Shown: positions 1 through 64,000 of the stretch, piece by piece
How positions within the stretch are numbered: the stretch's first letter is position 1
How the letters are laid out: each line of letters starts with the position of its first letter
Virus record (IMG/VR): IMGVR_UViG_3300047496_000204
Location: 10,764-74,763 of that record
Source of the DNA: a virus
Reading direction: 5' to 3' (one strand)
Length of the DNA: 64,000 nucleotides
Notes under the pieces: generated by a model
The model's input: the letters and a program-made list of their open reading frames with translations, nothing else
Databases searched by the model: none
Told to the model about the DNA's origin: nothing
Program-made: the position numbers and the translations under genes

Positions 1-288
1 ATATTACAGGTTGGAGAATTGCTTTCTTCGTTGGGGATAAAATGGCGAATTAGCGGTAAAGTAATTAAAGATAGCATCTATTATACTTTACGATTTTCTA
101 CAAGTATTCCAGTTTTTAAATTGGAACGTAAAAGGAAAAAGCAAGGGAAATGCCTAAATCACCCTAAAAATTCGCGCTTCTATGTGAAATCTATTACTGA
201 AGTGGAAAGCGTTCCGGTTAAATGCATTCAAGTAGATAATGAAAGTCATATGTTTTTATGTAGTAAAACTATGATACCGACGCATAAT
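1..288 (+). mobile_element. C-terminal part of an intein in TerL, with the tail of a probable LAGLIDADG domain
   Basis: Block F/G-like VKCIQVDNESHMFLCSKTMIPTHN followed by Thr(+1); insertion point precedes TTT of the Walker A region. Confidence 0.9.
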
Positions 289-1638
289 ACTACTACGGCA
301 GCGGCTTATCTTTTATGGAGAGCCCTTTTTATTCCATCTACGACTATTTTGATTTGTGGTTTGACGTTTGCTGGTGCTTTAGAAATTATGGATCGTATTC
401 GTTTTGGATACGAAAATTTACCAGATCATATTAGAGATGAGGTTCCGGAATACAATAAAGGAACCATAAAATTTAAGAATGGTTCTAAAATTGTTTCAAG
501 AGCAACTACTCCAAACTCAGGTCGTGGTCTATCTATAACATTACTATATGTAGACGAATTCGCTGCATTGTCACCTCAATTGGCTAATCAATTTTGGTCT
601 GCTATTTCTCCTACACTTTCCACTGGTGGATCATGTATTATTACATCGACTCCACAAGATAGTGAAGATTTATTTTCTCAGATTTATCGAGGATCGGTTG
701 ATGTTACGGATGAGTTTGGAAATCCGAGACCTGATGGCGTAGGTAAAAATGGTTTCTTTGGAATGACTTTTCCTTGGCAAGTTCATCCAGATAGAGATGA
801 ACAATGGGCTAAGGAATGGAGAGATAAACTAGGAGAAGCTAAATTTAGACAGGAAATGAGTTGTGAATTCATTTCAGATTCGGAAACTCTTATAAATGCG
901 TTGACACTTTCACATATGAAAGGCATTACTCCAGAATTTTATACTGATACTGTTCGGTGGTATAAGGACCCATCTGCTAACAAATCTTATGTGATTGGTT
1001 TAGACCCATCTTTGGGCACTGGTGGCGACTATGCAGCGATTCAGGTTTTCGAACTTCCAGAAATGATTCAAATTGCAGAATGGCAGCATAATAATACTGA
1101 TCCTCGCGGTCAAGTTCGGCAACTTATGCGAATACTTCTTTTCATAGATCAAACTTTAAGGGATAGTCATAGGCAAGCGGGTGATCCTGAAATCTTCTGG
1201 ACGGTCGAAAATAACACCATTGGGGAAGCAATTCTTCTAATTATCGAAGATACCGGAGAAGAACGATTTCCAGGTATTTTTATTAGCGAGAAGAAACGAA
1301 AGGGTCAAACCCGTCGTTTTCGAAAAGGAATGAATACAGACAATAAGAAAAAACTTTCAGCATGTGCAAGAGCTAAAAGTTTGATAGAATCTGGAAGAAT
1401 GCTGGTTAATAGTGATCAATTAGTCAAAGAGCTAAAGACGTTCGTGGCTGCGGGGAGCACCTACAAAGCTAAACCGGGAACACATGATGACTTGGTATCA
1501 GCAATGTTGTTGAATGTTCGAATGCTTGATGTGGTTTTGAATTGGTCAGCAAATGCTCCTATAGAATTGCGTGAATATATCAATGAAGACGAATTATATG
1601 GCAATGGTAGCGATGAACCTATGCCAATTACATTTTGA
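1..1638 (+). CDS. terL: Terminase large subunit (T4 gp17-like), 5'-partial, intein-containing
   Basis: Frame open from base 1. After the intein end: TTTAAAYLLW, GRGLSITLLYVDEFA (Walker B), IITSTP, FRQEMSCEF, GLDPSLGTGGDY (RNase H-like nuclease) and HDDLVSA. Confidence 0.95.
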   Translation: MLQVGELLSSLGIKWRISGKVIKDSIYYTLRFSTSIPVFKLERKRKKQGKCLNHPKNSRFYVKSITEVESVPVKCIQVDNESHMFLCSKTMIPTHNTTTAAAYLLWRALFIPSTTILICGLTFAGALEIMDRIRFGYENLPDHIRDEVPEYNKGTIKFKNGSKIVSRATTPNSGRGLSITLLYVDEFAALSPQLANQFWSAISPTLSTGGSCIITSTPQDSEDLFSQIYRGSVDVTDEFGNPRPDGVGKNGFFGMTFPWQVHPDRDEQWAKEWRDKLGEAKFRQEMSCEFISDSETLINALTLSHMKGITPEFYTDTVRWYKDPSANKSYVIGLDPSLGTGGDYAAIQVFELPEMIQIAEWQHNNTDPRGQVRQLMRILLFIDQTLRDSHRQAGDPEIFWTVENNTIGEAILLIIEDTGEERFPGIFISEKKRKGQTRRFRKGMNTDNKKKLSACARAKSLIESGRMLVNSDQLVKELKTFVAAGSTYKAKPGTHDDLVSAMLLNVRMLDVVLNWSANAPIELREYINEDELYGNGSDEPMPITF

Positions 1639-2998
1639 TATCTTGATTTTTCATACGGTTTTCTAACGCTCTCTCCCAATTATAATCTAACGGGCCGCCC
1701 CTAGCTTTAATAAATTTACTCAAAGTTTCTTCATCGGCCTTGTTTATAATTTCTTGTTTTTGTTCATATGTAAAAGGAATACGAATAACATAATTATAAA
1801 ATTGCGAATGATCGTCGAGAAACCCTTTAATATTATAAAAATTCTTCGTTAAATAGTCTAAAATTTTTGGAGTAAAATATTTATTCGTGAAACTTATTAA
1901 ATGAAATATCATCAGATAATTTTCTTTAATTAAATCCAATATTTGGTCTTCATTAAGAGGAATGATATTTAGTAAATTAGGAACCTCGCTAATCCAATAT
2001 TTATATTTCAGGTTAAATGCATGTTTTACATAATCTGGAAGTTTATCCCATTCTAAAAGTCTTAATGCGTATCTAGGTATAGTTTGCATGATAAATTTTA
2101 TTTGAAAGAAATCTAATTTTCCAGCATATAGATATTTTAAAAATAATTTTGGATTTTCAATGCATATTTGACTAATAGTTCTAGGGTTTTCTGGTTTTAT
2201 ATTTCGAATAGTTTCTACAACTTTAAATGCTTTTATGGAAAAGAATACTGCTTGAGTGGGTTCATTATGATGAATAATTCCAGCCCCATTATCCACAGCC
2301 CCTTGATAACCTAATATTCTGAAAATTTTATTCCATGTAGAAACAGCATTCTCATCTATATCAGTATGTAATTTAATAGTATTAGCTAATACTCTAGTGA
2401 TATTCCATATATATCCACCGGGACTTTTTACTATTGCTTCACGTATGGCATAATCAATAGTTGCTCTCGGGTCGTTAAAACGAGTTATTTGTTTTGTCTT
2501 ATTATAATAATCTTGATCTTTGTAAGCTTTGAGCTTAGGTGGTATAAATTGTGGATTTTCTTTTTTGAAATCTTCCATATATTCTACCAAACTTTCTATA
2601 TCTTGATCTAAATGATTGTTGGTATATGAATCCAGCATTAATATATTGTCAGTTGGCACTGCTAGTGAAAGAATGTGAATAAAAGGTTGATTTCCGGCAA
2701 AAGGTACTTTTCCGTGTAATTCTAAAACATAATCTATAGGGTAAGTATAAATTCCTATAGGAGTTTCATAATAAGTAGATTTTGGATTGACACCTATTTT
2801 ATGTCCAGAAACATTTGCTGTTAATAACGAATCGGGTTTCATATGGGATTCTATCCCAACATCTGCTGTAAATGAAACGAATATATCTGATTGTCCTTCA
2901 TATTTCTTCAATTCTTCGAGAAAAGATTTTTTGAAATTTACCTTATGATTGCGACGCAATTCAAATAATTTGTTTTCGAATAAATCTTGCAAAATCAT
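1628..2998 (-). CDS. Hypothetical late protein, possibly virion-internal
   Basis: 456-aa ORF, GATAAATA at 3007-3014, N-terminus MILQDLFE; GIYTYP and LGYQGAVDNGAGIIHHNEPTQAVF motifs of unassigned function. Confidence 0.7.
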   Translation of the reverse strand: MILQDLFENKLFELRRNHKVNFKKSFLEELKKYEGQSDIFVSFTADVGIESHMKPDSLLTANVSGHKIGVNPKSTYYETPIGIYTYPIDYVLELHGKVPFAGNQPFIHILSLAVPTDNILMLDSYTNNHLDQDIESLVEYMEDFKKENPQFIPPKLKAYKDQDYYNKTKQITRFNDPRATIDYAIREAIVKSPGGYIWNITRVLANTIKLHTDIDENAVSTWNKIFRILGYQGAVDNGAGIIHHNEPTQAVFFSIKAFKVVETIRNIKPENPRTISQICIENPKLFLKYLYAGKLDFFQIKFIMQTIPRYALRLLEWDKLPDYVKHAFNLKYKYWISEVPNLLNIIPLNEDQILDLIKENYLMIFHLISFTNKYFTPKILDYLTKNFYNIKGFLDDHSQFYNYVIRIPFTYEQKQEIINKADEETLSKFIKARGGPLDYNWERALENRMKNQDIKM

Positions 2999-3066
2999 GA
3001 TGTTGTTATTTATCTGTTGACAAAAAATATTTTGTGATTAATACAGATTATAAAGGAGATATTTTT

Positions 3067-3393
3067 ATGAGAAGCACAAAGACAGAGAGAACCATTAGAG
3101 CAGCTATTGGTGATCCTGGTTTTGAATATTATGTTCGAAAATGGAAAGATGGTAGTATTTGGGTTGGAGCACAATATTTTGCTTCCCAAAAACGAACTGA
3201 AATTCTTTTTGAAATTTTGAAAAATCTTGGCTATTCTCCAAAGATGGAAGGGCAGATTGGCACGGTTGGCCAATACATATTAAAAATTGAAAGCGAACAA
3301 AATGGAAAAAACATTTCTAACAGCGGCCGAAACAAAGATCGTCATGGACGCTTTACAGGACAAACTGTCAACAACCTTGAAAGCATGGAATAA
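3067..3393 (+). CDS. Hypothetical protein
   Basis: AAAGGAG SD, upstream TTGACA; 3' end overlaps the next ORF. Confidence 0.5.
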   Translation: MRSTKTERTIRAAIGDPGFEYYVRKWKDGSIWVGAQYFASQKRTEILFEILKNLGYSPKMEGQIGTVGQYILKIESEQNGKNISNSGRNKDRHGRFTGQTVNNLESME

Positions 3394-3547
3394 TTTAAAG
3401 ACTACAAACCCTTCAATGGCAAACAATTTTGCTAATTCCCATGCGAAAATAACCGCATTGATGGAAAAGTTAATGAAGTCAAAAATTAGAAAAGATGTCC
3501 AAGAAATTAAGGAAGAAAAATCCAGATTCTTTAATAATATTCCTTGA
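3302..3547 (+). CDS. Hypothetical protein
   Basis: ORF only. Confidence 0.4.
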   Translation: MEKTFLTAAETKIVMDALQDKLSTTLKAWNNLKTTNPSMANNFANSHAKITALMEKLMKSKIRKDVQEIKEEKSRFFNNIP

Positions 3548-3607
3548 CCATTCTTAGAAATATGATATCTTACATTTATCGGATCACACAACACGGAGAT
3601 AAAAATC

Positions 3608-4282
3608 ATGGGAATGTTCGACCGCGCCAAGCCCGCCCCGAAGCCCGCCGCCAAGGGTAAGAAGAAAAAGGAAATCAAGATTTCGGGCCTCCTGGCCGTC
3701 GCCGCTTTCGATGCCGTCATCAAGTCGATGACCGCGATCAAGGAAACCATGGCGGCGACTATTAAGGAAGGTCCGATGACGGACCATTTCGTCGCCCAAG
3801 GTATGCTTCTGAAGCGCACGCCGGAATCCTTCACTGGAGTTGAAGGCAACGCGAAGGCTTCGTGCGAACTTCGCAAGCGTTCTACTTCTTCGGTTCTTTC
3901 TCCGGAAGAAGTCGAAACTCTGGAAGCCAAGGGTATTCCGGTTGAAACCATCGTCACTACCGTTGAGACCTATCGTTTCAACGAAAAGCATTTGGCCGAT
4001 CCGCTTCTGATGGCCAAGATCGAAAAGGCTTTGAGTGGCATCAAAGGTCTTCCTGAAGACCTTCTCTTCTTCCAAGAAGGGGTCTCCAAGCAGGTCGTCG
4101 CTGACGATGCCATCGATACGCTCTTCCGCGATATTACCGACGAAGATACGGTTCGCGAAATTCTTCCGCTGATTACCGTCCAGGCTATCAAGCCGACGAT
4201 GGTTACGGACGATTCTACCGCCGCCTTCTCCATCGTGAACGAAATCATGAACCCGCCGAAGAAGGAAAAGACGGCCAAGTAA
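3608..4282 (+). CDS. Hypothetical early protein with GC-rich codon usage
   Basis: GGAG SD, TTGACC promoter-like sequence at about 3544, 224-aa ORF. Confidence 0.8.
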   Translation: MGMFDRAKPAPKPAAKGKKKKEIKISGLLAVAAFDAVIKSMTAIKETMAATIKEGPMTDHFVAQGMLLKRTPESFTGVEGNAKASCELRKRSTSSVLSPEEVETLEAKGIPVETIVTTVETYRFNEKHLADPLLMAKIEKALSGIKGLPEDLLFFQEGVSKQVVADDAIDTLFRDITDEDTVREILPLITVQAIKPTMVTDDSTAAFSIVNEIMNPPKKEKTAK

Positions 4283-4366
4283 GAGAGATTGTCCAGAGAG
4301 CTAATCAGCAAAATCAGCAATATTGTATAATAAGATTTCGGCTGATAGTTTCTCTGGACAAAAGGA

Positions 4367-4540
4367 GTTGGGGTAGCTTAATTTGCGGACAAAGTAGCGG
4401 TAGGCATATCGTGAAACGATACGCAAGGCGTAATTACAAATGTATTAAGTTGCCATGGTAAGGCTCAATTATTTTGTGATTATGGACTAAAGCAATCGGT
4501 TTCTAAGCCGACTGATGTAGGTGAAGCCCTACTCCCGATA
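4367..4540 (+). ncRNA. tRNA-like element (Arg-TCT-like arm) with an approximately 100-nt D-loop insertion
   Basis: GTTGGGG/TCCCGAT acceptor, GCTT/AAGC D-stem, TCGG-TTTCTAAG-CCGA arm, GTAGG-TGAAGC-CCTAC T-arm-like hairpin. Confidence 0.45.
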
Positions 4541-4584
4541 GGATTTCTGTGTTGACCAGATCGCCCAGGGCATCAGCACAGATA

Positions 4585-4618
4585 GAGAGTGGGACACAAC
4601 CGGTTGTGTCCCACTCTC
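4585..4618. repeat. Perfect 34-bp palindrome, possibly a terminator
   Basis: GAGAGTGGGACACAACC followed directly by its reverse complement. Confidence 0.9.
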
Positions 4619-4694
4619 GTTATATTGTTTTGGGTTGACAATATAATAAAAATCTATATATTAGATTTATAGATTAATTGGAAAGGCACAAATA

Positions 4695-5318
4695 ATGCGT
4701 TATGACGATTTCGCCTATCTTTGGCCTCCGCGCCCCGATAAAGCAATTTCTAAATCTCTTCTACCCTACTACGAAAATCTTGGTTGGGTAGCTCAAGTTA
4801 AACTCAATGGCACAGCAAATGTTATGGCGGTGTCACCAGATCGCATCATCAAGGCGATGACTCGCCATAATGATGACCACAAGATGTGGGCGCCATCCGC
4901 CAAGACTGCCAAAATTTTTCAAAGTCTTCCCGGTAAGGGTTGGTATGTGTTCATTTCTGAACTGATGCATTCCAAAGTTCCTGGTATTCGCGATATCAAC
5001 TATATTCATGACGTGGTTGTGGCCGATGGTGAACAACTTGTTGGCTCCACATTTGCTGATCGCCAGAAGCTTTTGGAAAATTTGTTTAAGCCAAACACCG
5101 CTCGCCCGATCAGCCACTATATTCTTGACGAACACACTTGGCTTGCTAAGAATCATACAGAAGACTTTGATGATCTGTTTGAAGCTTTGGATAGGCCGGA
5201 ATATGAAGGGCTTGTCCTGAAGCGTCCTGACGCCAAGCTGGCTCCTTGCACGCGGCAAACGGCGAATTATTCTTGGCAAATCAAGATTCGCCGTCCCCAT
5301 AAGAACTTCAATTTCTAA
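4695..5318 (+). CDS. ATP-dependent ligase/capping-type nucleotidyltransferase domain, no OB domain evident
   Basis: QVKLNG (motif I), FISEL (III), YIHDV (IIIa), EGLVLK (IV), WQIKIR (V); only 207 aa. Confidence 0.75.
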   Translation: MRYDDFAYLWPPRPDKAISKSLLPYYENLGWVAQVKLNGTANVMAVSPDRIIKAMTRHNDDHKMWAPSAKTAKIFQSLPGKGWYVFISELMHSKVPGIRDINYIHDVVVADGEQLVGSTFADRQKLLENLFKPNTARPISHYILDEHTWLAKNHTEDFDDLFEALDRPEYEGLVLKRPDAKLAPCTRQTANYSWQIKIRRPHKNFNF

Positions 5319-5407
5319 TGTTTATTTTTCACATAATATTAATAGAAAAACGATTTGACGGCAAATAAAAATTCTGTTAAAACCCTTATCTAAATCGGAG
5401 AATATAA

Positions 5408-5548
5408 ATGACAAAGAATGAAGCTATCAAGTTACTGGAATCTGGCAAGGAACTTACCGTTGATGAACGGGAAGAAATTGTTCGTGCCATACGAGATAAT
5501 GTCCCAAGTTATGATTCTGAATGGGAATCCAGTGAAAAATGCTGGTAA
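5408..5548 (+). CDS. Small acidic protein (46 aa, ends SYDSEWESSEKCW)
   Basis: GGAG SD, upstream TTGACG promoter-like sequence, overlaps start of next ORF; translated by hand. Confidence 0.6.
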   Translation: MTKNEAIKLLESGKELTVDEREEIVRAIRDNVPSYDSEWESSEKCW

Positions 5549-6447
5549 TAGGCTCCAAAGCTTTAGCGCATAATGGTCTTGAAACTGGTCGTAAGATCAG
5601 GGATATCGATCTTATTGCTTCACCGCAAGAAGTCGATCTCATTTTGGCTAACTATGGGTCAAAAGTAATTGATTGCTCTGATACAAAAAAGGGCAAGTTG
5701 CTTTTGATCCAAGGTTTCTCGCCTATTGAAATTGAATTTGCCATTGGTGATAATCTAGGGGCTCGCTTGCAAGATTATGCAAATGGGCTCTACCTAGACA
5801 CTAGCGAGGTTCTTGGCCTCAGAGGGCTTGTAGCCTCACCAGAAATATGTCTGACTTTGAAGCTCTCTCATCGTTATCTGAAAAATTCACCACATTTTCT
5901 CAAAACGATGAGTGATATAACGTTGTTGCGTTCGCTTGGTTATTCAGTTCCTAAGGAATTGAAATCATGGCTAAAAGATCGAGAAACTGCGACTTATGAC
6001 TATTCGCATCCCAATCTCAAGCAGGGTAAGACAGATTTTTTCACAGACAATGTGAAATATGTATATTGTCATGATGATATTCATCGTATTATTGCGATAG
6101 AAAAAACGCCAGCATATACTAAATTTCAAGTAGATGGCGAAGATGTGCAAAGTTCAAAGAAGAAGTTTTTTAAATTGGATGAAAGAACAAGACTTCTTGC
6201 GGTATTAGAAGAAAGTCTAGTATTATCTGTAGAAAGATCACAGATTCCTCACCCCGAAACACATCCAGATAGAAGTTTCGCTATTGCAATTAAAAAATTG
6301 TCTACCTCGATTAGTTCAGGTTGGTTTAGAGAATTTGCTTGGGAAAATTATAACATTGTAATGCGAATGTATAACGAAATCGGAATTGGTTATATGGAAA
6401 AAATAAACAACGCAATTAAAAATAATGAGTTAAAGTCTTTTCAATAA
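5539..6447 (+). CDS. Pol-beta-like nucleotidyltransferase-fold protein
   Basis: N-terminal VIGS...DIDL motif. Confidence 0.6.
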   Translation: MLVIGSKALAHNGLETGRKIRDIDLIASPQEVDLILANYGSKVIDCSDTKKGKLLLIQGFSPIEIEFAIGDNLGARLQDYANGLYLDTSEVLGLRGLVASPEICLTLKLSHRYLKNSPHFLKTMSDITLLRSLGYSVPKELKSWLKDRETATYDYSHPNLKQGKTDFFTDNVKYVYCHDDIHRIIAIEKTPAYTKFQVDGEDVQSSKKKFFKLDERTRLLAVLEESLVLSVERSQIPHPETHPDRSFAIAIKKLSTSISSGWFREFAWENYNIVMRMYNEIGIGYMEKINNAIKNNELKSFQ

Positions 6448-6685
6448 AGAAAGACCTTTACGTGATTTTACTTCACCACAAGAAATTTTTCTAATAGTTG
6501 ATAACAACATATTATTTTTTTAGAAAAATTAATCTGATCGTTAACATAAAATTCTTTTGGATATAAAACGAGTTAAAATACCTTTTTTATTGGCCTATTA
6601 GGAAAGCATTTGATATAGGATATGTAGATCGATTTCACGCGGCAAATGCGGCGGGAATTTTGAAACCTTGGAAGGCTTGAGAAAA

Positions 6686-7033
6686 ATGCCAATCGAAGAA
6701 GAAATGTCAACCAAAAGAGAGATTCTCCAAATGTTGGTTGAGGCGTTAAGAAAAGGTATTTTATCACCAGAAATTTCTATTGAACGTGGCCATATTTACC
6801 ACGCTGATAATCAAATCCTGGAAGAAGATGAAGATGAAATACCCGGCCTTTTTTCTATTGGTACAGATCGTGATGCATTTTATAGGCCATTACTCAATCT
6901 TGATATATCTGCGGAATACATTTATTCTTGGATTGAAGAAAAGAAAAATAAAATTAGGGCTGAAATTGGTAATGAAATTGGGAACGCGTTGTTATCTTCT
7001 CTTAAAGAAGATCGATCTTTCCCCTCGTGTTGA
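6686..7033 (+). CDS. Hypothetical protein
   Basis: ORF only. Confidence 0.55.
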   Translation: MPIEEEMSTKREILQMLVEALRKGILSPEISIERGHIYHADNQILEEDEDEIPGLFSIGTDRDAFYRPLLNLDISAEYIYSWIEEKKNKIRAEIGNEIGNALLSSLKEDRSFPSC

Positions 7034-7056
7034 ATTTGATTGAAGGGATTTAAAAA

Positions 7057-7278
7057 ATGGCAGAAGAAGGCGAGATGGAATATAAGCTGATAGATGCTAT
7101 GTGGCAAATTTTAGATGACATGGGTAAAACTGGAACATCCGTTTGCTTAGCCACAAAGGCTCAAGCTAGAATTGCGTTCGAACCTTTCTATCAACAGTTA
7201 GACGAAATTCATACAGATTTGTATGATGATTGGATGAGTCTAGAAGAAGCCCAAGCTATCATCAGCCAATTAGATTGA
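7057..7278 (+). CDS. Hypothetical protein
   Basis: ORF, followed by a hairpin (TTCTCGGCTCAGT...ACTGAGCCGAGAA). Confidence 0.55.
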   Translation: MAEEGEMEYKLIDAMWQILDDMGKTGTSVCLATKAQARIAFEPFYQQLDEIHTDLYDDWMSLEEAQAIISQLD

Positions 7279-7339
7279 ACTCTTCTCGGCTCAGTAAAAT
7301 TCGCGAACTGAGCCGAGAAATTATTCCGTCATGAACCCA

Positions 7340-8125
7340 CTAAACTTTAAGAATTATATCCGCATTCGAAAATAGGACTTCAGTCCGGTTGGCGACCTGA
7401 CTAAATGGTGGCCATTGCATTTCAGCAATTCGTGATCGAAGAACCTTAAAAGGAAGTCCAGGCCCGAATTCGGTATCTTCGCTTGGAATTTCTTTTTCCT
7501 CAACAATTCTCTTAAGAAAAGTGCCGTTTCGAAAAGCTTGCGGGAAGGCATCGAAATCCACGCCAGCACCCTTTAGCATTTCCAGCATTTCGAGACGATT
7601 TTTACCATGCATTTTCTTGGCTGAAAAATGCGCTCTTGTAGCCATGCTGACAGAGTTCTTTTGACAATCAACCGTTCTCCATAACAACGCATTAGTTGCT
7701 TCTATTTTATTAGGAACTTGGAAGACACGAGCATCAAAATGCGGATAGCGATCTTCATAAGGTTGCCATCCACGAATCTGCCGATTAAATGCAGCAGTAG
7801 CTATGCCAGATAAGACGCTTGTCATTTTAGTTATTTTGTAATCAAAGAATATACTTTTTGTATATTCATCTGAATTCCATATAAGAGTTATCTCGTCACT
7901 TTGACAATATCCAATCAAAGCATGCGTCTCCTTGACTAGATAGCGAGTAGTTTCAATCATGGCGTTAGTCATTTGAGGATCGAAAGGCCGCTGCATGCCT
8001 TTAGTGAATTTCGAAAAACCTCGTCCATCAAGACGCGCAATCGTAGGAAGCATAGGAAGAAATTTTCTGCCGGTTTCGAACGATTCAAAAAATTTCATTC
8101 TGTCGCCAAAATCATCGTTTTTCAT
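7340..8125 (-). CDS. thg1: tRNA-His guanylyltransferase (Thg1-like)
   Basis: ARLDGRGFSKFT, GYCQSDEITL and FDARVF motifs; start may be 8125 or 8173. Confidence 0.92.
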   Translation of the reverse strand: MKNDDFGDRMKFFESFETGRKFLPMLPTIARLDGRGFSKFTKGMQRPFDPQMTNAMIETTRYLVKETHALIGYCQSDEITLIWNSDEYTKSIFFDYKITKMTSVLSGIATAAFNRQIRGWQPYEDRYPHFDARVFQVPNKIEATNALLWRTVDCQKNSVSMATRAHFSAKKMHGKNRLEMLEMLKGAGVDFDAFPQAFRNGTFLKRIVEEKEIPSEDTEFGPGLPFKVLRSRIAEMQWPPFSQVANRTEVLFSNADIILKV

Positions 8126-8189
8126 AAACAAATAATTATCATAAATAGAATCGCCCGTCAATAAGGATTTCATCTGACTAAATAGGTAT

Positions 8190-8443
8190 ATGAAACATTA
8201 TATTTACCGAAGAAAAATATTCGTGCCAAAGTAATTGAAATTTATGATAAAGAGGGAAAATTAAAATTCAGATGTGATGGTATATTTAAAAAAACATGTA
8301 AAGATAATAATCTACCATTCACAGCGTTAAGAAACTCTTACACTAATAATGGTCATAATATATTTCAACGGAAAAAAGACATTACAATCGCATACAAATT
8401 AGGAAAAGAAGAATATATAGGCTGGTGTGCTAAAGTTATTTGA
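8190..8443 (+). pseudogene. Remnant of a GIY-YIG-type homing endonuclease (internal deletion and frameshift)
   Basis: ACTAAATA box, MKHYIY start, stop after 14 codons, second frame continues NIRAKVIEIYDKEG...GWCAKVI. Confidence 0.5.
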
Positions 8444-9065
8444 ATTCTTTTAAATCGATCCCATGAGTATCCATCCACCATTCAGAAGATTTTTCTGAAT
8501 GTTTTGGCCACAATCGTTTAAAATTTCTCTTGAGCCGTTCTTGTCGTTCAAGTTCTTTGATGAAAACGGGATGATCTATTTGACCATTTCTATTAACCAA
8601 TTCTCGAAGCAGTTTCTTCAAGACATAGCCTTGACCTTTATGCCCAGGCGTAAAGCCGCTATGAATAATTTTCATAATTCCTTGTTGCAATACTTCGATT
8701 TCGGATAAAGCTGGTTCGCCAAGGAAGATGAGAAGACGATCAAGACCAAAACCAACATCAATACAGTCGCCATTCGTATTGACGATGTTGCCGATTTCGA
8801 TTCCATCTTTATAGAATTCTGTGCAATATCCGCCAATATCGCCATCCGACCAAATACATTCTGGGTCGAGTGTGATTAGAACATTTCGATTTTCATAAAA
8901 AGATTTCCATTCTTTGAAACCTTTCGAAAAACCTTTTTCCTCGTAATAATCTATTTCGAACCTAGTGGCAACCATTCGAATAGTTCCACGTATAAGAGCC
9001 CCGACCGTAGCAGTAAGTTTGGATTCGTCTTGTCTACAATCGGAAAAAGCGATGGAACGGTTCAT
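8436..9065 (-). CDS. Truncated alanyl-tRNA-synthetase-like catalytic fragment
   Basis: WSDGDIGGYCTEF, EIGNIV, IDVGFGLDRL and GQGYVLKKLLR resemble AlaRS GPCxEI, LEIWNLVF, IDTGMGLERL and GRGYVLRRILR. Confidence 0.75.
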   Translation of the reverse strand: MNRSIAFSDCRQDESKLTATVGALIRGTIRMVATRFEIDYYEEKGFSKGFKEWKSFYENRNVLITLDPECIWSDGDIGGYCTEFYKDGIEIGNIVNTNGDCIDVGFGLDRLLIFLGEPALSEIEVLQQGIMKIIHSGFTPGHKGQGYVLKKLLRELVNRNGQIDHPVFIKELERQERLKRNFKRLWPKHSEKSSEWWMDTHGIDLKEFK

Positions 9066-10015
9066 GATATTCTTGTAATATCGGTAGCTTGCACGCCTGT
9101 CATAACTGTGCCACCAGCCACGACGATTGATGGAGCATAGCCATCCTCAATCATATTCATCCATTGGCGATAATTTCCATCTAAGGAACGATATTTACTG
9201 AGCCAATGGGCCAATGCACCTCTAAATTGAAAAACTGGCGAAATAGGAGAACCTTCAGAAACGTTTTCCCACATTTGATAGCCTTCACCTTCCGGAGGCT
9301 CAGATGGTGTCCAGTTTGCATGCAGGGTTTCAAGTTCTGGACTAGGCCAATTTGAACCTTCTCCATCACAATCAGGACAATGTGTTTCGATGCCAAGTCG
9401 CTTTGCTTCGGCCTTACAAACTACCCATTGGTTAATACCGTCATGACCGAATCCGGTAAGGCTCCAATCGTTGACTTGTTGGGGGGTAGGCATCACAAAG
9501 TTTTCCTTCGGCTTCCATCCTTCACCGGGAACAAAGTCGTGAGTAAAATCATAGAGGCGTCCACCTTCGACCAGAGCGGCGACGTCATCGGCGTTCAGAT
9601 GGTGCGCCCATTGACGATTCCACAAGTCAGCAAGACGTTGGCCTTCACATTTAATTGCTTCTTCTTTGGTTAAACGCCATCCTGACAATGCTGATTCAAA
9701 ACATTCCAGCCAATATTGGCGTTCAATGTTTCGGGAATCCAGATAGAAATTCGGGAAATTATTTACATTTCTAGACGCGAAAGCATATACACCAGGGCTA
9801 TCCCAAAGTAGTGGAACACTACCTCGATCTTCCGGCTTAAAATCCGTATAGCCATACCACAAATCAGTAAGACGTTGCATTTCTGGTCTGGTGCCTTTTC
9901 CGTCACAGGTTTGGCATTTTACGGAAAGACCTGCATAAGGATTTAGATATCCTTCCCAAACCTTATCCATTGGCCAGGAAAAATCCAGAGCGACCCGCTT
10001 AAGTTCATGACCCAT
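9062..10015 (-). CDS. Hypothetical protein with two CxxCxGxG zinc-finger motifs
   Basis: CQTCDGKG and CPDCDGEG. Confidence 0.75.
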   Translation of the reverse strand: MGHELKRVALDFSWPMDKVWEGYLNPYAGLSVKCQTCDGKGTRPEMQRLTDLWYGYTDFKPEDRGSVPLLWDSPGVYAFASRNVNNFPNFYLDSRNIERQYWLECFESALSGWRLTKEEAIKCEGQRLADLWNRQWAHHLNADDVAALVEGGRLYDFTHDFVPGEGWKPKENFVMPTPQQVNDWSLTGFGHDGINQWVVCKAEAKRLGIETHCPDCDGEGSNWPSPELETLHANWTPSEPPEGEGYQMWENVSEGSPISPVFQFRGALAHWLSKYRSLDGNYRQWMNMIEDGYAPSIVVAGGTVMTGVQATDITRIS

Positions 10016-10028
10016 AATATGGTTTCCT

Positions 10029-10415
10029 TTATGTTATAATTTTAACGAAAACAGTTATGGCTCTATGACCATAGAAATCTTTGGTACTGATTACTGAATC
10101 ACAATCATTATCGTTAAATGTGATATAAAAGCCATTGGCTTGGATATCATCTGGAATTTGTGCCAACACTTCTGCAATACTTGGCTTAAAAAACCCATGA
10201 TAACCGCAAGTATGATAAGTGATTCGTTCTGCCATCACTTCTATTGAAACTTCTCCGGTAAATTCCGGGTCCCAGATGAAGGACATATTGCGAGGATCGA
10301 CCGTTTTAATAGTATAAAATTTACCTCCTTCATGAATAATAGGAGTCCAATGCTTCAGCCTTTCCGCGAGAAGTTCATCAGAAATTTCTACTATATCATT
10401 TGTGATATTTTCCAT
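10029..10415 (-). CDS. Hypothetical protein
   Basis: ORF with GAGG SD. Confidence 0.6.
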   Translation of the reverse strand: MENITNDIVEISDELLAERLKHWTPIIHEGGKFYTIKTVDPRNMSFIWDPEFTGEVSIEVMAERITYHTCGYHGFFKPSIAEVLAQIPDDIQANGFYITFNDNDCDSVISTKDFYGHRAITVFVKIIT

Positions 10416-10540
10416 TTAGACCTCTAATAAAAATTTCATCAAAAACAAAATCGATTATCAGTAATACATTATTAAAATGTTTTGTCAAATGTTTTTGTGG
10501 CATGGATAAATAAGACATAACCATTTGTCTCGGAGCCACA

Positions 10541-12499
10541 GTGATATCGCTTGATCCAATTGCCACGGAAGTTTTTCAAATTTTACGGTCGTATGACTAC
10601 ACCGTAAAAATGTGGGATGAAGACGGTAATTACGTCTATGAACCAGAAAAAGCTAGACGCATGTGGGCTACACCAGAAAACATAATGGTATCTTTAGTCG
10701 ATAAAGGTGAAGATTCCTATATTAGATTATCTTTAGGTAAATCTACTGAAATAGGTTCGGTAATGGGTTTAGATCAAACTCTTCGTACTGCTTCATCTAA
10801 ATATAATTTGTTATATCAACTTCGCCGCAATCCTAAAGCAGACATAGAACCTTCTCATTTTGCCACAAAAGCTTCTATGACAGAAAATAAGAAAGAAAAA
10901 AATATGGATATTTTTGAAGCTATGCACGGAACTTCTAAATCTTCTTACTGGAAATTAGAAGAAGCTCGAATGATTGTGCGTCACTCCGCAAAAATTAATG
11001 AGACTGTCATTGGTAGTCGTGGAAGAAATATTAAAGCGATATATGTAGAAAATTCTCAAGGGGAACGTTTTATGTTTCCTACCCGCCAATTGTCTCCTGC
11101 TCGCGCAATGACGCAGCACGTAAATCATGGTGGAAAGTTCACTGATAAAATTGGTGAATCAATTATTCACATGGCAGAAAACTATGCAAATCTTGGTAAG
11201 GCTTCTGGTTTTATTAATAGAAATTCTTCAAATCTTTCTGAATCTGCCATGGAAATTAGAGAAAAATGCCGTAATCAGATTTCTGAAATGAGAAAGTGTT
11301 TTGAACGTTTGGCTCGTCCAGGTGGATACATTGGTGAATCAAAAAAATTAGAAGATGAAACTGAAACACTCAATGAAGATTCAGAAGGTAATCTTGAACA
11401 ATTGAAGGAACTACTAATTGTTGAAGGATCGGAATTAGATGAAGATGTAATTAGAAGTATTGCGGAAGCTATGGTAAAAAGCAAAACTTTGAATGAACTA
11501 GATACTTCTGCATTAGATCGAAGAACCAACCCAATAAAAGATACAAAATGCCCTGAGTGTTCCGGAAAAGGCGATTTTAATGGTCGGGAATGTCCTGCCT
11601 GTGCTGGTTCTGGCATTGAAAGTATAAAAGTTTGTGGGCGATATGTTTCTATGGATGCATGGAATGACTTTAAAGCTGGTAAATTAGTTCTTAAAGGTAA
11701 AGTTGTTCTTAATAATATTATGCGTTTTGCTAATAAAGATGATGAGTTATCTTTTAAACTTGGTGAAATTGCCGAGCGAGTAAATAATGATAGTATGTGT
11801 AATTTCTTAGGTTATGTTTCGGATGCATTACACAATCGCAATACTCCCGAGCGTCTTAAAAGTTTACGGCATGTAGCGGCCCATGCTTTAAAAATTGCGG
11901 GTCTTTCCATAGACGAAGGAATTTGTTCCAAAAATCCAGCAGTAAAAGAATTTGCTTATTGGCTGTCTGGTTTTTCAGTTGATAAAATACTCATTGAACG
12001 AGATGACGATGAATATTCTTATGATGAGCATTCTCCGCGTAAATCAGAAGAAAATATTAATCGTGCTATAGATGAAGCAATAGGTAGTGTTGATATAATA
12101 GAATTTTTAGATAGATATAAATCAGATTTTGGATGGGATGACGAAACTTTAACGGGCTCAGATTTAGCTTATGAAAAGAAGTATATTATGCATCTTTTAT
12201 CTCATTATCTCTCTAAGAAAGTTGAAGAAGAATCCGGTTTTGAAGATGTCGATATGGATTTATATGCAGAAGAGTTTTGGCCTAAAGTTAAAGATCATTT
12301 ATCAGGTAGAGGATATTCTATTACCGAAGGTGATTTTAGTAGAGAAGATGTATTAATTCCTACTAATCAAGGTGATGATTTAAAACGAGAAGTAGAACCA
12401 TCTACTATGATCGATGTCATTACAGGACGAGAAGTTCCTGTTGATTCTGGAAGCGTTAATAGGGCTCGTGGTCAGGTAGCAGCACCTTGGTATAGATAA
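10541..12499 (+). CDS. Large late hypothetical protein, probably structural
   Basis: GATAAATA at 10505-10512, GTG start, 652 aa, internal CPECSGKG/CPACAGSG; lies upstream of the ssb-recA-uvsY block. Confidence 0.75.
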   Translation: MISLDPIATEVFQILRSYDYTVKMWDEDGNYVYEPEKARRMWATPENIMVSLVDKGEDSYIRLSLGKSTEIGSVMGLDQTLRTASSKYNLLYQLRRNPKADIEPSHFATKASMTENKKEKNMDIFEAMHGTSKSSYWKLEEARMIVRHSAKINETVIGSRGRNIKAIYVENSQGERFMFPTRQLSPARAMTQHVNHGGKFTDKIGESIIHMAENYANLGKASGFINRNSSNLSESAMEIREKCRNQISEMRKCFERLARPGGYIGESKKLEDETETLNEDSEGNLEQLKELLIVEGSELDEDVIRSIAEAMVKSKTLNELDTSALDRRTNPIKDTKCPECSGKGDFNGRECPACAGSGIESIKVCGRYVSMDAWNDFKAGKLVLKGKVVLNNIMRFANKDDELSFKLGEIAERVNNDSMCNFLGYVSDALHNRNTPERLKSLRHVAAHALKIAGLSIDEGICSKNPAVKEFAYWLSGFSVDKILIERDDDEYSYDEHSPRKSEENINRAIDEAIGSVDIIEFLDRYKSDFGWDDETLTGSDLAYEKKYIMHLLSHYLSKKVEEESGFEDVDMDLYAEEFWPKVKDHLSGRGYSITEGDFSREDVLIPTNQGDDLKREVEPSTMIDVITGREVPVDSGSVNRARGQVAAPWYR

Positions 12500-12505
12500 T
12501 TCCTA

Positions 12506-13039
12506 ATGAAAATCAAGGAATTATCTGAGGAGTATAGTCCAAATCCGGCATTTGAGTTAGAAACGTGTTGGATAAAGCCTGACGGAAAAATTTTGCCCGT
12601 CAGATTAATGGGTCATTCTGAAGCATTTAGGGTATGGTTAGAAAAATATCATCCAGAACAATACTTAGATTTACTTTCTACATTAAGAAAAAAATGTGGA
12701 AATATAGATTTTAAAAGTAAAATAGGATTGAAGACTTTATTGGGTATGGAAACGCCTATCGCAGACTATGCCAGAAGTAAAGGATTTATTCGTTATATGA
12801 TTGACAAAACATTTAGTAAGTATAATCCGGCTAATTCTGCTGGATATGATTATATATCTACTTTTCATTATTCGTTTTTGACATCGATTACTTCAAAATC
12901 TTGTTTACGATTACTTTATAATACTAAAAAATATCTACCAATGGGAGTGGAAGTTGGAGCAGACTTAGATGTGGATTCGTATGCCTTAATTTCCTATGGA
13001 GAGGCGATTAATTTTTTCAAAAAAGCTAAAAATATATAG
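12506..13039 (+). CDS. Hypothetical protein, possibly virion-internal
   Basis: N-terminus MKIKELSEE. Confidence 0.65.
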   Translation: MKIKELSEEYSPNPAFELETCWIKPDGKILPVRLMGHSEAFRVWLEKYHPEQYLDLLSTLRKKCGNIDFKSKIGLKTLLGMETPIADYARSKGFIRYMIDKTFSKYNPANSAGYDYISTFHYSFLTSITSKSCLRLLYNTKKYLPMGVEVGADLDVDSYALISYGEAINFFKKAKNI

Positions 13040-13189
13040 CTTTCGGAAGTTCAAATATGAGATATTACATAAATCGGAAGCGACCATAAAGTAACCGATA
13101 AAGATAAATACAATATCCGGAAGAGTAATCTGAAGGAAACTACAAATTTAACATTACAAAGAATACTTACAAAGTATAGAAAGACAAAT

Positions 13190-14161
13190 ATGGCTACAAA
13201 GCAAGAAATAATGGCTGCACTTTTAGCGCAAAAAGAAGCCAAGACAAATAAAACTACAGGCGGCGACAACGCTTCCTTCCCATTCTGGGACATAGGATTT
13301 GGAGAAACGGCCATTGTTCGTTTCTTACCAGATGGTAATAAACAGAACACTTTTTTCTGGGAAAAGAAAGAATCTATCAAACTTCCTTTTGACGGCGTAG
13401 AAGGTGGCGACTATCCAACTGATAAACAAGTTACTGTTACGGTTCCATGCATGGACATGTGGGATGGCAAGGGCTCTTGCCCAATCATTGCTGCCACAAA
13501 ACATATGTGGAAAACTCCAGAAGAGCCTATTGCTCGACTTTATTGGAAGAAGGCAAGCTACATTTTCCAAGGATTTATCGTTAAATCTACCTTGGAAGAA
13601 AAAGTAGTTCCAGAAAATCCAATTCGTAGATTGGTTATTAATCCATCTTTGTTTGAGATTATCGAACGATCTTTGATGGACCCTGAAATGGAAGATATGC
13701 CAACTGATTATGTTGGTGGTGTTGACTTCCGTATCAATAAAACCAAGAAGGGTGATTTTGCAAACTACTCTACTTCAGACTGGGCTCGTAAAACTCGTTC
13801 CTTAGGTCAAGAAGAATTGGATGCGATTGAACAATATGGCTTATTCAATTTGAATGAGTTTATTGGTAAGAAACCAGATGCCGATGAACTTGCAGCAATC
13901 GTTGCAATGTTTAAGGATTCTCTTGCTGGAAATCCGTTCGACTATGTATCGTATGGCCGTTATTATAAGCCTTATGGTGATAGAAATGCTTCTTCTGAAA
14001 ACAGTGTTCCAACTCGCGCTGTAACAGAAAACCGCGCCGCTCCTCAAATCGATGAGGAAGAAGAAACGGTGGCGGTGGTAGAAACCAAGACTTCTGGTGC
14101 TACTGCAAATGCTCAAGAAATTATTGAGCGTATTAAGAACCGGACTCAAAGCCGAGTTTAA
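13190..14161 (+). CDS. ssb: Single-stranded DNA-binding protein (T4 gp32-like)
   Basis: VRFLPD, VPC-MW-CPI, YWKK, PTDY-G-DF and acidic tail; adjacent to recA and uvsY. Confidence 0.88.
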   Translation: MATKQEIMAALLAQKEAKTNKTTGGDNASFPFWDIGFGETAIVRFLPDGNKQNTFFWEKKESIKLPFDGVEGGDYPTDKQVTVTVPCMDMWDGKGSCPIIAATKHMWKTPEEPIARLYWKKASYIFQGFIVKSTLEEKVVPENPIRRLVINPSLFEIIERSLMDPEMEDMPTDYVGGVDFRINKTKKGDFANYSTSDWARKTRSLGQEELDAIEQYGLFNLNEFIGKKPDADELAAIVAMFKDSLAGNPFDYVSYGRYYKPYGDRNASSENSVPTRAVTENRAAPQIDEEEETVAVVETKTSGATANAQEIIERIKNRTQSRV

Positions 14162-14223
14162 GTTTAATTTTGGGGTTGGTGTAGCAGCCAACCCCAAGTT
14201 TTTCAAAAATAATCTTGTAAATA

Positions 14224-15354
14224 ATGGCTTTTGAGCCGAAAGGACATATGGTTACACCATTTGATTTAAGTAAACTTCGTAAAGGTATTGATAAGTCTAT
14301 AAAAGGACTTTCTGTAGGATTTCATGATCCTAAAACTTGGCTGTCTACAGGCTGCTATGCGTTAAATTATCTAATTTCAGATAATTTTAGAGGCGGATTT
14401 CCTTTAGAGGGAAAATTCTGCATGGTAGCTGGCGATTCAGGATCAGGTAAAAGCTACATTACTTCCGCAAATGTAATTAAAGATGCTCAGAGCAAAGGAG
14501 TTTATTGTGTTCTTATTGATACAGAAAACGCTTTGGATGAATCTTGGTTAAATGATTTGGATGTCAATACCGACATTTCGGTAATGGAAAAAATTACCGC
14601 AGCTAAAGTTGATGATGTGGCAAAACTTATCGCCATGATTGTTGATATGTATAAAGCTCAAAATGATCCTCTTTCATATAAAGATCGTCCAAAACTACTT
14701 ATTATTATTGATAGTTTGGGTATGACTATTACGGAAAATATGGAAATTCAATTTGATGCTGGAGATCAAAAAGGTGATCTCGGTATTAAAGCAAAACAAA
14801 TTACAGCATTGTTGCGTGTTACTATGGCAAAAATCGCGGCCCAACCCATTGGATTGTTAGCAACAAATCACGTCTATACTTCTCAAAGCAAATATGATCC
14901 TGATAAGATTGCTGGCGGAAACATGGTCGAGTTTGCTAGTAGTGTTATTGTGCAAATGAATAAATTTTTACTAAAAGAAGATGAAAATGGTAAAGATTTT
15001 GATAAAGGTTCTCCTGCTGCTGGTATTAAATCAACCGCCGTTGTGCGTAAGTCTCGTTATGCTAAACCGTTTGAAAAAGTATATATTCAAATACCTTATA
15101 CTACTGGTATGAATCCATATTCTGGTTTATTTGATCTTTTTATAGGAAAGGGATTATTAATAAAATCTGGAAATAGTTATGAATATACTTCTCGTAAAAC
15201 CGGAGAAGTATTTAAAGAGATGCGTAAAAATCTAAAAGCTAAAGGTGTATATGATACTATAATGGAAGAACAACCATTATGGGATGTAGAGCCTCCGCGC
15301 GAAGGTTTTGATAACAGTGATAGTGCCGATTTTGTTGATAATGAAGAAGAATGA
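14224..15354 (+). CDS. uvsX: RecA/UvsX recombinase
   Basis: GDSGSGKS (Walker A), IDTENALD, IIIDSLG, NHVY and VRKSRY. Confidence 0.95.
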   Translation: MAFEPKGHMVTPFDLSKLRKGIDKSIKGLSVGFHDPKTWLSTGCYALNYLISDNFRGGFPLEGKFCMVAGDSGSGKSYITSANVIKDAQSKGVYCVLIDTENALDESWLNDLDVNTDISVMEKITAAKVDDVAKLIAMIVDMYKAQNDPLSYKDRPKLLIIIDSLGMTITENMEIQFDAGDQKGDLGIKAKQITALLRVTMAKIAAQPIGLLATNHVYTSQSKYDPDKIAGGNMVEFASSVIVQMNKFLLKEDENGKDFDKGSPAAGIKSTAVVRKSRYAKPFEKVYIQIPYTTGMNPYSGLFDLFIGKGLLIKSGNSYEYTSRKTGEVFKEMRKNLKAKGVYDTIMEEQPLWDVEPPREGFDNSDSADFVDNEEE

Positions 15355-15380
15355 TAAGTATAAGTTTTTGGAGTTAGTTT

Positions 15381-15608
15381 ATGAAAAGTGAGAGTCAATT
15401 AGTTGCTTCCCTTTGGGATTTGGTTCGTGATCAGATAGCAAGTGGTCGCCGCCTTGAAACGGCCATTTCATTTTTAAAATTATTTGAAGACTACGGTTTT
15501 GATTCATCAGAAATGCACGATATCGTGGATGAAGATGTATACTTGAAACGTGCGTTTGATGATTTATTTGGAGATGATGAGGACGAAGAAGAAAATGAGG
15601 ACTATTAA
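15381..15608 (+). CDS. Small acidic hypothetical protein between uvsX and uvsY
   Basis: GGAG SD, coupled to the next gene. Confidence 0.7.
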   Translation: MKSESQLVASLWDLVRDQIASGRRLETAISFLKLFEDYGFDSSEMHDIVDEDVYLKRAFDDLFGDDEDEEENEDY

Positions 15609-16081
15609 TGTCAAAATGGTACAGAGCTATAAGTTCGGCTAAAGATTTTTATGTTCCGTTAGGAGATGCCATTGTATATTTTCAAGATGAATATTTAAAA
15701 GCTAAGGCCGAACTTAAACCAAAAAGAGGAATTTTAATGACCGAATTGTCTTTAAATATTCCTGGTATGGTAGAATATCGTTATGGACAATTACAAGAAT
15801 TAGAAGCAATATTACTTTTTCTCAATATTCAATATGATATTAAAAAAGGAAATGCTAAACGAAATTTTCTTGAAAATTATAATCGAACCCTAACGGATCG
15901 ACAAGTAGATACCATGGCTAATATCGACCCAGATGTTATCATTATTCGTGAGTTTATAAACGAAACGGCTTTGGTTAGAAATCAATTTCTTGGAGTTTCC
16001 AAGGGTCTAGAATATCTCCATTTTCAAATGGGAAATCTAACAAAATTAAAGATTGCTGGGTTTGACGACGCTACTTTATAA
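15608..16081 (+). CDS. uvsY: Recombination mediator UvsY-like
   Basis: Size, helical character, FLENYNRTLTDR motif and synteny with uvsX. Confidence 0.75.
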   Translation: MSKWYRAISSAKDFYVPLGDAIVYFQDEYLKAKAELKPKRGILMTELSLNIPGMVEYRYGQLQELEAILLFLNIQYDIKKGNAKRNFLENYNRTLTDRQVDTMANIDPDVIIIREFINETALVRNQFLGVSKGLEYLHFQMGNLTKLKIAGFDDATL

Positions 16082-16105
16082 ATTTGGTTGACATAACTCT
16101 CCTTC

Positions 16106-16372
16106 ATGGTATCTTACAAATATAGCCATGAAGGAGAGTTACCTTATGAGCACTTCAACTATTCCCCTAATATTAGGGGAATGGGTGTTGGAATTGCTCA
16201 TCATTTGTATTCGACTGATCCCAAGGAATGGGAAACATTTAAAGCTGATGCCATCGCAATTATCCGGCTGCTTCATGGTAGCGGCGAAAAGGATTTGTGC
16301 TGGACTGGCATTAAAGATTCAAAACAATATTTCGACGCTCTACATGAATTGGCTGATAATCTTCGCAAATAA
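16106..16372 (+). CDS. Hypothetical protein
   Basis: ORF only. Confidence 0.45.
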   Translation: MVSYKYSHEGELPYEHFNYSPNIRGMGVGIAHHLYSTDPKEWETFKADAIAIIRLLHGSGEKDLCWTGIKDSKQYFDALHELADNLRK

Positions 16373-16438
16373 TCGGTTGACAGTCCATAGAAGTATGGTA
16401 TGTTAATAAAATAATCATTCGCGATAAGGAGAACATTC

Positions 16439-16822
16439 ATGGGAACGTATGTTTACACGGTTTCAACCAGGACTGTTCCCGGTATCGAAATCGATGGTCA
16501 TCCGGTTTATTTTTCCAACTTCGCGGGTAAGCCTCACTGGCGCGAAGAAGAAAATGGCAGCATTAATCAGAAGACTTCCTTCGCGGCGAGCGTTCACGCC
16601 CGTAATGGCACAAAGCCGAAGTTTTTCACTACGACTGAATTCAAAAATAAAGACAAATTTATGGAAATGGTAGTGTATGATGCACTATATGACCACGGTC
16701 TGACCAGTTATGACGATGGAAGGATCGGAACCGATCCTAAGACGGTTGGTTATATTGTTCGAGAAGGCAAGAAGTTTCGTTTCTTTGAGGAAGAAGATTA
16801 CATTCCGACGTGGGCTCGATGA
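16439..16822 (+). CDS. Hypothetical early protein
   Basis: TTGACA promoter at about 16377, AAGGAG SD. Confidence 0.75.
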   Translation: MGTYVYTVSTRTVPGIEIDGHPVYFSNFAGKPHWREEENGSINQKTSFAASVHARNGTKPKFFTTTEFKNKDKFMEMVVYDALYDHGLTSYDDGRIGTDPKTVGYIVREGKKFRFFEEEDYIPTWAR

Positions 16823-16865
16823 CCCTACCCGTAACATAAGGAAGACGAACGTGAAAACCGAAAAC

Positions 16866-17240
16866 ATGATTCTGCTCGCAGATTATTTGGATGCTCTCCC
16901 GGAAGGATATGAGCATTTCGACATGCTATGGTATCGTTCCGATCAAACGATCCTACTTGCTAACGAGGAACCTTTTGCCTGCGATACCGTCGCGTGTGCG
17001 TTGGGCCACGCCCCATTCGCTATTCCGGGTTCTGTTTCCTCTCCGAGAGAGGAATGGGATGTTTATGCTGATCGAGTGTTTGGCCTAAACAATGTGCAAT
17101 TTGCATATTGTTTCTGCGCCGACTGGGTTGACGACGACAACACGGTAAAAAGTGCCGCATTACGTATTCGAACGTTGGCTCTGGAAAATCTATCCGATGA
17201 TGAAATTCGTGCCAAAATGCCTTGGGATGGATTGGTGTAA
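16866..17240 (+). CDS. Hypothetical protein
   Basis: ORF; start uncertain. Confidence 0.6.
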   Translation: MILLADYLDALPEGYEHFDMLWYRSDQTILLANEEPFACDTVACALGHAPFAIPGSVSSPREEWDVYADRVFGLNNVQFAYCFCADWVDDDNTVKSAALRIRTLALENLSDDEIRAKMPWDGLV

Positions 17241-17248
17241 CAGTTTTG

Positions 17249-17524
17249 ATGACTTACGAGCAAAAAGAAATTGATTTTCTGGATGAAGTTTTAAATTCTC
17301 CGGAAATTATTGTGGAAGATGGCATTCCACCAGAAGCCATTGCTTTGTTGGAAGACCTTTATACAAAGCCGGTCTATGGTCTGACAGGCACAATGATCAT
17401 GCAACGGTATGGTTATTTGTGGCGTAAAGGCTTTGTTCAGCGTCCGCCGCTTGGTAGCGAAGAAACCGCCAGCTTGGTCCTTACATCCAAGGGCTATGAC
17501 GCAATGTTTGATAATAGGAGTTGA
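17249..17524 (+). CDS. Hypothetical protein
   Basis: ORF only. Confidence 0.55.
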   Translation: MTYEQKEIDFLDEVLNSPEIIVEDGIPPEAIALLEDLYTKPVYGLTGTMIMQRYGYLWRKGFVQRPPLGSEETASLVLTSKGYDAMFDNRS

Positions 17525-17528
17525 GAAC

Positions 17529-17741
17529 ATGAATCGTCTAGACAGAATGATTCGCGACAGTGCTGTTCGATATGCGATGAATATTCTTCGCACGGCCAAG
17601 GATTGGCAAGAAGCTCAAACGGCTCTTGGAGATCACGATATTTTTGGTGCTTGGCTTGACGAAATGGATGCCCCTATTTCAGAAGCACAGTCTATTATTC
17701 GAGAAGCCGAAGAACGTCTTGGAAATGATATTCCTTACTAA
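17529..17741 (+). CDS. Hypothetical protein
   Basis: AGGAG SD. Confidence 0.6.
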   Translation: MNRLDRMIRDSAVRYAMNILRTAKDWQEAQTALGDHDIFGAWLDEMDAPISEAQSIIREAEERLGNDIPY

Positions 17742-17809
17742 AAATATTGATTGACTTATATTTAATCCGTGATACATTCTGATAATAATATCAGAAAGGA
17801 ATTCATATA

Positions 17810-18328
17810 ATGTTTACAATGTTTACTGATCATCCGGAACGTGGCGAAGAAACTTACGAAATTGAAAGTTTTCATAAGGCGATGGAAACCTTTAACCATA
17901 TGGTAATTATGGCTTACCAGCATGCTGAATACAATCGGGCTGAAATTCGTTCCAAGAATCGAGATGGTTCTTTCCGGGTGTTGGTCGCATTCGATCACAA
18001 CGGTCTTCCTCTACACGAGACTATTAGTGGCGAAGAAATAGAGCAAGCTTGTAAGTTGCCCGACGAATTGCCTGACTTTATTCTTAAAGAATGCAAAGGT
18101 AAAATCAGTGAACAAACGTATCGCCTTATGCGTGAAGAGCATTTTCGCGGCGCCGAACACCAAGTTCGTGAATTCTATGATGGAAGCTGGCTTCGCTATA
18201 TTTCAGCGTGGTTGTATACAAGTTCACAATTTGATCCGCCCTATGGGTCTAAGCATCATGTCGAAGGATTTTTAGCGGATGTAGCCGCTCGTCTTGCCGA
18301 AAAGGAATTAAATCATGGACAAGACTGA
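17810..18328 (+). CDS. Hypothetical early protein
   Basis: TTGACT promoter-like sequence, AAGGA SD. Confidence 0.7.
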   Translation: MFTMFTDHPERGEETYEIESFHKAMETFNHMVIMAYQHAEYNRAEIRSKNRDGSFRVLVAFDHNGLPLHETISGEEIEQACKLPDELPDFILKECKGKISEQTYRLMREEHFRGAEHQVREFYDGSWLRYISAWLYTSSQFDPPYGSKHHVEGFLADVAARLAEKELNHGQD

Positions 18329-18643
18329 TCGACAAAAAGAATACGAAGCGGCGGTCAAGATCGGGGAGAAGACACTATGAGCGTACTCAGCGCTAACCAG
18401 CCCTCGCGACCGTCAGGGGAGCCGAAGTGGGTTACGAAGCTGCGGCACGTAGTCAAGCCGGGGACACGCCGGACGGCGCAGGAGAAGGCGCGAGCGCGGC
18501 TGAAGCTGGCGGAATGGGAGCGAAACCAGAATGTCCAGGCCCTATCGAGCAAGGAATTTTGGCGGATTTAGCCGCTCTTCTTGCTAAAAAGGAATTAAAT
18601 CATGGACAAGACTGATCGACAAAAAGCATACGAATCGGCGGTC
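18264..18643 (+). repeat. Imperfect 93-bp direct repeats (18264-18356 and 18551-18643) flanking a GC-rich segment
   Basis: Shared AAGGAATTAAATCATGGACAAGACTGATCGACAAAAAG core, offset 287 bp. Confidence 0.9.
18377..18571 (+). CDS. GC-rich 64-aa basic ORF inside the duplication
   Basis: GGAG SD; composition differs from flanks. Confidence 0.45.
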   Translation: MSVLSANQPSRPSGEPKWVTKLRHVVKPGTRRTAQEKARARLKLAEWERNQNVQALSSKEFWRI

Positions 18644-18850
18644 GCTTGGGTTCGGAGCATTCTGGACCTTCGCGAAAAAGAATATAATAATGGTGAGACG
18701 GTAACCCATCAAGACAAACTAATTTAGGCGTTGAACGCCGTTAAGGCGGCTATGTTGCGTGAATCGTAATAAAATGGCTTGACGAAATAATTTTAAAGTG
18801 TTTTCCTATTGATATTGAGGGTGTGGCTCTCATTTCATAACGAGGAAAAA

Positions 18851-19738
18851 ATGACTAAGGTTCGACTGAGAAAAATTGAGCAGGACGTCGAAGCTCCTGT
18901 TTCTTTTATGACACCAAGTAATGTTCGTATGCGTTTGGTAGAAGTTTCTCCAACTGTAGCAAAAACCATTCTTTTAAAGAATGGAAGAAATCGCGCTCTT
19001 CGCCAAGCAAGAATTGATCGCTACGCATCTGACATGCTTGCCGGTGGTTGGCGCGTTAACGGTGAAACTATCAGCATTTCGGATAAAGGCAACTTGCTGA
19101 ACGGTCAACATCGTCTTAACGCCGTCGTAAAGGCCAACGTGATCGTTCCTATGTGGATTGCCGAAGGTGTTGATGAATCGGCATTCAGCACAATCGATGA
19201 TGGATTTTCGAGAACGGCTGGCGACGTTTTGGGGATGGCAAAGATAACGAATGCCAATTCTGTAGCTGCGGTTATGCGTATTACCATGAACTATCGTGAT
19301 GGGATCGGCATCAGCAAACCTCGTCCAAATCGGGCTATCGAAGAAGCGATTACCAAACACAATCCTGAAAAGTTCGTCGCTAAGCATCATGCTTTCTTGC
19401 AGTTGGGTCGTTCAGTGGCAATGTCTGCTCTCTTTATTGCTTACGAATTCGGCTCTCCCGAGATTTCCGAAAAAGTTGACGATTTCGCCAAAGGCTTGAT
19501 TACTGGTGAAAATCTTGGGCACGGTGACGCCAGAGCGATTTTCCGCAATAAGCTCGTGCGTATGAACATGGATAAGAAGAAACGTCCAGAACAAGTTGTG
19601 ATTTGGAATTACACTGTGAGAGCGTTGACACATTTTGTGAATAACAAAGAAATTTCCGTGCTTACCGCTGGCAAAGGTGAGCCTACTTTCGTGGAAATTC
19701 CTTTTGTTACGCATGCGGATGTTCGCGCCAAGTGGTAA
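18851..19738 (+). CDS. ParB/Srx-like (DGQHR-type) domain protein
   Basis: NRALR...YASDM...W...GE...LLNGQHRLNAVV. Confidence 0.75.
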   Translation: MTKVRLRKIEQDVEAPVSFMTPSNVRMRLVEVSPTVAKTILLKNGRNRALRQARIDRYASDMLAGGWRVNGETISISDKGNLLNGQHRLNAVVKANVIVPMWIAEGVDESAFSTIDDGFSRTAGDVLGMAKITNANSVAAVMRITMNYRDGIGISKPRPNRAIEEAITKHNPEKFVAKHHAFLQLGRSVAMSALFIAYEFGSPEISEKVDDFAKGLITGENLGHGDARAIFRNKLVRMNMDKKKRPEQVVIWNYTVRALTHFVNNKEISVLTAGKGEPTFVEIPFVTHADVRAKW

Positions 19739-19913
19739 TTTACTGCTTGCAATAATCAGGCTTCATGGTAATATAATCTTCTAATCATGAGGTTATATTA
19801 CCATGAAAAACGAAGCTCTTCCCTTTTCTTTTTCTAAATATGAAGAGTTTTATGCTTGAACGAAATCATCCTGGATATCACAACGATATTGAGGCTCGCA
19901 AGGATTCCGGCTG

Positions 19914-20630
19914 ATGACTAACTCGGAAAAAGAAGCTGCGGCTTTGCAACTTTTGGATATGTTTGCTCCGGAAGAACTTAATCCGGAACTAGCTCTATAT
20001 GTGGAAACAGGGTCTCATTATCAGATGATTCATCATCGGTTAATGATACAAGTTCCGTATAATGAAACGCTAAACAAAATTGCAAACGCCCAATTTAAAT
20101 TCAAAAAAGAAAAGCTTCAAGCGGCAATTGATTCTGAAAATTGGCCATCTTACGTATTCATTCATGAGAGGCCATATCGTATCGAAGCACTTCAAGAAGT
20201 TCTATTCGATTTTTATCCCTCTGACGAAGTGGCTCTTTCTTTGATCGCTTCAGTTTGGGTTGATAGCGAAAACATTTATCAAAATTTTGAATCGTGGCAA
20301 GAGATTTGGAATTATGCAGCCAATGTAGATAACCGGCATAAATTTCTGATGAATACCGAAGAAATAGCGGCTCTTGCGGCCATGCCTGACACCATTGAAA
20401 TCTATCGCGGAACTTCATATGAATCCTCAATTAAGGGAATGTCGTGGACAACGAATAAGAAAAAAGCCATATGGTTTGCCCAGAGAATGTGTAACCTAGA
20501 TCAGGGGCCATTGTTAGCGTCTGCCATGGTTAAAAAAGAAAATGTTTTGGCTTTCTTCCAAGGTCGGAATGAAAGTGAAATTGTTGTTGATCCAGAGAAA
20601 ATTGAAAATCTGGTTAGACAAGTTGTTTGA
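19914..20630 (+). CDS. Putative ADP-ribosyltransferase-fold protein (R-S-E type)
   Basis: IYRG, MSWTT and RNESEIVV in canonical order. Confidence 0.55.
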   Translation: MTNSEKEAAALQLLDMFAPEELNPELALYVETGSHYQMIHHRLMIQVPYNETLNKIANAQFKFKKEKLQAAIDSENWPSYVFIHERPYRIEALQEVLFDFYPSDEVALSLIASVWVDSENIYQNFESWQEIWNYAANVDNRHKFLMNTEEIAALAAMPDTIEIYRGTSYESSIKGMSWTTNKKKAIWFAQRMCNLDQGPLLASAMVKKENVLAFFQGRNESEIVVDPEKIENLVRQVV

Positions 20631-20793
20631 CAGAATTTTGAGGAATAAATGACGCCCTGGTTTAAGAAAGTATGACAGCATCATACGACGATGGAATAAT
20701 GATGAGTTGAGCCTTGCAGATGCAGCAAGAGAATTGCATTGGCTAGGTTTTAACCCAATTGCCGCATGGCATCATCTCGAAAGAATTTAAAAA

Positions 20794-21387
20794 ATGATGA
20801 ACGAAAAACTTCCCCTCAAAATTACTTATTATGTAAGCGCATACGATGAAAGCGGGTATGGAGAAAATTGCTCCAAAGATTTCGGAACCGGCCAAGAAGC
20901 CGAAGCCGTAGCTTACGCGAAATCGTTGGAAGCTCGCATGGGAGCGCATGTTTACAAAAAAATATCCATGAATGATGTGATGATCAAAATCTTCCCAAAT
21001 GCGGAAGAGCCAATTCATTTAGAAAATAGAGCATGGTTTATCATGCGCCTTGATTTGCCGATGACACAAGGTAAGTTTGGCGTTCAGATCGGACATGGAA
21101 CTGACTTCATTCATATGATTGGATATAAAAATCCTTTCTACGAAAATTGGATTGATCCTGCTTGTGGGAACCGCCGTAAGATCGTTCTCAAGGCTAAGAC
21201 ACTCTCTGATATAGAAAAGCTTAAAGTCATCTGTGACGGACACGGAATGATTACAAAAATGATTGAAGACCGGGGTCTAACCGAGTTTGACGGGCCAACG
21301 ATTACCGGTATGGTGATCCTGCCCCACAATAATGATATTCCGACTGCGTTGAAGAGAACTCAAGTATGGAAATCAACTGATGGATGA
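20794..21387 (+). CDS. pth2: Peptidyl-tRNA hydrolase type II with an N-terminal extension
   Basis: RLDLPMTQGKFGVQIGHG, KIVLK and IEDRGLTEF. Confidence 0.8.
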   Translation: MMNEKLPLKITYYVSAYDESGYGENCSKDFGTGQEAEAVAYAKSLEARMGAHVYKKISMNDVMIKIFPNAEEPIHLENRAWFIMRLDLPMTQGKFGVQIGHGTDFIHMIGYKNPFYENWIDPACGNRRKIVLKAKTLSDIEKLKVICDGHGMITKMIEDRGLTEFDGPTITGMVILPHNNDIPTALKRTQVWKSTDG

Positions 21388-21609
21388 TTTTGAAGCAGAA
21401 ATTCTTTCTGCGGTGGAAACATTAGATGAAAAAGCTTATTCAGCAGAAATAACTCGATATTATCAAATAAACTTCTGAGAAATGTTACAATTTCGCAAGT
21501 TTATATTACATTGCGTCGTCTAGAAAAGAGAAATATTCTGCATTCTGGATTTTCTAAACCAATCTCTAAAAGAGGTGGTCGTAGAAAAAGAATTTTTGGA
21601 TTTGTTTAA
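21380..21609 (+). pseudogene. Frameshifted PadR-like winged-helix regulator
   Basis: FEAEILSAV...AYSAEI, then a frame change to VTISQVYITLRRLEKR...RGGRRKR. Confidence 0.7.
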
Positions 21610-21981
21610 ATGCCTTTTATTGCTCTTCGCACTAACGCATTGGCCAGCCGGTCAGCATACGATAAACGCAATAAAGGTGAATTAAAAAGTAAGACATCTA
21701 ATCTTGAATTGGAGTTATTATACAAATCCCAAATGATATATAATCTTCGTTATAATTTTATTTTACCAGTATCACAAAGTTGGTTGATAAATGAAATAGA
21801 CATGTGGATTGATGTTATAGAAAATAATAACATTCATAGGTTTGATGATTATACAATATGGTATATTTTAAAAAATAAATATGCCGAAGAAATTACAACG
21901 CAACGTGCTGTTTATTTTAGTTCGCGATTAAATTTTAAAACAGAAATAGACGCAACCATGGCGAAAATGCTTTTATCATGA
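21610..21981 (+). CDS. Member of the F-x5-DAxxF(K/R)LxW-like small-protein family
   Basis: Ends FKTEIDATMAKMLLS. Confidence 0.65.
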   Translation: MPFIALRTNALASRSAYDKRNKGELKSKTSNLELELLYKSQMIYNLRYNFILPVSQSWLINEIDMWIDVIENNNIHRFDDYTIWYILKNKYAEEITTQRAVYFSSRLNFKTEIDATMAKMLLS

Positions 21982-22000
21982 TTTATCATACGCATAATAA

Positions 22001-22195
22001 TTGGCACTATATTATCACGAAAAAATTCCAGAAGTTGATATCTCATTGCCGTGGGGATACCCATCATGGGATTATGGCTACGGAAATACTAATTGGAACC
22101 CGGCGCATGAATGCCCAGAGTATCTTCGTACAAAATATTGGATGAGTTTTAGACATAAAGAACAAGGCGCCATTTTTAGATTGATGTTCTTGTAA
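22001..22195 (+). CDS. Small-protein family member
   Basis: Ends FRHKEQGAIFRLMFL. Confidence 0.55.
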   Translation: MALYYHEKIPEVDISLPWGYPSWDYGYGNTNWNPAHECPEYLRTKYWMSFRHKEQGAIFRLMFL

Positions 22196-22492
22196 TGGCT
22201 CGTCGTATAATCATTCCTGTTTTATTAGACGAACTGAAATTAAAACTAAACCCATTACTTGATATTGATATTGAACTAATTTATGCCGCCCAAAAAATAC
22301 ATAATATGTATTATACATTTACGATGCCATATAAAGGAGGCCAATTGATTAGCGAATTTTCGAAAAAAATTGAAGAATTCCATTCACGAATTTTCTGATT
22401 ATGCCGCTTGGTATATAATTGAAACCACATCTATTCGGTTTTGCTTCAAAACAGAAATAGACGCAATCATGGCGAAAATGCTCATATCATAA
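22195..22492 (+). pseudogene. Frameshifted paralog of 21610..21981
   Basis: Second frame reads IHEFSDYAAWYI...FKTEIDAIMAKMLIS. Confidence 0.6.
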
Positions 22493-22569
22493 TGGTAGGC
22501 CGGGTGGGACTCGAACCCACGACCGTTCGATTAAAAGTCGAAAGCTCTATACCACTGAGCTACCGGCCC
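22493..22569 (-). tRNA. tRNA-Lys(TTT)
   Basis: Full cloverleaf, TTCGA-CTTTTAA-TCGAA, encoded CCA. Confidence 0.95.
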
Positions 22570-22899
22570 ATCCATTTATATACATTATATTCTATTAGAT
22601 GATTCGTCAAGAGGTTATATCAGTAATTTTTACATAGACAGGTCTAAAAGTATCTAGAAAGTATTGTAATAAAGGCATCAATTTATTTTCTCTGTAAGTT
22701 GGTGGTGATCGCCATGGCGGCCTATGCCATGGCGGCCGATTATTTTTTGGTGTAATTAGATAACGAAACAAATTCATTACCGATATATTTTTCATATTCA
22801 TTAAATCGTTGATAAATTTTAGCACCATCGCATCTTGAACAGAATAGCTTTACGAACATCTCTTATTTTTGACGGATTGGCGATATTGAAGAAATGAAT

Positions 22900-23044
22900 T
22901 GGTGCGCCGACTTGGATTTGAACCAAGGACCAGACCGTTTGCGCCTTTTTTGGGATCGAACCAAAGATTAAATCCTAACCATAGAAAGGCATTCACTATT
23001 ACTTGTATGAGCGGTCGGCTCTAACCGGACTGAGCTACCGGCGC
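22900..23044 (-). tRNA. tRNA-Met/Ile2(CAT) with a 67-nt insertion at 37/38 (22939-23005)
   Basis: GACCG-CTCATA[insert]A-CGGTC; intact D arm, T arm and CCA. Confidence 0.8.
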
Positions 23045-23212
23045 ATTAACTTTTTCAGAACTTCCAGAAACGATCTACGAATGCTTTTATAGCAAATCCT
23101 GCACAGATAGCAATGATCAAAAGCGAAAGGATTAGGAATTGTATAAGTGCGGCGAGAATCCAGGAGATAAACAATCCGACTATAATTCCGGAATAAAAGT
23201 TAGAAGAGTTCA

Positions 23213-23521
23213 TCAATCCATCCTACTGACTTCGAACGTTCCGTCAGGTTGAGTGATAGATACCCAAGCGTGTTCGTAGACACGAATGGTTTCATCGCGC
23301 AGCCTAGTTTCCCAGAGCACTCGTAGAGCGGGATCGCCAGGATATTGGATATTTCCATCTGAAAGCAGCTTAAAGCCGCTCATAGGGTTCCAGCCGCCAC
23401 CATAGGAATAATTATCTTCAATTTGTTTGGAGGCGGGACGAGCATCGAATTCTGCTATAAGATTTGGAATAAGTCCCAAATGATCCATAACAGCGGCGGG
23501 ATGAACTTTTTGCCAAATCAT
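23213..23521 (-). CDS. Hypothetical protein
   Basis: ORF with AAGG SD. Confidence 0.65.
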   Translation of the reverse strand: MIWQKVHPAAVMDHLGLIPNLIAEFDARPASKQIEDNYSYGGGWNPMSGFKLLSDGNIQYPGDPALRVLWETRLRDETIRVYEHAWVSITQPDGTFEVSRMD

Positions 23522-23753
23522 TGATCTTTTGCCTTAGTGAGAGTGAGCGTCATAGGAGATACCCACAAAAATTGATAGGTGCTTTTGTTTCGACCACTTC
23601 TAGTATGAAGCCATCCGCAAATACTTACCCAGATCGCGAAAACACTATCCAAAAGATATCCGTTTATCTTAATCATTTTAGTCTCCTATCATAAGGATAT
23701 CACAAATTAGTCTCCTATCATAAGGATATCACAAAAATATTTTTTGAAAAGAG

Positions 23754-23996
23754 TTATTTCCACATCAATTTAAAATGGATGGCGTCAATAATGGATATAA
23801 AACAAAATATAAAATAATATTCTACTTCTTCTCGTATACGCAGAGAAAACCTATATTCTTGTTGGCAGTTTTCTAATAACCAATCTTCTTTTGGAAAATC
23901 GTCGTTTTGATATATTTCAACAATGTTCTTATATTCGTCGGGAATTATATCAAAACGGTTTATATATCTGTTTATGCTTGAAAGCATTATTGCCAA
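23754..23996 (-). CDS. Small-protein family member
   Basis: Ends DAIHFKLMWK. Confidence 0.65.
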   Translation of the reverse strand: MAIMLSSINRYINRFDIIPDEYKNIVEIYQNDDFPKEDWLLENCQQEYRFSLRIREEVEYYFIFCFISIIDAIHFKLMWK

Positions 23997-24226
23997 CGCA
24001 TCTTGAAATGAATGGCATCTTTTATCTCTTCAAAATAAAAAGTCCAATTATAAAAAAAATCTTTATTTGACGTATTAACAATTATTTTCCACGTATATCT
24101 AAAGTTATCGCAATTATCATGCGTCCATAGTTTCCACTCATGAAAATTCTCAAAATGGCGCGATTCAGTTCTTAAAATAATTTTATAAGGAAACCGTTCA
24201 GATTCTTTTGGAAGATAACGTCTCAT
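23987..24226 (-). CDS. Small-protein family member
   Basis: Ends DAIHFKMRWQ. Confidence 0.7.
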   Translation of the reverse strand: MRRYLPKESERFPYKIILRTESRHFENFHEWKLWTHDNCDNFRYTWKIIVNTSNKDFFYNWTFYFEEIKDAIHFKMRWQ

Positions 24227-24462
24227 TTCAGTTCAAATTTCAAATTTTCCAAAAAATCAGTTCCAGAAAGTTCTTCCAATGTAGAAATCTTTCTGCTTAG
24301 AAAAATTCTGCCGACAAATTCAGCCAGAACGTCAAAATGAATAGTTACTTCCATTGTTGGTGTTCCAATATGTTCATCATTATCCCACTCTCTGATAAGA
24401 ACACATGTAGGATCGCCATCATGGATGAAAACATAGTTTTCGATTTTTGTGGAATGACTCAC
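24223..24462 (-). CDS. Hypothetical protein
   Basis: Start moved to a GTG downstream of the tRNA it would otherwise overlap. Confidence 0.45.
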   Translation of the reverse strand: MSHSTKIENYVFIHDGDPTCVLIREWDNDEHIGTPTMEVTIHFDVLAEFVGRIFLSRKISTLEELSGTDFLENLKFELK

Positions 24463-24483
24463 AGTTTTGTCTTTCAAAAAAGT

Positions 24484-24614
24484 TGGTGCCCTCGGTCGGA
24501 TTCGAACCGACACTTGCGAGATTTTTGGGCGACGATTCCGGGTTTGCACCGTAATAGGGCGTGATTACCCTTTTCATCGAAGTCTCGTGCCTCTGCCAGT
24601 TGGGCTACGAGGGC
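24484..24614 (-). tRNA. tRNA-Leu (probably TAA after excision) with a 54-nt anticodon insertion (24526-24579)
   Basis: Leu-type D arm, CGAGA-CTT[insert]AAAA-TCTCG, CCA. Confidence 0.8.
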
Positions 24615-24662
24615 ATTTGTAATTTTATATCATGATTGATGAGTTAATCAAGGAATTCCTAT

Positions 24663-24746
24663 TGGTGCCCCTCCCCGGATTCGAACCGGGACTCCTTTCG
24701 GAAAAGCATTTTGAGTGCTCCGCGTCTACCATTCCGCCAGAGAGGC
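24663..24746 (-). tRNA. tRNA-Leu(CAA)
   Basis: GAGCA-CTCAAAA-TGCTT, variable arm, CCA. Confidence 0.92.
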
Positions 24747-24800
24747 ATTAACATTTTTAGGATAGAGAAACGAACAGATATTGTCAATCAAAATATGTAG

Positions 24801-25088
24801 TTGTATTATGCAACTATGCAAAGAATTGTTTTGAAAAATTTACCAAGCATTCGAGAGAAGATGCTTTCGGAAACAAAAGAAACAATATCACCTCTTGGTT
24901 GGTGGAAATATACACCAGTCTTCAATGAAATATATGATTGGATGCAAGAAAATTGTAAAGGTAGATGGAAACAAGAATATGTTTGGTGTACCGAGCATCA
25001 CAATATTTTGAGTCCATATCATCAAGCAATAGGAATAAGATTTGATGATGACGCAGATGCAATATTTTTTAAATTGAGGTGGTCATGA
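24801..25088 (+). CDS. Small-protein family member
   Basis: Ends DAIFFKLRWS. Confidence 0.7.
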   Translation: MYYATMQRIVLKNLPSIREKMLSETKETISPLGWWKYTPVFNEIYDWMQENCKGRWKQEYVWCTEHHNILSPYHQAIGIRFDDDADAIFFKLRWS

Positions 25089-25387
25089 AAAAACTTAAAT
25101 TAAAGAATTTAGTTCGTAGAGAATTTTTAACAGAAGATCAACAAGAACTTGATATGTATGTGTGGAATACTGGTCGTAAATTGGAAACAATTGACAATTG
25201 GACCAGTATTCATGCTTGGTTAGACGAGAATGTCGGCCCAAAGTTTAAAGAAGGAAAAAATGAAGATGCCAAATGGTCGTGGGGGTGGGAAAGAAACCTT
25301 GATGAGGATGGATATTTTCAATCATCGGCGTGTTTTTATTTCACTGATTATGTAGATATGATTCATTTTAAGTTGAGGTGGGCATGA
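25085..25387 (+). CDS. Small-protein family member
   Basis: Ends DMIHFKLRWA. Confidence 0.7.
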   Translation: MKKLKLKNLVRREFLTEDQQELDMYVWNTGRKLETIDNWTSIHAWLDENVGPKFKEGKNEDAKWSWGWERNLDEDGYFQSSACFYFTDYVDMIHFKLRWA

Positions 25388-25388
25388 A

Positions 25389-25835
25389 ATGAATGTTCCT
25401 TCAATTAAAGATGCAACAACCGGTCGTGAATATTTTTACATGCCCGAAATAAATTTAAAGTGGTCAGATTTTTCTTATTGGATGCATTATAATATAGGTA
25501 CTCTTTTTCACGATTGGGATTGGCGTTATATTTCTTTAGATCGATCTATGTTTGTATGGTGCGCCAATCCATCAAATATTGAAATAATACAAAATAGATG
25601 GGTTAATAAATCTCTTTATCATATAAACACCACTTATATTTCGTATGACGAAGAATGGTTTGCTGAAAACAAAATTATATATGTGGTAGATGAAAATTTT
25701 GAAAATAGTCGAGCGGTGCAACATACCTGGATTAACTACCTAAATACAAATACTCATTATGTATTAAAAACTTTTTATAATTTAAGTTTTTCACATATTA
25801 ATGATATAATATTCTTCAAGATGCGATGGCAATAA
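25389..25835 (+). CDS. Small-protein family member (longer, possibly two repeats)
   Basis: Ends DIIFFKMRWQ. Confidence 0.7.
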   Translation: MNVPSIKDATTGREYFYMPEINLKWSDFSYWMHYNIGTLFHDWDWRYISLDRSMFVWCANPSNIEIIQNRWVNKSLYHINTTYISYDEEWFAENKIIYVVDENFENSRAVQHTWINYLNTNTHYVLKTFYNLSFSHINDIIFFKMRWQ

Positions 25836-25836
25836 T

Positions 25837-26088
25837 ATGCATGAGTATCAAATACGGCCAAGACACTTTATAGACTATCCATACAAAATGGCTGTCTCGA
25901 AATTATCTAATTTAATGGATTTATGCGAAACTACGGTATTACCGGAAGAAGTTAAAGAATGGATGATTTCCAATCATATAAGTGATTGGGGTTGGAATTG
26001 GATAGCCGTTTCTAATTTTCGTAACGATCTTTTCTACATGTTCGCCAATGAAAACGATGCGATATATTTTAAATTAAGATGGTCGTAA
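25837..26088 (+). CDS. Small-protein family member
   Basis: Ends DAIYFKLRWS. Confidence 0.7.
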   Translation: MHEYQIRPRHFIDYPYKMAVSKLSNLMDLCETTVLPEEVKEWMISNHISDWGWNWIAVSNFRNDLFYMFANENDAIYFKLRWS

Positions 26089-26148
26089 TATTTTCTTGAC
26101 GAAATAAAAATATATGCTAATCGTTATATAACCAGACGAGGCAAAATA

Positions 26149-27006
26149 ATGATCAAAATACTTTTTCCATTGGTAGTCCTTTTGATGGCTGAAACAGCAT
26201 TTGCTGAGACAGTTGATTCAAAAGTTGATTATGCTTTTGACACCAGCGGAAAGACTGCTCTGCATGTAACAGCGGATGATTATGTTGGAACCCTTGGTGT
26301 GGGTGCCGCATATACTCGTTTCACTACCTCTATTGGAACGTATAATAGTGCGGGTCTTCAACTTTTGGTAGACTATAAAATTTCAAATTATTCAATTAAC
26401 GGTCGTATTGGTGTGGCTGATTATAACGTAACGCCATATTTTCTCGGAAACATTTCGTTGGCCGATAAACTAACGAAACATATCACTATTTCAACGGGCA
26501 TTACGGGAGATATTGTAGATTCGGTGAAAAGTCTTAAGACTGGAACATCCGTATCTGGATACAATATTAATGCCGAAATAAATTATGGGCCGTTTGACAC
26601 CTTAATTACTGGAAAGCAAAGTTTTTATTCGAACGGGAACATTCAATCGGGCGTGATTGCCAGGACATATGTTAAACTTATTGATGGATTCAATCTGTAT
26701 ACCTCCCAACGGTATATCGTAAATTCCTTACCTTCGAATGGATATTTCTTTTCGCCACCTGATTATTCTCGTTTCAAGTTTGGCGCAGAATTTAAGAAAT
26801 CTTGGAAGGGTTATACGGTCTCTGGATCATATGATCGCGGCGTTGCCACTTCATATGGTAGAAGTGTTGATGTTAGTGCGTGGAAAGCTGGAATTGAAAA
26901 GAAAATCAAACCAGATTTATCCATTGCTGTAAATGCTGGATTTGATTTGAGCGACACCAATTATGTATATCATTTTGTGAATATAGGCTTCAATAAGTCA
27001 TTTTAA
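26149..27006 (+). CDS. Outer-membrane beta-barrel-like protein
   Basis: Signal peptide ending TAFA, alternating beta-strand pattern, YFFSPPDY loop, C-terminal Phe. Confidence 0.7.
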   Translation: MIKILFPLVVLLMAETAFAETVDSKVDYAFDTSGKTALHVTADDYVGTLGVGAAYTRFTTSIGTYNSAGLQLLVDYKISNYSINGRIGVADYNVTPYFLGNISLADKLTKHITISTGITGDIVDSVKSLKTGTSVSGYNINAEINYGPFDTLITGKQSFYSNGNIQSGVIARTYVKLIDGFNLYTSQRYIVNSLPSNGYFFSPPDYSRFKFGAEFKKSWKGYTVSGSYDRGVATSYGRSVDVSAWKAGIEKKIKPDLSIAVNAGFDLSDTNYVYHFVNIGFNKSF

Positions 27007-27040
27007 TCGAAAATCATTTTTGCGGGTTTTTTATAAGGCA

Positions 27041-27132
27041 TGGTAGTCCTGCTTGGATTCGAACCAAGATCACGCTCCAGTCCGGAGCTTACAGAGTATA
27101 AATCTGCTGCACTACCGTTGTGCTACAGGACC
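27041..27132 (-). tRNA. tRNA-Ile(TAT) with a long variable arm
   Basis: GCAGA-TTTATAC-TCTGT, GCTCC/GGAGC variable stem, CCA. Confidence 0.85.
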
Positions 27133-27139
27133 ATTGTTT

Positions 27140-28168
27140 TTAGTAAGCAAATTTCGATTTGAAATAATTCTTTTGGCTTCCGTTAAAAATTTCAGCGATA
27201 GTATATTCTTTTGCTTTTGTATCAAGTGTTTTACCAATAGATTTAGCGGCGGCTTGAGCTTCAATTTCGGTAAGAGGACGGAAATTCAAGACATCAAAAC
27301 ACCTACCAGGACGAAGAAAGGCTTCGTCAATTTTAGATGAATCTTTAATGTTAGCGGTGAAAATAAATTTCTTTTTTGAAAGTGGCACTAAACCATCCGC
27401 CGCATTCAAAATCTTGCTCATGGTAGCATTACTATCATGACCACGAGACCCAAGAATAAGATCGCTATCTTCAAGCATGAGATAGTTGAAATTTCTTGAT
27501 GAAATAAAAGTGATGTAGATTTCATCACCGGCCATGATGCTTTCGTCATATGTAGTCATTGCATTTTTACTAAAACGTTGCATTATGTATCGCAAAAAAG
27601 AAGTTTTACCAGTTCCAGGATCGCCTAATAACAGTAGAATGTTGGCAGAAGATTCGTCAAAATCTTTTATATATTGATCGACATCTTCTATCCATGGATA
27701 GAATTCTGGCCGGAAAATCATTTTTGTATCAATAGAAAAATCTGCATTCTGAATATTATTTCCAGCTTTATACCACCAAGTTAAAATAGGATTGGAACCT
27801 TCTTTAAAGTCATTAATTTTGTTGTAGAACTTTTCTAATACATTTACCGGACCATAAATATTAACCGTTGCTTCCCTTTTAATTTTAGTAAAAGGCTCTT
27901 CATTTGACATGAAAATCTCAATATATAAATTTTCATCATAAATCGTAATTTGACCTAATGCCGTATATTTCTTTACTTTTTCACTAAAGAAATTTCCGCA
28001 AATAGTTGAAACTGTATTGAAATAAGTATCAGTAAGAAATAGCATATCTATGCTAATATTGAATTCTGGATTATGAACTTCCATCCAATCATTAAACAAT
28101 TTTAAATGAAGCAGATCATCATTGGTGTTTTTATTATACGTAAAAACAGAAGCTATTTCAGTAGTCAT
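27140..28168 (-). CDS. AAA+ ATPase
   Basis: GDPGTGKT, LMLEDSD, FTAN and FLRPGRCFD (arginine finger). Confidence 0.9.
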   Translation of the reverse strand: MTTEIASVFTYNKNTNDDLLHLKLFNDWMEVHNPEFNISIDMLFLTDTYFNTVSTICGNFFSEKVKKYTALGQITIYDENLYIEIFMSNEEPFTKIKREATVNIYGPVNVLEKFYNKINDFKEGSNPILTWWYKAGNNIQNADFSIDTKMIFRPEFYPWIEDVDQYIKDFDESSANILLLLGDPGTGKTSFLRYIMQRFSKNAMTTYDESIMAGDEIYITFISSRNFNYLMLEDSDLILGSRGHDSNATMSKILNAADGLVPLSKKKFIFTANIKDSSKIDEAFLRPGRCFDVLNFRPLTEIEAQAAAKSIGKTLDTKAKEYTIAEIFNGSQKNYFKSKFAY

Positions 28169-28197
28169 TTTTTTCCATGTTTAAGTAAGAGATAGGG

Positions 28198-28271
28198 TAG
28201 ACTCGGAAGGACTTGAACCTTCAAAATACCAGCTTGATGCTGGCAGCGTATACCAATTCCGCCACGAGTCT
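28198..28271 (-). tRNA. tRNA-like gene with TCA anticodon (non-canonical A33/G38)
   Basis: AGACTCG/CGAGTCT acceptor, GCCAG-CATCAAG-CTGGT, canonical T arm. Confidence 0.55.
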
Positions 28272-28274
28272 ATA

Positions 28275-28514
28275 TTAGTTTTTAGTTTTTGTTAACTTTC
28301 CAAATTGTTCGTCAAGAGATTTAATATGCCCGAACTTGGCGCCCGATGCAATTTCTGAAATGCGTCCTTGATTACAATCGAATAATGATGCAATTCTTTT
28401 TTGCTGATGTCCCAATTTTAAAAGCAATTTAATCGTTGCCGCTGCGTCTTCATCAATCGGTTCAGACCGTTGAGTAATATGGGTATCAACCGCTTTTTTG
28501 GTTAAAAAATTCAT
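28275..28514 (-). CDS. Small helix-turn-helix protein
   Basis: QQKRIASLFDCNQGRISEIASG. Confidence 0.65.
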   Translation of the reverse strand: MNFLTKKAVDTHITQRSEPIDEDAAATIKLLLKLGHQQKRIASLFDCNQGRISEIASGAKFGHIKSLDEQFGKLTKTKN

Positions 28515-28515
28515 T

Positions 28516-28722
28516 TTACTCGAAGTCGCTGATAGCTTCTTGAATTTCTGTTTCTGTTTTAGAAACCCAATTTAAGATTTTACCGGTTTCAGTATCTATT
28601 TCAAGACGAATATAATCACCACCAATACCAAGACCATATGGCACATAACCATCATAGTCGATAGTTCCTGCGCGGAGATTAAACATATCGGAAACTTTTC
28701 CGGAGATCGTCATGATAGCCAT
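28516..28722 (-). CDS. Hypothetical phage protein
   Basis: ORF only. Confidence 0.6.
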   Translation of the reverse strand: MAIMTISGKVSDMFNLRAGTIDYDGYVPYGLGIGGDYIRLEIDTETGKILNWVSKTETEIQEAISDFE

Positions 28723-28767
28723 ATGAACCTACTATGATATTTTTTGAGGAATGTAAACGAAAAATTT

Positions 28768-28850
28768 TGGCACACCGAATTGGATTCGAACCAACCTTCT
28801 CAACTCCTGCTACGGATACTGCGTTCGAAGCGCAGCCCGGTTATCGGTGC
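28768..28850 (-). tRNA. D-armless tRNA-like gene, TCG (Arg) anticodon, long variable region
   Basis: GCACCGA/TCGGTGT, CTGCG-CTTCGAA-CGCAG, T arm, G-CCA; only 8 nt between acceptor and anticodon stems. Confidence 0.6.
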
Positions 28851-28889
28851 ATGATAAATAAAAGAAAGCTCAACGAAAAGAATTTGATC

Positions 28890-29153
28890 ATGTTTAATAT
28901 GAGAGATGTAATTAATAAATTACAAGAAAGTACGAAATTAAACGAACATACTAATATTTACACAGATCAAGCTAAAAGATTGTTAGATCAAGCAAATATT
29001 ATTAGAAAACAATTCGATAAATCTTGTTCGATCCCAGCAGGGTTCACCATTATTCCATTCTGTCATCCACCGCGCTACGAACGCGGGGGTAGGGGGTTCG
29101 ATTCCCTCATGCGGCGAACCAGCTACACGGAGGTTAAAAGTCTCCTGTGTTAA
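28890..29153 (+). pseudogene. Truncated late gene running into the scrambled tRNA locus
   Basis: GATAAATA at 28853-28860, MFNMRDVINKLQES start; reads into tRNA fragments after about 29025. Confidence 0.45.
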
Positions 29154-29220
29154 CTTTCCAAATTGTTCGTCAAGAGATTTAATATGCCCGAACTTGCTCT
29201 ATCCAATGAGCTAATGCGGC
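29026..29220. pseudogene. Scrambled tRNA-Arg(ACG) and tRNA-Lys(TTT) fragments on both strands
   Basis: Arg 5' part on minus (29195-29220), Arg 3' part on plus; Lys split at TTCG|ATC; 48-nt copy of 28291-28338 at 29149-29196. Confidence 0.7.
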
Positions 29221-29229
29221 ATTGTGTTT

Positions 29230-29314
29230 TGGTGCCTCTCTCCGGACTCGAACCGGAACTCCATTACGGAACCACGGTTTAAGCGTGGCGCGTCTACCAT
29301 TTCGCCAGAGAGGC
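29230..29314 (-). tRNA. tRNA-Leu(TAA)
   Basis: CCACG-CTTAAAC-CGTGG, variable arm, CCA. Confidence 0.92.
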
Positions 29315-29328
29315 ATTTAAAAAATGTT

Positions 29329-29405
29329 TGGTGCGCGTAGCGAGACTCGAACTCGCAAAACTTTCCGCACTCAACGGAACGACTTTACCATTTGCCCATA
29401 CGCAC
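29329..29405 (-). tRNA. tRNA-Leu(GAG), short variable loop
   Basis: TTCCG-TTGAGTG-CGGAA, CCA. Confidence 0.88.
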
Positions 29406-29417
29406 ATTTAGATATTT

Positions 29418-29494
29418 TGGTGTGCATACTCGGACTCGAACCGAGAAACTTTCCCTTCTGAGGGGAACGGCTTTACCAATTTGCCCATACGCAC
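29418..29494 (-). tRNA. tRNA-Leu(CAG), short variable loop
   Basis: TTCCC-CTCAGAA-GGGAA, CCA; paralog of the GAG gene. Confidence 0.88.
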
Positions 29495-29503
29495 AAGAAA
29501 AGA

Positions 29504-29588
29504 TGGTGGGTCATCTGGGACTCGAACCCAGGATGGCTTTCGCAACAGAGTAAGAGTCTGCCCCCTTCGCCGCTCGGGACAATGACCC
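29504..29588 (-). tRNA. tRNA with CTT (Lys) anticodon on a Tyr-like class II body
   Basis: GCAGA-CTCTTAC-TCTGT, CCCGAGCGGCGAAGGG D region, variable arm, CCA. Confidence 0.82.
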
Positions 29589-29596
29589 ATCTTTTT

Positions 29597-29684
29597 TGGT
29601 GCCTCTCTCCGGACTCGAACCGGAACGCCATTACAGCACTGAGGTTTGAAGCCAGCGCGTCTACCAATTTTTCACCAGAGAGGC
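29597..29684 (-). tRNA. tRNA-Leu(CAA), C31-C39 mismatch
   Basis: Aligns with the 29230 Leu gene: CTGGC-TTCAAAC-CTCAG. Confidence 0.8.
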
Positions 29685-29695
29685 ATTTAGAATAG

Positions 29696-29770
29696 TGGTG
29701 AACTCACTCGGATTCGAACCGAGAACCAACTCTTTAAAAGAGAGTTGCTCTACCGTTGAGCTATGAGTCC
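29696..29770 (-). tRNA. tRNA-Lys(TTT)
   Basis: ACTCT-CTTTTAA-AGAGT, CCA. Confidence 0.92.
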
Positions 29771-29771
29771 A

Positions 29772-29854
29772 TGGTGCCCTACCCCGGATTTGAACCGGGA
29801 TGCCTTGCGGCGGCAGCTTCTAAGGCTGCTGTGTATGCATTCCACCAGTAGGGC
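29772..29854 (-). tRNA. tRNA-Leu(TAG)
   Basis: GCAGC-CTTAGAA-GCTGC, variable arm, CCA. Confidence 0.92.
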
Positions 29855-29856
29855 AT

Positions 29857-29948
29857 TTGTTATATCAGATGAGACTCGAACTCACAAAACAACTAACGTT
29901 CCAAAGAACACTTCGTTGGTGTTTACCTTTTCACCACTGATATAACAA
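29857..29948 (-). ncRNA. Pseudo-tRNA with a 12-bp terminal stem and elongated anticodon arm
   Basis: TTGTTATATCAG/CTGATATAACAA, D-like and T arms present, no 7-nt anticodon loop. Confidence 0.5.
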
Positions 29949-29951
29949 GGC

Positions 29952-30023
29952 AGGCGCGCCGTAGGAATCGAACCCACATCTTCTCATTTGGAGGGAGACA
30001 ATCTACCATTGATATAGACGCCT
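29952..30023 (-). tRNA. tRNA-Trp(CCA), imperfect acceptor stem
   Basis: TCTCC-CTCCAAA-TGAGA, canonical T arm. Confidence 0.65.
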
Positions 30024-30040
30024 ATAGAGAAAAGTGTGTT

Positions 30041-30116
30041 TGGCAGAACTATCGAGACTCGAACTCGAAACTTAAGATTCGTAATCCTAGATGATAATCC
30101 ATTTCACCATAGCTCT
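30041..30116 (-). tRNA. tRNA-Arg(ACG)
   Basis: TAGGA-TTACGAA-TCTTA, AGAGCTA/TAGTTCT, G-CCA. Confidence 0.8.
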
Positions 30117-30228
30117 ACGAAACACACTTTTCTCAGAACCTTCCCCAAAAACTGCCGGGGAAGGCTTTGATTAAAACAACTTCCCCGCTGGCGACGGAAG
30201 AAGCCTTGATTCACGATGTAAAACAGAC

Positions 30229-30273
30229 AAAGAAAAACCCCGGATAAGCTTTTTTGAAAGCTCTTCCGGGGTT
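30229..30273 (-). terminator. Intrinsic terminator between leader 1 and the minus tRNA array
   Basis: AACCCCGGA...TCCGGGGTT followed by TTTCTTT on the minus strand. Confidence 0.85.
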
Positions 30274-30303
30274 GGTGTAAAATCCAACTATGTTAGGGTA
30301 AGT

Positions 30304-30396
30304 TTACCCCACGGTTGGCACACGACTCCCCGAAAACCCGAGCCACTTAAGGCGCAGGCTTTTCAAGCGGAGAGATATGCTTAACCGAGAGAACAT
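30304..30396 (-). CDS. Leader peptide 1, MFSRLSISLRLKSLRLKWLGFSGSRVPTVG (putative attenuator)
   Basis: AGGA SD 12 nt upstream, directly after the promoter, followed by the terminator; translated by hand. Confidence 0.7.
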   Translation of the reverse strand: MFSRLSISLRLKSLRLKWLGFSGSRVPTVG

Positions 30397-30456
30397 AATT
30401 AGTTTAATTCCTATATCTGTGATGCTAACGCGGGATGCGCTCGCTGTCTTGAAACC

Positions 30457-30487
30457 TATTTATCTCACAACGCTAAACCGGTGTCAA
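30457..30487 (-). promoter_or_regulatory. Promoter of the minus tRNA array, TTGACA-N17-GATAAATA
   Basis: Shares TTGTGAGATAAATAGGTT with the promoter at 35254. Confidence 0.8.
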
Positions 30488-30519
30488 TTAATTTTTCGAG
30501 ATTTTTTCATAAATAAAGA

Positions 30520-31707
30520 ATGCGATATTTTGAATTAACAGAAGGTGAAAATCAATTTCAAGCGTTTCCGCTGGCGGTTCACTTCAATAATTGGACAGAT
30601 TTTGAAAGCAAATTAGTAGAAATTTCGAAGAAAGGTTTATCTTCAGAAGAAGAGATGTGTTCTTTAATGGGTATAGATATAAATTTATACCATTCTGTAA
30701 TAGCATCTTCCATTAATAAATGGAGAGACAGCACTACTACATCGTTATTACATGGAATAGCTCATATCGACAATAATTTTCCAAAACCAGGACAACAAAT
30801 TTTTCCTAATGTGAAATGGCAAACGAGATTCTTGCTAATGGCCACGCAAACTATTCCTGGATTTAGAATGTATGTAAAAGGCATACCCGATCCTCAGAAG
30901 AGAGGGTTTTTTCTAAAAATTAATAATCAAAATGCTTTAACTGGTAATGAGGAAAAGATCAACGAAGTATTAAAAATATTATTTCTGTATAATTTCTTCA
31001 ATAGAAGTAAAAAAGTTAAATTACCTAAAATTATATATAGAGGAGTTAGAGCAAACGATTTGCTTCATAATGAGGATTTGAAAGATATAACAACAGCGAT
31101 TTGGAAATCTGATAAATCTTATTCAATGAAGCATAAAGAAGTTTTAGATATACTAATTCAATATATAGTTGATAACGGTTTGGATAAAATAGCTGATGGA
31201 AAAATATTATCTTTCACTTCTTCGATACCTGTAGCAAAATATTTTACACGTGGAGAAGGATTTATCTTACAAGTTGATCCAAAAAAAGTAAGTATAATTA
31301 CATCTGAAATACATGATGCTGATAGAGTTGGTGGAGAAGATAATTTTACTGGCAAAAAAGAAAGAGAATATATAGTAAGAATTCCTGAAAATTTTGCATG
31401 GTCAAAAGACAACATAATTATCAATGATGAAGAATATTTTATTGCTGAACAAAATCCGTTAGGTGTTTCACTTTTTTCTCATGACAATAAAGAAGCAAGT
31501 TATAATATAGATGGTTTCAAAGTAAAAGCGAAGTTTAATTGGAATTCTTCTGGAACAAACGGTTCTGTGCGTTTTAGAGTGAACGATGATTGGGTCAGTT
31601 ATAGCCGTCAAGAATGTAAAAAAACTTTTGGTTTTGATCCATTACCAACACCAGAAAATCTTAATAAGATTACGGAATTTAGGGTTCACCCCGTTAAAAA
31701 ATGGTAA
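30520..31707 (+). CDS. Putative virion-packaged ADP-ribosyltransferase-fold protein
   Basis: CATAAATA late box, MRYFELTE start, IIYRG...LSFTSS...KEREYIV. Confidence 0.6.
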   Translation: MRYFELTEGENQFQAFPLAVHFNNWTDFESKLVEISKKGLSSEEEMCSLMGIDINLYHSVIASSINKWRDSTTTSLLHGIAHIDNNFPKPGQQIFPNVKWQTRFLLMATQTIPGFRMYVKGIPDPQKRGFFLKINNQNALTGNEEKINEVLKILFLYNFFNRSKKVKLPKIIYRGVRANDLLHNEDLKDITTAIWKSDKSYSMKHKEVLDILIQYIVDNGLDKIADGKILSFTSSIPVAKYFTRGEGFILQVDPKKVSIITSEIHDADRVGGEDNFTGKKEREYIVRIPENFAWSKDNIIINDEEYFIAEQNPLGVSLFSHDNKEASYNIDGFKVKAKFNWNSSGTNGSVRFRVNDDWVSYSRQECKKTFGFDPLPTPENLNKITEFRVHPVKKW

Positions 31708-31913
31708 ATCAAATAATTTTTCGCTTGCCAATTTCTAATATAGTGGTAATATAAATTTATCGATCACACAAGGAAAGCAAACCATGCAATTCGAAGTTGG
31801 AAAAACTTCGGAATAAGCCATGCGATAAATTTTTCCCATTTTCGTCATCAAATTTCGTTGACAACCGTCAAGAAAAAATGTTTCTTGGTTCTTCGTGACA
31901 ATCAGGTGAAATT

Positions 31914-32120
31914 ATGAAGGCTATGACTGTCGAAAAAATTGAAGAAGCAATCGCGGAAGCGACGGAACTAACTTCGCCTTATATCGTTGGTCAAAAGAAA
32001 GTCAACATCAGGGTGGTGACAGTTCGGCGTCTCTTGGATGAGATTAAAGAATTACGACTCAAAGTCGCAGAATTTAACTCATCCATCATTTTGTATGGTG
32101 AAGACGTGGAAAATATATGA
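31914..32120 (+). CDS. Hypothetical protein
   Basis: ORF only. Confidence 0.5.
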   Translation: MKAMTVEKIEEAIAEATELTSPYIVGQKKVNIRVVTVRRLLDEIKELRLKVAEFNSSIILYGEDVENI

Positions 32121-32223
32121 ATCAAAAGTGGTTCAGGCCACTCGAAGGAACACTCTATAAATGGCATTCTATTTTGCTATGGCGCGGCGGCCATAGTAAA
32201 TCTGAGCTTTACCATTTGTAAAA

Positions 32224-32718
32224 TTAATTGCGGCCTAATTCAAAATGGGGACCATCTGTAAAAGGGTGAGGATTTCCTGCGGCTATATGTCGAGCCACAT
32301 AAGATTTCATTTCTTCTTCTGGTGATCCTTTATATTCCGTCAATAATTTATCCCAACATCCGCCCCAAGTGATTGGAATTGTGAGATCGATGGATGCTTG
32401 TTTCATAGCAGACACCAAAGGAAAAATTAATTTGAAATCCCATACGAAAGCTTTCCCATTCCAGGGAACTAAATCGGCGGCTCCGCTATAGCCTTTAGCT
32501 GCCCATGCTGGATTACAATCAACAATATGGTGACTGTGACGAGAATGGCTCAAGCCTTTAGCTACCAAAGCATCTTCTTCGGCTTGAGTGCGTGATTGTT
32601 CAGCGGCAAATCCGGCATCTTGAGTTGATATAGATAAAGCATGTTGAATGACAGCAATTAATTTTGGGTCTACATGCTTACAAAAAGATAATGATCGGGG
32701 TCCGAGGGAGTATGACAT
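32224..32718 (-). CDS. Peptidase M15-family endolysin (L-Ala-D-Glu peptidase-like)
   Basis: VDPKL...RTQAEE...SHH...AADLVP...ITWGGCW...DGPHFEL; AATAAATA late box before MSYSLG. Confidence 0.85.
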   Translation of the reverse strand: MSYSLGPRSLSFCKHVDPKLIAVIQHALSISTQDAGFAAEQSRTQAEEDALVAKGLSHSRHSHHIVDCNPAWAAKGYSGAADLVPWNGKAFVWDFKLIFPLVSAMKQASIDLTIPITWGGCWDKLLTEYKGSPEEEMKSYVARHIAAGNPHPFTDGPHFELGRN

Positions 32719-33243
32719 ATATCTATTTATTATCGTTGACAGATCGTTTTTTTGTAGTAAAATGGATTTATGATAAAGATTAAAGAAATCGAAGAACTTT
32801 TCTCCCTCTCGATTATCTTGATCGCAATAAGCGCGCACTATATCTGAATGAAAAAGTAACTGATCTTACTGCGATTTACATCGAGTTTGATTATCCTCTG
32901 AATAATCCAGTGACGATCAAGTTTACCAATGAAAATGGCTTTACTGTTCGCGATTTCGCCAAGGCTGTTTACGAAGGTTATACCAAGATTTATGCTGAAG
33001 AAGAAATGGCGGCAGGTGATCCCGGCCCGATTGGAGATATCGGTGGGATAACTCTCCTTAATCGTGCGCCCAGCGATGGTCCGTGACTTTCGTGATCTCT
33101 ACCTTGAAAGCTTCGTGTATATGAAATCGGCGTTGGAAGTTAAAATAATTATTGACAATCCAAAACGCGTTCAATACAAAAATAATTGCAGGCAGAAAGT
33201 CCTCACAGTTGGGTGAGGCAGAAAGTCCTGTAAGGAAAAAAAG

Positions 33244-33984
33244 ATGTATAAGCATGCGTGTAAACTAAATGTCCTAATTAATGGACGAAAAGTTAGAGAA
33301 TATCTTCACGAAAATAATACTTATATTGAAGGTCGAGATGGAAGCGCATTCGAAATTGAATTCGTAAATAACACGGTCTCTGATGTTGAAGCCGTTCTTT
33401 CTGTCGATGGTATTTCGATTATTGATGGGAAGCCAGCAGGTGAAAATAGTACCGGATATGTAGTCCGGAGATTTTCAAAGGTATCTATTCCTGGCTGGAC
33501 ACTTACCCAAAAACATGGCGCGGCATTCCGTTTTTCTGGTAAGAAAGATGCAAGCTATGCGGCGGCTGTCACTGGATCGGAAGCCAATAATGGTGTCATC
33601 GGCGCAATGGTCTTTAAAGAAAAGAATCGCCCACCGGCTAAACTAATCGCTATGGGTGGTGATCGTCCTCTTGGTAAATCTTGGCATGGTAGCGAAAAAA
33701 GTATGTATCGCTCTTATGGTAGTACCACCAGGGTTACACTTTCCAGTGACACCAATTCTCTGAATAACCTTGGGACTGAATTCGGAGAAAAGGTTGATTT
33801 TAAGACAACTTCTGTCAACTTTGAACGGGATTCTTTGCTTGGAACGTTAGTTCTCTATTATGATAGCGCGTCAGGATTGACCAAGCGTGGAATCGAAGTC
33901 AATCCTCCGAAGATCGTTGAGGCTCCAAACGCTTTTCCGGCTTCTCCGCAGTTCTGCAAGCCGCCTTCCGGCTGGCGTGAATAA
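33244..33984 (+). CDS. Hypothetical protein
   Basis: 246-aa ORF, AAGGA SD, terminator-like hairpin after the stop. Confidence 0.75.
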   Translation: MYKHACKLNVLINGRKVREYLHENNTYIEGRDGSAFEIEFVNNTVSDVEAVLSVDGISIIDGKPAGENSTGYVVRRFSKVSIPGWTLTQKHGAAFRFSGKKDASYAAAVTGSEANNGVIGAMVFKEKNRPPAKLIAMGGDRPLGKSWHGSEKSMYRSYGSTTRVTLSSDTNSLNNLGTEFGEKVDFKTTSVNFERDSLLGTLVLYYDSASGLTKRGIEVNPPKIVEAPNAFPASPQFCKPPSGWRE

Positions 33985-34041
33985 AAACCTAATTTTTGGA
34001 GAGGATGGTAAGCGTTCATCCTCTCCAAAAGAGGATTTATA

Positions 34042-34536
34042 ATGAGCAAATATGTCACGCATAAACATGGATTGAATATTGGATCAGACAATATATTTTT
34101 CGTAATCGATAGTGTTGATGCGGACGAACCGGAACTTATTTTGCCTGAAGGCGTCGCGAATTTACGCGATGGGTATCGTGCTATTGTAAGTTTTATGTCT
34201 TACCATTTCGATCAATCAGATATGTTGAATGTGTTTATAGAAACACCCGCCTCACAATTGGTGTGGTCTAATCATAAATTAATTTGGGAAGAATTGTGGG
34301 AACGCGAAGGCAAAGAATCTTATATGATCCCTCATGAAAAAACTTATTATAAGTTGAAGCCTTGGTTTGAAACATGGCTTAACAAAAATGTTGGCCCAAA
34401 ATATGAACAATGGGATACCTACACCAGAAATAGCAGAAGCGGTAAAAATTTATTTTTTAAAAAACGTAAAGACGCATTGGCTTTTGTTCGTTTGATAGAT
34501 TTGCGCCTTAAAGGCATTAAAATGGGAGATTTTTGA
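34042..34536 (+). CDS. Hypothetical protein, distant small-protein family member
   Basis: WLNKNVG...FFKKRKDALAFV. Confidence 0.6.
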   Translation: MSKYVTHKHGLNIGSDNIFFVIDSVDADEPELILPEGVANLRDGYRAIVSFMSYHFDQSDMLNVFIETPASQLVWSNHKLIWEELWEREGKESYMIPHEKTYYKLKPWFETWLNKNVGPKYEQWDTYTRNSRSGKNLFFKKRKDALAFVRLIDLRLKGIKMGDF

Positions 34537-34537
34537 A

Positions 34538-34966
34538 ATGGCTACTCGATCTAATATCGCAGTTCAACGACGCGACGGAACTTACAAAGTGATCTACTGT
34601 CATTGGGATGGCTATCCTACTGGTGTCGGGACACGTTTGATTAATTTCTATAATTCTCAGGAATTAGCCGAAGCATTAGTCGAACCGGGTGACATTTCAT
34701 ATATAGAAAAACGATGTGACGGAGCACCGGGACGCCACACCTCTGATACTCCGGTCAGCGATCAGACCGTGTATTACGGTCGAGATCGCGGTGAAGAAGG
34801 AACAGAAGGTGTTGTCGGAAATACACTAGAAGAATGCAATCATCCTACCATGGGTGGAGAATATTTTTATCTTTGGGAAAATAGAAATTGGTTAATCTCA
34901 GATGATGATGGTGAATTCGTTTCCCTTATTGATATAATAAAAAAGATGCACCAAATTTTGGTGTAG
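34538..34966 (+). CDS. Phage hypothetical protein (IYCHWDGY type), paralog 1
   Basis: Similar to 39409..39918 over most of its length. Confidence 0.75.
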   Translation: MATRSNIAVQRRDGTYKVIYCHWDGYPTGVGTRLINFYNSQELAEALVEPGDISYIEKRCDGAPGRHTSDTPVSDQTVYYGRDRGEEGTEGVVGNTLEECNHPTMGGEYFYLWENRNWLISDDDGEFVSLIDIIKKMHQILV

Positions 34967-34976
34967 GCCATAATTT

Positions 34977-35183
34977 ATGACATATATTTGGGTAATGGCT
35001 TTTTCTATTTTCACTAGAATTCATGTTTTTGACGGTGATCCTTTTGTTAATTCTATAACATTAAATGTATATGGCCCATATCAAACTGAGAAGCAATGCA
35101 TGGCTAGAGCACAAGAATTGCTTGATGAAAACTATCGTTTTTGGCCAGAAGCAACCTGTTCACGTGTTAAAATAAAAAAATGA
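34977..35183 (+). CDS. Hypothetical protein
   Basis: ORF only. Confidence 0.5.
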   Translation: MTYIWVMAFSIFTRIHVFDGDPFVNSITLNVYGPYQTEKQCMARAQELLDENYRFWPEATCSRVKIKK

Positions 35184-35253
35184 CCCGACGACCTAAGAGA
35201 AGACCCGACCCATCGTCCTAAAATGGCGTTGGAAAAATAATTTCAAAAACAAT

Positions 35254-35284
35254 TTGACAGGCTTTCGAGCTTGTGAGATAAATA
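35254..35284 (+). promoter_or_regulatory. Promoter of the plus tRNA array, TTGACA-N17-GATAAATA
   Basis: Same architecture as 30457-30487. Confidence 0.8.
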
Positions 35285-35337
35285 GGTTATCGGCTCATTC
35301 CGAGCCCCAACAGTTTTAAAAAGGACTTCCAACTTCA

Positions 35338-35475
35338 ATGTCTCGTTCCATTTCCATCGCAGCTTCTTTCGGCCAGGGCTTTACCGCCTTCGGCGCGATG
35401 ACCGCCGCCGTGGTCATTGGCGTCACAGGGATGATTGGATTCCAGAATCAACCCCCAAAAAAGGCTTCATCATGA
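35338..35475 (+). CDS. Leader peptide 2, MSRSISIAASFGQGFTAFGAMTAAVVIGVTGMIGFQNQPPKKASS (putative attenuator)
   Basis: AAGGA SD 12 nt upstream; stop codon lies in the antiterminator 5' arm; translated by hand. Confidence 0.72.
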   Translation: MSRSISIAASFGQGFTAFGAMTAAVVIGVTGMIGFQNQPPKKASS

Positions 35476-35535
35476 GTTAAAAACGCCAAACAGCGTCCTC
35501 TGATGAAGCCCCTAAGATTTCTTAGGGGCTTTTTT
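35463..35535 (+). terminator. Overlapping antiterminator (35463-35472 with 35501-35510) and terminator (35506-35535)
   Basis: GGCTTCATCA/TGATGAAGCC; AAGCCCCTAAG-ATTT-CTTAGGGGCTT followed by a U tract. Confidence 0.85.
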
Positions 35536-35570
35536 ATTGGATTGGTCGCATTTAAATACCTTATAACATA

Positions 35571-35660
35571 CAGGATGTAGCTCAGTCTGGCCGGAGCAGC
35601 GGTTTTGGAAACCGAAGGCGTGAAACGATTTCGTAGGTTCAAATCCTACCATCCTGACCA
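35571..35660 (+). tRNA. tRNA-Pro(TGG) with an enlarged variable region
   Basis: C1-G72, A73, CGGT-TTTGGAA-ACCG, CCA. Confidence 0.8.
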
Positions 35661-35729
35661 ATTTCTACCGAATGGAAATGTTCTTTATTTTTCATTCAGT
35701 TCTTTGACATCGTTAGAATATTTTAGTTG

Positions 35730-35848
35730 TATCTGGAAGCAATTCCAGGTATGGTTAATTTCTATCGTCAATTACGAATGGTTGCCCTAGTGGTATCCGA
35801 CAGTAATTGACGATAGAAATTAACTGTATCTGAGATTGCTTCCAGATA
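35730..35848 (+). repeat. 46-bp imperfect inverted repeat (long hairpin)
   Basis: Most substitutions retain G-U pairing on the plus strand. Confidence 0.85.
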
Positions 35849-35855
35849 TAAAATT

Positions 35856-36326
35856 CTAACTCTCTAAAGTGTTGGCAGGTGGCACATCCGGTTTGGGGCC
35901 GGGGGGCGCAGATTCGAATTCTGCTGGGGAGACCAAGTTTATTATAAAGTCTATAATAGATTGTAGAGACCCAAATCTCAAATCTATTTTATATTTTACG
36001 GAATCCATTTTTTCTTTACTTCTTTCAATGACTCTGTCATTTTTTGGATCAAGATATACGTTATATTTTGGTAAATAAAAGTCAGGGAAATAATTTCGCG
36101 GTTTTCCAGTAGAGTCAACCCAAGGTATAGGAATGGGTCGTGTCCAAACAATACCCAATTCATCAAGTTTTTCTGCAACTTTAACTTCCCAACTTGATTG
36201 TAAATTCACCGATTTATTCATATTTTTACAAAAATACGGAATAGACATGCATTTACCCCATTTATGTGTGATTGCAGATGCGGCGCATGATGCAGAACTT
36301 TTTATGCGTTTTCCATTGCAATTCAA
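35856..36326 (-). CDS. PD-(D/E)xK (TnsA-like) endonuclease domain
   Basis: YFPDFYLPKYNVYLDPK; probably one split gene together with 36323..36703. Confidence 0.7.
   Translation of the reverse strand: MNCNGKRIKSSASCAASAITHKWGKCMSIPYFCKNMNKSVNLQSSWEVKVAEKLDELGIVWTRPIPIPWVDSTGKPRNYFPDFYLPKYNVYLDPKNDRVIERSKEKMDSVKYKIDLRFGSLQSIIDFIINLVSPAEFESAPPGPKPDVPPANTLES
35860..35935 (+). tRNA. tRNA-Pro(TGG)
   Basis: CTCTCTA/TGGGGAG, TCCGG-TTTGGGG-CCGGG, CCA; antisense to the end of the endonuclease ORF. Confidence 0.75.
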
Positions 36327-36703
36327 ATGTGTTCAAACACGCGTATTATACGTTCAACTTTTATTTTTCCTTTAAACGGAGAAATTATTTTGAGACCTTT
36401 CATTTTTTTCGAAACATTTATTGCTTGTCTCGCTCTTACTTCTGGGCTTCGTCTTTTCATATTAAATGACGCTCCACAACTCTTTCCGCAGAATTTGTTT
36501 TCTTTATTAAATATTTGTGAATTGCATTCTAAGCAATATTTTTTATTTTCTTCTTTGTAAATACAAGATTTTTCATGTCTTTTAATACTACTCTTAGGAA
36601 TTTCGCATTCACAATGCGGGCATTGTTCTTTAATAGCGTTGGCTTTTAATCTCGCAGCATTAGCATTTTGAATATGTTGTTCTGATTTTTGATAATTACT
36701 CAT
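36323..36703 (-). CDS. Zinc-finger N-terminal half of the split endonuclease
   Basis: CPHC, CLEC and FCGKSC; ACTAAATA box at 36708-36715. Confidence 0.65.
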   Translation of the reverse strand: MSNYQKSEQHIQNANAARLKANAIKEQCPHCECEIPKSSIKRHEKSCIYKEENKKYCLECNSQIFNKENKFCGKSCGASFNMKRRSPEVRARQAINVSKKMKGLKIISPFKGKIKVERIIRVFEHI

Positions 36704-36808
36704 CTTCTATTTAGTCAGAAAAGACGGTTTCGAACCGACTATTTTGCGGACTTGATAAAATAAATATATTGACAAAATATCTTGATTTGGATAGCATATA
36801 TAAACTAT

Positions 36809-36881
36809 GCGGGATTGGTATATTGTTTGTGCCTCACCCTTCCAAGGTGATGAAATCAGTTAGATTCTGATATCCCGCTCC
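36809..36881 (+). tRNA. tRNA-Gly(TCC), atypical T loop
   Basis: GCGGGAT/ATCCCGC, U73, TCACC-CTTCCAA-GGTGA. Confidence 0.75.
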
Positions 36882-37048
36882 CATAAAGGTAAACAGATGA
36901 ATTTTGAATCTTTTGTAACTGCCGCAAGCTTGCTTTTTATTTTATTTGGTGTTATTATAGTTTGTAATCGTTAGAATCGTTTTAAAATGGGGAATCATGG
37001 ATGCCACTATTGAAAAATAGCGATGGTTAGGTATTGATCCATTTTTAA

Positions 37049-37236
37049 GTATAACCAGACGTCCTATGGTTATACATTTTCTACAGTAGAACGCACTCAA
37101 CTTCCACGATCCTAGACTGAACCGTGATTGACGGTGGAGAACTTGGTAGAAGTGTGAAAACCGGGTCAAATGGCGTAATCGCAAGATAGGCGTATATTGA
37201 CTTTGGGGCTCTGGGTGCGTTTTACTGTAGAAAATG
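37049..37236 (+). ncRNA. Unassigned structured RNA closed by a 25-bp stem
   Basis: 37075-37099 pairs with 37212-37236; upstream hairpin at 37049-37075. Confidence 0.5.
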
Positions 37237-37245
37237 ACGATCTAT

Positions 37246-37317
37246 ATGGACATAGCATTGTGGAATGCGGCGGCTCGCAAAGTTGCTTAACATGGTTCGA
37301 CTCCTTGTGTCCCTACC
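37246..37317 (+). tRNA. Degenerate tRNA-Cys(GCA)-like gene
   Basis: GCGGC-TCGCAAA-GTTGC, T arm; C33, A73 and an acceptor mismatch. Confidence 0.5.
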
Positions 37318-37386
37318 TTCATGCTGAAGATGTGTTTGTAAAATGCAAGCACGTCTTTGGCACCAAATAGAGAACGGAAAAGAAAA

Positions 37387-37560
37387 ATGATTATCAAAAT
37401 GAGTATTGGCGACACTGAATACGATCTTCGCATCAAAGAATTGGACGATGGTCGTTTCTATGTTACTTGCCAAAACCTTGAAGGCTTTCACTATTTGTTA
37501 GACGCGGATGAAACTTCGGAAGCAATTAAGCCTTCACTTATCGAGTTTCTGAATATTTGA
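37387..37560 (+). CDS. Small protein, weak HicB-like pattern
   Basis: IKELDDGRFYVTCQNLEG. Confidence 0.4.
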   Translation: MIIKMSIGDTEYDLRIKELDDGRFYVTCQNLEGFHYLLDADETSEAIKPSLIEFLNI

Positions 37561-37563
37561 TAT

Positions 37564-37675
37564 GCTGCGGTAGCTCAATGTTGCAAGGGCACTGTGTTTT
37601 CCCACAACCCCCAACGTGGTAGAGTGCTTACACGGAAAAGTAAGAGATGTGGTTCGAGTCCACCTAACAGCACCA
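37564..37675 (+). ncRNA. tRNA-like gene with an 8-nt anticodon loop and a D-loop insertion
   Basis: CTTAC-ACGGAAAA-GTAAG, T loop, ACCA; mismatched acceptor. Confidence 0.55.
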
Positions 37676-37685
37676 ATAGTTTTAT

Positions 37686-37774
37686 GCTGCGATAGCTGAA
37701 AATTGCAAAGGCAATGCGGTAGAGCGGTTCCCCGGAAAAGGAACAGATGTGGTTCGAACCCAACCACAGCACCA
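37686..37774 (+). ncRNA. Paralogous tRNA-like gene with an 8-nt anticodon loop
   Basis: GTTCC-CCGGAAAA-GGAAC, D-loop TTGC/GCAA hairpin, ACCA. Confidence 0.55.
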
Positions 37775-37979
37775 ATAAATAATTGACAAAATAATTGACA
37801 TGATGTATCAATTATTTATTGGATAAAGGAGATAATTTTATAAAGCGTGCATTTTTCTTTCCGGTTGCGCCGGTCCAGTTCACACTTCGGCTGGAGTAGA
37901 GGCGAAGCCATGTGTCTCATTAATGAAGAGCGCATTGATTCCGGATATGATGATGCGGAGTTAGACAAATATTATAAAT

Positions 37980-38059
37980 GCGGGTATAGCTCAGTCTGGT
38001 AGAGCGGAAGGTTTCCACCCTTCGTCATTGCACTGGTTCGAATCCAGTTACCCGCTCCA
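37980..38059 (+). tRNA. tRNA-Gly(TCC)
   Basis: GAAGG-TTTCCAC-CCTTC, U73, CCA. Confidence 0.88.
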
Positions 38060-38074
38060 GCCAAAAATTAACAT

Positions 38075-38147
38075 GGTCCCATAACTCAATGGTAGAGTGT
38101 CACATTGATAATGTGATTACGATTGTTCGATTCAATCTGGGACTACC
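38075..38147 (+). tRNA. tRNA-Ile(GAT)
   Basis: TCACA-TTGATAA-TGTGA. Confidence 0.85.
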
Positions 38148-38152
38148 TTTAT

Positions 38153-38242
38153 CGCGGAGTTGAGAAGTCCGGTCCATCTCACTGTCCTCATAAGGCAGCG
38201 GGCGTAATTGCCCTCACAGGTTCAAATCCTGTCTCCGCATCC
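38153..38242 (+). tRNA. tRNA(CAT), C1xA72, long variable arm (initiator-like)
   Basis: CTGTC-CTCATAA-GGCAG. Confidence 0.75.
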
Positions 38243-38291
38243 TTTTTCCGATTTTTATATACAAAATCGAACATATTTGCTATCAGTTTGA

Positions 38292-38369
38292 CGCGGGAAG
38301 GACAAGATAGTTAGTCACTTGCCTCATAAGCAAGACATCTGGAAGTTGCGAGCACTTCTCCCGCTCCCA
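38292..38369 (+). tRNA. tRNA(CAT), C1xU72, atypical T loop
   Basis: CTTGC-CTCATAA-GCAAG, CCA. Confidence 0.6.
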
Positions 38370-38392
38370 ATCTAAAAGGAAAAGAGGGAAAA

Positions 38393-38773
38393 ATGAGAAA
38401 GATTGCGATTATTTTAACTAGTAGTCGTTATGATGATTATGATAATTACCATATGATTATCAATTCTATCACGGATTGGCAGGAAGTTTCTGAAGAAGAT
38501 TACCGATTGCTAGATTCTTTTTCTTATGTAAAAGATTTTACAATTTTGGAGCAACCGATTGCTCCTAAGGATTACATTGGTAATACGATTGCAGAGTTTA
38601 GGGAATTAGCGAGAAAGCAAAAAGAAGAAGATGACGCGAGAATATTAGCTGAAGAAAAAAAGAAGCAGGCTCGTGCGGAAAAGAAAATTCTCAAAGAAGC
38701 TGAAACTCGCAAAGCATTGTTTGAAAAGCTTCAAGCAGAATTTGGTTCAAGTTCTCCAGTCAGCAATGGGTAA
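38393..38773 (+). CDS. Hypothetical protein
   Basis: GAGGG SD. Confidence 0.65.
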   Translation: MRKIAIILTSSRYDDYDNYHMIINSITDWQEVSEEDYRLLDSFSYVKDFTILEQPIAPKDYIGNTIAEFRELARKQKEEDDARILAEEKKKQARAEKKILKEAETRKALFEKLQAEFGSSSPVSNG

Positions 38774-38776
38774 AAA

Positions 38777-39178
38777 ATGGGAATTATCTACACACTGGTA
38801 AAACGTGATGTTCCAGAAGCTTTCGATCTTGGTAAGGGGCCTTGGGATATAGTTTTTGAACGAAAACATGGTTTTTCATTTTTTGCTAACAAAAATGGAA
38901 ATTTTGAAGAATCATTTAAAATTGAAGAAGCTAAATTGAGATCAAACATCAAGAAGTTTGGTCTTGAGCGTTGGTCTATTGATAATGACAAGTTGGTTCG
39001 AAGAATCACATCTTGGGCCAAAGATTCAGAAATATTTTTGATCAACTATTGGGAAGAGATTGAGTCTCTTCAGGAAGAAAATGATCGAGAAAATTTTGAC
39101 TTCCACGATCTCGATGATTTTTTGGTAGCTTCGCTTTTTGACTACAAAATCACGGCGTCAATATGGGAAGACAAATGA
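38777..39178 (+). CDS. Hypothetical protein
   Basis: ORF only. Confidence 0.6.
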   Translation: MGIIYTLVKRDVPEAFDLGKGPWDIVFERKHGFSFFANKNGNFEESFKIEEAKLRSNIKKFGLERWSIDNDKLVRRITSWAKDSEIFLINYWEEIESLQEENDRENFDFHDLDDFLVASLFDYKITASIWEDK

Positions 39179-39248
39179 GACAAAGAGCCTATTGGGTCGG
39201 CATCTGCTGGGTGCGCCAAGGAAGCTCGATCCTCTGCGGAGGATCAAT

Positions 39249-39322
39249 GGTTCTATAACTCAATGGTAGAGTGGCAGGCTCATAACTTGCTCATCTTGGT
39301 TCGATTCCAAGTAGAACCTCCA
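39249..39322 (+). tRNA. tRNA-Met/Ile2(CAT)
   Basis: GCAGG-CTCATAA-CTTGC, CCA; D arm matches the Ile(GAT) gene. Confidence 0.85.
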
Positions 39323-39408
39323 AAATCCTACAGAAGTCGCCAAAAAACGTTTGACAAAGTTTATTTTCGGTCTATATTTTAATTCTCAATTTAAATAGGA
39401 TTGAAAAA

Positions 39409-39918
39409 ATGGGCACAAGATCGGATATTATCGTTGAACATGCTGATGGCAAGTTCAAGAGAATTTACTGTCATTGGGATGGATATCTGGAAGGTGTTGG
39501 TCAAACACTTTTTTCTCATTACAATAGTCAAGAGCGCGCTGAAGCGGTAGTTGCGCCGGGTGATATGTCATCCTTGGCAGAAAGATGTGATGGGGAGCCT
39601 GGACATTCCTTCGATAATAACGTCAAGGGTCAAACCGTGTATTATGGTCGGGATCGTGGCGAAACAGAAATGGACGGCGTAGTTGGTGATACACTCGTTT
39701 CTGTTTGGCCGTCAGAGGGCACTTGGACGGAATTCACTTATGTTTGGACACAAGGTCGCTGGTGGGTCGCAGATGCCGATGAAGGTTCACAAGCCCTTCA
39801 TAGTCTGGAAGATGCCTTGAAGGGCGATGATCGTCCTACACCCTTGCCTTGGGTGATCCCGAGTAGGGACCGAGGACCGGGATCGAGGCCCGGCTTGTCC
39901 ACCAAAATAATATATTGA
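39409..39918 (+). CDS. IYCHWDGY-type protein, paralog 2
   Basis: Similar to 34538..34966; upstream TTGACA. Confidence 0.75.
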   Translation: MGTRSDIIVEHADGKFKRIYCHWDGYLEGVGQTLFSHYNSQERAEAVVAPGDMSSLAERCDGEPGHSFDNNVKGQTVYYGRDRGETEMDGVVGDTLVSVWPSEGTWTEFTYVWTQGRWWVADADEGSQALHSLEDALKGDDRPTPLPWVIPSRDRGPGSRPGLSTKIIY

Positions 39919-40037
39919 CTATTTCTCAAATAGTTAGTAAATACATATATGATATTAGTTGTGTTTCTTATCGTCAGTATAGCAGTCGGCCTTTCGGGGG
40001 CTGTTATGAGACGATGTAGGAAACATTTCTAATAAAT

Positions 40038-40113
40038 GGCCCTTTCGCCAAATGGGAAGGCATCGCTTTTACACGGCGACATTGAGTTGGTTCGATTCCA
40101 ACAAGGGCTACCA
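40038..40113 (+). tRNA. tRNA-Val(TAC)
   Basis: TCGCT-TTTACAC-GGCGA, CCA. Confidence 0.85.
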
Positions 40114-40126
40114 TTTTTAAGTTTAT

Positions 40127-40202
40127 TCCATCCAAAGCACAAGGTGTGCTGGCTCACTGTTAATGAGTATCGAGCCCAGTTCGATTCTGGGGGATGGAGC
40201 CA
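40127..40202 (+). tRNA. tRNA-Asn(GTT)
   Basis: U1-A72, G73, CTCA-CTGTTAA-TGAG, CCA. Confidence 0.8.
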
Positions 40203-40276
40203 GACTGCGACAGTATGTCGCATGCTATTACATAGCCTTACATGAAAGGTTTCGAACATAGAAGATAAATACTTCT

Positions 40277-41254
40277 ATGGAAACTTGTAGTATATGTAGT
40301 AAAACATTTAAGAATTCATTAGCATTAAGTGGTCATTCTCGGTGGCATAAAACCACCATATACAAAGAACCTATATTTGATTATTCTGTGTCATGTATTT
40401 TTACCAAAAAGAAAATGCACATCACTCGATGGGAAGACTATCAAAATAGGGTGAGAAACTGCCAATGCTGTAAAAAATTATTTGAGAAAATTGGTAATAC
40501 TTCTGGCCTCTTTTGTTCTAAAAGTTGTTCTGCCACCGAAAATAATAAAAAAAGAGAACCTGTATCAGATAAACAAAAACAAAAGACATCAAATGCCTTA
40601 AAAACCTATTTTGATAATCACGGAGGCCGACAGTGGTCAACAACACATAAAACAAAAATTGAAAATTATAAATATAATTTTATTTCTGTAAATTTTTCTA
40701 CTTGTATATGTGGAAAAATCTTCTTGAGCAAAGGCAAAAATTGGAAGCCAAAGAAACACTGTTCGACAAATTGTCGAAACGAAGCTCTAAGTGAAAATAG
40801 AATCAAATTTCTTCAAGAAAATGGAACGTCTAATTTTTCTACAAGAATTCCTGGATTTTGTTATAAAAACATAACCATCGATTGTGATTCAAAATTGGAA
40901 GCCGCTGCGGTTCAATATTTAATAGATGTTAAATCCGCATCTCATATCGAACGCTGTGAAAGCATTGTGAATTTCTATGATAAACATGGAAAACATCATA
41001 GATTTTTACCTGATTTTTTTGTGAGAATAGACTATAAAAGTTATATTGTTGAAGTAAAACAGGTTTACAGAAAATCAAGTTATATTGGAGATTACAATCA
41101 ATATTTTGAGGAAAAAAAGAAAGCGTTGTTGAAGTTTTGTGATGAAAAAAATTTAGAGATGTTGTGGTTAGATTTCGATTATGATAAATTGTTCGAAAAG
41201 ATGTATAGAAAGTTTTTGAAAGAAAATTGTGTTAAAATGTGCGGACGAAATTGA
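40277..41254 (+). CDS. Zinc-finger plus PD-(D/E)xK (TnsA-like) endonuclease in the tRNA array
   Basis: C2H2 finger, several CxxC/FCSKSC repeats, RFLPDFFV...IVEVK; GATAAATA at 40264-40271. Confidence 0.8.
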   Translation: METCSICSKTFKNSLALSGHSRWHKTTIYKEPIFDYSVSCIFTKKKMHITRWEDYQNRVRNCQCCKKLFEKIGNTSGLFCSKSCSATENNKKREPVSDKQKQKTSNALKTYFDNHGGRQWSTTHKTKIENYKYNFISVNFSTCICGKIFLSKGKNWKPKKHCSTNCRNEALSENRIKFLQENGTSNFSTRIPGFCYKNITIDCDSKLEAAAVQYLIDVKSASHIERCESIVNFYDKHGKHHRFLPDFFVRIDYKSYIVEVKQVYRKSSYIGDYNQYFEEKKKALLKFCDEKNLEMLWLDFDYDKLFEKMYRKFLKENCVKMCGRN

Positions 41255-41440
41255 GTTTCATTCCTCGACCCTAAAAGGTGACTAATGATTACTGAAAAAC
41301 AAAGAGACCGGATTTTCGATGAATGGCTTGAAAGAGAATTCGAAGAAGAATTGATAGATAATCCAATTCTTTGGCCTTTAACGACATCTTTTGCGTATTG
41401 TTTGATACGAAATGAAGACGAATCTCTTCATTGATTTTAT

Positions 41441-41514
41441 GGACATGTAGCTCATTGGTAGAGCATCGCACTGAAAATGCGAGTGTAAGTGGTTCGATTC
41501 CACTCTTGTCCACC
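41441..41514 (+). tRNA. tRNA-Phe(GAA)
   Basis: TCGCA-CTGAAAA-TGCGA. Confidence 0.9.
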
Positions 41515-41599
41515 GGGGAAGGCCCGCTACTTACACGCCAGATTCGTCCAGCGTTAGTTCAACGTAGAACATCCCCCTATTTTTATGTTGAAAGTTTTA

Positions 41600-41673
41600 T
41601 GAAGGTTGCCTCTTGGTGAGGCAGCGGTCCTTTGAAGTCCGCCAGCTTGGTTCGAACCCAAGACCTTCATCCA
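41600..41673 (+). tRNA. tRNA-Gln(TTG)
   Basis: U1-A72, CGGTC-CTTTGAA-GTCCG, CCA. Confidence 0.7.
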
Positions 41674-41677
41674 ATAT

Positions 41678-41753
41678 TCAGGGATAGTTCAATTGGTAGA
41701 ACATCGCTTTTTGGTAGCGAGTGTTGAGAGTTCGAGTCTTTCTCCCTGAGCCA
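41678..41753 (+). tRNA. tRNA-Gln(TTG)
   Basis: U1-A72, G73, TCGCT-TTTTGGT-AGCGA, CCA. Confidence 0.85.
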
Positions 41754-41755
41754 AA

Positions 41756-42412
41756 TCAAAAAATTATCTCGTTTAGAGGAATTTCTTTTTCAATTACTGA
41801 ATTGCCGGAAAAAGAAATAGTGGAACACATTTTCATCATTTCTTCTTCTTTACTGGATGATGTTAAAATTAATTGTGAATGTCTAATGCATGGAAGCATA
41901 CTTGTCCAAAAATCTTTTATTTTGGTTGGATTAGCCACTTCATAATCGTCTACTATTACCATGCTCAATGAAAGCCCCCGACCGGTAGTATCGGAAACAC
42001 TTCTAACAAGAAGCTGGCTATGGTTATCAAATTTCATTGAGCTTAAGTTGTATTCAGTTATTCCTTTTCTAAGAAAAATTGGAAGATTATCATACATAAT
42101 TTTTATAATATGAAGTTTTTCTTTTGCGCTTGCGACACTATTTCCGCAAAGCAATATAGTTTGATCTGAATTAAACATTGTCTTCCAAACAAGAAAAGCA
42201 CAAAGAGCAGAGGTTTTACCACTTTGTCTTGGTAATTCGAATGACAGTGTTCGATTTTCGCTATCGAGTTTGTTTATAATAATTTCTTGTTTAAAGGTAA
42301 GGTTCATCGGAACTAACCCTCTTATAAGATGCGACAATTTAATGTATGTGTTGATAAAATATACAGGATTAATTGCACATTTAGCGAATTCTTCTTCTAA
42401 TGATAATGACAT
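41756..42412 (-). CDS. Stand-alone terminase-large-subunit ATPase domain paralog, no nuclease domain
   Basis: KCAINPVYFINTY, LPRQSGKT and GRGLSLSMVIVDDY; 218 aa; GATAAATA at 42440-42447. Confidence 0.85.
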   Translation of the reverse strand: MSLSLEEEFAKCAINPVYFINTYIKLSHLIRGLVPMNLTFKQEIIINKLDSENRTLSFELPRQSGKTSALCAFLVWKTMFNSDQTILLCGNSVASAKEKLHIIKIMYDNLPIFLRKGITEYNLSSMKFDNHSQLLVRSVSDTTGRGLSLSMVIVDDYEVANPTKIKDFWTSMLPCIRHSQLILTSSSKEEEMMKMCSTISFSGNSVIEKEIPLNEIIF

Positions 42413-42583
42413 TTTTTCTCTAAAATTAACGTTGTATATTATTTATCTACAAGGTCTCCATCACCAATAACGATGGAGCGCAAGTCTCTTGATACGAGGG
42501 CAAGAGGGCCGTGAATATTTCGGTTGACACTTCTTCGAACTATGTTATCTTATGAAAATAATTTGACGCATAGGAGAAACATC

Positions 42584-42850
42584 ATGTCTGAACTTGCAAC
42601 ACTGGTTGAAGAAGTTCAAATTTCCAAGAAGGAATATTTGGAATATCTTGAGGAACATGGTTCCACGAGTAATACTGAACGTTATAAGGAACTTTCGAAG
42701 CCGTCGTATCGGAAGCCGCTAGTCAATCGCGTCTATCGTGCTGTTCGAGCGTTGAGCGATTATATGCAGAAGGAAACTGGACTGACTTCTTATCAATTCA
42801 GTGATCTTTTTTCGAGTTATGGATATATGGGTAATCCGGACGAGGAATAG
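42584..42850 (+). CDS. Hypothetical protein
   Basis: AGGAG SD. Confidence 0.65.
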   Translation: MSELATLVEEVQISKKEYLEYLEEHGSTSNTERYKELSKPSYRKPLVNRVYRAVRALSDYMQKETGLTSYQFSDLFSSYGYMGNPDEE

Positions 42851-42894
42851 AGAAAATGTTCACGCGCTTGGCGTGAAATTTAGAGGAATTTTAA

Positions 42895-43416
42895 ATGACT
42901 TACGATGAAGCTATTGCGATTTTGACTCAATTTTGTGCCAAAATTGACGGTCTGACATTTAGTCAATGTGAAGTTGGTGTTGGTCGGCCAGCAGTTGCTT
43001 TATTCTTGGATGACAAGATTCTTCACTACAATTTTTGGACGTATGATAGTTCTACTGGTGATTTCATTAGCCCATTTCCAGAGGAAATGGAAATTGATGT
43101 TCCGGATGGAGTTAATGCCTATCACAAGGATAATTTCATTGCCGTGTTAATTGGGGAAGGTCAAATCAATATTGAACGAAGTGTTATTCCATTGATTCAA
43201 GCTCTCAACGGCGAAAATCCGGATACGATCTTGGCGAATATGCCTGAAGAAGAAACTCAAGACCAAGAAACCTTGGAAGAAGCCTTCAAGCAGTTGGCTA
43301 TCTGGTGTTTGTCTATGAAAAAACAACAAATTGAAATTGCGATATATACAGACACCAATCAGAGCTATGGTCCTGGAAATAGTGCTATTCCGATTGTTGT
43401 AAAAATCTTGGAGTAA
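42895..43416 (+). CDS. Hypothetical protein
   Basis: GAGGA SD. Confidence 0.7.
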   Translation: MTYDEAIAILTQFCAKIDGLTFSQCEVGVGRPAVALFLDDKILHYNFWTYDSSTGDFISPFPEEMEIDVPDGVNAYHKDNFIAVLIGEGQINIERSVIPLIQALNGENPDTILANMPEEETQDQETLEEAFKQLAIWCLSMKKQQIEIAIYTDTNQSYGPGNSAIPIVVKILE

Positions 43417-43471
43417 ATTTTAAAAATCGTTTGACAATAGTTAGAACTATGTTATCTTGATTAAGTAATCA

Positions 43472-43600
43472 GTTCGGCGGCGGGACGACGACTCCGTAAG
43501 TCCGCAGAACTACTCTACCAGGGTGAGGAGAAGTTGGAGTCGGGTGGATGCCCTGGGGCTGTAATGGCTTTCCCACTTCTCCTCTCCCAGGGCCGATAGT
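43472..43600 (+). ncRNA. GC-rich structured leader with a possible pseudoknot
   Basis: GCGGGAC/GTCCGC hairpin whose loop GACTCC (43490-43495) complements GGAGTC (43536-43541). Confidence 0.4.
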
Positions 43601-43777
43601 TGAATAAAAAGGAGATTGATATGTCCAAGGAAGAAATTATTCAGTTTTTGAAGGATAATCTTACTATTCATCTTGAAGTGGAGGATTATGGTTCTAGCAA
43701 CCAAGTTAATATTAAGTTGTGTTTAGATGGAGAAGAAATTTCTTCCACCTTCCAATATATTTCAAAGGGTGAATAAT

Positions 43778-44017
43778 ATGTGTGAATGTTACAATATCGA
43801 TCATCCCGGCTTCGATCCGGCTTGCCCACTTCATGGTATTAACGGTATTTACCAGCGAGAAAGTGAATCCGAAGCTGCGTTCGAACGCTGGTGGCTTACT
43901 CAAGAACAGCAGTCTCAAGTGCCGATTTCTGAAGAACACCGCGCTGTTCTCAATATTTTTCGTAAGGTTTCTTGGAACGCTTGGCAAGCGGCTATTTCTT
44001 ATATGGCAGATGCGTGA
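43778..44017 (+). CDS. Hypothetical protein
   Basis: ORF only. Confidence 0.5.
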   Translation: MCECYNIDHPGFDPACPLHGINGIYQRESESEAAFERWWLTQEQQSQVPISEEHRAVLNIFRKVSWNAWQAAISYMADA

Positions 44018-44517
44018 TGCAAAATATTTTCATCGTAGTCGCATATGGCGGCCAATATGAAAACGCTTGGGGATCAATATCGGCAGCTTTCACTGATAGA
44101 TCATCGGCCGAGGCGTATATTCTTTATAAAGAAGATTTAGCGCAACGCATTTATCAAAAAGAAGTTTTGTTGGCTGCTTTTTATGAGAAGTATGAAGCGG
44201 AAAATCCGCGCCCGCCACGTGCAGTTCAACATGTTCTTCCACGTTGGAGATCGGGAATGTCCGAAAAAGATATTACCCCCGAGATGCGGACGGAACGAAC
44301 ACGTCTTTTCGATCTAAATAGCAAACTTGCGGAAGAAGCAAGCATCGCTTACGAAATATATGAAGAAACTTTACTTGCGGCTCAACAACAATATGCCGAG
44401 GCTGGTGGTATCGATTCTCCTGATCGAATCGTTAGGTATGCCAATATGCCAGATGTTCGTTGGCGTATCGATGAAAATTTTCTGCATTCTTCTTTCGATC
44501 CTATTCACTTTCATTAG
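44017..44517 (+). CDS. Hypothetical protein
   Basis: ORF only. Confidence 0.6.
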   Translation: MQNIFIVVAYGGQYENAWGSISAAFTDRSSAEAYILYKEDLAQRIYQKEVLLAAFYEKYEAENPRPPRAVQHVLPRWRSGMSEKDITPEMRTERTRLFDLNSKLAEEASIAYEIYEETLLAAQQQYAEAGGIDSPDRIVRYANMPDVRWRIDENFLHSSFDPIHFH

Positions 44518-44835
44518 GAAATATCTGATGGAAACTGTTTTAAAAGAACCAATTCTTCGTGATGATCACCCGATTTATGCGGATTATATTTACATTGCTG
44601 ATGGAAAAGTTTACATTTCGGATTGAAATTACGGTTCGAGAACTAAAGTCGAGAGAAGGTTTTACGGAAATCCGGAGATGCGATATATATGGCCGTAATC
44701 TCGGACATAAAATACAGAAAGAAGAAACAGATGTATCTTTCCCATTTCCAGAAAGAATTGCTCCTAAGCCTATTAGAGTGAAAAAGGCTGGAAAACATGG
44801 TAAGGTAAAGATTAAGAATAGATTTAAATTTAAAT

Positions 44836-44990
44836 GCCGGTTTAGCTCATTTGGTAGAGCGCCTGTTTGGAGGAAAGTGATCAGTGATCAGTGATCATAG
44901 AACATATCACCAGTGGATATGATGGTGCAAATCCAGAATCCTCAAAATTGTAATCAGGGGGCGGCAAGTTCGAAACTTGCAACCGGCGCC
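44836..44990 (+). tRNA. tRNA-Thr (GGT or TGT depending on the junction) with an approximately 80-nt anticodon insertion
   Basis: GCCGGTT/AACCGGC, CCTGT-TT[insert]TGTAA-TCAGG; insert contains AGTGATC x3. Confidence 0.8.
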
Positions 44991-45515
44991 CTAATAACTT
45001 TTTCCTTCGCTATATCTTTGGCGGCGAAACGCCCTGCCATTTCCAATATTCAATGCTTTAAAAGTTGGAGTTTGTGAATGACAATTTGGACAAAGCAATG
45101 TCGTGTTTTCTCGTGAATGATCATCGGAATTACCATTGATGTGTTCAATTTCCAAATATATAGGTAAATTATTCCAAGTAGTGTTTAAGCATTTCTGACA
45201 TTGATGCCCAAGTTCTTCTACGAGTTGTTTTTTCCTGCGCTTGGATGACCAAACAGAATTAGGGTTATTTTTAAATAATTCCCATTTATTTTTAAAGAAA
45301 CATCGTTGTGAGCAATATATTTGTCTCTGAGAATAGATAATAGTGCTACAATGTAGGCAAATTCCGTTCTCTTTATTTTTTCTAATTTTTTTATTTTTTG
45401 TTTTTGTAATCGATTTAGTTATTTTTGAAATTCTTTTAGTATTATTTACTGATGCCGAGCAAGAACGATTGCAAAAAATATTTCCATGTTTTCTTTTTTC
45501 ATAAGGAATTATCAT
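44991..45515 (-). CDS. HNH homing endonuclease
   Basis: LEIEHINGNSDDH...LLCPNCHSQT; the frame stays open upstream through a C2H2-like finger without a canonical start. Confidence 0.88.
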   Translation of the reverse strand: MIIPYEKRKHGNIFCNRSCSASVNNTKRISKITKSITKTKNKKIRKNKENGICLHCSTIIYSQRQIYCSQRCFFKNKWELFKNNPNSVWSSKRRKKQLVEELGHQCQKCLNTTWNNLPIYLEIEHINGNSDDHSRENTTLLCPNCHSQTPTFKALNIGNGRAFRRQRYSEGKSY

Positions 45516-45796
45516 TTTACAATGCAGACAATGATCAGTTTTTAATCCATATTTTTCTTCCGCTGTCAGTAATTTGAACGTAGGATCAAGTTTTCTTTGA
45601 TGGCGATATAAAGATTTTTGGGCTGAATATGATTTTTGCGGTTGACAACAATTACATTTAAATCTAATATCTCCTTATATTCGAAAAGGAGATAATCATG
45701 ATGAATTTGAACGAACTGGTCTTTATGCTGGTGTTTTAGGTGAAATGTCTCCGCTCCAAACTCTTGGTGCGAGACTTCTTTTGGAGGGTTGGTAAA

Positions 45797-46174
45797 ATGA
45801 CAAATTACAATGAAATAGTTGATACCGTTTTGGCGGCTCCAGCGGATGCGCGTGTTTTTGTTCTGAAGGGAATTTTCTCTGATTCTGAACGGAATTTCAA
45901 TCTTCTTTTGCTGGATTGTATGTTAGAACGCCTTCAAGTATGGCCTTATCGAGATTCTGTTACCAGTTTGGTTAGTAATGAAATACATTCTGAACGATTA
46001 AATGAAATCGTTGATTTTCTTTTGGATTCATCTCGGGAAGCCAGATTTTATGCTTTGAAGGGTATTCTGGTTGAGTATTCTACTAACAGTTTTCTTGTTC
46101 TGTTGGCTCATAATTTGATTTCTCGGCTGGCGTTTCAGAAGTTCAACCTGGACAAGAATGTGGAATGTCTGTAG
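45797..46174 (+). CDS. Hypothetical protein with two internal repeats
   Basis: EIVDTVL...ARVFVLKGI and EIVDFLL...ARFYALKGI. Confidence 0.6.
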   Translation: MTNYNEIVDTVLAAPADARVFVLKGIFSDSERNFNLLLLDCMLERLQVWPYRDSVTSLVSNEIHSERLNEIVDFLLDSSREARFYALKGILVEYSTNSFLVLLAHNLISRLAFQKFNLDKNVECL

Positions 46175-46357
46175 CAGGTTTTCATGACATTCAAATTGGC
46201 GATATAATTGAATGTCATGATAAAGAACAAGAAGCTTTACCTGCAACGATTTCCTGGGAAATTGTAAAGGCAAAAGGTTTGACCTTAGACTTGAAGGGTA
46301 AATTATTTTAAAGAAAACTGTTGACAATATTACCTATTTTGGATAATATACACAAAT

Positions 46358-46636
46358 GGTAGTGACAAGAAGAAAAGAGCTAAGCCCAGAAGTAGTTGCA
46401 GCGAAATTGGGCTAACATCTTAATATTCTGGCTCACATGACTCTGCAAAGTCCCTGGATCGTGTCCAGGCTACCGAACATTAGAATTACTTGCCCGTCCT
46501 ACTGTTTCCGATGGTAGGGCGGGCGAGAGAAGGAATTTAGCAGAATTGCTAAATGCGTTCCCGCTCTGTGAAAACATCGGGCTTGGCGGCGATCTGATAA
46601 CCATCAGAAACTATTCTGTGGCAGATCGTTGTCAAC
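46358..46636 (+). ncRNA. Unassigned multi-hairpin RNA preceding tRNA-Ala
   Basis: TTGACA-N17-TAATAT promoter at 46321-46349; at least five stems; no ORF with a credible start. Confidence 0.5.
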
Positions 46637-46638
46637 TT

Positions 46639-46775
46639 GTGGCCTTAGCTCATCTGGAAGAGCGTCTGCCTTGGGAGAAAGCGGCTTATGGTCGTAGTTC
46701 AGTAATGACGGTGCAAATCCGGAATCTCCGTGAAGCACGCAGAAGGTGGTCGGTTCGAGCCCGACAGGCTACACC
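46639..46775 (+). tRNA. tRNA-Ala(TGC) with a 62-nt anticodon insertion (46674-46735)
   Basis: G3-U70 pair, TCTGC-CTTG[insert]CAC-GCAGA. Confidence 0.85.
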
Positions 46776-47410
46776 TTTTTCTTTTCTTGAATACGTTTCA
46801 GGCGTAAAGTTCTTCCGTTGCCTTTGTTTAGACTACCATAATTTGGAGTAAGACTATGGCAACTAGGACAAATTAATTCAAGATTTTCTGATTTATTATT
46901 ACTCCAATTTCCATCGATATGATTTACTTGAAGGGGAATTTTTCCTGTTGTTGGGTGTATTTCAGCCCAACCGCATTTTTTACATTTTGTATTATATTTT
47001 TCAAATAACCATTTTCGAATGTAAGTGGACACTTGACCTTCGCCTGTTATCCCATCTTCTATACCAGAAAGCCATTTATCAATAAAATTTTTATATTGAT
47101 AATTAGATTGACATTGCGGCCCACAATATTTTACAATTGTTTTTCTTTTTGGTATTTCTTTTTCGCATGAAGCACAGAAATTAACAGTTCTTCTCTTTTG
47201 ATTGTTGTATTCTGCTGAACAACTATGATTACAAAAATTATTCCTACGGTTTTCATATTCTATCAAACTATTGCAATTTCTACATAATTTTGGAGAATTG
47301 AGATATTTTGATTTAAGTTCTTGAGAATTTCTTTTTGCTGTCTGAATACAGATTTCAAAAAATTTATTATTTTCTGGTTTATTTTGTGGTCTTTTTGATA
47401 ATTTGCTCAT
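46769..47410 (-). CDS. HNH homing endonuclease
   Basis: LQVNHIDGNWSNNKSENLELICPSCHSLT; CATAAATA box at 47416-47423. Confidence 0.9.
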   Translation of the reverse strand: MSKLSKRPQNKPENNKFFEICIQTAKRNSQELKSKYLNSPKLCRNCNSLIEYENRRNNFCNHSCSAEYNNQKRRTVNFCASCEKEIPKRKTIVKYCGPQCQSNYQYKNFIDKWLSGIEDGITGEGQVSTYIRKWLFEKYNTKCKKCGWAEIHPTTGKIPLQVNHIDGNWSNNKSENLELICPSCHSLTPNYGSLNKGNGRTLRLKRIQEKKKV

Positions 47411-47493
47411 GTTTCTATTTATGTTAGTGGAGAGAAGTATTTTCGCCTATTATTATTAAATAGTAAATATTATTCGTTAAACATTAGCCCCAT

Positions 47494-47580
47494 TGAAGAG
47501 TGGTGTAATTGGTAACATCCTCGCCTCTGAAGCGAGAGACCGAGAAGGATTTGTAGGTTCGAGCCCTACCTCTTCAGCCA
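47494..47580 (+). tRNA. tRNA-Gln(CTG) with a long variable region
   Basis: U1-A72, G73, CTCGC-CTCTGAA-GCGAG, CCA. Confidence 0.85.
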
Positions 47581-47637
47581 TCTATTTTTTATTGACATTT
47601 TTTGCTCCTATGGCTATAAAAATCATAGGAGAAACAA

Positions 47638-47899
47638 ATGGCAAACTTAATCGAAGTTCTTGAACTGTTTAAAGACAAAGATGACTCTATCAAGGTCATT
47701 GAAGACAATGACTGGATCGCTGAAAGCAAATATCAGTATCGTGAAATAATCGTTGAGCACGAAAGTCGTTTTTATAGTATTGGTGAAAGAAAGTAGAAGT
47801 GGCTCGTATTACACCGATTACGAATATGATGAGCCCACTATTAGTGAAGTGACACCCGTTGAAAAAACGATAGTGGTCAAGACTTGGGTTCCTGTATAA
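47638..47899 (+). pseudogene. Frameshifted phage hypothetical gene
   Basis: GAAA duplication near 47787; second frame reads SRSGSYYTDYEY...VVKTWVPV. Confidence 0.6.
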
Positions 47900-48023
47900 T
47901 TTTACCGGCGAGCGTTGGGATTATTTGTTTTGTGGATGAAAAAGACAAAAGTTGCGAAGTCGGCTGCGTAATATCCATTAAAAAAGAAAAACGCAGGATC
48001 GGGTTCGCTCCGATCTAAACAAT

Positions 48024-48099
48024 GCTATCATAGCTCAGTTGATAGAGCGTCCTCTCGACATGGGGAAGGTCACTGGTTTGATCCCAGTTGGTGGCACCA
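48024..48099 (+). tRNA. tRNA-Val(GAC), C33
   Basis: TCCTC-TCGACAT-GGGGA, CCA. Confidence 0.75.
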
Positions 48100-48191
48100 A
48101 AAAACAACTAAAAGATTCTAACGAAATAGTGGGTTGACAGCCTAAATATTTGTGATATCTTATGCTTATAAAGCATAAGGAGATAATAAAC

Positions 48192-48404
48192 ATGAAGCTG
48201 ATGATTCAAATCAAGGTCACTCCTGAAGATGCGCGAAAGTTCATCAATAACATGGTGAGTCAGGGATATGAAGATGTTCTCGAACCCGTTACGCCGTGGC
48301 GAGAAGATCATTCTTTTCGGCTTGATGGTGTAACGTCTGCTGACTATTCGATCGTCTTCTTCGAAGAAGACGATATCGCATTTATTGGAGTTCGTCCCCA
48401 ATGA
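48192..48404 (+). CDS. Hypothetical early protein
   Basis: TTGACA promoter, AAGGAG SD. Confidence 0.6.
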   Translation: MKLMIQIKVTPEDARKFINNMVSQGYEDVLEPVTPWREDHSFRLDGVTSADYSIVFFEEDDIAFIGVRPQ

Positions 48405-48645
48405 GTAAGCCAGACGCATATATAAGAGCAGTTATAGTTTCAGGTAACGGTATATATTAAGATGTCGGTAATACTTCAATAAATCTTTCTAATTTCTAGT
48501 TTACTGATTTCTTTCAAGTTTACGCCAATATTACCTGATATTTGACAATCTTCTAAATTGTTAATTATTATTTTCATGATTGGCTCCAGTGTTATCTCAT
48601 ATTTATTTGACTTGCAAATTTGGTTGCAAACTGATAAATTAATTT

Positions 48646-49389
48646 ATGGAACTGATTTACGCAATCCCTGATATTCACGGTCGGCTCGATCTTTTGTGCA
48701 AAGCCTATGAAGTAATAGAGGAACATGCAGCGGGAAGACCTGCGCGTATTGTTTTTCTAGGTGATGCGATAGATCGTGGTCCTGATTCCAAAGGTTGCAT
48801 TGATCGTTTGATCAAAGGAACATCGGCTTCTAATTTTCTTCCTCAAATAAATCTTCTTGGGAATCATGAAGAATTTATGATGGATGTGCTTAATGGAAAA
48901 CGTAGCGTTACGCACCATTGGTTGGAAAATGGTGGGATTAAGACTATTGCTTCATATGGCGTTCATGTTCCGCCATTGGATACGATGGACGATTGGCAAG
49001 AAGGTTTCATTCAGTTAGTAGCTGCTACTAACGGATTGAATATTCCAGATGATCATATGAAATGGTTAAATTCTTTATTATATTATTACGAAACAGATAC
49101 GCATATTTTTGTTCATGCTGGTTTGTTTCCTGGATATTCTCTTCAAGAAATTTTAGAAAAAGAAAAAGGAAAACATCAGTTAATTTGGATTCGTAGACCA
49201 TTTTTAGACACTGATTATGATTTTGGAAAGCATGTTATCCATGGTCATTCAATTCGTGGAAAATCGGATCGACGGCCATCCGCGCCATTTAGAACAAATT
49301 TGGATAATGGCGCCTATTTTACTGGCTGCTTGCATGTCGGTGTGGTAGAGACGCATGGTCATCCTACGGTAATCGAGGTTACCATTTAA
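48646..49389 (+). CDS. Calcineurin-like metallophosphoesterase (Ser/Thr phosphatase family)
   Basis: DIHG, GDAIDRG, LLGNHE, FVHAG and IHGHS. Confidence 0.92.
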   Translation: MELIYAIPDIHGRLDLLCKAYEVIEEHAAGRPARIVFLGDAIDRGPDSKGCIDRLIKGTSASNFLPQINLLGNHEEFMMDVLNGKRSVTHHWLENGGIKTIASYGVHVPPLDTMDDWQEGFIQLVAATNGLNIPDDHMKWLNSLLYYYETDTHIFVHAGLFPGYSLQEILEKEKGKHQLIWIRRPFLDTDYDFGKHVIHGHSIRGKSDRRPSAPFRTNLDNGAYFTGCLHVGVVETHGHPTVIEVTI

Positions 49390-49399
49390 GGAAAGTTCA

Positions 49400-49726
49400 A
49401 TGGGTTATTATACGAGATATTCGTTAGTAATTTCTGGTCCAGCGAATAAAGCACCAGAAGAAATAATCTCTGAATTGCGAGAAATCAGCTATGGTGCTAA
49501 ATACGCTTTGGAAGATTCTGGTGATACCAGAGAATTTGCGAAGTGGTATGACAATGACGAAGATTTAAGAGATTTTAGTAAACGTTATCCAGACATTCTT
49601 TTTGAATTGCATGTTGAAGGAGAAGAATCTGAAGATATTTGGAAATTGTATGTTCAAAACGGTAAATCTCAACGTTGTGAAGCTATCATCAGTTTCGAAC
49701 CTTTCGATAAGGATAAGTTAAAATAA
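49400..49726 (+). CDS. Hypothetical phage protein
   Basis: AAGGA SD. Confidence 0.7.
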   Translation: MGYYTRYSLVISGPANKAPEEIISELREISYGAKYALEDSGDTREFAKWYDNDEDLRDFSKRYPDILFELHVEGEESEDIWKLYVQNGKSQRCEAIISFEPFDKDKLK

Positions 49727-49944
49727 TGGACCCGACTATTAGAAATAGAAAATTCGAAGCTATTCGCGTTGAAGAAAACGCCGGTAATATTGCGGATAGT
49801 ATGGAAGTTCGTATGACTTTAATAGCCAAGATGGATGCCGGTGAAATGACACTGGAACAAGTTCAAGCAGAACTTAAAAGAATAAAAAGAAATGCTAAAA
49901 AGAATGGAAAGATAACTCGAAATCAAGCATTTCGTGAAGGATAG
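49726..49944 (+). CDS. Hypothetical protein
   Basis: Translationally coupled to the previous ORF. Confidence 0.65.
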   Translation: MDPTIRNRKFEAIRVEENAGNIADSMEVRMTLIAKMDAGEMTLEQVQAELKRIKRNAKKNGKITRNQAFREG

Positions 49945-49946
49945 TT

Positions 49947-50183
49947 ATGTTTAAAACAGCATATTTTTTATCAGGGTTTTGTATAGGGCTTAGCATATTA
50001 ATGCTAATTACTTTACCGATAATGGCGGTAGATTATTTCGCTAATGGTTGTGTTGTAGATTATGATCATGTTTATTCTAGAAAGCTTAAGTCTGGGGATG
50101 TGGTTTATTTTCATGGGGCTAAGTGTAAGCAAATATTAATTCATACCACGAAAGGAAAAGCTCTTGAAGGATATTCTCCGTGA
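49947..50183 (+). CDS. Small membrane-anchored protein
   Basis: N-terminal hydrophobic segment. Confidence 0.5.
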   Translation: MFKTAYFLSGFCIGLSILMLITLPIMAVDYFANGCVVDYDHVYSRKLKSGDVVYFHGAKCKQILIHTTKGKALEGYSP

Positions 50184-50428
50184 CGGAATCAACAAATGTC
50201 ATCCCTAAAAGGAAGTTTGAAATGAATCTAAAAACTATTTTTGAAATCTTTGGAATAAATGGTTCTGCCGCAGTAAGGGTAGGCGAAGAAACTGGCGGTT
50301 CTACTCTTCCTATTTTCATAGTTGTATCAAGTCCAAATGGTTGTGCAGTAATGTCTCCTGATGAAGCTCGATACTTGGCGGATCGCCTAGTTTATCTGGC
50401 AAATAAAATAGATAAACGCAATGAATAA
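50180..50428 (+). CDS. Hypothetical protein
   Basis: Coupled ORF. Confidence 0.5.
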   Translation: MTESTNVIPKRKFEMNLKTIFEIFGINGSAAVRVGEETGGSTLPIFIVVSSPNGCAVMSPDEARYLADRLVYLANKIDKRNE

Positions 50429-50714
50429 AGTTAAAATGACGGTCAGTATGGAAGTCACTATTCCTCAAGCATTAGCTTTACAGGCTATGTTTGAATATTG
50501 GAATTCGTTAGCAGCTATGGGAAGTAGCCGTAAGGTTGGTTTTTATATTGATGGCGATGGAGATTTTCATCCAGAATGTAAAATAAAGTTTTCGAAAAAA
50601 ATTCCTCCACTATCTGACGAAATCAAAAAAATTACGATTGCCAGCGGCGAACGAAGTGGCGATCTAATGTTTGATTATGATGGAATTGAAACATATATTA
50701 AGGATAAGAAATGA
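50421..50714 (+). CDS. Hypothetical protein
   Basis: Coupled ORF. Confidence 0.65.
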   Translation: MNKVKMTVSMEVTIPQALALQAMFEYWNSLAAMGSSRKVGFYIDGDGDFHPECKIKFSKKIPPLSDEIKKITIASGERSGDLMFDYDGIETYIKDKK

Positions 50715-50846
50715 CCGAAAGATTGGGAAGGCAAAGACCTAACAGAAGAAGATAGAATTAGATTTATAGATCATTATAAAATCGATTGACATAAAATAAA
50801 AAAATGATACTATTAGCTTCATAATCCAATAGGATAGGAGCTACAT

Positions 50847-51161
50847 ATGACAAAGTTCATCAAGGAAAATTTTGATTTTCAAGGTGGCTATCTCACTTAT
50901 GGTTCAGACCGCCGTTTCGTGGCTCGGTTCAAGTGGCTTCGAAAGCAGGCCAGTGATGCGGGAACCTTTCGCACCTTCCTGATCAAGAATTTCACGGTCG
51001 AAGAATACTTCACCGCCTATGATGAAGGCCGGGGCATGACTCCGCTCAAGATTCTGGAAGCCAAAGGCTATATCCTTCCTCATATTCGTAAGCGGTTGAA
51101 GGAAAAAGGGTATCCGATTACTCAAGAAGGTTATAAGCAACTTATTAGTGAACTACAATGA
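50847..51161 (+). CDS. Hypothetical early protein
   Basis: TTGACA promoter, AGGAG SD. Confidence 0.7.
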   Translation: MTKFIKENFDFQGGYLTYGSDRRFVARFKWLRKQASDAGTFRTFLIKNFTVEEYFTAYDEGRGMTPLKILEAKGYILPHIRKRLKEKGYPITQEGYKQLISELQ

Positions 51162-52144
51162 AAAATTTACAAACACTTAGTAATGAAGTTCGGGAATGGT
51201 TCGCTGAACGCGAAATCACTCACGCTGTAGTTGGGTTTTCCGGTGGTATTGATTCCACCGTGACCGCTCTTCTTCTCAATCATGCTGGAATTGAAGTTTG
51301 TCTTGTTGTGGCCAATTCACCGAATCAACGATATTCATCGCCGCTTGGTGGAAAATATCTTCAGAAACCTTCGCGTAATGGTTTTATAGAAGAATTTGAT
51401 ACCCAAATCATCAATTATCAGTGGCCTTTTTCGCTACTCACTGATGATGATGCCGTTGTCGCTAACGAAGCGGCTGGTCCGATCATCCGCAATGCTATTT
51501 TTTATGGTGTTGCAGCCAAGTTGAGATCGCGCGGACACAAGGCTATTGTAGTCGGAACTGTTAATTTTTCCGAAGCAGCATTTCTGGGGTTCTGGGGTTT
51601 AGTTTCAGATGGAGCGTGCAATTTCTACCCGATTAGTCATTTGACCAAGCGAGAAGTCTATGATCTGGCTCGCGAGTTGGACGCTCCGCAAGAGATCATC
51701 GATGCTACACCGTCTGGTGATCTTTTCTTTGAAGATACAAATGATTTGAAGATGATCGGCGCGACTTATGACCAGATTCAAGAAATCATTGATTGCGCTG
51801 AATCGATTCCAAATTGGGATTGTAATGGAACATATTCTCGTGGAGACTTGGTAATATATGAAAATAAAATTTATGAATATACTTGGCGGACACAACTGAC
51901 TTTTGGAAATGACAATCTTGCTATGAATCCAAGTTGTTCAGGATTTTGGAAAACCATTGAAATTTCTTCGAGACTTAAGCATCTCATAGAGAGTGTAGAA
52001 AATCCAGAAGTTCTCAAAGACAATATTGTTCGCAACGCCTTCAAGTATTCCTTGAGTTTCCCAAATTTTCACCTAAATGATCGTCTGGAACGTTTTAGAA
52101 ACTTTTCGTATAATTTTATATTAAGTGCTGCATCGGGGATTTAA
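51158..52144 (+). CDS. nadE: NH3-dependent NAD+ synthetase-like protein with a CBM5/12-like insertion
   Basis: GFSGGIDST, VGTVNFSE, SDGA, PISHLTKREV and PSGDL. Confidence 0.85.
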   Translation: MKNLQTLSNEVREWFAEREITHAVVGFSGGIDSTVTALLLNHAGIEVCLVVANSPNQRYSSPLGGKYLQKPSRNGFIEEFDTQIINYQWPFSLLTDDDAVVANEAAGPIIRNAIFYGVAAKLRSRGHKAIVVGTVNFSEAAFLGFWGLVSDGACNFYPISHLTKREVYDLARELDAPQEIIDATPSGDLFFEDTNDLKMIGATYDQIQEIIDCAESIPNWDCNGTYSRGDLVIYENKIYEYTWRTQLTFGNDNLAMNPSCSGFWKTIEISSRLKHLIESVENPEVLKDNIVRNAFKYSLSFPNFHLNDRLERFRNFSYNFILSAASGI

Positions 52145-52145
52145 T

Positions 52146-52430
52146 ATGTATTTCATTTTTGATAACCACGCCGTGGACGCTCTGTGTAGAGAATATGGTG
52201 GCGATCCTCGCGAAATGGCGCCTATTCTCAACAGTGCTGTTTCCAAAGAATTGCGTGATTTGGCTATGGCGGCTATTGAATACGAGGCGGCTCATTCTGA
52301 ATATACAGTGGTTTTCGAAGATATACAAACATCTGCCATTGAATTTACAGATGCTATTAACCGGCGCGATAAATCTATTACAAATTTGACTTCGGCGGTC
52401 ATGGCTTATGCGCTAAAGCAAAAGAGCTAA
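52146..52430 (+). CDS. Hypothetical protein
   Basis: ORF only. Confidence 0.55.
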   Translation: MYFIFDNHAVDALCREYGGDPREMAPILNSAVSKELRDLAMAAIEYEAAHSEYTVVFEDIQTSAIEFTDAINRRDKSITNLTSAVMAYALKQKS

Positions 52431-52432
52431 TC

Positions 52433-52822
52433 ATGTATTACGCTAATCCAAAAATATACGAAAGCGCGCCGATAGTTTTTTACGAAATCTGTCGAAGGCA
52501 CACATCGAATGATCCACGAGATTGTGGATCAATACAAGATTTTATTGTGGGAACGGCTGATTCTGAAGAAGAAGCAAAACAGGTCGTCGCGTTTCTACAA
52601 GCAAGGTCTGATATCGTAGTTCAAAAATCTTCTGGATATATAAATGTTTGGAATAAAATTGATGAAAATACGCGTCAAACTACCGGCGAACGGATCGATG
52701 AACTTGGATATATTGATGCTCTAAATGAATTCCGAAAGATTGATCCTTCATATATAAGCGGAGACAATCCAACTTATTATTATCGAGGAATTCATCGTTT
52801 GCCAGGGGTAAAAATATCATGA
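52433..52822 (+). CDS. Hypothetical protein
   Basis: ORF only. Confidence 0.6.
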   Translation: MYYANPKIYESAPIVFYEICRRHTSNDPRDCGSIQDFIVGTADSEEEAKQVVAFLQARSDIVVQKSSGYINVWNKIDENTRQTTGERIDELGYIDALNEFRKIDPSYISGDNPTYYYRGIHRLPGVKIS

Positions 52823-53100
52823 TTGAACTTGGAACATTTTGGACTTGCGCCATTTTGGGATTCTTTTCTGCCATTTTTATTTTCGCATATTTTTTAGATC
52901 AGTATAAGTTGCATAAAACTGCTGCAATATTTCTTGTAATATTTGTTGTGGTGGGTTGCTATACAAAGGCTTATATGATAGAAGAAGAAAAACAAGTTCC
53001 TAAGGAAACAGCTACGGAAATCAAACCAGTCCCTCAAGATGACAGTAAATCATCTACTAACGCACAAATAACGGTTACAGTTGAAGAAGGATCACAATAA
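52819..53100 (+). CDS. Small two-helix membrane protein
   Basis: Two hydrophobic segments. Confidence 0.6.
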   Translation: MIELGTFWTCAILGFFSAIFIFAYFLDQYKLHKTAAIFLVIFVVVGCYTKAYMIEEEKQVPKETATEIKPVPQDDSKSSTNAQITVTVEEGSQ

Positions 53101-54080
53101 TGAATAAGACGTTCATTTATCACGGCGAAGGCCAGCAACCGGAATGGAACCCGAGTGTTGAATGTATTCGACTTGGCGAAACGTCTTATCAAAAGTTATC
53201 CTATCCTCTGTCTCTATTGCGAGCAAACGCCGGTAAATTGGGCCAATCGACTACTGGACATTCTGTTATCCTTCAGAACGCTATTACAGCCGAATCGGCA
53301 CAAAATATCATCGATCAGTTCGAAGCTCGTCCGAAGTATGCCGTGAGTGTTTCTGGCTATCCGGACGATGAAAAAGTTGGATCGCAGCGCGCAAATGCTT
53401 GGGCTACCGATTTAGCTGAAGTTCTCAATCCTTTGTTTTCTCACGCTGCTGATCTTCCAAATTTTTCTGGTGATGGTCGAAGCCTTCATTACGGCTGGGA
53501 TACAGGAGATCGGAATACGCCACCAATCGACGCCCCTTTTTCAACAGAAAATACCGACTACTCGCTTATCGGAACTACGCCCTGGATGCGTTTTATGAAG
53601 TATTCTTCTAATGAAAGTAAAACTCCACGACATGTTCCTCATTTTGACGCTCCTTATTTTTGTAAAGAAGAGCAATATATTACATTATATTCGTGGGTGC
53701 TCTATCTAAACGATTTGAAAGAAGGGGACGGCGGGCGTCTTCAATTTATCGATGATGGTTACACAAATATTCATGAGCAAGATCGTCCTACAGAAGCATT
53801 TTCTGATTGGCGTGAAATGGCTGATCCCGGCAACGTAATTTACTCTTTGGCTCCCAAGCGTGGCACTCTTATTATTTTTCCGCATTGGGTTTGCCACCAA
53901 GTGGAAAATTTTGTTGGTGACGTTCGTTACATGATTCGCGGCGACGTGGCTTACAGTATCAATCCGCGCAAGGTGAATCATCTTCAGCGACTTATTGATA
54001 CTGCTAGAGAAACCGGACGTGATGTAACTGACCTTTCTGACGAAGACTTCTTTAAGTCCCTAACGGCTCCCCCAGCTTGA
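53100..54080 (+). CDS. 2OG-Fe(II) dioxygenase
   Basis: HVPHFD, VLYLND, GGRLQF, HWVCHQV and RYMIRGDV. Confidence 0.88.
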   Translation: MNKTFIYHGEGQQPEWNPSVECIRLGETSYQKLSYPLSLLRANAGKLGQSTTGHSVILQNAITAESAQNIIDQFEARPKYAVSVSGYPDDEKVGSQRANAWATDLAEVLNPLFSHAADLPNFSGDGRSLHYGWDTGDRNTPPIDAPFSTENTDYSLIGTTPWMRFMKYSSNESKTPRHVPHFDAPYFCKEEQYITLYSWVLYLNDLKEGDGGRLQFIDDGYTNIHEQDRPTEAFSDWREMADPGNVIYSLAPKRGTLIIFPHWVCHQVENFVGDVRYMIRGDVAYSINPRKVNHLQRLIDTARETGRDVTDLSDEDFFKSLTAPPA

Positions 54081-54300
54081 AGGAACCAAATGATGGGACA
54101 AGTAATGGATTCGGTTACGAATATCAAGGACAGTGCCACACAGTTACGCGAGCTTGCGTTGATCGCTGGCAGCATATCTTTGGCTTGTAAACTTCTAAAT
54201 ATTACACTGATGACCGAAAGGCGGCGTACCCTGTTGAAACCCCATTGACACAACCGGGTAATAAGGTTACAGTAGAGATTACAAGACCAAGGAGGGTCAG

Positions 54301-54537
54301 TTGGCAGTACAGTTAGGCGCAGACGGCAGTGTTCGTCCTAAGCTGGTAGATGTTTTCAAGTATATGTTGGAGGCGCAGGAACGGGGCAACATCAACATGT
54401 TGGGAGCAGGGCCATACCTGCAACTGCGGTTCGACATGACCGCCAACGATGCACGGCATGTTGTCGCCCTGTGGCTGGACCACGGAGACCGCAATAAAAC
54501 CCCGGAACAGATGGTGGAGGGCTTGGATTATGTCTGA
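54301..54537 (+). CDS. Hypothetical protein in a GC-rich patch
   Basis: TTGACA promoter, GGAGG SD, TTG start. Confidence 0.55.
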   Translation: MAVQLGADGSVRPKLVDVFKYMLEAQERGNINMLGAGPYLQLRFDMTANDARHVVALWLDHGDRNKTPEQMVEGLDYV

Positions 54538-54563
54538 AAAGTCCCACGTTTCAATGGAGCAGA

Positions 54564-54785
54564 ATGTCTGCCTCGTCTGCTGTGCCACGTTTGACACCGG
54601 GAAGCAGTCTTGAAGAATCTGCAAAGAAAATTTCGCAACTTCCCCCTCTCCAATGTTGTTTGATTTTGACTCAACATGGTTTTGGTAGCTACTATGATGT
54701 TCAACCTAGTGATTGGGGGCAATACTACGAAACGGATGAACTTCGCGATTTTGCTATTGCACATGTTTTTCCAAACGCCGAGTAA
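54564..54785 (+). CDS. Hypothetical protein
   Basis: ORF only. Confidence 0.45.
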   Translation: MSASSAVPRLTPGSSLEESAKKISQLPPLQCCLILTQHGFGSYYDVQPSDWGQYYETDELRDFAIAHVFPNAE

Positions 54786-54790
54786 AAATA

Positions 54791-55444
54791 ATGGATGCAT
54801 GGTATCAAACGATGGCAGAAAGATACGGCGAAGAGTTTTGCCGTATCGCTGGCTATTTTGATGAAACCAAGCCGTTCACTGTGCCATATGGATCAGTGTT
54901 TAATCTTCCAGAAAACAAATTGGTAATTCAGTTTTCAGGTGCATTTTTTCCATTTCATGAAGGGCATCTCGAAACTGTTAAAAACACCGTTCTATATATT
55001 TTAGATCATCATTATGCAGATATAGTCATCATTATCCATGCTGATCATTCAGAATATAGGCATTCAAAAGGAACTTATTCAGAGGAAAATTTCCTGAATT
55101 CGTTCAGTATGCTTAACGATTTTTGCAAAATTGTTTCCGATAGTAAATCACATGTTGAATGGCAATTAATTTCTGAAGATTCTATGCCTGACGGCTGTTC
55201 CAGAAATTTTACGCGACTTTATTCAGAACTCATGGAAAAGAATTTAGATGTTATTTTCCTGAGTGGTGGCGATAGAGCGAATTTTGCCTTGACCTTCCTT
55301 GATAAGGGACAATGTATCATTAGCGGCAGAGACAAAGCAGAAAACTTCAAAAAATATAACTATTTGCAATATAATACTGTTCGTATAACATTTCTTCCGG
55401 GAAATATTGAGGTATCCTCTACACTGATAAGGAGCCAAGCATGA
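54791..55444 (+). CDS. HxGH-type nucleotidyltransferase (NadD/NadM/cytidylyltransferase-like)
   Basis: FSGAFFPFHEGHL, FLSGGDRA and C-terminal VSSTLIR. Confidence 0.75.
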   Translation: MDAWYQTMAERYGEEFCRIAGYFDETKPFTVPYGSVFNLPENKLVIQFSGAFFPFHEGHLETVKNTVLYILDHHYADIVIIIHADHSEYRHSKGTYSEENFLNSFSMLNDFCKIVSDSKSHVEWQLISEDSMPDGCSRNFTRLYSELMEKNLDVIFLSGGDRANFALTFLDKGQCIISGRDKAENFKKYNYLQYNTVRITFLPGNIEVSSTLIRSQA

Positions 55445-56127
55445 CTTTCAAATATAAAGCTTTTGAAGAAGCATCCAAGAAATCTGACAAACAACTTTCT
55501 ACTTTAAGAAAAGTTCTATTAGAAAAACAGCCGAAGTTTAATGGAGCCAGTAGCGAAATCAAAGAAATTATGGTTCGATGCTATACACCTGAAGTTTTTG
55601 TTCTTCAATCAAAGATTTGTGATCTTATTGCAGAATACACCGATATGACGCCTATCCCGGTTGATCACACTAATTTGTCTCTTGAAGATTTTGACGTTGG
55701 TGATGCTATGCCGATCAGCATTGATAAGCATCTGGCTCACGGGTTTAACATTCCTTACATTCGAATTTCTAGGGTGTTTGACATTGAAGGCAATCTTCGG
55801 GAACGAATGATTCGAATTCCACAAGGATCGCAGTTCAAGAATATTTGCATCATCGACACCGATATTTGCAGCGGCGATACTATGAGGATGGCATGCCGAA
55901 TGTTCGAAACTACAAAATTTCGTGTTCCGTTACAAGTCGGCCCCAATCAAGACTTGATTGATGTAGAAGATTTGATCTTTGATGACAGCCTACTTTTCAA
56001 TGGTGGAACCGTGAGCTATCTTGCCAATGCGGAATTCTTTTCGAAAAGAACTTCTCTTCCAAAAGAACTTTATGATCCGATCTACAAAATGATTGTAGAA
56101 ACAGACGCTCGATCCAATTTCATCTAG
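55441..56127 (+). CDS. Type I phosphoribosyltransferase-like protein
   Basis: ICIIDTDICSGDTM resembles the PRPP-binding loop. Confidence 0.65.
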   Translation: MTFKYKAFEEASKKSDKQLSTLRKVLLEKQPKFNGASSEIKEIMVRCYTPEVFVLQSKICDLIAEYTDMTPIPVDHTNLSLEDFDVGDAMPISIDKHLAHGFNIPYIRISRVFDIEGNLRERMIRIPQGSQFKNICIIDTDICSGDTMRMACRMFETTKFRVPLQVGPNQDLIDVEDLIFDDSLLFNGGTVSYLANAEFFSKRTSLPKELYDPIYKMIVETDARSNFI

Positions 56128-56136
56128 GATAAAATC

Positions 56137-56748
56137 ATGCGAACGAATAATTCCAATAGCTATTCTTATCTATTTCATTCTGGCGGTTTTCCTGCCGTAT
56201 GGAATATTGAAACAGCTTTTTCTATGGCGGGAGTTGCTACTTGGGCGTTTGATGGTATCACGGCCAAGGACAATGGTTCGTGGTTTTTGTGTCATATAAA
56301 AAATGACAAAGTGGTTAATAGCTCTCTTTACCTTCAGACGGAGTATAAAGAAAAAATCGCAAATTCTGCAAAAATTCATATTTCCAATAATCTTGGTGTA
56401 ATCGATATGTTGGATGGTCATTTCGAATTGGTAGAAAAAGCTTTGTTAAAGGCTTTGACTGAATGCGGTTTTCTAATTTCTCAGGAACAGTATGAAAGAG
56501 ATTATCCAGAAAAAGTTCTTATTCAGGATAATTTTAACGAATTTTGGGCCGATGCTGATGCAGCCGATGCTCGTGGAGAAAAACTTAAGTTTGACATCAA
56601 GTATTCTCTATGGATGCGACCGTCAGATGGTGGTGCTCGGGATGAAGATTATACTCGTGCCGATCAAATTAAATATTTTCGATCTGTTGCCGCCGCACGT
56701 GGCATAGATCAAGCTATCATTGATGCCACGTGGCCTGAAGGAGAATGA
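56137..56748 (+). CDS. Hypothetical protein
   Basis: AGGA SD. Confidence 0.65.
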   Translation: MRTNNSNSYSYLFHSGGFPAVWNIETAFSMAGVATWAFDGITAKDNGSWFLCHIKNDKVVNSSLYLQTEYKEKIANSAKIHISNNLGVIDMLDGHFELVEKALLKALTECGFLISQEQYERDYPEKVLIQDNFNEFWADADAADARGEKLKFDIKYSLWMRPSDGGARDEDYTRADQIKYFRSVAAARGIDQAIIDATWPEGE

Positions 56749-56915
56749 AACTGCTCACGCTTAAGGCCTGTGATGATCTAATTCCTTTCAGAGATGTACG
56801 GGGGGTGAGACCTATACTGCATATGGTTTTGACGCCATTGAAACTGTAATAGCTCTTAAAAAAGCCGCGATTCGGTTCCACGATTGGACTACGCCAACTC
56901 CAACCGGTTTCAAAC

Positions 56916-57122
56916 ATGAACGAAACATTTAAAGATAAGGAGTATTTAGTTATTGCGATAGATTTGAAGAAGAATGGTTTAACTCAATCTGAAATTTATG
57001 AATGGTTAACCATAAACATTCTTCCAAATCATGTAAATATGCTATGGGATCATAGAAGATTTGTTGTCTTTTTTATTATGAAAACGAAAATTGGCTTCGA
57101 GATTCTACTCTTTTTAAGTTAA
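56916..57122 (+). CDS. Hypothetical protein
   Basis: ORF only. Confidence 0.45.
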   Translation: MNETFKDKEYLVIAIDLKKNGLTQSEIYEWLTINILPNHVNMLWDHRRFVVFFIMKTKIGFEILLFLS

Positions 57123-57133
57123 GGTGGTATTAG

Positions 57134-57373
57134 ATGTCGAACCTTTCAATTTTTGGCCTAGTCGCAGTCATAATATCCTTAATATGTTATGCCCTTGAGG
57201 TTAAATCTCACTGGTGGGTTCTTGGTTTTGCAATTTCATGTATTTTTTGCGCTATCTATGGGTTTATGCAAGGGGCATGGCCAATAGGTGTAGCTGAAAT
57301 TGTGTGGTGTGGTGTTTCCTTGCATAAGTGGCGGGTGCATCACAAAGCAATGTTAGAACGAGTTCCTTCTTGA
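57134..57373 (+). CDS. Three-helix small membrane protein
   Basis: Three hydrophobic segments, YGFMQGAWPIG. Confidence 0.65.
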   Translation: MSNLSIFGLVAVIISLICYALEVKSHWWVLGFAISCIFCAIYGFMQGAWPIGVAEIVWCGVSLHKWRVHHKAMLERVPS

Positions 57374-57623
57374 CAACGCTGTTCAACGTGGATATCTATA
57401 TTGAGCGCAACCGTGAGCGGCGTTGAATGAAACGCAGAGGATATCATATTGTAGAAATTTGTTTGTTAGTCATTGCAAGGACGTCTTACAAAGGAATACG
57501 GGGATGGTATTAAAATCTGAAGGAATTTGTTATTCCTTCAAGGGGATATTCGTTGTTGAGCGAATGTTTCCACAACTCGTGAACGACCTAAAGCATTTCC
57601 CGTAATCAACCGGGCCACGGCGC

Positions 57624-58121
57624 CTATTCCAGTTTCAACGTTATAGAATTGATAAGCGGGATACCATATTTAATGCATCCTGGCAGCGTATGTTCCATAT
57701 TGTCGTCAACCAAAACTTCAAGTCCCATCTCGCTGCATACTTTACCTTTCCAGGTATAGTAATATTCCTCGGCCGCCGTTAGGGGACCAGTTAAACGGCC
57801 TCGTTTACGCAAATATTCGTCTTGATTACATGCTACCCAGGCTTTGTGAGAAATGGTTACCACTCCATCAAAATCGGTCTCATCCAATCCGGCATGGTTT
57901 TGTGCGAGTTCTTGAAAAATACTATTAACCCAACCGTCAGTTCTGAACGTTACAATTACATGTTTTTTGTTGGGAGTATTTTCAATAAAATCGTAAAACA
58001 GTTTGTCATGACGATTATCGATCAGAGTGTTGTCAAAATCCCAAGCAATACTTGAAAAATTATTCAATACCGACAAACGGCTATAAGTTTCAATAAGAGA
58101 TATACTATTTCGGATGGCCAT
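57624..58121 (-). CDS. HAD-superfamily hydrolase, late gene
   Basis: IAWDFDNTL and LVDDN; GATAAATA at 58128-58135. Confidence 0.8.
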   Translation of the reverse strand: MAIRNSISLIETYSRLSVLNNFSSIAWDFDNTLIDNRHDKLFYDFIENTPNKKHVIVTFRTDGWVNSIFQELAQNHAGLDETDFDGVVTISHKAWVACNQDEYLRKRGRLTGPLTAAEEYYYTWKGKVCSEMGLEVLVDDNMEHTLPGCIKYGIPLINSITLKLE

Positions 58122-58571
58122 ATCTACTATTTATCTTAGAAGCAACTTCATCCACCATGACGCATAACCAAAGTATACAAGATCAGAAAATCTTAGCATT
58201 TCTCACGGCTTCAAAATCAACTTCTCCGTAATAGTCTTCCCGAAAATTTCCGTAGAAACCTTCCATGACGAACCAGCCTGTTTTCTTTTCATGATCGTCG
58301 AGCAAGCCTACAAAAGCATCTTCAAGCATACCATTTTCACTTCAAGATTGGCTGATCCACCTTCATAGGCATATTCGTTGATTTCCAAATGAAGCGAGTC
58401 ATATTCTTTGGTTTCTGGATTCCATTAGGTTCAGGTCGCAAACTTTTTTGATAATCTTCGTATTCTTTTTCTTCTGGTGTCTGATCCAGCACTTCAATAT
58501 TCGCCATGATTATCTCCAACGAAAAAGGCTCCGCTGAATAAGCGGAGCCTTGATCATGTTTCCTAGAAATA

Positions 58572-58808
58572 TTAGGAAGCGGTCTTATCAGATCGAGTGG
58601 AATGTTCTACGCGAAGAATGCTCAGGATTTTGTCCTTAGCAGCGTCAAAGCCTTGAGCCAATTCGCCTTCGACCTTACGAATCGCGTTTTCAATATGGGG
58701 AGTAGCCATCTTTGAAGGGGCGATAGGACCCTTTTTACCATTCCACTTGATATCTTCCGAGGTAGTTTCGTTAGCCACTTTGGGCCTCCTGTTTGTTAAT
58801 AACCACAC
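58572..58808 (-). CDS. Small hypothetical protein
   Basis: Real start is probably the GTG after GGAGG. Confidence 0.55.
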   Translation of the reverse strand: MWLLTNRRPKVANETTSEDIKWNGKKGPIAPSKMATPHIENAIRKVEGELAQGFDAAKDKILSILRVEHSTRSDKTAS

Positions 58809-58841
58809 TATCGGCTTTTATGAGCAGTTCGTCAATATTTT

Positions 58842-59216
58842 TTATGATGCCTTCTTACAAATCGGGATGAGTTTGGACATGATAACACTTTCCGGTAAAG
58901 ACGAAATTGGGGTGGTTATATAACCAGCATTTCCTATCAAAACGACCAAATAAAATTTGTGAGATTCATCATAGATGCCATTTCCAAAAACAACATTAGC
59001 TGTAAAGGTATTACCTGTTAATTTTACGACTGGTTGAGGATACCATAATCCATCATTAGAATAAACCAAAGCTTGTAAAGATGTTATATTTGGTTTTACA
59101 TGGCCAGTAATTACATATTCTTGAGGAACTTCATGTAAAGGAAGATTCACATGGATATCTCCATCAAGGCCAATAACTGCTGCCAACATATATTCAAAAT
59201 ACTTTGTAATGTTCAT
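58842..59216 (-). CDS. Hypothetical late protein
   Basis: GATAAATA at 59240-59247, GGAG SD before MNITK. Confidence 0.65.
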   Translation of the reverse strand: MNITKYFEYMLAAVIGLDGDIHVNLPLHEVPQEYVITGHVKPNITSLQALVYSNDGLWYPQPVVKLTGNTFTANVVFGNGIYDESHKFYLVVLIGNAGYITTPISSLPESVIMSKLIPICKKAS

Positions 59217-59254
59217 AAAAATCTCCGAGTTTACTCGGCTATTTATCACAAAAC

Positions 59255-59666
59255 AAAAAGGGGAGCCGGAAGCTCCCCTTTTTGTAGAGATTTTTCGCAT
59301 CTCTCAAGGGTCGATACATGTCCCTCGCGACTAAACAGTGGTAGTTTTATTTCAATCGCGTTTCGCACTGTCACGCTAATAAAACATCTGTTCGCATTAT
59401 GAGTGCTACCTGCTTATCGGTTATAGTTGATCCACATTTATTTTCCAATTTACAAAAGTCCTCTGAGGACAACAAGGCGGTTACATAATAAATTCTCCTG
59501 TATGTTGATTAAACTTACTATTCATTCACTACGCATATTTTCAAACTAAATGCTTAAGTCCGAAGGGTTACATGATGATCTCCTTTTCAGATTTAATTTA
59601 ATATATTGCTATATTGCTATATTGCTCTTCAACTTTCTTATATTAGCAAAAAATAATTTTAGTCAA
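59255..59666 (-). ncRNA. Putative small RNA containing two SD-ATG-TAA start-stop sites
   Basis: TTGACT promoter at 59661-59666, AGCAATAT x3, AGGAG-N7/8-ATGTAACC twice, terminator at 59255-59283. Confidence 0.6.
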
Positions 59667-59673
59667 GCGATTT

Positions 59674-60057
59674 TTACGCTAAAATTTCATCTCCAAATAG
59701 GATGGCTAACGGAATAATTTTTTCATTTGAACATCGAACTGTAAATGTTTGATCAAATAAAGATAAAACCAATATCAACCGTTCATTATTGATGATAATT
59801 TCCAGACATCTACTAGGCCGTCGTAGGGCCGGTAAAAATATTGGTTCGGAGTAAAATGTCTGCCATTTTATTTTACATTTTTCGCCAATTTTTTCAGAAA
59901 AGTTTATCAAGCGAGTCAAAAATAGAGCCCAACAACCAGATTTTTCCAAAGCATTTTTGTGTCTGTTTGGATCAAACCAAGCGGATTCAATATCTTCAAT
60001 ATGGAGAACAATGGGAAGATCACTGTCAAACGCAGCGCAATCTAGAAAATCTATCAT
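59674..60057 (-). CDS. Hypothetical protein
   Basis: ORF only. Confidence 0.55.
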   Translation of the reverse strand: MIDFLDCAAFDSDLPIVLHIEDIESAWFDPNRHKNALEKSGCWALFLTRLINFSEKIGEKCKIKWQTFYSEPIFLPALRRPSRCLEIIINNERLILVLSLFDQTFTVRCSNEKIIPLAILFGDEILA

Positions 60058-60481
60058 TAAAATAAAGCCTTAAGATTAAGACTTCATCCTAATGAGGGAG
60101 ATTCAGCTTTTCAATATTAAAGAAAGCTCTTGAGAGCTTTTAGATCGTCGCCGATTAGATCGACATGGATGGGTCCAATACCCAAGGCGGTAACGCCTTT
60201 AACATTCTTCTTTGCCGGTATAAAGACGATCTGATCTAAGAATTACAGCATCGGGTGGCGCATGATTGATATATTCTTCAATGAGTGTGTCAAGACTTTC
60301 TTGTAAAGTCTTGACTTCAATGTCCATACTTCAATCTCCAACATTTGATCCAAGGATCAGAGAACCATCAAAAAGCTCTAGCACTTCATACACTATTTGT
60401 CTACTAAACATATCATCATTCAAAATCAGCATGATTTACTAACAATTTCTTGCAATCTTCTGTTGAAATTTTAGACATATA

Positions 60482-61018
60482 TCAATCTCCGCAATCTTCG
60501 CCCAACCAAAGTTGGTTGTTTCGATCTTCGAGGACAAAATAACTTACGCCGCCCTCTGTGCCATCCAGATAAAATCTTCGGATAGTAAGAAAACATTCAG
60601 CCGGAAGCATCATCGTGTTATTATCTTCGCAGGTTATTAGGTATTCTTCATCATAATAATCGCTATTTACATTAGTGGCAGAATATTTTCCACCACGTTT
60701 CCACTTTTTTGGATTAATAGACGCCTTTTTTACGGCTATATCTTTTTCCAAATATTTTAATTGCATGCTAGGATCGGAAAAAGAATGATCTAATAATTGT
60801 GGATTTTTAGAGAAATAGTCTGAAAGAAATTCTCTACAATCATTGGTAGTGACTATTGGACTAGCAGGTTGCTTACCAAATGATGGTGGAGCTTCCTCAA
60901 CTTCGCACACTTCACATAGACTATCGTCATTCAAAGTTTTAGACAGAAACAAAAGACTGCAACCCTGGCATTCTTCCGCATCTTCTTCCGGATTAAATTC
61001 TTTCCATAGTATACTCAT
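60482..61018 (-). CDS. Hypothetical protein with a CxxC motif
   Basis: ORF only. Confidence 0.65.
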   Translation of the reverse strand: MSILWKEFNPEEDAEECQGCSLLFLSKTLNDDSLCEVCEVEEAPPSFGKQPASPIVTTNDCREFLSDYFSKNPQLLDHSFSDPSMQLKYLEKDIAVKKASINPKKWKRGGKYSATNVNSDYYDEEYLITCEDNNTMMLPAECFLTIRRFYLDGTEGGVSYFVLEDRNNQLWLGEDCGD

Positions 61019-61269
61019 AATTCCGAAACCTGAACCATTAAATTAGAGATTTCGAGAACTAAACCAACTGCATTATTGACGCCCATTTTAACCATAAAAG
61101 CATCAGCCAAGGTCGGCACCATGACAGAAAAGCCGTTCGAATCTTTAGCTTTCTTGCACGTTGTACCTAATTGTTTGATAACTTTTTCGATTTCTTTATC
61201 GGTATCAGAGCCTTTGAACGTGACGATATAACCCCAATCTTCAGGGTTAGCCTCATTCTTACTAGGCAT
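61015..61269 (-). CDS. Hypothetical protein
   Basis: Coupled ORF. Confidence 0.6.
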   Translation of the reverse strand: MPSKNEANPEDWGYIVTFKGSDTDKEIEKVIKQLGTTCKKAKDSNGFSVMVPTLADAFMVKMGVNNAVGLVLEISNLMVQVSEL

Positions 61270-61298
61270 TCATTTTCTTTGAAAAATGGGACGCAAAA

Positions 61299-61907
61299 TC
61301 AATTGCGCCCCTGATAGTTACGATAGATCATCATAGCTTGCTCGTAAAGGATGGGATCACCATCTGATAGAATTTGTAACAAGGCGCCTTTTTCAGACAT
61401 CCACTTCCTCGCAAAACCGCCAGAATTTTCAATAATTCCAGGAGCGTTACTAATCAGGTCCGCAAGTTTTATTGTATGCACATCGGTAGTTTGTTCCGCC
61501 GTATGTGCCAAATCAATAGCCTTTCGAACCTTTCTGTTGCCTTCCCATGGCATGCTTACATCGGTCAATCCAGACACAAGCCGCCGAACTTCTGGACCAA
61601 ATTCTTGTTCGATCAGATCAAGCGTAATTCCTTCTAGCATTACACCGTTTTCAAATACGCGTGTATCTTCGACAGTATCGTGGAGCAATGCAGCCATTTC
61701 CATCTCAACAGTGACACCAGATGATTCGGGAAGTTCTTGCAGGATCGCACATACATCAATCGGATGAACAATGTATGGAGCGGGCTCTTCACCCGGCTCA
61801 GCATACTTACGCGTCTGCCGCACGGCAGCATGAGCCGCGCTTGCGAAGATGCGGGCGTTGTTCACGCGAGGATTACTCATATCTGCTGTTCTATATGTCA
61901 TATTCAC
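61299..61907 (-). CDS. HD-domain (p)ppGpp hydrolase-like protein (SpoT/Mesh1-type small alarmone hydrolase)
   Basis: AAHAAVRQTRK, PYIVHP, AALLHDTVEDT, FGPEV...LTD and IKLADLISN. Confidence 0.88.
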   Translation of the reverse strand: MNMTYRTADMSNPRVNNARIFASAAHAAVRQTRKYAEPGEEPAPYIVHPIDVCAILQELPESSGVTVEMEMAALLHDTVEDTRVFENGVMLEGITLDLIEQEFGPEVRRLVSGLTDVSMPWEGNRKVRKAIDLAHTAEQTTDVHTIKLADLISNAPGIIENSGGFARKWMSEKGALLQILSDGDPILYEQAMMIYRNYQGRN

Positions 61908-62004
61908 ACTATAATAGAAAAATCATTTACGTCAACCTTTTTCCTTGACGATTTTCATTTTTATGTTATTGTAATTTTATAAGGGCAACCAAGGAGAAAT
62001 AATT

Positions 62005-62271
62005 ATGTTCATCGTAATGACTGCGAGCGCCAAGGTTTCTAGCAAACTTCGTCAATACGGTGGTCAATATCGCCATGTGGCTGTTGTTGAAATTGATCCG
62101 TCTGTATGTGAAATTCCGGCGATGATCAGTACGCATGCAAAAGGCGTTATTCGGATCGTGAGTGACAGCGGTGCTCTTAAAGTCGGATCGACCGAACGAT
62201 GCGCGTGGTTTCGGGCTGTAGAAGAAGCAAATGTTCTGGCGGCGAAGCTCAATGATTCCGTTCCGGCATAA
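62005..62271 (+). CDS. Hypothetical early protein
   Basis: TTGACG promoter, AAGGAG SD. Confidence 0.7.
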   Translation: MFIVMTASAKVSSKLRQYGGQYRHVAVVEIDPSVCEIPAMISTHAKGVIRIVSDSGALKVGSTERCAWFRAVEEANVLAAKLNDSVPA

Positions 62272-62282
62272 GGAAATTTAGT

Positions 62283-62750
62283 ATGCGTTTTGTTCATGAT
62301 GAAACCCTTGATGATCTTGCCCACATCACGGCATCGGTTAATATACCGCGCAGTCAAGCATCTAAAGAAAATCCGATGCTTGCCACGATTACCATCGATC
62401 CATCAACTCTTTTCTCTATTCTGACATCAGCGACTCTTTATCGTTATGATAATCCGGTTAAGATGAAGGGAGATTTGGAATCATATCGAGAAAACAAAGA
62501 TTGGTATGATCTCCAAGGTGATGCCATTCGGGTTCTTGAAGGGCGTTTGTCTGTTGCTTGCGATCCAGATTACGGCCATAGTAGAGACAAGGAAGTTTCA
62601 CAAGATCGAAAGTTTCGGCGACTTTTTGAAGAACAAAAGCTGGATAACCCGGAAGAAGAAATTCAAGAAGAAACCATGCAAGATTTGAGAAACAAAATTG
62701 CAAGACTCGAATCGCAACTGGCTCGCGTCAAATCAGCAATAGAAGGATAA
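62283..62750 (+). CDS. Hypothetical protein with a C-terminal coiled coil
   Basis: AAGGA SD. Confidence 0.65.
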   Translation: MRFVHDETLDDLAHITASVNIPRSQASKENPMLATITIDPSTLFSILTSATLYRYDNPVKMKGDLESYRENKDWYDLQGDAIRVLEGRLSVACDPDYGHSRDKEVSQDRKFRRLFEEQKLDNPEEEIQEETMQDLRNKIARLESQLARVKSAIEG

Positions 62751-62754
62751 CAAT

Positions 62755-63006
62755 ATGGGTTTTTTAGTTTCAGGGCCTGATCCAAAGAGTAAGAGAACAA
62801 AACATTCTCTAACTCAAACAATTATGGCCAATAGACTTTTAGATTTTCTGGAACCAACAGTTACGTATCGTCGCCAGAAACCATTAGTCGCCGCAATTGG
62901 TAAGTATATTTCGATACTCATCTTGTTTGGGCTGGTTGGTCTTATAGTGTTTGAGGTTCTATTATATGTGAATACTCTAAAACCTCCCCAACATATCAAT
63001 GGCTAA
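62755..63006 (+). CDS. Small membrane protein
   Basis: One hydrophobic segment. Confidence 0.5.
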   Translation: MGFLVSGPDPKSKRTKHSLTQTIMANRLLDFLEPTVTYRRQKPLVAAIGKYISILILFGLVGLIVFEVLLYVNTLKPPQHING

Positions 63007-63915
63007 ATCAACGTCTCCAAATATTTTCTTGAATTTTGGATAAAGCCATACATCAGTTTTAGAAGTATTTTTCATTTCCGTATGAAGTTTATTCTTTAAG
63101 CTGTCATTGGAAAATAACAACTGCTCCAATCCTGAAATATTTGAATCATTTTCTAATACAGAAATTTGTTTTTCAGTCTGTATCAAATCGTCCCAAGGAA
63201 TGATAACTAATTTTTTCAAAAAATCAATCAACTCATATGATTCTTTGAATGCCGCTTTTATTTTTGTTTTTGAGAATTGATCATTTCGAGCCAAAGCAAT
63301 TAATTTGGCCACGTTTTTATATCGTTCAATAAATTCTTTACCCATGATCGCCAATTCTCCACGAGTTATAGTAAAATTGCCTTTATATTTTACAAAATCG
63401 CTCATCTTTACAAATAATCCTGACATATCTTCGATGCCTTCCATTACACCGTCTATGCCACCATAGGATAAAAATTTAGAGATCACGTTCAGCCATTTTG
63501 GTATTTCATCCGGATAGTAAATATAATTAAGACCACCGCACCAAACAGGTTTATAATTTTTTGGAGAAGCTGATATATTTTTACAAATGTCACGTAAAAC
63601 AACATATCCTTTAAGATGTTCATCGGCACGAGATATTGGAATTATTGTATTGTCTATAAGAGAAATCATCACATAACCAATTTCGCCCATCTCACCCTTA
63701 ATCGGATAAAAATAACGCGTATTTTCCTTGGCATTTCTTTTTTCACCAGCCAATGCTTGTTTTTTAGAATAGCCTTCGTATTGGATAGCCTTCCAATTTT
63801 TGTAATCACGCAATGAGCCGGTCATTACATAATTTTCTGGGTTAAGCTCTGGATGAAGGATGAATGGTGCCCGCTTAACAGATTCCACGATATTTATAAA
63901 ATGACGCATAGACAT
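62977..63915 (-). CDS. Hypothetical protein, possibly virion-internal
   Basis: N-terminus MSMRHFINIVES; 312 aa. Confidence 0.7.
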   Translation of the reverse strand: MSMRHFINIVESVKRAPFILHPELNPENYVMTGSLRDYKNWKAIQYEGYSKKQALAGEKRNAKENTRYFYPIKGEMGEIGYVMISLIDNTIIPISRADEHLKGYVVLRDICKNISASPKNYKPVWCGGLNYIYYPDEIPKWLNVISKFLSYGGIDGVMEGIEDMSGLFVKMSDFVKYKGNFTITRGELAIMGKEFIERYKNVAKLIALARNDQFSKTKIKAAFKESYELIDFLKKLVIIPWDDLIQTEKQISVLENDSNISGLEQLLFSNDSLKNKLHTEMKNTSKTDVWLYPKFKKIFGDVDLAIDMLGRF

Positions 63916-64000
63916 TAGTAATTTGTGACCCCTTCAATTTCATAAGAATTTTTATTTCTTTCTCTTATTTTAGAAAATCGTATACCTGTTGCTTTTTCAG

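Follow-up and report, generated by a model that had tools for sequence, protein, structure and literature searches.

A tRNA-Ile2(CAU) gene in a phage record from a moss metagenome is interrupted in its anticodon loop by a 67-nt insert which itself carries an acceptor-like stem and a T arm, and this nested structure is genuine rather than an artefact. With high confidence, the insert can be assigned to the Lak-type family of tRNA-shaped introns, a family first seen in Lak phages that is widespread, yet barely described. Within the family it looks like an atypical member, either an intermediate or an eroded form, with a leader resembling an eroded version of that found in one of the two subtypes. 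The architecture of the insert and of its relatives is suggestive of a protein-dependent removal guided by the tRNA mimic.

The interrupted gene and its genome setting

The gene lies on the minus strand of the window (the whole 64,000-nt stretch of DNA that was analyzed), and its elements are collected in the table below. The outer cloverleaf shows 21 of 21 stem pairs and an encoded CCA, with an anticodon loop of 74 nt. The proposal of the initial annotation that removal of 22939-23005 restores a canonical 7-nt loop (CUCAUAA) was borne out. Removal of 22940-23006 works equally well and gives an identical product, so that the 36/37 and 37/38 registers are indistinguishable from this gene alone; on the evidence of the relatives (see below), 36/37 is the most likely site of insertion.

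Elements of the interrupted tRNA-Ile2(CAU) gene (coordinates refer to the window)
Feature	Coordinates	Strand	Support or remark
Interrupted tRNA-Ile2(CAU) gene, CCA encoded	22900..23044	minus	Rfam tRNA 45.4 bits; full cloverleaf parse
5' exon, positions 1-36 (up to 37 = 23006 in the 37/38 register)	23007..23044	minus	
Insert, 67 nt	22940..23006 (36/37 register); 22939-23005 (37/38 register)	minus	
Leader, 15 nt (14 in the 37/38 register)	22992..23006	minus	
Nested acceptor-like stem, 5' strand	22985..22991	minus	pair probability ~0.98
Middle, 19 nt, with D-loop-like TGGTT remnant	22966..22984	minus	
Nested T arm, 5 bp and 7-nt T loop	22949..22965	minus	perfect in sequence; disfavoured by nearest-neighbour folding
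Nested acceptor-like stem, 3' strand	22942..22948	minus	7-mer identical in the L084 Ile2 insert
Discriminator-like C and one A, without CCA	22940..22941	minus	
3' exon, positions 37-76	22900..22939	minus	

The two elements originally described within the insert, a 7-bp acceptor-like stem (six Watson-Crick pairs and a terminal U-G) and a perfect T arm, are indeed both present. When the insert was shuffled 200,000 times with its dinucleotides preserved, a perfect T arm arose 19 times and the T arm together with a 7/7 stem only once; once the T arm is given, the probability of some upstream 7/7 stem is ~0.04. The description of the insert as a nested minihelix holds insofar as the acceptor and T-arm mimic is real, but the mimic fills the insert only in part and is preceded by a leader. 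Likewise, the reported absence of a D arm holds only in part, since the middle segment keeps a remnant of a D loop. A Logan contig from the source reads (depth 8) covers the whole split gene with zero differences, which argues against an assembly error, albeit from the same sample.

Nearest-neighbour folding assigned a probability of ~0.98 to the inner acceptor stem and of 0.01-0.02 to the inner T stem, a competing hairpin being preferred (by comparison, the T-stem probability exceeds 0.5 in 28 of 41 family inserts). As evidence against the inner T stem this is weak, because the outer D arm, too, goes unpredicted by this model. Neither a hairpin nor a pseudoknot was found in the leader (15-17 nt examined), which together with the AT of the anticodon reads ATACAAG, the same seven letters with which the Lak Gly intron opens, and no promoter for the gene was found above chance level. 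A 4-bp pairing between the anticodon and the leader end (~2 kcal/mol only) is not general among the relatives and was not used as evidence.

The outer tRNA combines a CAU anticodon with the pairs G3-C70, C4-G69 and C5-G68, the marks of tRNA-Ile2 rather than Met (PMC1635315), and its spliced junction region of 27 nt is common, without a single change, to 35 intact genes in viral contigs. The alternative CCA and CAA readings, corresponding to tRNA-Trp(CCA) (as called by ARAGORN) and Leu(CAA), were both rejected on account of A73, the Ile2 body and zero intact matches among the loci examined.

The virus record (134.5 kb, linear, estimated to be 26% complete) has syntenic relatives in contigs of 415 kb and 570 kb, and is therefore a fragment of a jumbo phage. 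It carries ~33 tRNA genes between 22.5 and 48 kb of the window, and a second AUA reader, tRNA-Ile(UAU), is encoded at 27041-27132. The split Ile2 is thus not the sole AUA reader, and selection on its gene may be weak. In the 570-kb relative, a Trp/Lys/Leu/Arg array includes an intact CAU tRNA, and the 415-kb relative has Ile(UAU) at that place. Among plasmids, an intact look-alike of the Ile2 tRNA finds its best matches in Bradyrhizobium and Methylobacterium, a weak hint that the host of the moss phage may be an alphaproteobacterium.

Upstream of the tRNA region lies a gene for a PTH2 peptidyl-tRNA hydrolase (20794-21387, plus strand), whose position is kept in related jumbo phages; the relatives of the upstream 102-aa ORF are without tRNAs. 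The two related jumbo phages encode several tRNA-like RNAs 3' of the tRNA array (L369:13400-13900 and L371:12480-13500, both on the minus strand), with T arms present and anticodon arms aberrant or missing, some of which are common to both phages.

Three further tRNAs of the moss phage contain anticodon inserts of 54-80 nt (24484-24614 on the minus strand, 44835-44991 and 46639-46775 on the plus strand). These share a T-loop core, GGTGCAAAYCC (3 matches versus 0.05 expected), and constitute a different insert family from that of the Ile2 insert. With three more T-loop inserts in the same phage, some removal route is probably needed there. Two HNH-type ORFs (44991-45515 and 46769-47410, both on the minus strand, the second matching HNH_3) end at two of these insert-bearing tRNAs; no such ORF is found beside the Ile2 gene.

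Nested inserts in other phage tRNAs

A scan of IMG/VR with a pattern of two T loops ~40 nt apart revealed at least 40 further tRNAs in which a T arm and an acceptor-like stem are nested, giving 35 non-redundant inserts including that of Ile2. Their outer tRNAs are of the Asn, Thr, Phe, Gly, Pro, Lys, Arg, Glu and Ile types. Every stem column of the family shows several pair types, with the exception of G53-C61, which was fixed by the pattern. Conservation of the nested helix in homologs, which the initial annotation had named as a check, is confirmed at the level of the family: the architecture is kept in ~40 inserts of unrelated phage tRNAs, while the base pairs vary fully. Joined together, the exons of the relatives always make up a canonical loop of 7 nt, in which the anticodon fits the tRNA body and discriminator, and the inferred sites of insertion are after 34, 35 or 36, never clearly 37. 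A TGGT-type D-loop motif is enriched in the middles of the relatives (14 observed versus 3.6 expected, z ~6), which makes descent of the mimic from a whole tRNA probable. The same pattern applied to 185,579 species genomes returned 87 matches, only 3 of which parse as nested, and 2 of these 3, both on short MAG contigs, match phage inserts exactly. Within the limits of the pattern, the family is therefore essentially phage-borne.

Two subtypes could be distinguished by their boundaries. In the leaderless relatives, the mimic begins exactly at the end of exon 1; on its 3' side it extends to the discriminator, to the next base or through CCA. These boundaries are what 5' and 3' tRNA processing would give, which supports mimic-guided cutting. 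Four leaderless inserts (L006, L017, L021 and L099) have a full discriminator-CCA end, the mimic extending from +1 to A76, and are the cleanest candidates for a splicing assay. In the leader-type relatives, the mimic is preceded by a leader of 24-32 nt, for which an H-type pseudoknot is possible in 16 of 20 cases (several have clear second stems of 5-6 bp, few of them significant singly). Their acceptor-like stem is of 8 bp followed by C, and taking that C as the 3' end produces sensible 7-nt loops. The 5' boundary precedes NTA in 20 of 20 distinct leaders and falls after 34 (1), 35 (11) or 36 (8). Since the NTA start is kept while the site moves, leader-type boundaries are determined by the insert rather than by the tRNA.

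The Ile2 insert has the general Lak-type layout, being located in the anticodon loop and yielding a canonical tRNA on removal, with a T arm stacked on the acceptor-like stem (5+7 bp) and a 2-nt tail (compared to a 7-8-bp stem and 1-4 nt to exon 2 in the family). On the other hand, it departs from the rules of both subtypes. From the leader type it differs in its short leader, which has neither the hairpin nor the H-type pseudoknot, and in a stem of 7 bp followed by CA. An ATAC resembling the NTA start of this type is present, but at 34/35, ahead of the Ile2 register by two bases. Imposing the leader-type rules on this copy (a cut before ATAC and another after C) produces a 6-nt loop. From the leaderless type it differs by the 15 nt that separate mimic +1 from exon 1.

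The closest insert among the at least 40 listed, L084, is leaderless and also interrupts an Ile2 tRNA; like the Ile2 mimic, it measures 50 nt and has the same 3' 7-mer and a two-base tail. This similarity is no more than suggestive, and the L084 phage has no proteins in common with the moss-phage record. The L084 record itself (G021, 127 kb) has the split Ile2 as its only detected tRNA gene, and ARAGORN in its default mode finds none. Scans specific for Ile2 revealed two other Ile2 inserts (L084/L261 and L266), both leaderless. No copy of the Ile2 exon-insert junction was found in IMG/VR or annotated phages, and no second copy of the exact insert in the IMG/VR or JGI scans; a relaxed Ile2+ATAC scan gave chance matches only, as did a short-leader scan among the matches listed. 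In several metagenome contigs (L258, L260, L263, L265, L272 and L273), the 3' half of tRNA-Ile2, from anticodon to T arm, is repeated in tandem; these repeats probably represent repeated integration sites.

Possible fates of the insert

We lean, with somewhat less than even confidence, toward a reading of the gene sequence in which the Ile2 copy would be spliced by proteins to a mature tRNA, through nucleases guided by the tRNA mimic and a subsequent ATP-dependent RNA ligase. The pre-tRNA would fold with a second 12-bp acceptor/T stack inside its anticodon loop. RNase P would cut at mimic +1 (22991) and a 3' endonuclease would cut one base beyond the discriminator of the mimic, whereupon a further nuclease of the host or the phage would trim away the leader of 15 nt as far as the anticodon. 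The ligase would then seal the two ends (3'-OH and 5'-P), kept together by the anticodon stem, the products being mature tRNA-Ile2 and a free linear minihelix. Expression of the gene, every cleavage, removal of the leader and ligation are steps that we infer. This reading is favoured because the outer tRNA is flawless and its junction matches the 35 intact genes; the evidence against it includes a leader shorter than in all leader-type relatives, a weak T stem and missing RNase P determinants.

With respect to these determinants, bacterial RNase P gauges an acceptor/T stack of 12 nt from the T loop, and its cleavage is helped by RCCA, U(-1) and G(+1) without strictly needing them (PMC10731613). 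The Ile2 mimic has the stack of 12 nt with its T loop but is without RCCA (the stem is followed by CAAA), and has A(-1) and U(+1) in place of U(-1) and G(+1). RNase P leaves a 3'-OH upstream and RNase Z a 5'-P downstream, and such ends suit ATP-dependent ligases, not RtcB. The suggestion of the initial annotation that the insert may be excised by RNase P and RNase Z could not be upheld for these two enzymes alone, since after their cuts on the Ile2 copy exon 1 would keep a 15-nt stub and exon 2 a surplus A, so that tRNA-Ile2 cannot be regenerated. RNase P and a 3' cut would, on the other hand, excise the leaderless relatives exactly.

A match to the ATP-dependent ligase family PF09414 was detected in 6 of 6 near-complete carriers (4 over the cut-off) and RtcB in none of these six. 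A ligase of the PF09414 type is also present in 6 of 8 near-complete control phages, so that its presence does not discriminate and an enrichment is not demonstrable. The moss-phage record was searched without success for genes of the Rnl1, Rnl2-type, RtcB, EndA or RNase Z-fold kinds, which at 26% completeness is uninformative for the whole phage. As a broader and more doubtful proposition, splicing in the bacterial host may follow a route new for any tRNA, in which mimic-steered nucleases would cut, the leader would be trimmed and a ligase would seal the exons, while the minihelix set free could insert itself anew into other cleaved anticodons.

The main rival, which we consider somewhat unlikely, is that the insert represents a decayed leader-type intron, unspliced or mis-spliced, in a young pseudogene covered by tRNA-Ile(UAU) and a host tRNA. 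It ranks first because the leader-type rules yield the 6-nt loop: an ancestor at 34/35 (ATAC start, C end, exon 2 = ATAA) would have lost its leader pseudoknot and one T of exon 2. The ATACAAG start shared with the Lak Gly intron and the position of the family NTA start at 34/35, two bases off the Ile2 register, are consistent with such a path, although the AT overlap may come simply from the CAU anticodon. Consistent with it are also the leader without a pseudoknot, the failure of the IMG/VR and JGI scans to find a second copy, the redundant AUA reader and the weak predicted inner T stem, but weak T stems are predicted for several clearly conserved relatives as well. Moreover, no other decay is seen in the exons, inner stem or T loop, and removal of the 67 nt still results in a perfect tRNA.

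It is improbable that the halves are never religated and that the transcript acts instead as a double tRNA mimic or a processed decoy, aimed for example at anticodon nucleases of the host or at sensors of uncharged tRNA, the minihelix being the product that is of use. The mimic does retain a T loop, a 12-bp stack and the GG remnant of a D loop, and no dedicated splicing enzyme was found in the carriers or in the 26%-complete record. However, a canonical 7-nt loop with a fitting anticodon, as always formed by the summed exons of the relatives, is expected only if these are rejoined.

Even less probable is the other suggestion of the initial annotation, namely that one tRNA gene landed by accident within another and survives as an isolated fossil with no role in processing. 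The middle segment resembles a collapsed D loop and anticodon arm, and a near-complete tRNA inside one Lak intron (PMC6784885) makes a tRNA ancestry of the family likely. At the family level, though, an isolated accident is contradicted: the same design is found in nine or more types of tRNA, its boundaries precise and its stems covarying.

Least credible of all is an intron of the archaeal/eukaryal type, cut by tRNA splicing endonuclease at 37/38 as initially proposed by analogy, or a self-splicing intron: the 37/38 register is formally possible, but there is no bulge-helix-bulge (intron bases -6 to -3 are GCGC, unable to pair with CUCA), the family sites are 34-36, the endonuclease domain PF01974 is found in 0 of 12 carrier phages (0 of 6 near-complete ones) and not in this 26%-complete record, with archaeal controls positive, no Rfam group I or II match appears even at E 10, and 67 nt is far below the size of known self-splicing introns.

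Relation to known tRNA introns

The tRNA introns of Lak megaphages were reported as "enigmatic" (Devoto et al. 2019, Fig. 4, Table S6), with no mechanism offered and a nested tRNA remarked for the Thr intron only (PMC6784885). Four inserts of Table S6 split the anticodon loop as the Ile2 insert does; by our own reading, each has a leader and an acceptor-like stem, followed by a middle, a T arm and, before exon 2, a short tail. Their leaders are structured and of 24-31 nt, with an 8-bp stem followed by C, in contrast to the unstructured 15-nt leader and the 7-bp stem followed by CA described here; the outer tRNA is in our case an Ile2, in a jumbo phage from a moss metagenome. In the same table, the introns assigned to Lak "tRNA-Tyr(GTA)" (L004, L045) are better read as interrupting tRNA-Asn(GTT), split at 35/36, because the short variable arm, G73 and the family boundary rule all fit Asn.

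Archaeal and eukaryal 37/38 introns (processed by EndA/TSEN with RtcB or Trl1) are similar in being short, non-catalytic inserts on the anticodon side that need protein cutting and ligation. They differ from the Ile2 insert in the bulge-helix-bulge, and from the family in their site and in the endonuclease, PF01974 being absent from the carriers searched; the signal of the family appears to be the tRNA mimic. Group I introns are known in the anticodon loops of bacterial tRNA-Leu(UAA), Ile(CAU), Arg(CCU) and fMet. One of them is reported for the Azoarcus tRNA-Ile(CAU) (PMC13168695). The Ile2 insert shares with these its location in the anticodon loop of a bacterial-type tRNA, but has no catalytic core, Rfam match or terminal G (it ends in A), and is far too short. 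A tRNA-mimic signal cut by RNase P and a 3' nuclease is known from the mascRNA of MALAT1. Similarly, in pre-tmRNA an acceptor and T-arm mimic guides RNase P and a 3' nuclease (PMC10731613). In both of these cases the cuts make ends and the flanking exons are not religated, whereas the Ile2 mimic lies inside an anticodon loop and is without RCCA.

To our knowledge, bacteria and phages are thought to splice tRNA through self-splicing introns only. The one paper found on tRNA-shaped introns (Devoto 2019) leaves them unexplained, and our literature search, which had most subscription journals outside its scope, found no paper on their mechanism. The occurrence of such short non-catalytic introns across many large phages would imply a protein-based splicing route. 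The Ile2 copy, as a boundary case that breaks both subfamily rules, is a weaker witness to this route than the leaderless relatives; set beside leaderless and full-leader inserts, it could reveal the role of the leader and the enzyme that sets each splice site.

Follow-up and report, generated by a model that had tools for sequence, protein, structure and literature searches.

A family of small, mobile putative introns with tRNA-like dimensions in the anticodon loops of jumbo-phage tRNA genes

To our knowledge, every intron reported to date from a bacterial or phage tRNA is a self-splicing group I ribozyme, and protein-spliced tRNA introns are regarded as an archaeal and eukaryotic trait. Group I introns interrupt anticodon loops in bacteria and phages, for example that of tRNA-Leu(UAA) at the site CUU/AAAA (10.1101/2020.01.27.920355; PMC3984707). 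They are about 200 nt or longer, contain a P3-P9 core and end in a terminal G. The archaeal and eukaryal introns of the bulge-helix-bulge type are small, lack a ribozyme, also lie in the anticodon loop, and have to be cut and ligated by proteins (EndA/Sen plus RtcB/Trl1). We found no published description of the family reported here; the closest in print are the 'enigmatic' introns in the tRNAs of Lak megaphages (Devoto et al. 2019, PMC6784885, Table S6).

The window, i.e. the whole stretch of 64,000 nucleotides analysed here, comes from a phage of about 500 kb found in a moss metagenome. Three of its tRNA genes, with the anticodons UAA, UGU and UGC, are interrupted by homologous inserts of 54, 80 and 62 nt. 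The original prediction of three tRNAs carrying inserts of the same layout was borne out by ARAGORN with introns allowed and by direct reading of the sequence:

24484-24614, minus strand: interrupted class I tRNA(UAA); Rfam tRNA score 47 bits across the gap, spliced form called tRNA-Leu(taa); 5' exon 24580-24614, intron 24526-24579, 3' exon 24484-24525
44836-44991, plus strand: interrupted tRNA-Thr(UGU); 5' exon 44836-44868, intron 44869-44948, 3' exon from 44949
46639-46775, plus strand: interrupted tRNA-Ala(UGC) with G3:U70; 5' exon 46639-46672, intron 46673-46734, 3' exon 46735-46775

When the inserts are removed in silico, ARAGORN calls Leu(UAA), Thr(UGU) and Ala(UGC), and the anticodons match the tRNA bodies as had been claimed. 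Placing the Ala insert at 46673-46734 or at 46674-46735 gives the same product, since one G can slide. The name 'Leu' holds for the call made on the spliced form but not for the body, which is of class I with a 5-nt variable loop and is not that of a classical bacterial Leu tRNA; this gene has an uninterrupted homologue (L402:94-170). Ala(UGC) and the uninterrupted tRNA-Ala of a relative (G001) have the same anticodon stem, and the interrupted Ala and Thr tRNAs are the sole Ala and Thr tRNAs in the record. Within the family, the predicted spliced products make good tRNAs, with anticodons that fit the bodies (G3:U70 in Ala, U1-A72 plus G73 in Gln, the long variable arm in Leu). Two of the three genes are missed both by default ARAGORN and by Rfam at the gathering score, and the third is found by Rfam alone.

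The inserts themselves, termed mini-introns below, are organized as follows:

24526-24579, minus strand: Leu copy, 54 nt; covariance model 61.9 bits, E = 8e-17
outer parts of the Leu copy, minus strand: N1 24579, P1 24574-24578, P1' 24531-24535, tail GCCCA 24526-24530
inner parts of the Leu copy, minus strand: P2 24557-24570, T-arm hairpin 24539-24551, GAA 24536-24538
44869-44948, plus strand: Thr copy, 80 nt; covariance model 36.5 bits, E = 8e-9
outer parts of the Thr copy, plus strand: N1 44869, P1 44870-44874, P1' 44939-44943, tail 44944-44948
inner parts of the Thr copy, plus strand: T-arm hairpin 44923-44935, GAA 44936-44938
46673-46734, plus strand: Ala copy, 62 nt; covariance model 40.9 bits, E = 3e-10
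outer parts of the Ala copy, plus strand: N1 46673, P1 46674-46678, P1' 46725-46729, tail 46730-46734
inner parts of the Ala copy, plus strand: P2 from 46681, T-arm hairpin 46709-46721, GAA 46722-46724

All three read P1, AAG, a variable hairpin, Y-GGTGCAAAY-CC-R, GAA and P1'; the Thr copy has a long P2 with three TGATCAG repeats, plus an extra hairpin. The covariation noted earlier is seen both in P1 (GAUGA/UCGUC plus a C-G pair, GAGGA/UCCUC and GGAGA/UCUCC in Leu, Thr and Ala, respectively) and in the pair closing the T-arm hairpin (C-G, U-A and C-G, in the same order). An exact 11-mer occurs three times in the window, each time within one of the inserts; with one mismatch there are 7 matches against 1.4 expected, the other four being ordinary tRNA T arms. 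Chance is not the explanation for the shared motif.

When the Thr and Ala inserts are left out of the covariance model, it still recovers both (E = 1e-8 and 3e-10). The model search for homologues that had been suggested, combined with pattern scans, gave ten further distinct members in jumbo-phage fragments, 13 in total, and no member among 185,579 prokaryote genomes. The common layout is found in 13/13, i.e. N1, a 5-bp P1, AA, a variable hairpin, the T-arm hairpin, GAA, P1' and a 5-nt tail. In the helices 96% of the cells are paired, as opposed to 24-64% if the partners are slid by 1-3 columns, and double-sided changes affect two positions in P1 as well as the closing pair of P3. P2 has a different sequence in nearly every member and forms a hairpin in all of them, and the G-U pairs of P1 and P2 are compatible with sense-strand RNA only. 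The junction bases G5 A6 A7 A8 G10, A50 and G64 A65 A66 U67 C68 never vary, while P2 and J2/3 drift.

It is instructive to compare this family with the known classes of introns and ribozymes. No Rfam family matches the inserts, in line with the suggestion of a new structured class that is neither group I nor bulge-helix-bulge. Firstly, group I was rejected: the inserts give no match to Rfam Intron_gpI with its P3-P9 core, either at the gathering score or at E <= 10, and the last intron base may be A, U or G, so there is no conserved terminal G. Nevertheless, the two kinds of intron share several traits: they reside in the same kind of host gene (the Leu mini-introns at the identical CUU/AAAA site), a U precedes the 5' splice site (in 12/13 mini-introns), they are mobile and sporadic, and group I introns can also be paired with free-standing homing endonucleases, as mini-introns may be. 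Secondly, group II introns were rejected, as the inserts measure 50-80 nt against a six-domain ribozyme of at least several hundred nt and have no Rfam match. Thirdly, inspection of the 13 precursors revealed no 4-bp helix between two 3-nt bulges, and the bulge-helix-bulge type was rejected; the 5' site lies beside P1 and the 3' site within a single strand of 8-9 nt, with no intervening helix. Unlike in that type, splicing would take place 1 nt ahead of P1 and 5 nt beyond P1' and not at 37/38, the setting is that of bacterial viruses, and the recognised shape is proposed to be tRNA-like, although cutting and ligation by proteins is proposed here as well. Finally, small self-cleaving ribozymes (hammerhead, twister, pistol, hatchet and others) gave no Rfam match at E <= 10, and on inspection the inserts have neither the hammerhead core CUGAUGA nor the A15.1-U16.1 pair.

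One might still think of a new small ribozyme, self-splicing or doubly self-cleaving, with the purine-rich three-way junction as its catalytic core; the exons would then be joined by the RNA itself, or by RtcB or heal-and-seal repair after self-cleavage. The invariance of the junction, splice sites fixed to the intron and not to the tRNA, and the U at the 5' exon end, as in group I introns, would all agree with this idea, as would the use of a classical group I site by the Leu members (10.1101/2020.01.27.920355), and reverse splicing would suit insertion after U in several different anticodon loops. However, the self-splicing raised in the original prediction gained no known ribozyme signature, i.e. 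neither a ribozyme or intron match in Rfam, even at E = 10, nor a terminal G or the hammerhead elements. Moreover, we know of no natural self-splicing RNA of 50 nt, and we regard a ribozyme as quite improbable.

The dimensions of the fold point in another direction. The hairpin loop varies like the T loops of tRNAs, with U54, C56 and A58 fixed among the sequences found (UGCAAAU, UGCAAAC, UUCAAAU, UUCAAGU and UGCGAAU); UGCAAAU loops are also present in genuine phage T arms. The T loop and the 3' splice site are separated by 16 nt in 13/13 members, which, given their shared ancestry, is one observation for the family, plus two for other insert types. These 16 nt equal 12 stacked layers and a 4-nt overhang, the spacing of a tRNA. 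The 5' splice site is one base before P1. Both sites are constant relative to the insert and fall at 33/34 (Thr, Gln) or 34/35 (Leu, Ala) of the host tRNA, always directly 3' of U33 or U34 in the three tRNAs of the window. The acceptor mimic has seven layers (N1, P1 as G-R-N-G-A, and A7 against A66-U-C-N-Y-C-X72) and the T stem five (R49-A50-Y-G-G against C-C-R-G64-A65), the latter with three Watson-Crick pairs plus purine-purine layers; 3/12 layers are non-Watson-Crick (A7-A66, A50-G64, N49-A65). P2, whose first base is G, occupies the place of the D arm, some copies have an additional hairpin at the place of the anticodon arm, and the four unpaired 3'-terminal bases lie at the place of N73-CCA. 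The CCCA end pointed out earlier is indeed there in the Leu copy, the only one of the 13 to have it. A minihelix with U54/C56/A58 in the T loop, 12 layers and a 4-nt 3' overhang is found in 13/13. The same features, with acceptor and T arm and no anticodon arm, characterize the minihelix substrates of RNase P and the tRNA-like domain of tmRNA; mini-introns differ in having two purine-purine mismatch layers in the T stem and one in the acceptor, and in mostly lacking CCA. The Rfam tRNA model (RF00005) matches neither the Thr insert nor that of L230 when these are given by themselves, even at E = 10; the likeness to tRNA resides in the dimensions and the T arm. We consider these tRNA-sized dimensions, which the original prediction had not noticed, the main clue to how the insert may be removed.

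The same geometry would also suit a real product, i.e. a tRNA-like small RNA acting, for instance, as a decoy for tRNA-targeting defence nucleases or as a handle for tRNA-binding enzymes, released from the carrier transcript by tRNA-processing enzymes with or without rejoining of the exons. The mature-tRNA end geometry with its conserved T loop, the CCCA of the Leu copy and a free-standing element (at L392) that shares the tandem-GA T stem and the GAA junction speak for such a product. Yet the insert is always positioned so that the spliced tRNA is perfect, something a released RNA would not need. The conservation of P2 and J2/3 is poor, and no function can be tied to the insert; we find this reading highly improbable.

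The original count of three interrupted tRNAs was correct for those three genes, but a fourth had been missed:

22900-23044, minus strand: interrupted tRNA(CAU) with a Lak-like, tRNA-shaped insert at 22938-23004

Unrelated to the mini-intron family, this insert has a leader of 13 nt and an acceptor mimic of 7 bp (UGCCUUU/AAAGGCG), with UUUGG-UUCGAUC-CCAAA as its T arm and CAAA as the overhang; its 3' splice site is also 16 nt after the T loop. In four Lak-phage introns the corresponding distance, which we measured from Table S6 of PMC6784885, is 15-16 nt. Like mini-introns, the Lak introns are short, without ORFs or Rfam matches, and located in anticodon loops of huge-phage tRNAs, and by our own reading of Table S6 they have an acceptor-plus-T-arm module ending at the 3' splice site. 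Copies from different cohorts are identical, some genomes have them and others do not, and the mini-introns are sporadic as well. On the other hand, Lak introns measure 79-114 nt, have their tRNA-like module preceded by a 5' hairpin and an A-rich leader, show ordinary T arms with full 5-bp stems, use the sites 37/38 or 38/39 and have no sequence in common with the mini-introns. The Leu, Thr and Ala inserts lack the leader and 5' hairpin, which the insert at 22938-23004 has, and all end the module at the 3' splice site. Judged by these features, the fourth insert is of the Lak-like kind and the other three appear not to be.

With somewhat less than even confidence, we propose that mini-introns are small (50-80 nt), ribozyme-less, mobile and tRNA-shaped elements that are removed by tRNA end-processing nucleases and an RNA ligase. 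The insert's own fold would set both splice sites: the 5' cut would fall at the base of the acceptor mimic, after U, where RNase P cleaves a tRNA precursor, and the 3' cut after the 4-nt overhang, by a putative 3' endonuclease. The tRNA body would hold the exon halves together while an RNA ligase seals the 3'-OH/5'-phosphate nick in the anticodon loop. RNase P prefers U at position -1. In its most specific form, the proposal amounts to a third tRNA-splicing route in bacterial viruses, in which a tRNA disguise would attract RNase P and a 'position 76' 3' endonuclease before resealing by a ligase, with neither a ribozyme nor a bulge-helix-bulge endonuclease; this we consider unlikely. RNase Z normally cuts after position 73, and a nuclease that would cleave a CCA-less, tRNA-like RNA behind position 76 is not known to us. 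The junction bases are more conserved than mimicry would require, which is an argument against RNase P mimicry, and RNase P cannot set the 5' splice sites of the other insert types because of their leaders of 13-30 nt. The part originally suggested for a ligase-like gene at 4695 found no support, as the same gene is present in the intron-free relative G001. The suggested concealment of the anticodon from host nucleases gained no support either.

At the DNA level, the neighbours of the mini-introns deserve attention:

44991-45515, minus strand: free-standing HNH endonuclease gene, 174 aa (phrog_10822 and phrog_1271)
46769-47410, minus strand: paralogous HNH endonuclease gene of the same family, 213 aa

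The 3' end of the first gene touches the 3' end of the interrupted tRNA-Thr and that of the second overlaps the interrupted tRNA-Ala by 7 nt; these are the only two copies of the family in the 134-kb record, which covers 26% of the phage genome. Genes of the same family adjoin intron-bearing tRNAs in two unrelated phages, so the suspected link to homing endonucleases has gained support. In G043 and G048 a homologous gene stands at a distance of 65 nt from the interrupted tRNA-Leu, and G047 lacks it at this place; most carriers have no HNH gene beside the intron. The introns are absent from the closest complete relative. The family is mobile, as had been predicted: it is found in four tRNA kinds (Leu, Thr, Ala and Gln) and on phage contigs that share almost no proteins. 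Introns with free-standing endonucleases have precedents in T4 mobE with the nrdB intron (PMC2790892) and in cyanophage F-CphI with the psbA intron (PMC6083498). Both in such collaborative homing and in our case an ORF-less intron lies beside a free-standing endonuclease gene that some close relatives have and others lack. The known cases involve a self-splicing group I ribozyme and a mapped endonuclease target, whereas the mini-intron has no ribozyme core. We propose that the intron travels with the neighbouring endonuclease in a similar manner, and that it probably protects its gene from this enzyme.

The HNH genes beside interrupted genes could also mean that the insert is never spliced, being a DNA-level element that breaks the HNH site and so gives immunity, or a small non-autonomous transposon, in tRNAs that are dispensable pseudogenes; phage tRNAs are often dispensable. 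Several lines of evidence argue against this. Compensatory changes preserve the helices, as do G-U pairs, which are functional in the sense RNA only, and loop variation follows the T-loop rule. The exons are intact, with identity elements kept and covariation across distant carriers, and the boundaries always give back a 7-nt loop with the expected anticodon. The absence of an HNH gene beside the intron in most carriers also counts against it, and we judge an unspliced element fairly improbable.

As regards removal by tRNA-processing enzymes and what it would mean, a conserved intron of 50 nt without a ribozyme core would have to be either a new, very small ribozyme or the sign of a splicing pathway not known in bacteria. 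Mini-introns recur in jumbo phages, their removal restores perfect tRNAs, and their splice sites seem to be set by their own tRNA-like fold. They form a small, clearly delimited family whose members are easy to synthesise. The analysis also supplies a structural reading for the unexplained introns of Lak megaphages and connects tRNA introns with the free-standing nucleases found in phage tRNA clusters. It further shows that probably functional phage tRNAs are overlooked by the standard tRNA finders.

The source of the window is a 134.5-kb IMG/VR virus record from a moss metagenome, of which the window covers bases 10764-74763. The GC content is 37%, and the CheckV completeness of 26% implies a phage of about 500 kb. 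The window encodes a large terminase, gp32-like and UvsX/RecA-like proteins, a Thg1-like enzyme, a PTH2-like hydrolase and a small ligase-like protein; its roughly 30 tRNA genes form two arrays. When introns are allowed, ARAGORN finds four interrupted tRNAs in the record, all within the window:

24526-24579, minus strand: mini-intron of 54 nt in the tRNA with anticodon UAA ("Leu")
44869-44948: mini-intron of 80 nt in tRNA-Thr(UGU)
46673-46734: mini-intron of 62 nt in tRNA-Ala(UGC)
22900-23044, minus strand: tRNA(CAU), absent from the original prediction, with a 67-nt Lak-like insert (22938-23004) at position 38/39

None of the first three is detected by ARAGORN with default settings, and the Rfam tRNA model at its gathering score detects the Leu gene alone, bridging the gap. 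Once the inserts are removed in silico, ARAGORN calls Leu(UAA), Thr(UGU) and Ala(UGC). The tRNA-Ala carries G3:U70 and shares its entire anticodon stem sequence with the uninterrupted tRNA-Ala of G001, the closest complete relative phage. The three inserts have the blocks GA-AAG and A-Y-GG-UGCAAAY-CC-R-GAA-UC in common, their P1 stems covary, and no Rfam family matches them up to E = 10. The original prediction held that three tRNAs bear a common structured insert with a covarying P1, and that its removal restores tRNAs with matching anticodons; given the shared blocks, the covarying P1, the good tRNAs predicted after removal and the lack of an Rfam match, this observation is confirmed.

A metagenome scan for the T-arm hairpin (P3) with a real T loop some 31 nt farther downstream returned mostly coding sequence, and also six true homologues in interrupted tRNAs:

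contig L220: tRNA-Gln(UUG)
contigs L230 and L237: tRNA-Ala(UGC)
contigs L239 and L254: class-II tRNA-Leu(UAA)
contig L309: class-I tRNA(UAA)

A second scan, of IMG/VR with the loop sequence left free, added seven loci with introns in class-II tRNA-Leu(UAA) (four distinct sequences; loops UUCAAAU, UUCAAGU or UGCGAAU). The covariance-model search proposed with the original prediction bears the family out: a model (R1) based on four minimal Leu introns recovers every member with E = 1e-5 to 1e-20, including the Thr and Ala copies, which took no part in building it. The exact motif GGTGCAAAYCCRGAATC has 27 matches in IMG/VR, all by chance in coding sequence; the motif combined with a downstream T loop gave, among the matches listed, nothing but genuine tRNAs whose T loop is UGCAAAU; and in 185,579 prokaryote species genomes a pattern scan, for the GGTGCAAAYCC form only, gave 27 matches, none in a tRNA.

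The window and the other contigs contain further unusual tRNAs. Class-I tRNAs, i.e. with a short variable loop, carry the Leu anticodons UAA, GAG and CAG (24484-24614, 29329-29405, 29418-29494, L402:94-170 and L309:1307-1434), and the UAA type recurs in other phages with or without the mini-intron. In L309 a gene for a CCA-adding enzyme (L309:21-1163) lies directly upstream of the intron-bearing tRNA(UAA). A tRNA(UCA) (28195-28272, minus strand) has an anticodon that would read UGA; ORF lengths in the record give no support to TGA or TAG recoding as its explanation. A 92-nt tRNA-Ile(UAU) with an extra hairpin 3' of the anticodon arm is found at 27041-27132 (minus strand) and at L254:4052-4143. 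The tRNA arrays also house a small-protein family, phrog_23089/phrog_1987 (34538-34966, 39409-39918, G000:C1:95745-96134 and L254:838-1314), which is multi-copy and is the only protein family common to this phage and contig L254. A second terminase-like ORF (41756-42412, minus strand, 218 aa), matching the large terminase N-terminal domain only, sits within the tRNA region, far from the full terminase gene (1-1638).

The order of elements is the same in all 13 distinct members of the alignment: N1, the 5-bp stem P1 (G-R-N-G-A), a short A run (AA or AAA, in one member GA), the variable hairpin P2, a joining stretch, P3 (A-Y-GG, a 7-nt loop, CC-R), GAA, P1' and five bases. P2 begins with G and differs in sequence in almost every member, and in some the joining stretch holds one additional hairpin. 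In the Thr intron P2 (44878-44898) consists of three tandem TGATCAG units, each with the palindrome TGATCA. Pairing is found in 96% of cells on the fitted alignment; sliding the partners by 1-3 columns lowers this to 24-64%. Two P1 positions and the Y-R pair closing P3 show changes on both sides of the pair. G-U pairs in P1 and P2 are compatible with sense-strand RNA only, which means that an RNA structure, and not a hairpin in DNA, is conserved. We have little doubt that the family and its fold are real. RNAfold gives an alternative in which the G run after AAG pairs with the CC of the hairpin; we discarded it, since it does not work where P2 is long. Reading the junction as a hammerhead, a K-turn or a bulge-helix-bulge was ruled out by inspection. 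We also rejected a guide-like pairing between AAG and the CUU that ends the 5' exon: it would form a strained pseudoknot, and L220 (GAG vs CU) shows no covariation.

In the 7-nt loop U54, C56 and A58 are invariant while positions 55, 57, 59 and 60 vary, and the same rule holds for the T loops of tRNAs. One subgroup has the textbook GG-UUCAAAU-CC. UGCAAAU loops are found in the T arms of genuine phage tRNAs too (contigs L095, L123, L139, L144 and L163), where G replaces the near-universal U55. The loop end and the predicted 3' splice site are 16 nt apart in every one of the 13 members, a distance made up of CC-R-G-A (5), A-U-C-N-Y-C-X (7) and four unpaired bases. In a tRNA, positions 61-65, 66-72 and 73-76 have these same lengths. 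On the opposite strand N1, P1 and the first A provide seven layers; an invariant A50-G64 and N49-A65 (G-A, A-A or U-A) complete a five-layer T stem. The first G of P2 is at the place where G10 opens a D stem, and the Leu copy in the window has the 3' end CCCA. From this loop rule and these segment lengths it follows that the mini-intron is a miniature tRNA without the anticodon arm, a statement about dimensions and T arm; the insert alone gets no score with the Rfam tRNA model. A free-standing tRNA-like element, outside any tRNA, is present in contig L392 (about 4796-4854, minus strand) and has a GAUGG-UUCGAAU-CCAGA T stem with tandem G-A pairs and a GAA junction, as in the mini-introns.

The insert at 22938-23004 is unrelated to this family. 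It combines a 13-nt leader with a 7-bp acceptor mimic, a T arm of the ordinary kind and the overhang CAAA. Its predicted 3' splice site, too, is 16 nt past the T loop, so that the 5' exon keeps a whole CUCAUAC loop. Four Lak-megaphage introns were printed by Devoto et al. 2019 (PMC6784885, Table S6), who called them enigmatic and remarked that one may encode a tRNA; they are built in the same way, with 15-16 nt past the T loop by our reading of the sequences. A third kind of insert interrupts a homologue of the window's tRNA(CAU) at 34/35 (L254:4273-4405) and is a 57-nt long hairpin with P1 GAUGUAGA/UCUACAUC and no T-loop hairpin. The original prediction saw no evident hallmarks of group I or bulge-helix-bulge introns; the mini-intron family fails the defining tests for these, and likewise for group II introns and known small ribozymes. 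Full-text literature searches gave no description of it beyond the Lak note.

The predicted splice sites follow the intron and not the host tRNA. Without exception the predicted 5' site precedes P1 by one base, and the predicted 3' site lies five bases past P1'. Host numbering places the insert at 33/34 for Thr and Gln and at 34/35 for Leu and Ala; contig L371 is ambiguous (34/35 or 35/36). The last base of the 5' exon is U in 12 of 13 members, and all host tRNAs have U34. Comparison of the members establishes a conserved RNA fold, predicted cut positions that are fixed relative to it, and predicted products that are good tRNAs with matching identity elements; the mini-intron is probably a spliced intron.

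We tentatively suggest that proteins may remove it, its tRNA-like shape determining the sites. Enzymes recognising tRNA shape would then excise the insert. Cutting past the 4-nt overhang would produce an anticodon loop nicked between a 3'-OH and a 5'-phosphate, and an ATP-dependent RNA ligase could seal this nick, end-healing not being needed. The 5' site would be the place of an RNase P cut on a minihelix, and U at -1 is favoured by RNase P; that this enzyme specifically makes the 5' cut is a still more tentative suggestion. In the leader-bearing insert types the predicted 5' site cannot be that of RNase P. No nuclease is known to us that would cut at "position 76" when CCA is absent. The mini-intron might instead be a small ribozyme, since its junction bases are more conserved than tRNA mimicry alone accounts for.

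The proposed dependence on the ligase-like gene at 4695-5318 found no support, since G001 is intron-free and has this gene too, and there is therefore no link with the introns. Searches of Pfam, PHROG and PDB link its product to a distant ATP-dependent ligase domain and to nothing else, and a single-sequence AlphaFold model (pLDDT 38) is too poor for use. The gene is part of a tRNA-related cluster near the terminase (4695-8173: this 207-aa protein, a DUF7277/DUF7275 protein and a Thg1-like 3'-5' polymerase), and the PTH2-like hydrolase gene (20794-21387) lies farther along.

The carriers are fragments of phages with estimated sizes of 250-500 kb and have almost no proteins in common with this phage. 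No mini-intron is present in G001 (561 kb, TerL 68% identical) or in 41 other viral records. This distribution, with no match to the GGTGCAAAYCC form in a tRNA of the scanned prokaryote genomes, shows that the mini-intron is sporadic and moves horizontally. The record has exactly two HNH genes of one family (phrog_1271 and phrog_10822, 33% mutual identity), and each abuts or overlaps an intron-bearing tRNA at its 3' end, one at Thr and the other at Ala. A homologue lies 65 nt downstream of an intron-bearing tRNA-Leu in the unrelated phage fragments G043 and G048; in the fragment G047 and at three other loci this intron occurs with no HNH gene at that place. The suggested tie to homing endonucleases thus finds support at Thr, Ala and Leu tRNAs. 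Relatives in contigs L402 and L403 are in tRNA arrays beside uninterrupted tRNAs, so the HNH family is tied to tRNA arrays generally and not to introns only. Free-standing homing endonucleases, and collaborative homing as described with group I introns (PMC2790892, PMC6083498), show a matching pattern; the mini-intron may break the putative target of the HNH nuclease and spread with it.

Follow-up and report, generated by a model that had tools for sequence, protein, structure and literature searches.

A leader-peptide cassette predicted to control a phage tRNA operon by transcription attenuation

The window analysed here, a stretch of 64,000 nucleotides of viral DNA, is part of a 134.5-kb IMG/VR contig with a G+C content of 37% that was assembled from a moss metagenome. 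CheckV rates a contig of this length as only 26% complete, and it must therefore come from a very large phage. The window holds all of the 33 tRNA genes of the contig, and these form two diverging groups. The minus-strand group runs from 30116 downwards and comprises Arg, Trp, a His-like member, five Leu and two Lys genes, followed farther on by Ile-TAT, Leu, Arg-TCG and Lys. The plus-strand group, from 35571 upwards, encodes tRNAs for Pro, Gly, Cys, Ile-GAT, Met, Val, Asn, Phe, Gln, Thr and Ala.

A 400-nt gap separates the head of the minus array from a plus-strand gene for a 395-aa protein (30520-31707). It contains a minus-strand cassette (30487-30229) made up of a promoter, a 30-codon ORF and an intrinsic terminator, after which the ten genes of the minus array begin (Table 1). 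These parts, together with the Shine-Dalgarno sequence, are observed exactly where the first-pass annotation of this DNA had placed them. The first gene after the terminator is tRNA-Arg(ACG), starting at 30116, with nine tightly packed tRNA genes behind it, down to 29230. The order is Arg(ACG), Trp(CCA), His-like, Leu(TAG), Lys(TTT), Leu(CAA), Lys(CTT), Leu(CAG), Leu(GAG), Leu(TAA), and the His-like member (29859-29944) is not accepted by Rfam.

Table 1. Positions of the features of the minus-strand cassette and of the tRNA genes behind it.
Feature	Position	Strand	Basis and remarks
-35 hexamer TTGACA	30482..30487	minus	read from sequence; kept in the sister cassette and in the orthologue L068
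18-nt block common with the sister cassette; TG-extended -10 and probable transcription start region	30453..30470	minus	two-copy block
5' hairpin of the leader transcript	30424..30444	minus	folding; hairpin of different sequence at equal position in the sister cassette and L068
Shine-Dalgarno-like AGGA, 12 nt ahead of ATG	30409..30412	minus	sequence
Leader ORF, 30 codons and TAA	30304..30396	minus	ATG 30396, TAA 30306-30304; orthologue L068:6669-6755:+ (28 codons)
Putative sensing stretch, codons 4-19	30340..30387	minus	codon statistics
Region 1, codons 4-15, 5' arm of the ORF hairpin	30387-30351	minus	folding
Region 2, codons 18-24, partner of region 1 or of the terminator 5' arm (predicted antiterminator)	30327..30345	minus	folding, complementarity
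Small hairpin with the stop codon in its loop	30296..30310	minus	folding; kept in L068
Intrinsic terminator stem-loop (regions 3 and 4), T-run to 30229	30237..30272	minus	-23.1 kcal/mol, bulged 16-pair hairpin
Spacer from terminator to first tRNA, 120 nt	30117..30236	minus	conserved block 30237-30206; hairpins ~30207-30161 and 30168-30132
Array predicted to be controlled, 10 tRNA genes	29230..30116	minus	ARAGORN and Rfam

The promoter carries the TG-extended -10 element GATAAA (30464-30459), 17 nt after TTGACA. It was overlooked by our consensus promoter scan, the final -10 base being an A. The 18-nt block that covers the -10 element has just two copies in the 134.5-kb contig, one per tRNA array and each located ahead of its array, and its core TGAGATAAATA is retained at the orthologous locus on a lake metagenome contig (L068). 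The transcript would have a 5' UTR of ~55 nt. The distance of 12 nt between AGGA and ATG is atypical, spacings of 6-9 nt being usual in this phage; the same 12 nt are found in the sister cassette in front of the plus array and in its counterpart on L068 (the E2-like cassette). The L068 counterpart of the minus cassette (E1-like) keeps AGGAATT with a gap of ~13 nt to the ATG. That the ORF is translated is an inference.

The stop codon of the ORF is separated from the terminator by 32 nt. The block directly behind the terminator is nearly identical in L068, where both spacer hairpins are kept with different sequences. In addition, a second, weak terminator-like hairpin is present downstream of the main terminator, and the block and this hairpin could add control that is independent of the ORF. 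On the minus strand between terminator and tRNA-Arg, the consensus scan revealed no sigma-70-like promoter. TTTACA/TTGACA sequences in the post-terminator block were considered as an internal promoter and ruled out, as they lack a usable -10.

The codon content of the ORF is the first indication of what the cassette might do. Codons 4-19 comprise six Leu codons (five different ones), three Arg, two Lys (AAA and AAG), one Trp, one Ile-ATA and three Ser. The first-pass annotation had counted 13 Leu, Arg, Lys, Trp or ATA codons among these 16, and the count is right, the other three being the Ser codons; its statement that the leader lacks Ala, Gln, Asn, internal Met and ATT/ATC was confirmed as well. 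It had moreover claimed that the leader codons match the array downstream. The match is observed for Leu, Arg, Lys, Trp and ATA, all 14 such codons of the ORF being readable by minus-strand tRNAs; it does not extend to the His-like array member, for which the leader has no codon, nor to the six Ser codons of the leader, which remain unmatched, tRNA-Ser being absent among the tRNAs of this 26% complete contig.

For a statistical evaluation, amino acids were classed by which array encodes their tRNA. Codons 3-19 form a run of 17 codons without any plus-array amino acid. Of the 30-codon windows of the phage's long ORFs, 0.06% contain a run of this kind (p ~6e-4), and none of 5000 dinucleotide shuffles does; among the 665 small ATG ORFs of the contig, no such run is longer. 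The run statistic was picked post hoc, after inspection of the data, and needs independent support. Over the whole ORF the excess of minus-array amino acids is modest, with p values of 0.03 (long-ORF windows), 0.05 (the 665 small ORFs) and 0.02-0.05 (dinucleotide shuffles). The leader region has a G+C content of 54%, compared with 37% for the genome.

The sister cassette (35254-35535, plus strand), the second attenuator of the first-pass annotation, consists of a 45-codon ORF and a terminator, followed by tRNA-Pro. It has TTGACA, the 18-nt -10 block, the 5' hairpin, AGGA plus 12 nt and a similar peptide start in common with the minus cassette. Its leader contains a run of 37 codons without any minus-array amino acid; none of 8657 proteome windows has such a run, and its frequency among shuffles is 4e-4. 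When the two window leaders are scored against their own and against the other array, the values are 0.48 vs 0.34 and 0.80 vs 0.16. Thus, the two leaders partition the amino acids as the two arrays partition the tRNAs. The product of the sister ORF resembles a small membrane peptide; its hydrophobic stretch spans ~21 residues and is followed by Lys-Lys, and it contains no Leu. Both leaders are rich in Ser, although the contig is without a tRNA-Ser.

The second indication comes from RNA folding. The minus-strand leader folds far more stably than its shuffles (z = -6.9). In the ORF, codons 4-15 pair with codons 18-28 in a hairpin (1:2, 30387-30312) of -36.2 kcal/mol. Region 2 (30345-30327) is also complementary to the entire 5' arm of the terminator, over 13 bp with a 4-nt bulge (2:3, -18.9 kcal/mol), a pairing that includes UUUUCGGGG with CCCCGGAA. 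A pairing of codons 21-23 with this arm had been proposed in the first-pass annotation; the pairing exists, and its extent had been underestimated, the actual helix spanning codons 18-24. Compared with shuffles the 2:3 complementarity is marginal when taken alone (p 0.05). The terminator hairpin (3:4) has -23.1 kcal/mol, and in the fold of the full-length leader the start codon is paired.

When the complete terminator is included in an equilibrium fold, it forms at every ribosome position. The model therefore depends on co-transcriptional kinetics, which cannot be computed here, and the kinetic coupling of translation to transcription is inferred. In classical attenuators the terminator likewise wins at equilibrium, going by textbook stem energies and not by a computation of our own. 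Since the equilibrium fold does not discriminate between ribosome positions, we replaced it by folds of a transcript ending before the terminator 3' arm, with 30 nt hidden by the ribosome. In these masked-ribosome folds, the 2:3 antiterminator is the fold of lowest energy only while the ribosome occupies codons 5-14; without a ribosome, or with one at codon 16 or beyond, region 2 is either covered or paired with region 1. As a control, E. coli thrL was folded with the same script: the antiterminator partner lies at codons 19-22, and the antiterminator forms with the ribosome at codons 3-12. The earlier proposal of a trp/his-type attenuator that samples the tRNAs encoded downstream is supported, all of its predictions that could be examined at sequence level having been borne out: the topology of 1:2, 2:3 and 3:4 pairings, the dependence on ribosome position as in thrL, the complementary codon bias of the sister cassette, and the recurrence of composition and logic in the relatives described below (in phiCbK in part). 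The sister cassette would use a simpler switch with two hairpins, in which the last codons form a hairpin that reaches into the terminator base and is melted by a ribosome at codons 40-46.

We consider it highly probable that the minus-strand cassette is a leader-peptide transcription attenuator which gates the tRNA operon, a conclusion reached by computation only, without RNA or ribosome data. According to this model, a host-type RNA polymerase would start at the TTGACA/extended -10 promoter and transcribe a leader of ~220 nt, and a ribosome would translate the 30-codon ORF as the polymerase advances. If codons 4-19 are decoded fast, the ribosome would arrive at region 2 or the stop codon, the 2:3 pairing would not occur, the terminator hairpin would form and transcription would end at 30237-30229. 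If a cognate charged tRNA is short, the ribosome would stall at about codons 5-14, covering region 1 and leaving region 2 free; region 2 could then pair with the emerging 5' arm of the terminator, allowing the polymerase to read through into the ten tRNA genes. Without a ribosome, region 1 would pair with region 2 and the terminator would still be formed. The products would be the tRNAs sampled by the leader, and the circuit would shut off as their supply recovers. Termination and readthrough in vivo as well as the response to tRNA shortage are inferred. The phage probably makes the ten tRNAs only during slow decoding of the leader codons; the wording of the first-pass annotation, that they are transcribed only when decoding fails, is an inference.

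Close relatives of the locus are rare in the databases. BLAST of the locus against GenBank phages gave no match, four proteins, either neighbouring or conserved, were each used to scan IMG/VR and revealed no close relative, and exact IMG/VR scans with the 18-mer and with the post-terminator block returned zero matches. A synteny search via homologues of the 395-aa neighbour and of the array's AAA ATPase yielded seven loci, none of them with tRNAs. The only sequencing runs matching the locus were the source moss metagenome and one with a near-identical fragment of 182 nt, and no RNA library was among them.

A metagenome scan with the promoter pattern was successful and identified L068 (39.5% G+C), which contains both cassettes in the same divergent arrangement. 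The unit corresponding to the minus cassette keeps the promoter core, the 5' hairpin, AGGAATT, the ATG, an Ile-ATA/Ser pair, Trp-Leu, the stop-codon hairpin, the terminator position and tRNA-Arg(ACG) as first gene. Its 28-codon peptide has a different sequence and order and contains 15 Leu/Lys/Arg/Trp/ATA codons; composition and pairing logic are thus conserved in this relative, the sequence is not. The letters of the terminator stem have changed, the arm reading ACCCUCU vs CCCCGGAA in the window, and region 2 has changed from UUUUCGGGG to GGGAGGGU, which matches L068's own terminator arm. In the masked-ribosome folds the L068 antiterminator forms with the ribosome at codons 3-12, showing the same dependence on position as the window cassette. 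The L068 sequence reaches only the first tRNA of the minus array, and the composition result for this unit stands without a comparison of leader and array. The counterpart of the sister cassette (L068:4097-4228:-) has 41 plus-array residues out of 43 and keeps the overlapping hairpin with new letters; its array encodes Ile, Val, Gln, Phe, Met, Pro, Asn, Cys and Met tRNAs. Composition that is kept amid sequence turnover, together with co-variation of region 2 and the terminator arm, is what a codon sensor would predict; neither a plain RNA gene nor a folded peptide predicts this combination.

Megaphage records of 374-676 kb were reached by aligning the neighbouring 395-aa protein. In three of these (G001, G003 and G004; loci L017-L028) we found 13 further cassettes of a small ORF, a strong terminator and tRNAs, and a fourth (G002) has at least one similar cassette (L029:810-932). 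Megaphage tRNAs without a cassette of their own also exist, mostly later within a cluster. The leader ORFs of the megaphages were chosen by position, with the stop codon 17-32 nt ahead of the terminator, and not by content; across the cassettes the gaps from stop codon to terminator are 17-32 nt. When every leader was scored against every array of its genome, the true assignment ranked first among 5040 permutations in G004 and among 6 permutations each in G001 and G003. In 14 of 15 cassettes, the minus cassette of the window included, it is the 3' third of the ORF that contains the best partner for the terminator 5' arm. Some leaders mirror their arrays closely: one is rich in Tyr, Asn and Gln in front of tRNAs for Asn, Asn, Tyr, Tyr, Gln, Gln and Gln (L024:960-1046), one consists nearly entirely of Ser and Leu ahead of Ser and Leu tRNAs (L027:476-556), one contains Thr, Ala, Pro, Gln, Gly and Arg in sequence with exactly those tRNAs behind (L018:2843-2977), and one includes AADCAEED in front of Asp, Ala, Cys, Glu and Glu tRNAs (L026:1177-1269). 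In the stretches of G003 that were examined a tRNA-Asn was not found, yet one leader there keeps four Asn codons.

In the cultured Caulobacter phage phiCbK, three tRNA blocks are each preceded by a mini-ORF and by a terminator that the authors of the genome had annotated (record positions 48120-48166, 49745-49769 and 51465-51502); one of the mini-ORFs is annotated as hypothetical protein gp083. One leader (L031:4342-4440) is rich in the residues of its block, Phe, Val, Ile, Ile, Val, Gln and Gln. The Pro/Lys/Leu/Ser leader matches its block in part, and in the Glu/Asp leader 3 of 20 codons are cognate. Only the leader of the Phe/Val/Ile/Gln block clearly mirrors its tRNAs.

A promoter, a short and very stable transcript (with the z value of -6.9 given above) and a terminator are the usual anatomy of sRNA and small-protein genes. 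The cassette might thus be a small gene that stands alone, encoding a cationic 30-aa peptide or a structured sRNA between a promoter and a terminator of its own, with the tRNAs expressed constitutively via terminator leak or from an unrecognised phage-specific promoter. Such a gene would agree with the membrane-peptide appearance of the sister product and with the conserved block behind the terminator. We regard this as unlikely: it does not explain why the amino acids of the two ORFs are split exactly along the two tRNA arrays, why a hydrophobic peptide of 45 aa should be devoid of Leu, or why the orthologue has kept the composition and lost the sequence. Equally unexplained would be the 13 cassettes of other phages that mirror their own arrays and the co-variation of region 2 with the terminator arm.

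The distribution of the promoter motif was also inspected. On the contig it occurs only at the two cassettes, and in phiCbK the pattern TTGACA-N11-TTGTGAGA is found only at two tRNA cassettes. The assumption that the motif is specific to tRNA cassettes was rejected, as it is also located before protein and tmRNA-like genes elsewhere: the metagenome scan with the promoter pattern revealed more than 70 marine contigs with a nearly identical promoter ahead of an ordinary protein gene, and on a related contig the motif precedes a tmRNA-like gene.

Factor-dependent processive antitermination, as known from lambda pR'-tR' with Q, from N/nut or from put-like RNA, would assign a different role to this region, with the block loading a phage factor that lets the polymerase disregard the terminator, and the ORF being incidental. 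The layout of a promoter, a terminated transcript of ~200 nt and a long operon is the same, both cassettes carry an identical 18-nt block over the -10 element and the start site, and tandem terminator-like hairpins would be better overcome by a processive mechanism. We nevertheless consider antitermination of this type very improbable, since it leaves unexplained why the ORF has a conserved start and frame and a composition matched to the array, and why 14 of 15 cassettes contain copies of the terminator 3' arm inside the ORF, and since the promoter block, being found at the marine protein gene and the tmRNA-like gene, is not specific for a switch. Hardly any credence can be given to a chance ORF in a structured, processed 5' leader of the tRNA operon with hairpins serving RNA processing or stability, even though a G+C content of 54% vs 37% lowers the density of stop codons, processed leaders occur on tRNA precursors and the two post-terminator hairpins are structurally conserved, because ORF, start and approximate length are kept in paralogue and orthologue despite sequence turnover, the composition statistics survive composition-matched shuffles, the megaphage leaders pair best with their own arrays and RNA processing does not require a strong terminator followed by a T-run.

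Leader-peptide attenuation remains the preferred reading, and the design is observed to recur with unrelated promoters, in the moss phage and its lake relative and in Bacteroidota-type megaphages, with the same layout in phiCbK. It seems reasonably likely to us that tRNA-rich phages in general rely on a self-tuning tRNA supply, in which each array is gated by a translated leader that samples exactly its tRNAs. A phage of this design would gauge decoding speed for each codon class, activate only the arrays needed and then switch them off, and it could in this way meet a codon mismatch with the host, starvation or anticodon-nuclease defence; which of these is the natural trigger is a matter of inference. 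The purpose of phage tRNAs has been debated for decades. If the model is true, their expression is conditional and self-limiting, and the leaders provide a natural read-out of the host tRNAs that are limiting or attacked. Phage tRNAs have been reported to be able to substitute host tRNAs that are cleaved by defence nucleases (PMC10264068, PMC11555353). The model would also extend leader-peptide attenuation, textbook knowledge for amino-acid and synthetase genes, to tRNA genes, and would offer compact codon-specific sensors of translation to synthetic biology. Since phiCbK is cultured and has the same layout with one leader that clearly matches its block, the idea is directly testable.

A full-text search of the literature found no description of leader-peptide control of tRNA genes. 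In the phiCbK genome paper the terms 'leader' and 'attenuat' are absent, and Rfam had found only tRNAs there. The cassette of the window resembles those of the three megaphages, of L068 and of phiCbK in having a cassette-specific promoter and an ORF of 20-45 codons that mirrors the array (in phiCbK in part). It differs from most relatives in the distance from terminator to first tRNA, which is 120 nt vs 15-35 nt, and promoter types differ between the lineages.

Lambda pR'-tR' with Q is similar in that a constitutive promoter generates a short terminated transcript and a long operon lies behind the terminator; however, a phage protein and a loading site are required there, a translated sensor is missing and no codon matching is predicted. 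T-box riboswitches likewise read the status of tRNA, decide between terminator and antiterminator and are located ahead of translation-related genes. They bind the uncharged tRNA directly via specifier loop and T-box sequence and need no ORF; an Rfam search of 29000-31000 with E values up to 1 detected no T-box, only tRNAs and chance matches.

Similarity is also seen to the multivalent leader-peptide attenuators of enterobacterial amino-acid operons. Like thrL (Thr and Ile), ilvL (Ile, Val and Leu), trpL, hisL, leuL and pheL, the cassette has a promoter-proximal mini-ORF that is enriched in regulatory codons, and like them it combines a 1:2 hairpin and a 3:4 intrinsic terminator with a 2:3 antiterminator, the 5' strand of which is supplied by the end of the ORF. 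The masked-ribosome folds place the antiterminator at comparable ribosome positions, codons 3-12 in thrL and 5-14 in the cassette. In contrast to the enterobacterial systems, the cassette would control ten tRNA genes and not biosynthesis or aminoacyl-tRNA synthetase genes, its leader would probe some five amino acids and some ten anticodons together, a spacer of 120 nt with extra hairpins follows the terminator, and the switch is encoded by a phage, with a product that would feed back directly on the sensor. The logic of attenuation is known; tRNA genes as its target and the proposed direct feedback are new.

The spacer that separates the main terminator from tRNA-Arg in the window contains a 32-nt block followed by two hairpins. 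The block is nearly identical to its counterpart in L068, a lake-metagenome contig, and the two hairpins are present there too, with changed sequences. No comparable spacer was found in the megaphage cassettes examined. The function of this element is unknown; a processing site, a second checkpoint or a protein-binding site are candidates.

The copy of the terminator 3' arm that lies inside the ORF reads in-frame as Ser-Gly (UCN GGN) in several cassettes, and the recurrence of this frame in distant phages hints at a common origin or a constraint on the frame. The sister cassette precedes the plus-strand array and has an orthologue in the lake contig (L068:4097-4228:-). Its leader lacks Leu, Trp, His and ATA codons, and the final leader codons are predicted to fold into a hairpin that overlaps the terminator base and serves as the antiterminator.

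Features in and outside the window
Feature	Location	Strand	Description
Promoter and tmRNA-like gene	L152, about 10943-11270 of the reverse complement		tag peptide ANDNSPMVEEYRLAA
Odd tRNA-like gene within the minus array	window 29859-29944	-	ARAGORN: His(GTG) of 86 nt; alternatively Gln, carrying a 6-nt insert
Post-terminator spacer	window 30237-30117	-	32-nt block, then two hairpins, before tRNA-Arg
Sister cassette	window 35254-35535	+	promoter block as in the main cassette, 45-codon leader, terminator, plus-strand tRNA array
395-aa neighbour gene	window 30520-31707	+	belongs to a family in which no Pfam domain passes the curated cut-off
Ser-Gly (UCN GGN) frame cases	L024, L025, L027, L028 (megaphage G004); window 30336-30328

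Within the minus array, the odd tRNA-like gene scored below the threshold of the Rfam tRNA model. In the Logan contigs of the source sample, 367 nt (window 29226-29594) are missing between two Leu tRNA genes, which have 33 nt in common; this skip most likely arose from the collapse of repeated tRNA sequence during assembly, not from a true deletion.

The only Pfam match of the neighbouring 395-aa protein was a weak one to Peptidase_S48 (19.4 bits, curated cut-off 27). Its family occurs in megaphage records of 374-676 kb, in gene neighbourhoods that are not conserved, and the invariant YRG and ExE motifs of its members fit the earlier suggestion of an ADP-ribosyltransferase.

The cassette-type promoter was also found outside tRNA arrays: in L152, an IMG/VR contig with 35% G+C, TTGACA, 11 nt and TTGTGAGATAAATAGG lie upstream of a tmRNA-like gene, and this promoter type may serve stable RNA genes in the phage group. 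The window's contig contains TTGACA-N11-TTGTGAGA only twice, once per cassette. The 216-kb genome of the cultured Caulobacter phage phiCbK (JX100813) likewise carries it exactly two times (48043-48067 and 49417-49441), both at tRNA cassettes. In G+C content the two phages show no relationship, and their shared motif could reflect a common type of host promoter or a mobile cassette that passes from one phage to another.

What the first reader, a model, noticed from the sequence alone, without database searches (positions are those of the whole stretch)
35254..35535. Leader-peptide attenuator 2: a complementary leader matching the plus-strand tRNA array, with a clear antiterminator
Seen: the promoter shares 18 nt (TTGTGAGATAAATAGGTT), the N17 spacing and the 12-nt SD spacing with attenuator 1. 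The 45-codon leader has no Leu, Trp or ATA, and 36 of 45 codons are Ala, Gly, Ile (ATT/ATC), Phe, Met, Thr, Val, Gln, Pro or Asn, the amino acids of the downstream tRNAs. Its last codons (GGCTTCATCA) are the reverse complement of TGATGAAGCC, which overlaps the 5' arm of an 11-bp terminator. A ribosome reaching the stop would block the antiterminator; one stalled earlier would allow readthrough. Caveats: the match is at amino-acid level (some GGC/GCC codons need anticodons not seen here), Ser is in both leaders with no clear tRNA-Ser in either array, and the peptide is hydrophobic enough to be a small membrane protein. Neither leader contains Asp, Glu, His, Tyr or Cys, which predicts a third leader and array elsewhere in the genome. 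The two leaders together suggest a partitioned tRNA-pool surveillance system.
Basis: partly seen in the sequence, partly recalled or inferred. Interest (0 to 1): 0.95.

Follow-up and report, generated by a model that had tools for sequence, protein, structure and literature searches.

The report
Leader-ORF gate before phage tRNA genes

Summary
These are the promoter core shared with unit 1, the 12-nt SD spacing, a 45-codon ORF without Leu, Trp or ATA, a 10-bp hairpin over the last codons, and an 11-12-bp terminator 35 nt before tRNA-Pro.

- **For an attenuator:**
  - 35 of 44 codons encode amino acids of the plus-strand tRNA set. That is the top 0.08% of small ORFs, and P=0.005 against composition-preserving shuffles.
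  - The terminator is the only strong plus-strand one in 24 kb.
  - The promoter geometry TTGACA-N12-TGTGAGA recurs in Caulobacter phage CcrColossus. I checked that there it occurs only before leader ORF, terminator and tRNA-array modules whose codons mirror the arrays.
- **Against:**
  - The "clear antiterminator" competes for only 5 basal terminator pairs (P=0.04 against shuffles).
  - The codon-level match is 24/44.
  - The plus-strand tRNAs are scattered over 12.5 kb, with their own promoter-like sites and opposite-strand genes between them.
  - The peptide also looks like a membrane helix.
  - The only relative found is a 296-nt metagenome contig, which does not settle the question.

**Verdict:** probably (about 0.55) a ribosome-mediated attenuator of a class I found in no paper. 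Earlier AI notes from this scan report the class on other phages, including Caulobacter phages, and I re-checked it on two of them.

The parts
35254..35288 (+). Promoter: TTGACA, 12 nt, then TGTGAGA-TAAAT. The 18-nt core at 35271-35288 is shared with unit 1. A-rich sequence lies upstream.
   Evidence: the core occurs only twice in 134.5 kb; the geometry TTGACA-N12-TGTGAGA occurs exactly at units 1 and 2 here, and exactly at the two leader-bearing tRNA modules in the CcrColossus locus; 35264-35286 is unchanged in the related pond-metagenome contig.
35292..35306 (+). 5'-terminal stem-loop of the transcript (5 bp, 5-nt loop)
   Evidence: One search gives the fold; in the relative, seven changes in or beside it still give a 5-bp stem with a 5-nt loop, so the changes are compensatory.
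35322..35325 (+). Shine-Dalgarno-like AGGA, 12 nt before the start codon
   Evidence: Unit 1 has the same 12-nt spacing. The region 35320-35340 has one change in the relative, against about 20% divergence further upstream. Where an SD was found before long ORFs of the contig, the spacing was 6-9 nt, so this one is unusually long.
35338..35475 (+). Leader ORF of 45 codons plus stop. GC 0.55 and GC3 0.60 in a genome of 0.37 GC.
   Evidence: The frame, start and stop are kept in the relative despite 10 substitutions. These give 6 residue changes and 1 silent change, and no indel. There is no homologue among 5.8 billion or 1.84 billion proteins, and no Pfam or PHROG hit.
35463..35510 (+). Hairpin A, the candidate antiterminator: a 10-bp perfect stem (35463-35472 with 35501-35510) around a 28-nt loop with small inner stems. 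Its 5' arm is the last three codons.
   Evidence: I4.: -21.4 kcal/mol alone, and it forms first during transcription. It is invariant in the relative. On the minus strand it is followed by T6 and reads as a terminator.
35506..35538 (+). Intrinsic terminator: 11-12-bp stem (6 G-C pairs), short loop, T6-A-TT tail
   Evidence: -19.4 kcal/mol. It is the strongest plus-strand terminator-like site between 28 and 52 kb. In the relative the stem is invariant and the loop changes TT to AA.
35571..35660 (+). tRNA-Pro(UGG), the first plus-strand tRNA, 35 nt after the terminator tail
   Evidence: 56 bits. No usable -35/-10 pair fits in 35536-35570 (read).
30228..30487 (-). Companion unit 1: the same promoter, a 30-codon ORF (30396-30304) and a terminator (30271-30238 plus a T-run). 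The ten-tRNA cluster Arg, Trp, His, Leu and Lys begins at 30116.
   Evidence: All 14 of its Leu, Lys, Arg, Trp and ATA codons are readable by minus-strand tRNAs, and 11 of 12 species are sampled (P=0.008). UUUUCGGGG in codons 21-23 pairs with the terminator's 5' arm.

Best explanation
Unit 2 is a promoter-proximal, ribosome-mediated transcription attenuator that gates read-through from a strong early promoter into the plus-strand tRNA region.

**Shown:**
- The order of the signals.
- An intact, RBS-preceded 45-codon ORF.
- A 10-bp hairpin whose 5' arm is the last three codons and whose 3' arm takes the five basal pairs of a strong terminator.
- No promoter between the terminator and tRNA-Pro.
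- No other strong plus-strand terminator for many kilobases.

**Inferred mechanism:**
- A ribosome that reaches the stop codon covers 35463-35472. Hairpin A then cannot form, the full terminator forms and transcription stops.
- A ribosome held up earlier, at codons up to about 37, leaves hairpin A free to form first. This weakens the base of the terminator and lets RNA polymerase run into the tRNA genes.
- The ORF is built mostly from the amino acids of the plus-strand tRNA set, so slow decoding of those codons would raise tRNA output.
- The switch is probably partial, a few-fold, because the two folds are nearly iso-energetic.
- It may act as a broad sensor of decoding speed rather than a codon-exact sensor.
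For: - **Build:** the architecture comes. The twin unit 1 has the same promoter core and SD spacing and sits at the head of the oppositely oriented tRNA region.
- **Promoter class:**
  - TTGACA-N12-TGTGAGA occurs only at these two units in 134.5 kb.
  - In a 24-kb CcrColossus locus it occurs only at two modules of leader ORF, terminator and tRNA array.
- **CcrColossus and Domovoi leaders mirror their arrays:**
  - In CcrColossus leader 3, 12 of 13 consecutive codons match the Val, Ile, Gln, Asn and Arg array, and every species is sampled.
  - CcrColossus leader 2 is 76% own-set.
  - The Domovoi homologue has fewer Arg codons, and its array lacks tRNA-Arg.
- **Composition of this leader:** L2 is 80% own-set and 7% other-set. 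That is the top 0.08% of small ORFs. It gives P=0.005, or joint P=0.0025, against composition-preserving shuffles, comparable to the CcrColossus controls. It samples 12 of 13 plus-strand species and 3 of 12 minus-strand species (joint P=0.001).
- **Relative:** the RBS, frame, start and stop are kept, while the first nine codons change freely.
- **Folding:** hairpin A is predicted to form before the terminator's 3' arm is made.
Against: - **Weak switch:** the antiterminator overlaps only 5 nt of the terminator arm. The final minimum-energy fold keeps a 10-bp terminator. Complementarity is barely above shuffles (P=0.04, or 0.32 for the arm alone). There is no anti-antiterminator, so untranslated RNA would default to read-through.
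- **Codon level:** the match is 24/44 (P about 0.06). GGC x4, GCC x3, GCT x2, ACA and CCC are not read by the listed anticodons. The six Ser codons have no tRNA.
- **Codon usage:** GC3 is 0.60 against 0.31 for phage genes. The codons are therefore not the A/U-ending ones that most of the phage's U34 tRNAs read.
- **Scattered array:** many plus-strand tRNAs have their own TTGAC[AT] promoter-like sites, and minus-strand genes lie between them.
- **Pro codons:** codons 39-40 lie too close to hairpin A for a stall there to favour read-through.
- **Other readings fit:** the peptide scores as a membrane helix. Hairpin A can also be read as a minus-strand terminator.
- **Data gaps:** no RNA data exist. 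Only one short relative was found, and it is invariant in the two hairpin stems, so there is no covariation test.
Confidence: 0.55

Rival explanations
1. Unit 2 is a self-contained early gene cassette (promoter, gene, terminator, in the manner of a 'moron'). It makes a 45-residue single-pass membrane peptide. The terminator simply ends that gene, and tRNA-Pro is made from whatever leaks through.
For: - It has a complete set of expression signals and a strong terminator.
- Residues 17-35 have a mean Kyte-Doolittle hydropathy of 1.85, followed by a basic tail.
- GC of 0.55 is in the top 1% of 135-nt windows of a 0.37 GC genome.
- Residues 10-40 are nearly unchanged in the relative.
- A second small hydrophobic ORF with a basic tail (39949-40032) also sits before a tRNA.
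- In a peat-metagenome relative, the 14 nt before tRNA-Pro differ, so cassette and tRNA need not be linked.
- Hairpin A can be explained as a minus-strand terminator.
Against: - It does not explain why two unrelated small ORFs share a special promoter and each head one of the two tRNA regions.
- It does not explain why that promoter geometry marks leader modules in CcrColossus.
- A hydrophobic look follows automatically from a peptide built of A, G, I, F, M, V and T.
- A membrane helix without any Leu is unusual. Only 2.4% of 45-residue windows lack Leu.
- There is no homologue in 1.84 billion representative proteins.
- Substitutions in the relative are 6 replacements to 1 silent change, mostly at codon position 2.
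- The SD spacing of 12 nt is poor for a highly expressed gene.
Confidence: 0.2
2. The unit is a leader whose terminator is overcome by something other than the ribosome, such as a phage or host antitermination factor or an RNA element acting on RNA polymerase. Alternatively, it makes a small regulatory RNA. In either case the ORF is incidental.
For: - It is GC-rich and folds well (z = -3.8).
- It has a conserved 5' hairpin with compensatory changes.
- The 3' 190 nt are almost invariant at the nucleotide level in the relative, including silent sites.
- Replacement changes dominate in the ORF.
Against: - There is no Rfam match, including T-box.
- The one change inside the strongest internal hairpin (35399) breaks a pair without compensation.
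- The frame is kept with no indel in the ORF, while the 5' UTR has two indels.
- The RBS region is conserved.
- The composition match to the tRNA set would be a coincidence (P=0.0025-0.005).
- The invariance extends to loops and to sequence after the terminator. That fits recent exchange of the block as well as selection.
Confidence: 0.12
3. There is no regulatory link. A constitutive leaky terminator stands behind a strong promoter, and the composition match and the hairpin overlap arose by chance.
For: The antiterminator statistics are weak. The codon-level match is modest. The hypothesis was formed after looking at the sequence.
Against: There is joint evidence from two units and from the CcrColossus and Domovoi modules with the same promoter geometry.
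Confidence: 0.1

Closest known systems
Multivalent leader-peptide transcription attenuators of enterobacterial amino-acid operons (ilvGMEDA leader sensing Ile, Val and Leu; thr leader sensing Thr and Ile; also trpL, hisL, leuL, pheL). From established knowledge.
   Same: Both have a promoter-proximal short translated ORF, an intrinsic terminator before the regulated genes, and an alternative hairpin that competes with the terminator. In both, the ORF is enriched in codons cognate to what is regulated and reads several amino acids at once.
   Different: - The regulated genes are tRNA genes of a phage, not biosynthetic enzymes.
- About ten amino acids are represented instead of one to three.
- There are no tandem runs of one codon.
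- There is no 1:2 anti-antiterminator or pause hairpin.
- The antiterminator takes only the five basal pairs of the terminator.
Leader ORF, terminator and tRNA-array modules of Caulobacter phage CcrColossus and Brevundimonas phage Domovoi (Dolichocephalovirinae). They are not annotated as such in the records. I read them here from L006 and L005, and earlier AI notes of this scan report them.
   Same: Both have the TTGACA-N12-TGTGAGA promoter geometry, a leader of 30-45 codons built from the amino acids of the tRNAs behind it, a strong terminator, then tRNAs. The codon-level match is similarly imperfect: CcrColossus leader 2 is 22/38 by my count, and L2 is 24/44.
   Different: - There is no sequence similarity between the leaders.
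- In CcrColossus leader 3, a 10-nt near-copy of the terminator's 3' arm lies inside the ORF right after the regulatory codons. Here only GGCTT is copied, and it lies at the very end of the ORF.
- The CcrColossus arrays are compact, with 9-11 tRNAs in about 1 kb. Here only two tRNA-Pro follow directly, and the rest are spread over 12.5 kb with inserted genes.
- This phage is AT-rich (37% GC).
Phage 'morons': a promoter, gene and terminator cassette whose base composition differs from its surroundings. From established knowledge of lambdoid phages.
   Same: It is flanked by a sigma-70-type promoter and a factor-independent terminator, and it is a GC island in AT-rich DNA.
   Different: Unit 2 is paired with a second unit carrying the same promoter. 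Both stand directly before co-oriented tRNA genes that lack a promoter of their own. The peptide has no homologues.

Membership tests
Ribosome-mediated leader-peptide transcription attenuators | Short ORF with a ribosome-binding site close behind the promoter | tested here: met
   AGGA is at 35322-35325 and the ORF is 35338-35475. The RBS, frame, start and stop are kept in the relative. The SD spacing of 12 nt is long.
Ribosome-mediated leader-peptide transcription attenuators | Intrinsic terminator between the leader ORF and the regulated genes, with no promoter in between | tested here: met
   The terminator is 35506-35538. tRNA-Pro starts at 35571. The 35-nt gap holds no usable -35/-10 pair.
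Ribosome-mediated leader-peptide transcription attenuators | Antiterminator structure that is mutually exclusive with the terminator and is masked by a ribosome finishing the ORF | tested here: inconclusive
   A 10-bp hairpin has its 5' arm on the last three codons. It overlaps 5 nt of the terminator arm. Energies are -21.4 against -19.4 kcal/mol, and the two states are -27.3 against -29.2. P=0.04 against shuffles. It is invariant in the only relative, so covariation cannot be tested.
Ribosome-mediated leader-peptide transcription attenuators | Leader enriched in codons cognate to the regulated function | tested here: met
   At amino-acid level 35/44 codons match (P=0.005, joint P=0.0025; top 0.08% of small ORFs). 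At codon level only 24/44 match (P about 0.06).
Ribosome-mediated leader-peptide transcription attenuators | Anti-antiterminator or pause hairpin (1:2) that gives termination when the leader is not translated | tested here: not met
   In whole-transcript folds, 35463-35472 pairs only with 35501-35510. No upstream partner was found.
Ribosome-mediated leader-peptide transcription attenuators | Read-through responds to translation of the leader and to supply of the cognate charged tRNA | not testable with these tools
   No RNA run holds the stretch. This needs reporters or Term-seq.
Phage tRNA-array leader modules (CcrColossus and Domovoi type) | Promoter of geometry TTGACA-N12-TGTGAGA | tested here: met
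   the motif is present at units 1 and 2 only in this contig, and at the two leader modules only in L006.
Phage tRNA-array leader modules (CcrColossus and Domovoi type) | Leader composition mirrors its own tRNA set better than another set | tested here: met
   L2 is 0.80 own against 0.07 other. CcrColossus leader 2 is 0.76 against 0.03, and leader 3 is 0.47 against 0.17.
Phage tRNA-array leader modules (CcrColossus and Domovoi type) | Compact tRNA array directly behind the terminator as a single unit | tested here: not met
   Only two tRNA-Pro genes follow directly. Other plus-strand tRNAs lie 1.3-12.5 kb away, behind minus-strand ORFs and TTGAC[AT] promoter-like sites. No strong plus-strand terminator intervenes.
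Phage tRNA-array leader modules (CcrColossus and Domovoi type) | Sequence homology of leader or terminator to the Caulobacter-phage modules | tested here: not met
   There is no DNA or protein match of unit 2 to any phage record. Only the tRNAs match alphaproteobacterial phages.
Autonomous small membrane-protein gene (moron-like cassette) | Peptide sequence under purifying selection, with homologues elsewhere | tested here: inconclusive
   There are six replacements and one silent change against the relative, but residues 10-40 have only one change. No homologue was found in 5.8 billion or 1.84 billion proteins. The best Atlas hit is 0.87, below the useful level.
Known structured RNA families (T-box, other Rfam leaders) | Match to a curated covariance model | tested here: not met
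   only tRNA hits appear in 20-50 kb at E up to 1.

The most novel reading that the evidence does not exclude
The phage runs a partitioned tRNA-pool surveillance. Two co-regulated leaders divide the amino acids between them. Leu, Lys, Arg, Trp and Ile-AUA belong to the minus-strand array. Ala, Gly, Ile, Phe, Met, Thr, Val, Gln, Pro and Asn belong to the plus-strand region. Each opens its own tRNA transcription domain only when ribosomes slow down on that subset. One such case would be a host anticodon nuclease or starvation depleting those tRNAs. This would be a feedback loop in which a tRNA gene set is controlled by the decoding speed of its own codons.
Probability: 0.3. Interest if true: 0.9.

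Novelty: new variant of a known kind. Interest (0 to 1): 0.7.

Why it matters
Leader-peptide attenuation is textbook control for amino-acid biosynthesis and some synthetase genes. I found no paper that describes it for tRNA genes or for phage tRNA arrays.

If real, it would explain how giant phages time and dose their tRNA supply. It would link phage tRNAs to the state of the host's decoding machinery, including defence by tRNA cleavage. It would also give a simple sequence signature (promoter, matched mini-ORF, terminator) for annotating tRNA operons in phage genomes.

This locus adds an AT-rich, uncultured moss-metagenome phage to the Caulobacter-type examples. It shows the module surviving while the array behind it was broken up by inserted genes.

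Tried and rejected
- **Relatives of unit 2:**
  - Near and distant DNA searches and a protein search of the phage collection found nothing.
  - The promoter core and a back-translated peptide pattern found nothing in viral contigs.
  - The peptide pattern in metagenome contigs gave two chance hits inside GC-rich bacterial genes with no tRNAs nearby.
  - Neighbouring proteins found no related viral loci.
- **Peptide homology:** there was nothing in 5.8 billion or 1.84 billion proteins apart from itself and two low-complexity hits at E of about 1e-4. Pfam, PHROGs and the Atlas gave nothing.
- **RNA families:** there were no Rfam hits except tRNAs.
- **Expression data:** no RNA run holds the stretch.
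- **A mistake of mine:**
- In one search my first constrained fold used hairpin coordinates shifted by one base and gave a meaningless energy.
  - The ribosome-footprint line printed carries the same one-base shift. The report uses the 35463-35472 arm.
- **Near-copy of the terminator arm:** I considered the near-copy of the 3' arm inside the ORF (35373-35382) as the antiterminator. I rejected it because it is at chance level (-11.4 kcal/mol, P=0.32).
- **Synonymous-site conservation:** I considered using it against the relative to choose between peptide and RNA constraint. I rejected it because there are too few changes, and the invariance also covers loops and post-terminator sequence. That fits recent exchange of the block.
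- **Scattered array:** midway I leaned towards an autonomous cassette because the plus-strand tRNAs have their own promoter-like sites. I revised this after finding the shared promoter geometry and matched leaders in CcrColossus and Domovoi.
Full report
**Where it lies.** The window is part of a 134.5-kb IMG/VR virus contig. The contig has 37% GC and is estimated at 26% of a genome. It holds 29 tRNA genes by the default scan and 33 when inserts are allowed, all between 22.5 and 48.1 kb of the window. Runs from moss metagenomes hold the stretch. A structural protein is about 30% identical to proteins of jumbo phages. Individual tRNAs are most like those of phages of Caulobacter, Brevundimonas, Sphingobium and other alphaproteobacteria.

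**The observation.**
- TTGACA lies at 35254. Twelve bases later comes TGTGAGA-TAAAT. The 18-nt core at 35271-35288 is identical to 30470-30453 on the other strand and occurs nowhere else in the contig.
- A 5-bp hairpin stands at the predicted 5' end (35292-35306).
- AGGA lies 12 nt before the ATG at 35338, the same spacing as in unit 1.
- The ORF runs to the TGA at 35473-35475.
- A perfect 10-bp inverted repeat joins 35463-35472 (the last three codons) to 35501-35510.
- The terminator arms are 35506-35517 and 35520-35531, followed by T6-A-TT.
- tRNA-Pro begins at 35571, and the 35-nt gap has no room for a promoter.

**Is the composition match more than chance?**
- The plus-strand tRNAs are Pro x2, Gly-UCC x2, Cys, Ile-GAU, Met x2, Val x2, Asn, Phe, Gln x3, and with inserts Thr-GGU and Ala-UGC.
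- The minus-strand tRNAs are Arg, Trp, His, Leu x6, Lys x3, Ile-UAU and a few odd ones.
- Leaving out the start, 35 of 44 codons of the leader encode plus-set amino acids and 3 encode minus-set ones.
- Among 1277 ORFs of 25-70 codons in all six frames of the contig, this is the most extreme.
- Against shuffles that keep the base composition of each codon position, P=0.005 for the own set. Jointly with the low other-set count, P=0.0025. GC richness alone therefore does not produce the match.
- At codon level the match is weaker. 24 of 44 codons are readable by the listed anticodons (P about 0.06). 12 of 13 plus-strand species are sampled at least once against 3 of 12 minus-strand species (joint P=0.001 against stop-free windows of the contig).
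- Only 2.4% of 45-residue windows of long ORFs lack Leu.
- Unit 1 behaves in mirror image. All 14 of its Leu, Lys, Arg, Trp and ATA codons are readable by minus-strand tRNAs, and 11 of 12 species are sampled (P=0.008).

**The RNA switch.**
- Alone, hairpin A is worth -21.4 kcal/mol and the terminator -19.4. They share five nucleotides (AAGCC), which are the base of the terminator stem next to the U-tract.
- Folding growing transcripts shows hairpin A complete before the terminator's 3' arm exists. A state with full hairpin A plus a 6-bp remnant (-27.3) follows. The final minimum-energy state has a shortened hairpin A plus a 10-bp terminator (-29.2).
- The competition is therefore real but nearly balanced, so I expect a partial switch rather than an on/off switch.
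A ribosome at the stop codon covers 35463-35472, so the full terminator forms. A ribosome stalled before about codon 37 leaves hairpin A free.
- There are three weaknesses.
  - There is no anti-antiterminator, so untranslated RNA should default to read-through.
  - Against dinucleotide shuffles of the upstream sequence, the complementarity to the arm region is only P=0.04, and 0.32 if the arm alone is scored.
  - On the minus strand, hairpin A is followed by T6, so it can also be read as a terminator for the opposite direction.
- Unit 1 has its own alternative pairing. UUUUCGGGG in codons 21-23 pairs with the 5' arm of its terminator, and this forms transiently in growing transcripts.

**The one relative.**
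- A pond-metagenome run holds a 296-nt contig covering 35264-35553 with 21 substitutions and two indels. I rebuilt it.
- The promoter core is unchanged. The 5' UTR is about 20% diverged, yet it keeps a 5-bp hairpin with a 5-nt loop through compensatory changes. The stretch from the SD to the start has one change.
- The ORF keeps its frame, start and stop. It has six residue changes (R3S, S4A, I5T, A9E, M21T, K41I) and one silent change.
- From 35365 to 35553 there are only five changes, two of them in the terminator loop. Both hairpin stems are invariant, so they give no covariation test.
- The pattern supports translation, because the RBS and frame are kept and all indels lie in the UTR. It shows that the N-terminal residues are free to change.
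- It cannot separate peptide constraint from RNA constraint. The invariance also covers loops and post-terminator sequence, which fits recent exchange of the block.
- A second contig of that run covers the hairpins behind unit 1's terminator and then continues differently from tRNA-Arg.
- A peat run has tRNA-Pro at 99% identity but with a different 14 nt in front of it.

**What weakens the array-wide reading.**
- The plus-strand tRNAs are not a compact operon. TTGAC[AT] sites with plausible -10 elements stand 40-430 nt before tRNA-Gly 36809, Cys 37246, Gly-Ile-Met 37980, Met 39249, Val-Asn 40038, Ala, Gln-CUG and Val-GAC.
- Real minus-strand genes lie between them. One is an endonuclease-like gene at 35856-36326 (PHROG E=4e-12).
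- Only the two tRNA-Pro genes depend on unit 2 for certain. The two Pro codons (codons 39-40) lie so close to hairpin A that a stall there would favour termination.
- On the other hand, unit 2's terminator is by far the strongest plus-strand terminator-like site between 28 and 52 kb. A polymerase that passes it could therefore travel far.
- The leader's GC3 is 0.60, against 0.31 +/- 0.09 for long ORFs. Its codons are therefore not the A/U-ending ones that the phage's many U34 tRNAs serve best.

**What changed my reading.**
- Up to I rated an autonomous small-peptide cassette about as likely as an attenuator.
- A look-up of earlier notes of this scan reported codon-matched leaders in front of tRNA arrays in many phages, among them Caulobacter phages. 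Those are unchecked AI notes, so I tested the claim on loci I had already fetched for another reason.
- In the CcrColossus locus (L006), TTGACA-N12-TGTGAGA occurs exactly twice. This is the same geometry as units 1 and 2 here, where it also occurs exactly twice in 134.5 kb.
- Each CcrColossus copy is followed by a short ORF, a strong terminator and a tRNA array.
- One CcrColossus leader reads MMTYRNNVRQIRVRQFN... before an array of Val-GAC, Ile-GAU x2, Val-CAC, Gln-CUG, Gln-UUG, Asn and Arg-ACG x2.
  - Twelve of its thirteen consecutive codons are cognate, and every species is sampled.
  - A 10-nt near-copy of the terminator's 3' arm follows inside the ORF.
- The other leader is 76% S, T, L, A, P, K and H before an array of Pro, Lys, Leu, His, Ala and Ser.
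- The Domovoi homologue of the first leader has fewer Arg codons in the run, and its array has no tRNA-Arg.
- By the same shuffle test, the match of L2 here (P=0.0025) lies between the two CcrColossus leaders (0.02 and 0.00006).
- CcrColossus leader 2 also matches only 22 of 38 codons at codon level, so the imperfect codon match of L2 is normal for the class.
- A peptide assembled from A, G, I, F, M, V and T will look like a membrane helix whether or not it is one. That removes most of the force of the membrane-peptide rival.

**Verdict.**
- The most likely reading (about 0.55) is a ribosome-mediated attenuator. It belongs to a class of promoter, matched leader and terminator modules that head phage tRNA genes. 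Here it sits in an AT-rich uncultured phage whose plus-strand array has since been broken up by inserted genes with their own promoters.
- What is shown is the anatomy, the composition statistics and the shared promoter geometry with tested analogues. What is inferred is translation of the ORF, the direction of the switch and its signal.
- The rivals are an autonomous small membrane-peptide cassette (0.2), factor- or RNA-mediated control with an incidental ORF (0.12), and no regulation (0.1).
- I found no paper describing leader-peptide control of tRNA genes. Earlier AI notes of this scan report the pattern on other phage DNA.

Noticed in passing
window 35727-35775 and 35803-35851 (outer arms 35712-35725 and 35847-35860): A 49-nt inverted repeat (88% complementary) with 27 nt between the arms fills the space between the two tRNA-Pro(UGG) genes. 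It is conserved, with some changes, in the pond and peat metagenome contigs.
   Followed up: partly
window 35571-35660: tRNA-Pro(UGG) is 90 nt long and has a long extra arm, which is unusual for a Pro tRNA. In a peat-metagenome relative it is 99% identical, but the 14 nt in front of it differ.
   Followed up: no
window 36769-36809, 37197-37246, 39915-40038 and others listed: TTGAC[AT] promoter-like sites sit 40-430 nt before many plus-strand tRNA groups. The region therefore looks like several transcription units stacked behind the gated head promoter.
   Followed up: partly
window 39915-40037: TTGACT-N17-TAAATA is followed almost at once by a 27-codon hydrophobic ORF with a basic tail (39949-40032). 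The ORF ends 5 nt before tRNA-Val(UAC). It has no SD and no terminator, so the mRNA may be leaderless.
   Followed up: no
window 35453-35510, minus strand: Read on the minus strand, hairpin A is followed by TTTTTT. Together with the plus-strand terminator it forms an A-run, two hairpins and a T-run. This could stop transcription from both directions.
   Followed up: partly
window 30117-30233, minus strand: Between unit 1's terminator and tRNA-Arg lie two further G+C-rich hairpins with U-rich tails. This stretch is about 92% conserved in the pond-metagenome relative, whose contig then continues with sequence unlike tRNA-Arg.
   Followed up: partly
L006 17906-18100 and 10980-11240; L005 20490-20660: CcrColossus and Domovoi carry unannotated or mis-started leader ORFs with terminators before their tRNA arrays. 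The Domovoi record annotates the leader inside a 44-residue 'hypothetical protein'. The number of Arg codons in the leader falls where the array lacks tRNA-Arg.
   Followed up: partly
window 22-48 kb: The closest DNA matches of single tRNAs are to phages of Caulobacter, Brevundimonas, Sphingobium, Erythrobacter and Rhodobacter. Together with the shared promoter geometry, this hints at an alphaproteobacterial host for this 37% GC phage.
   Followed up: no
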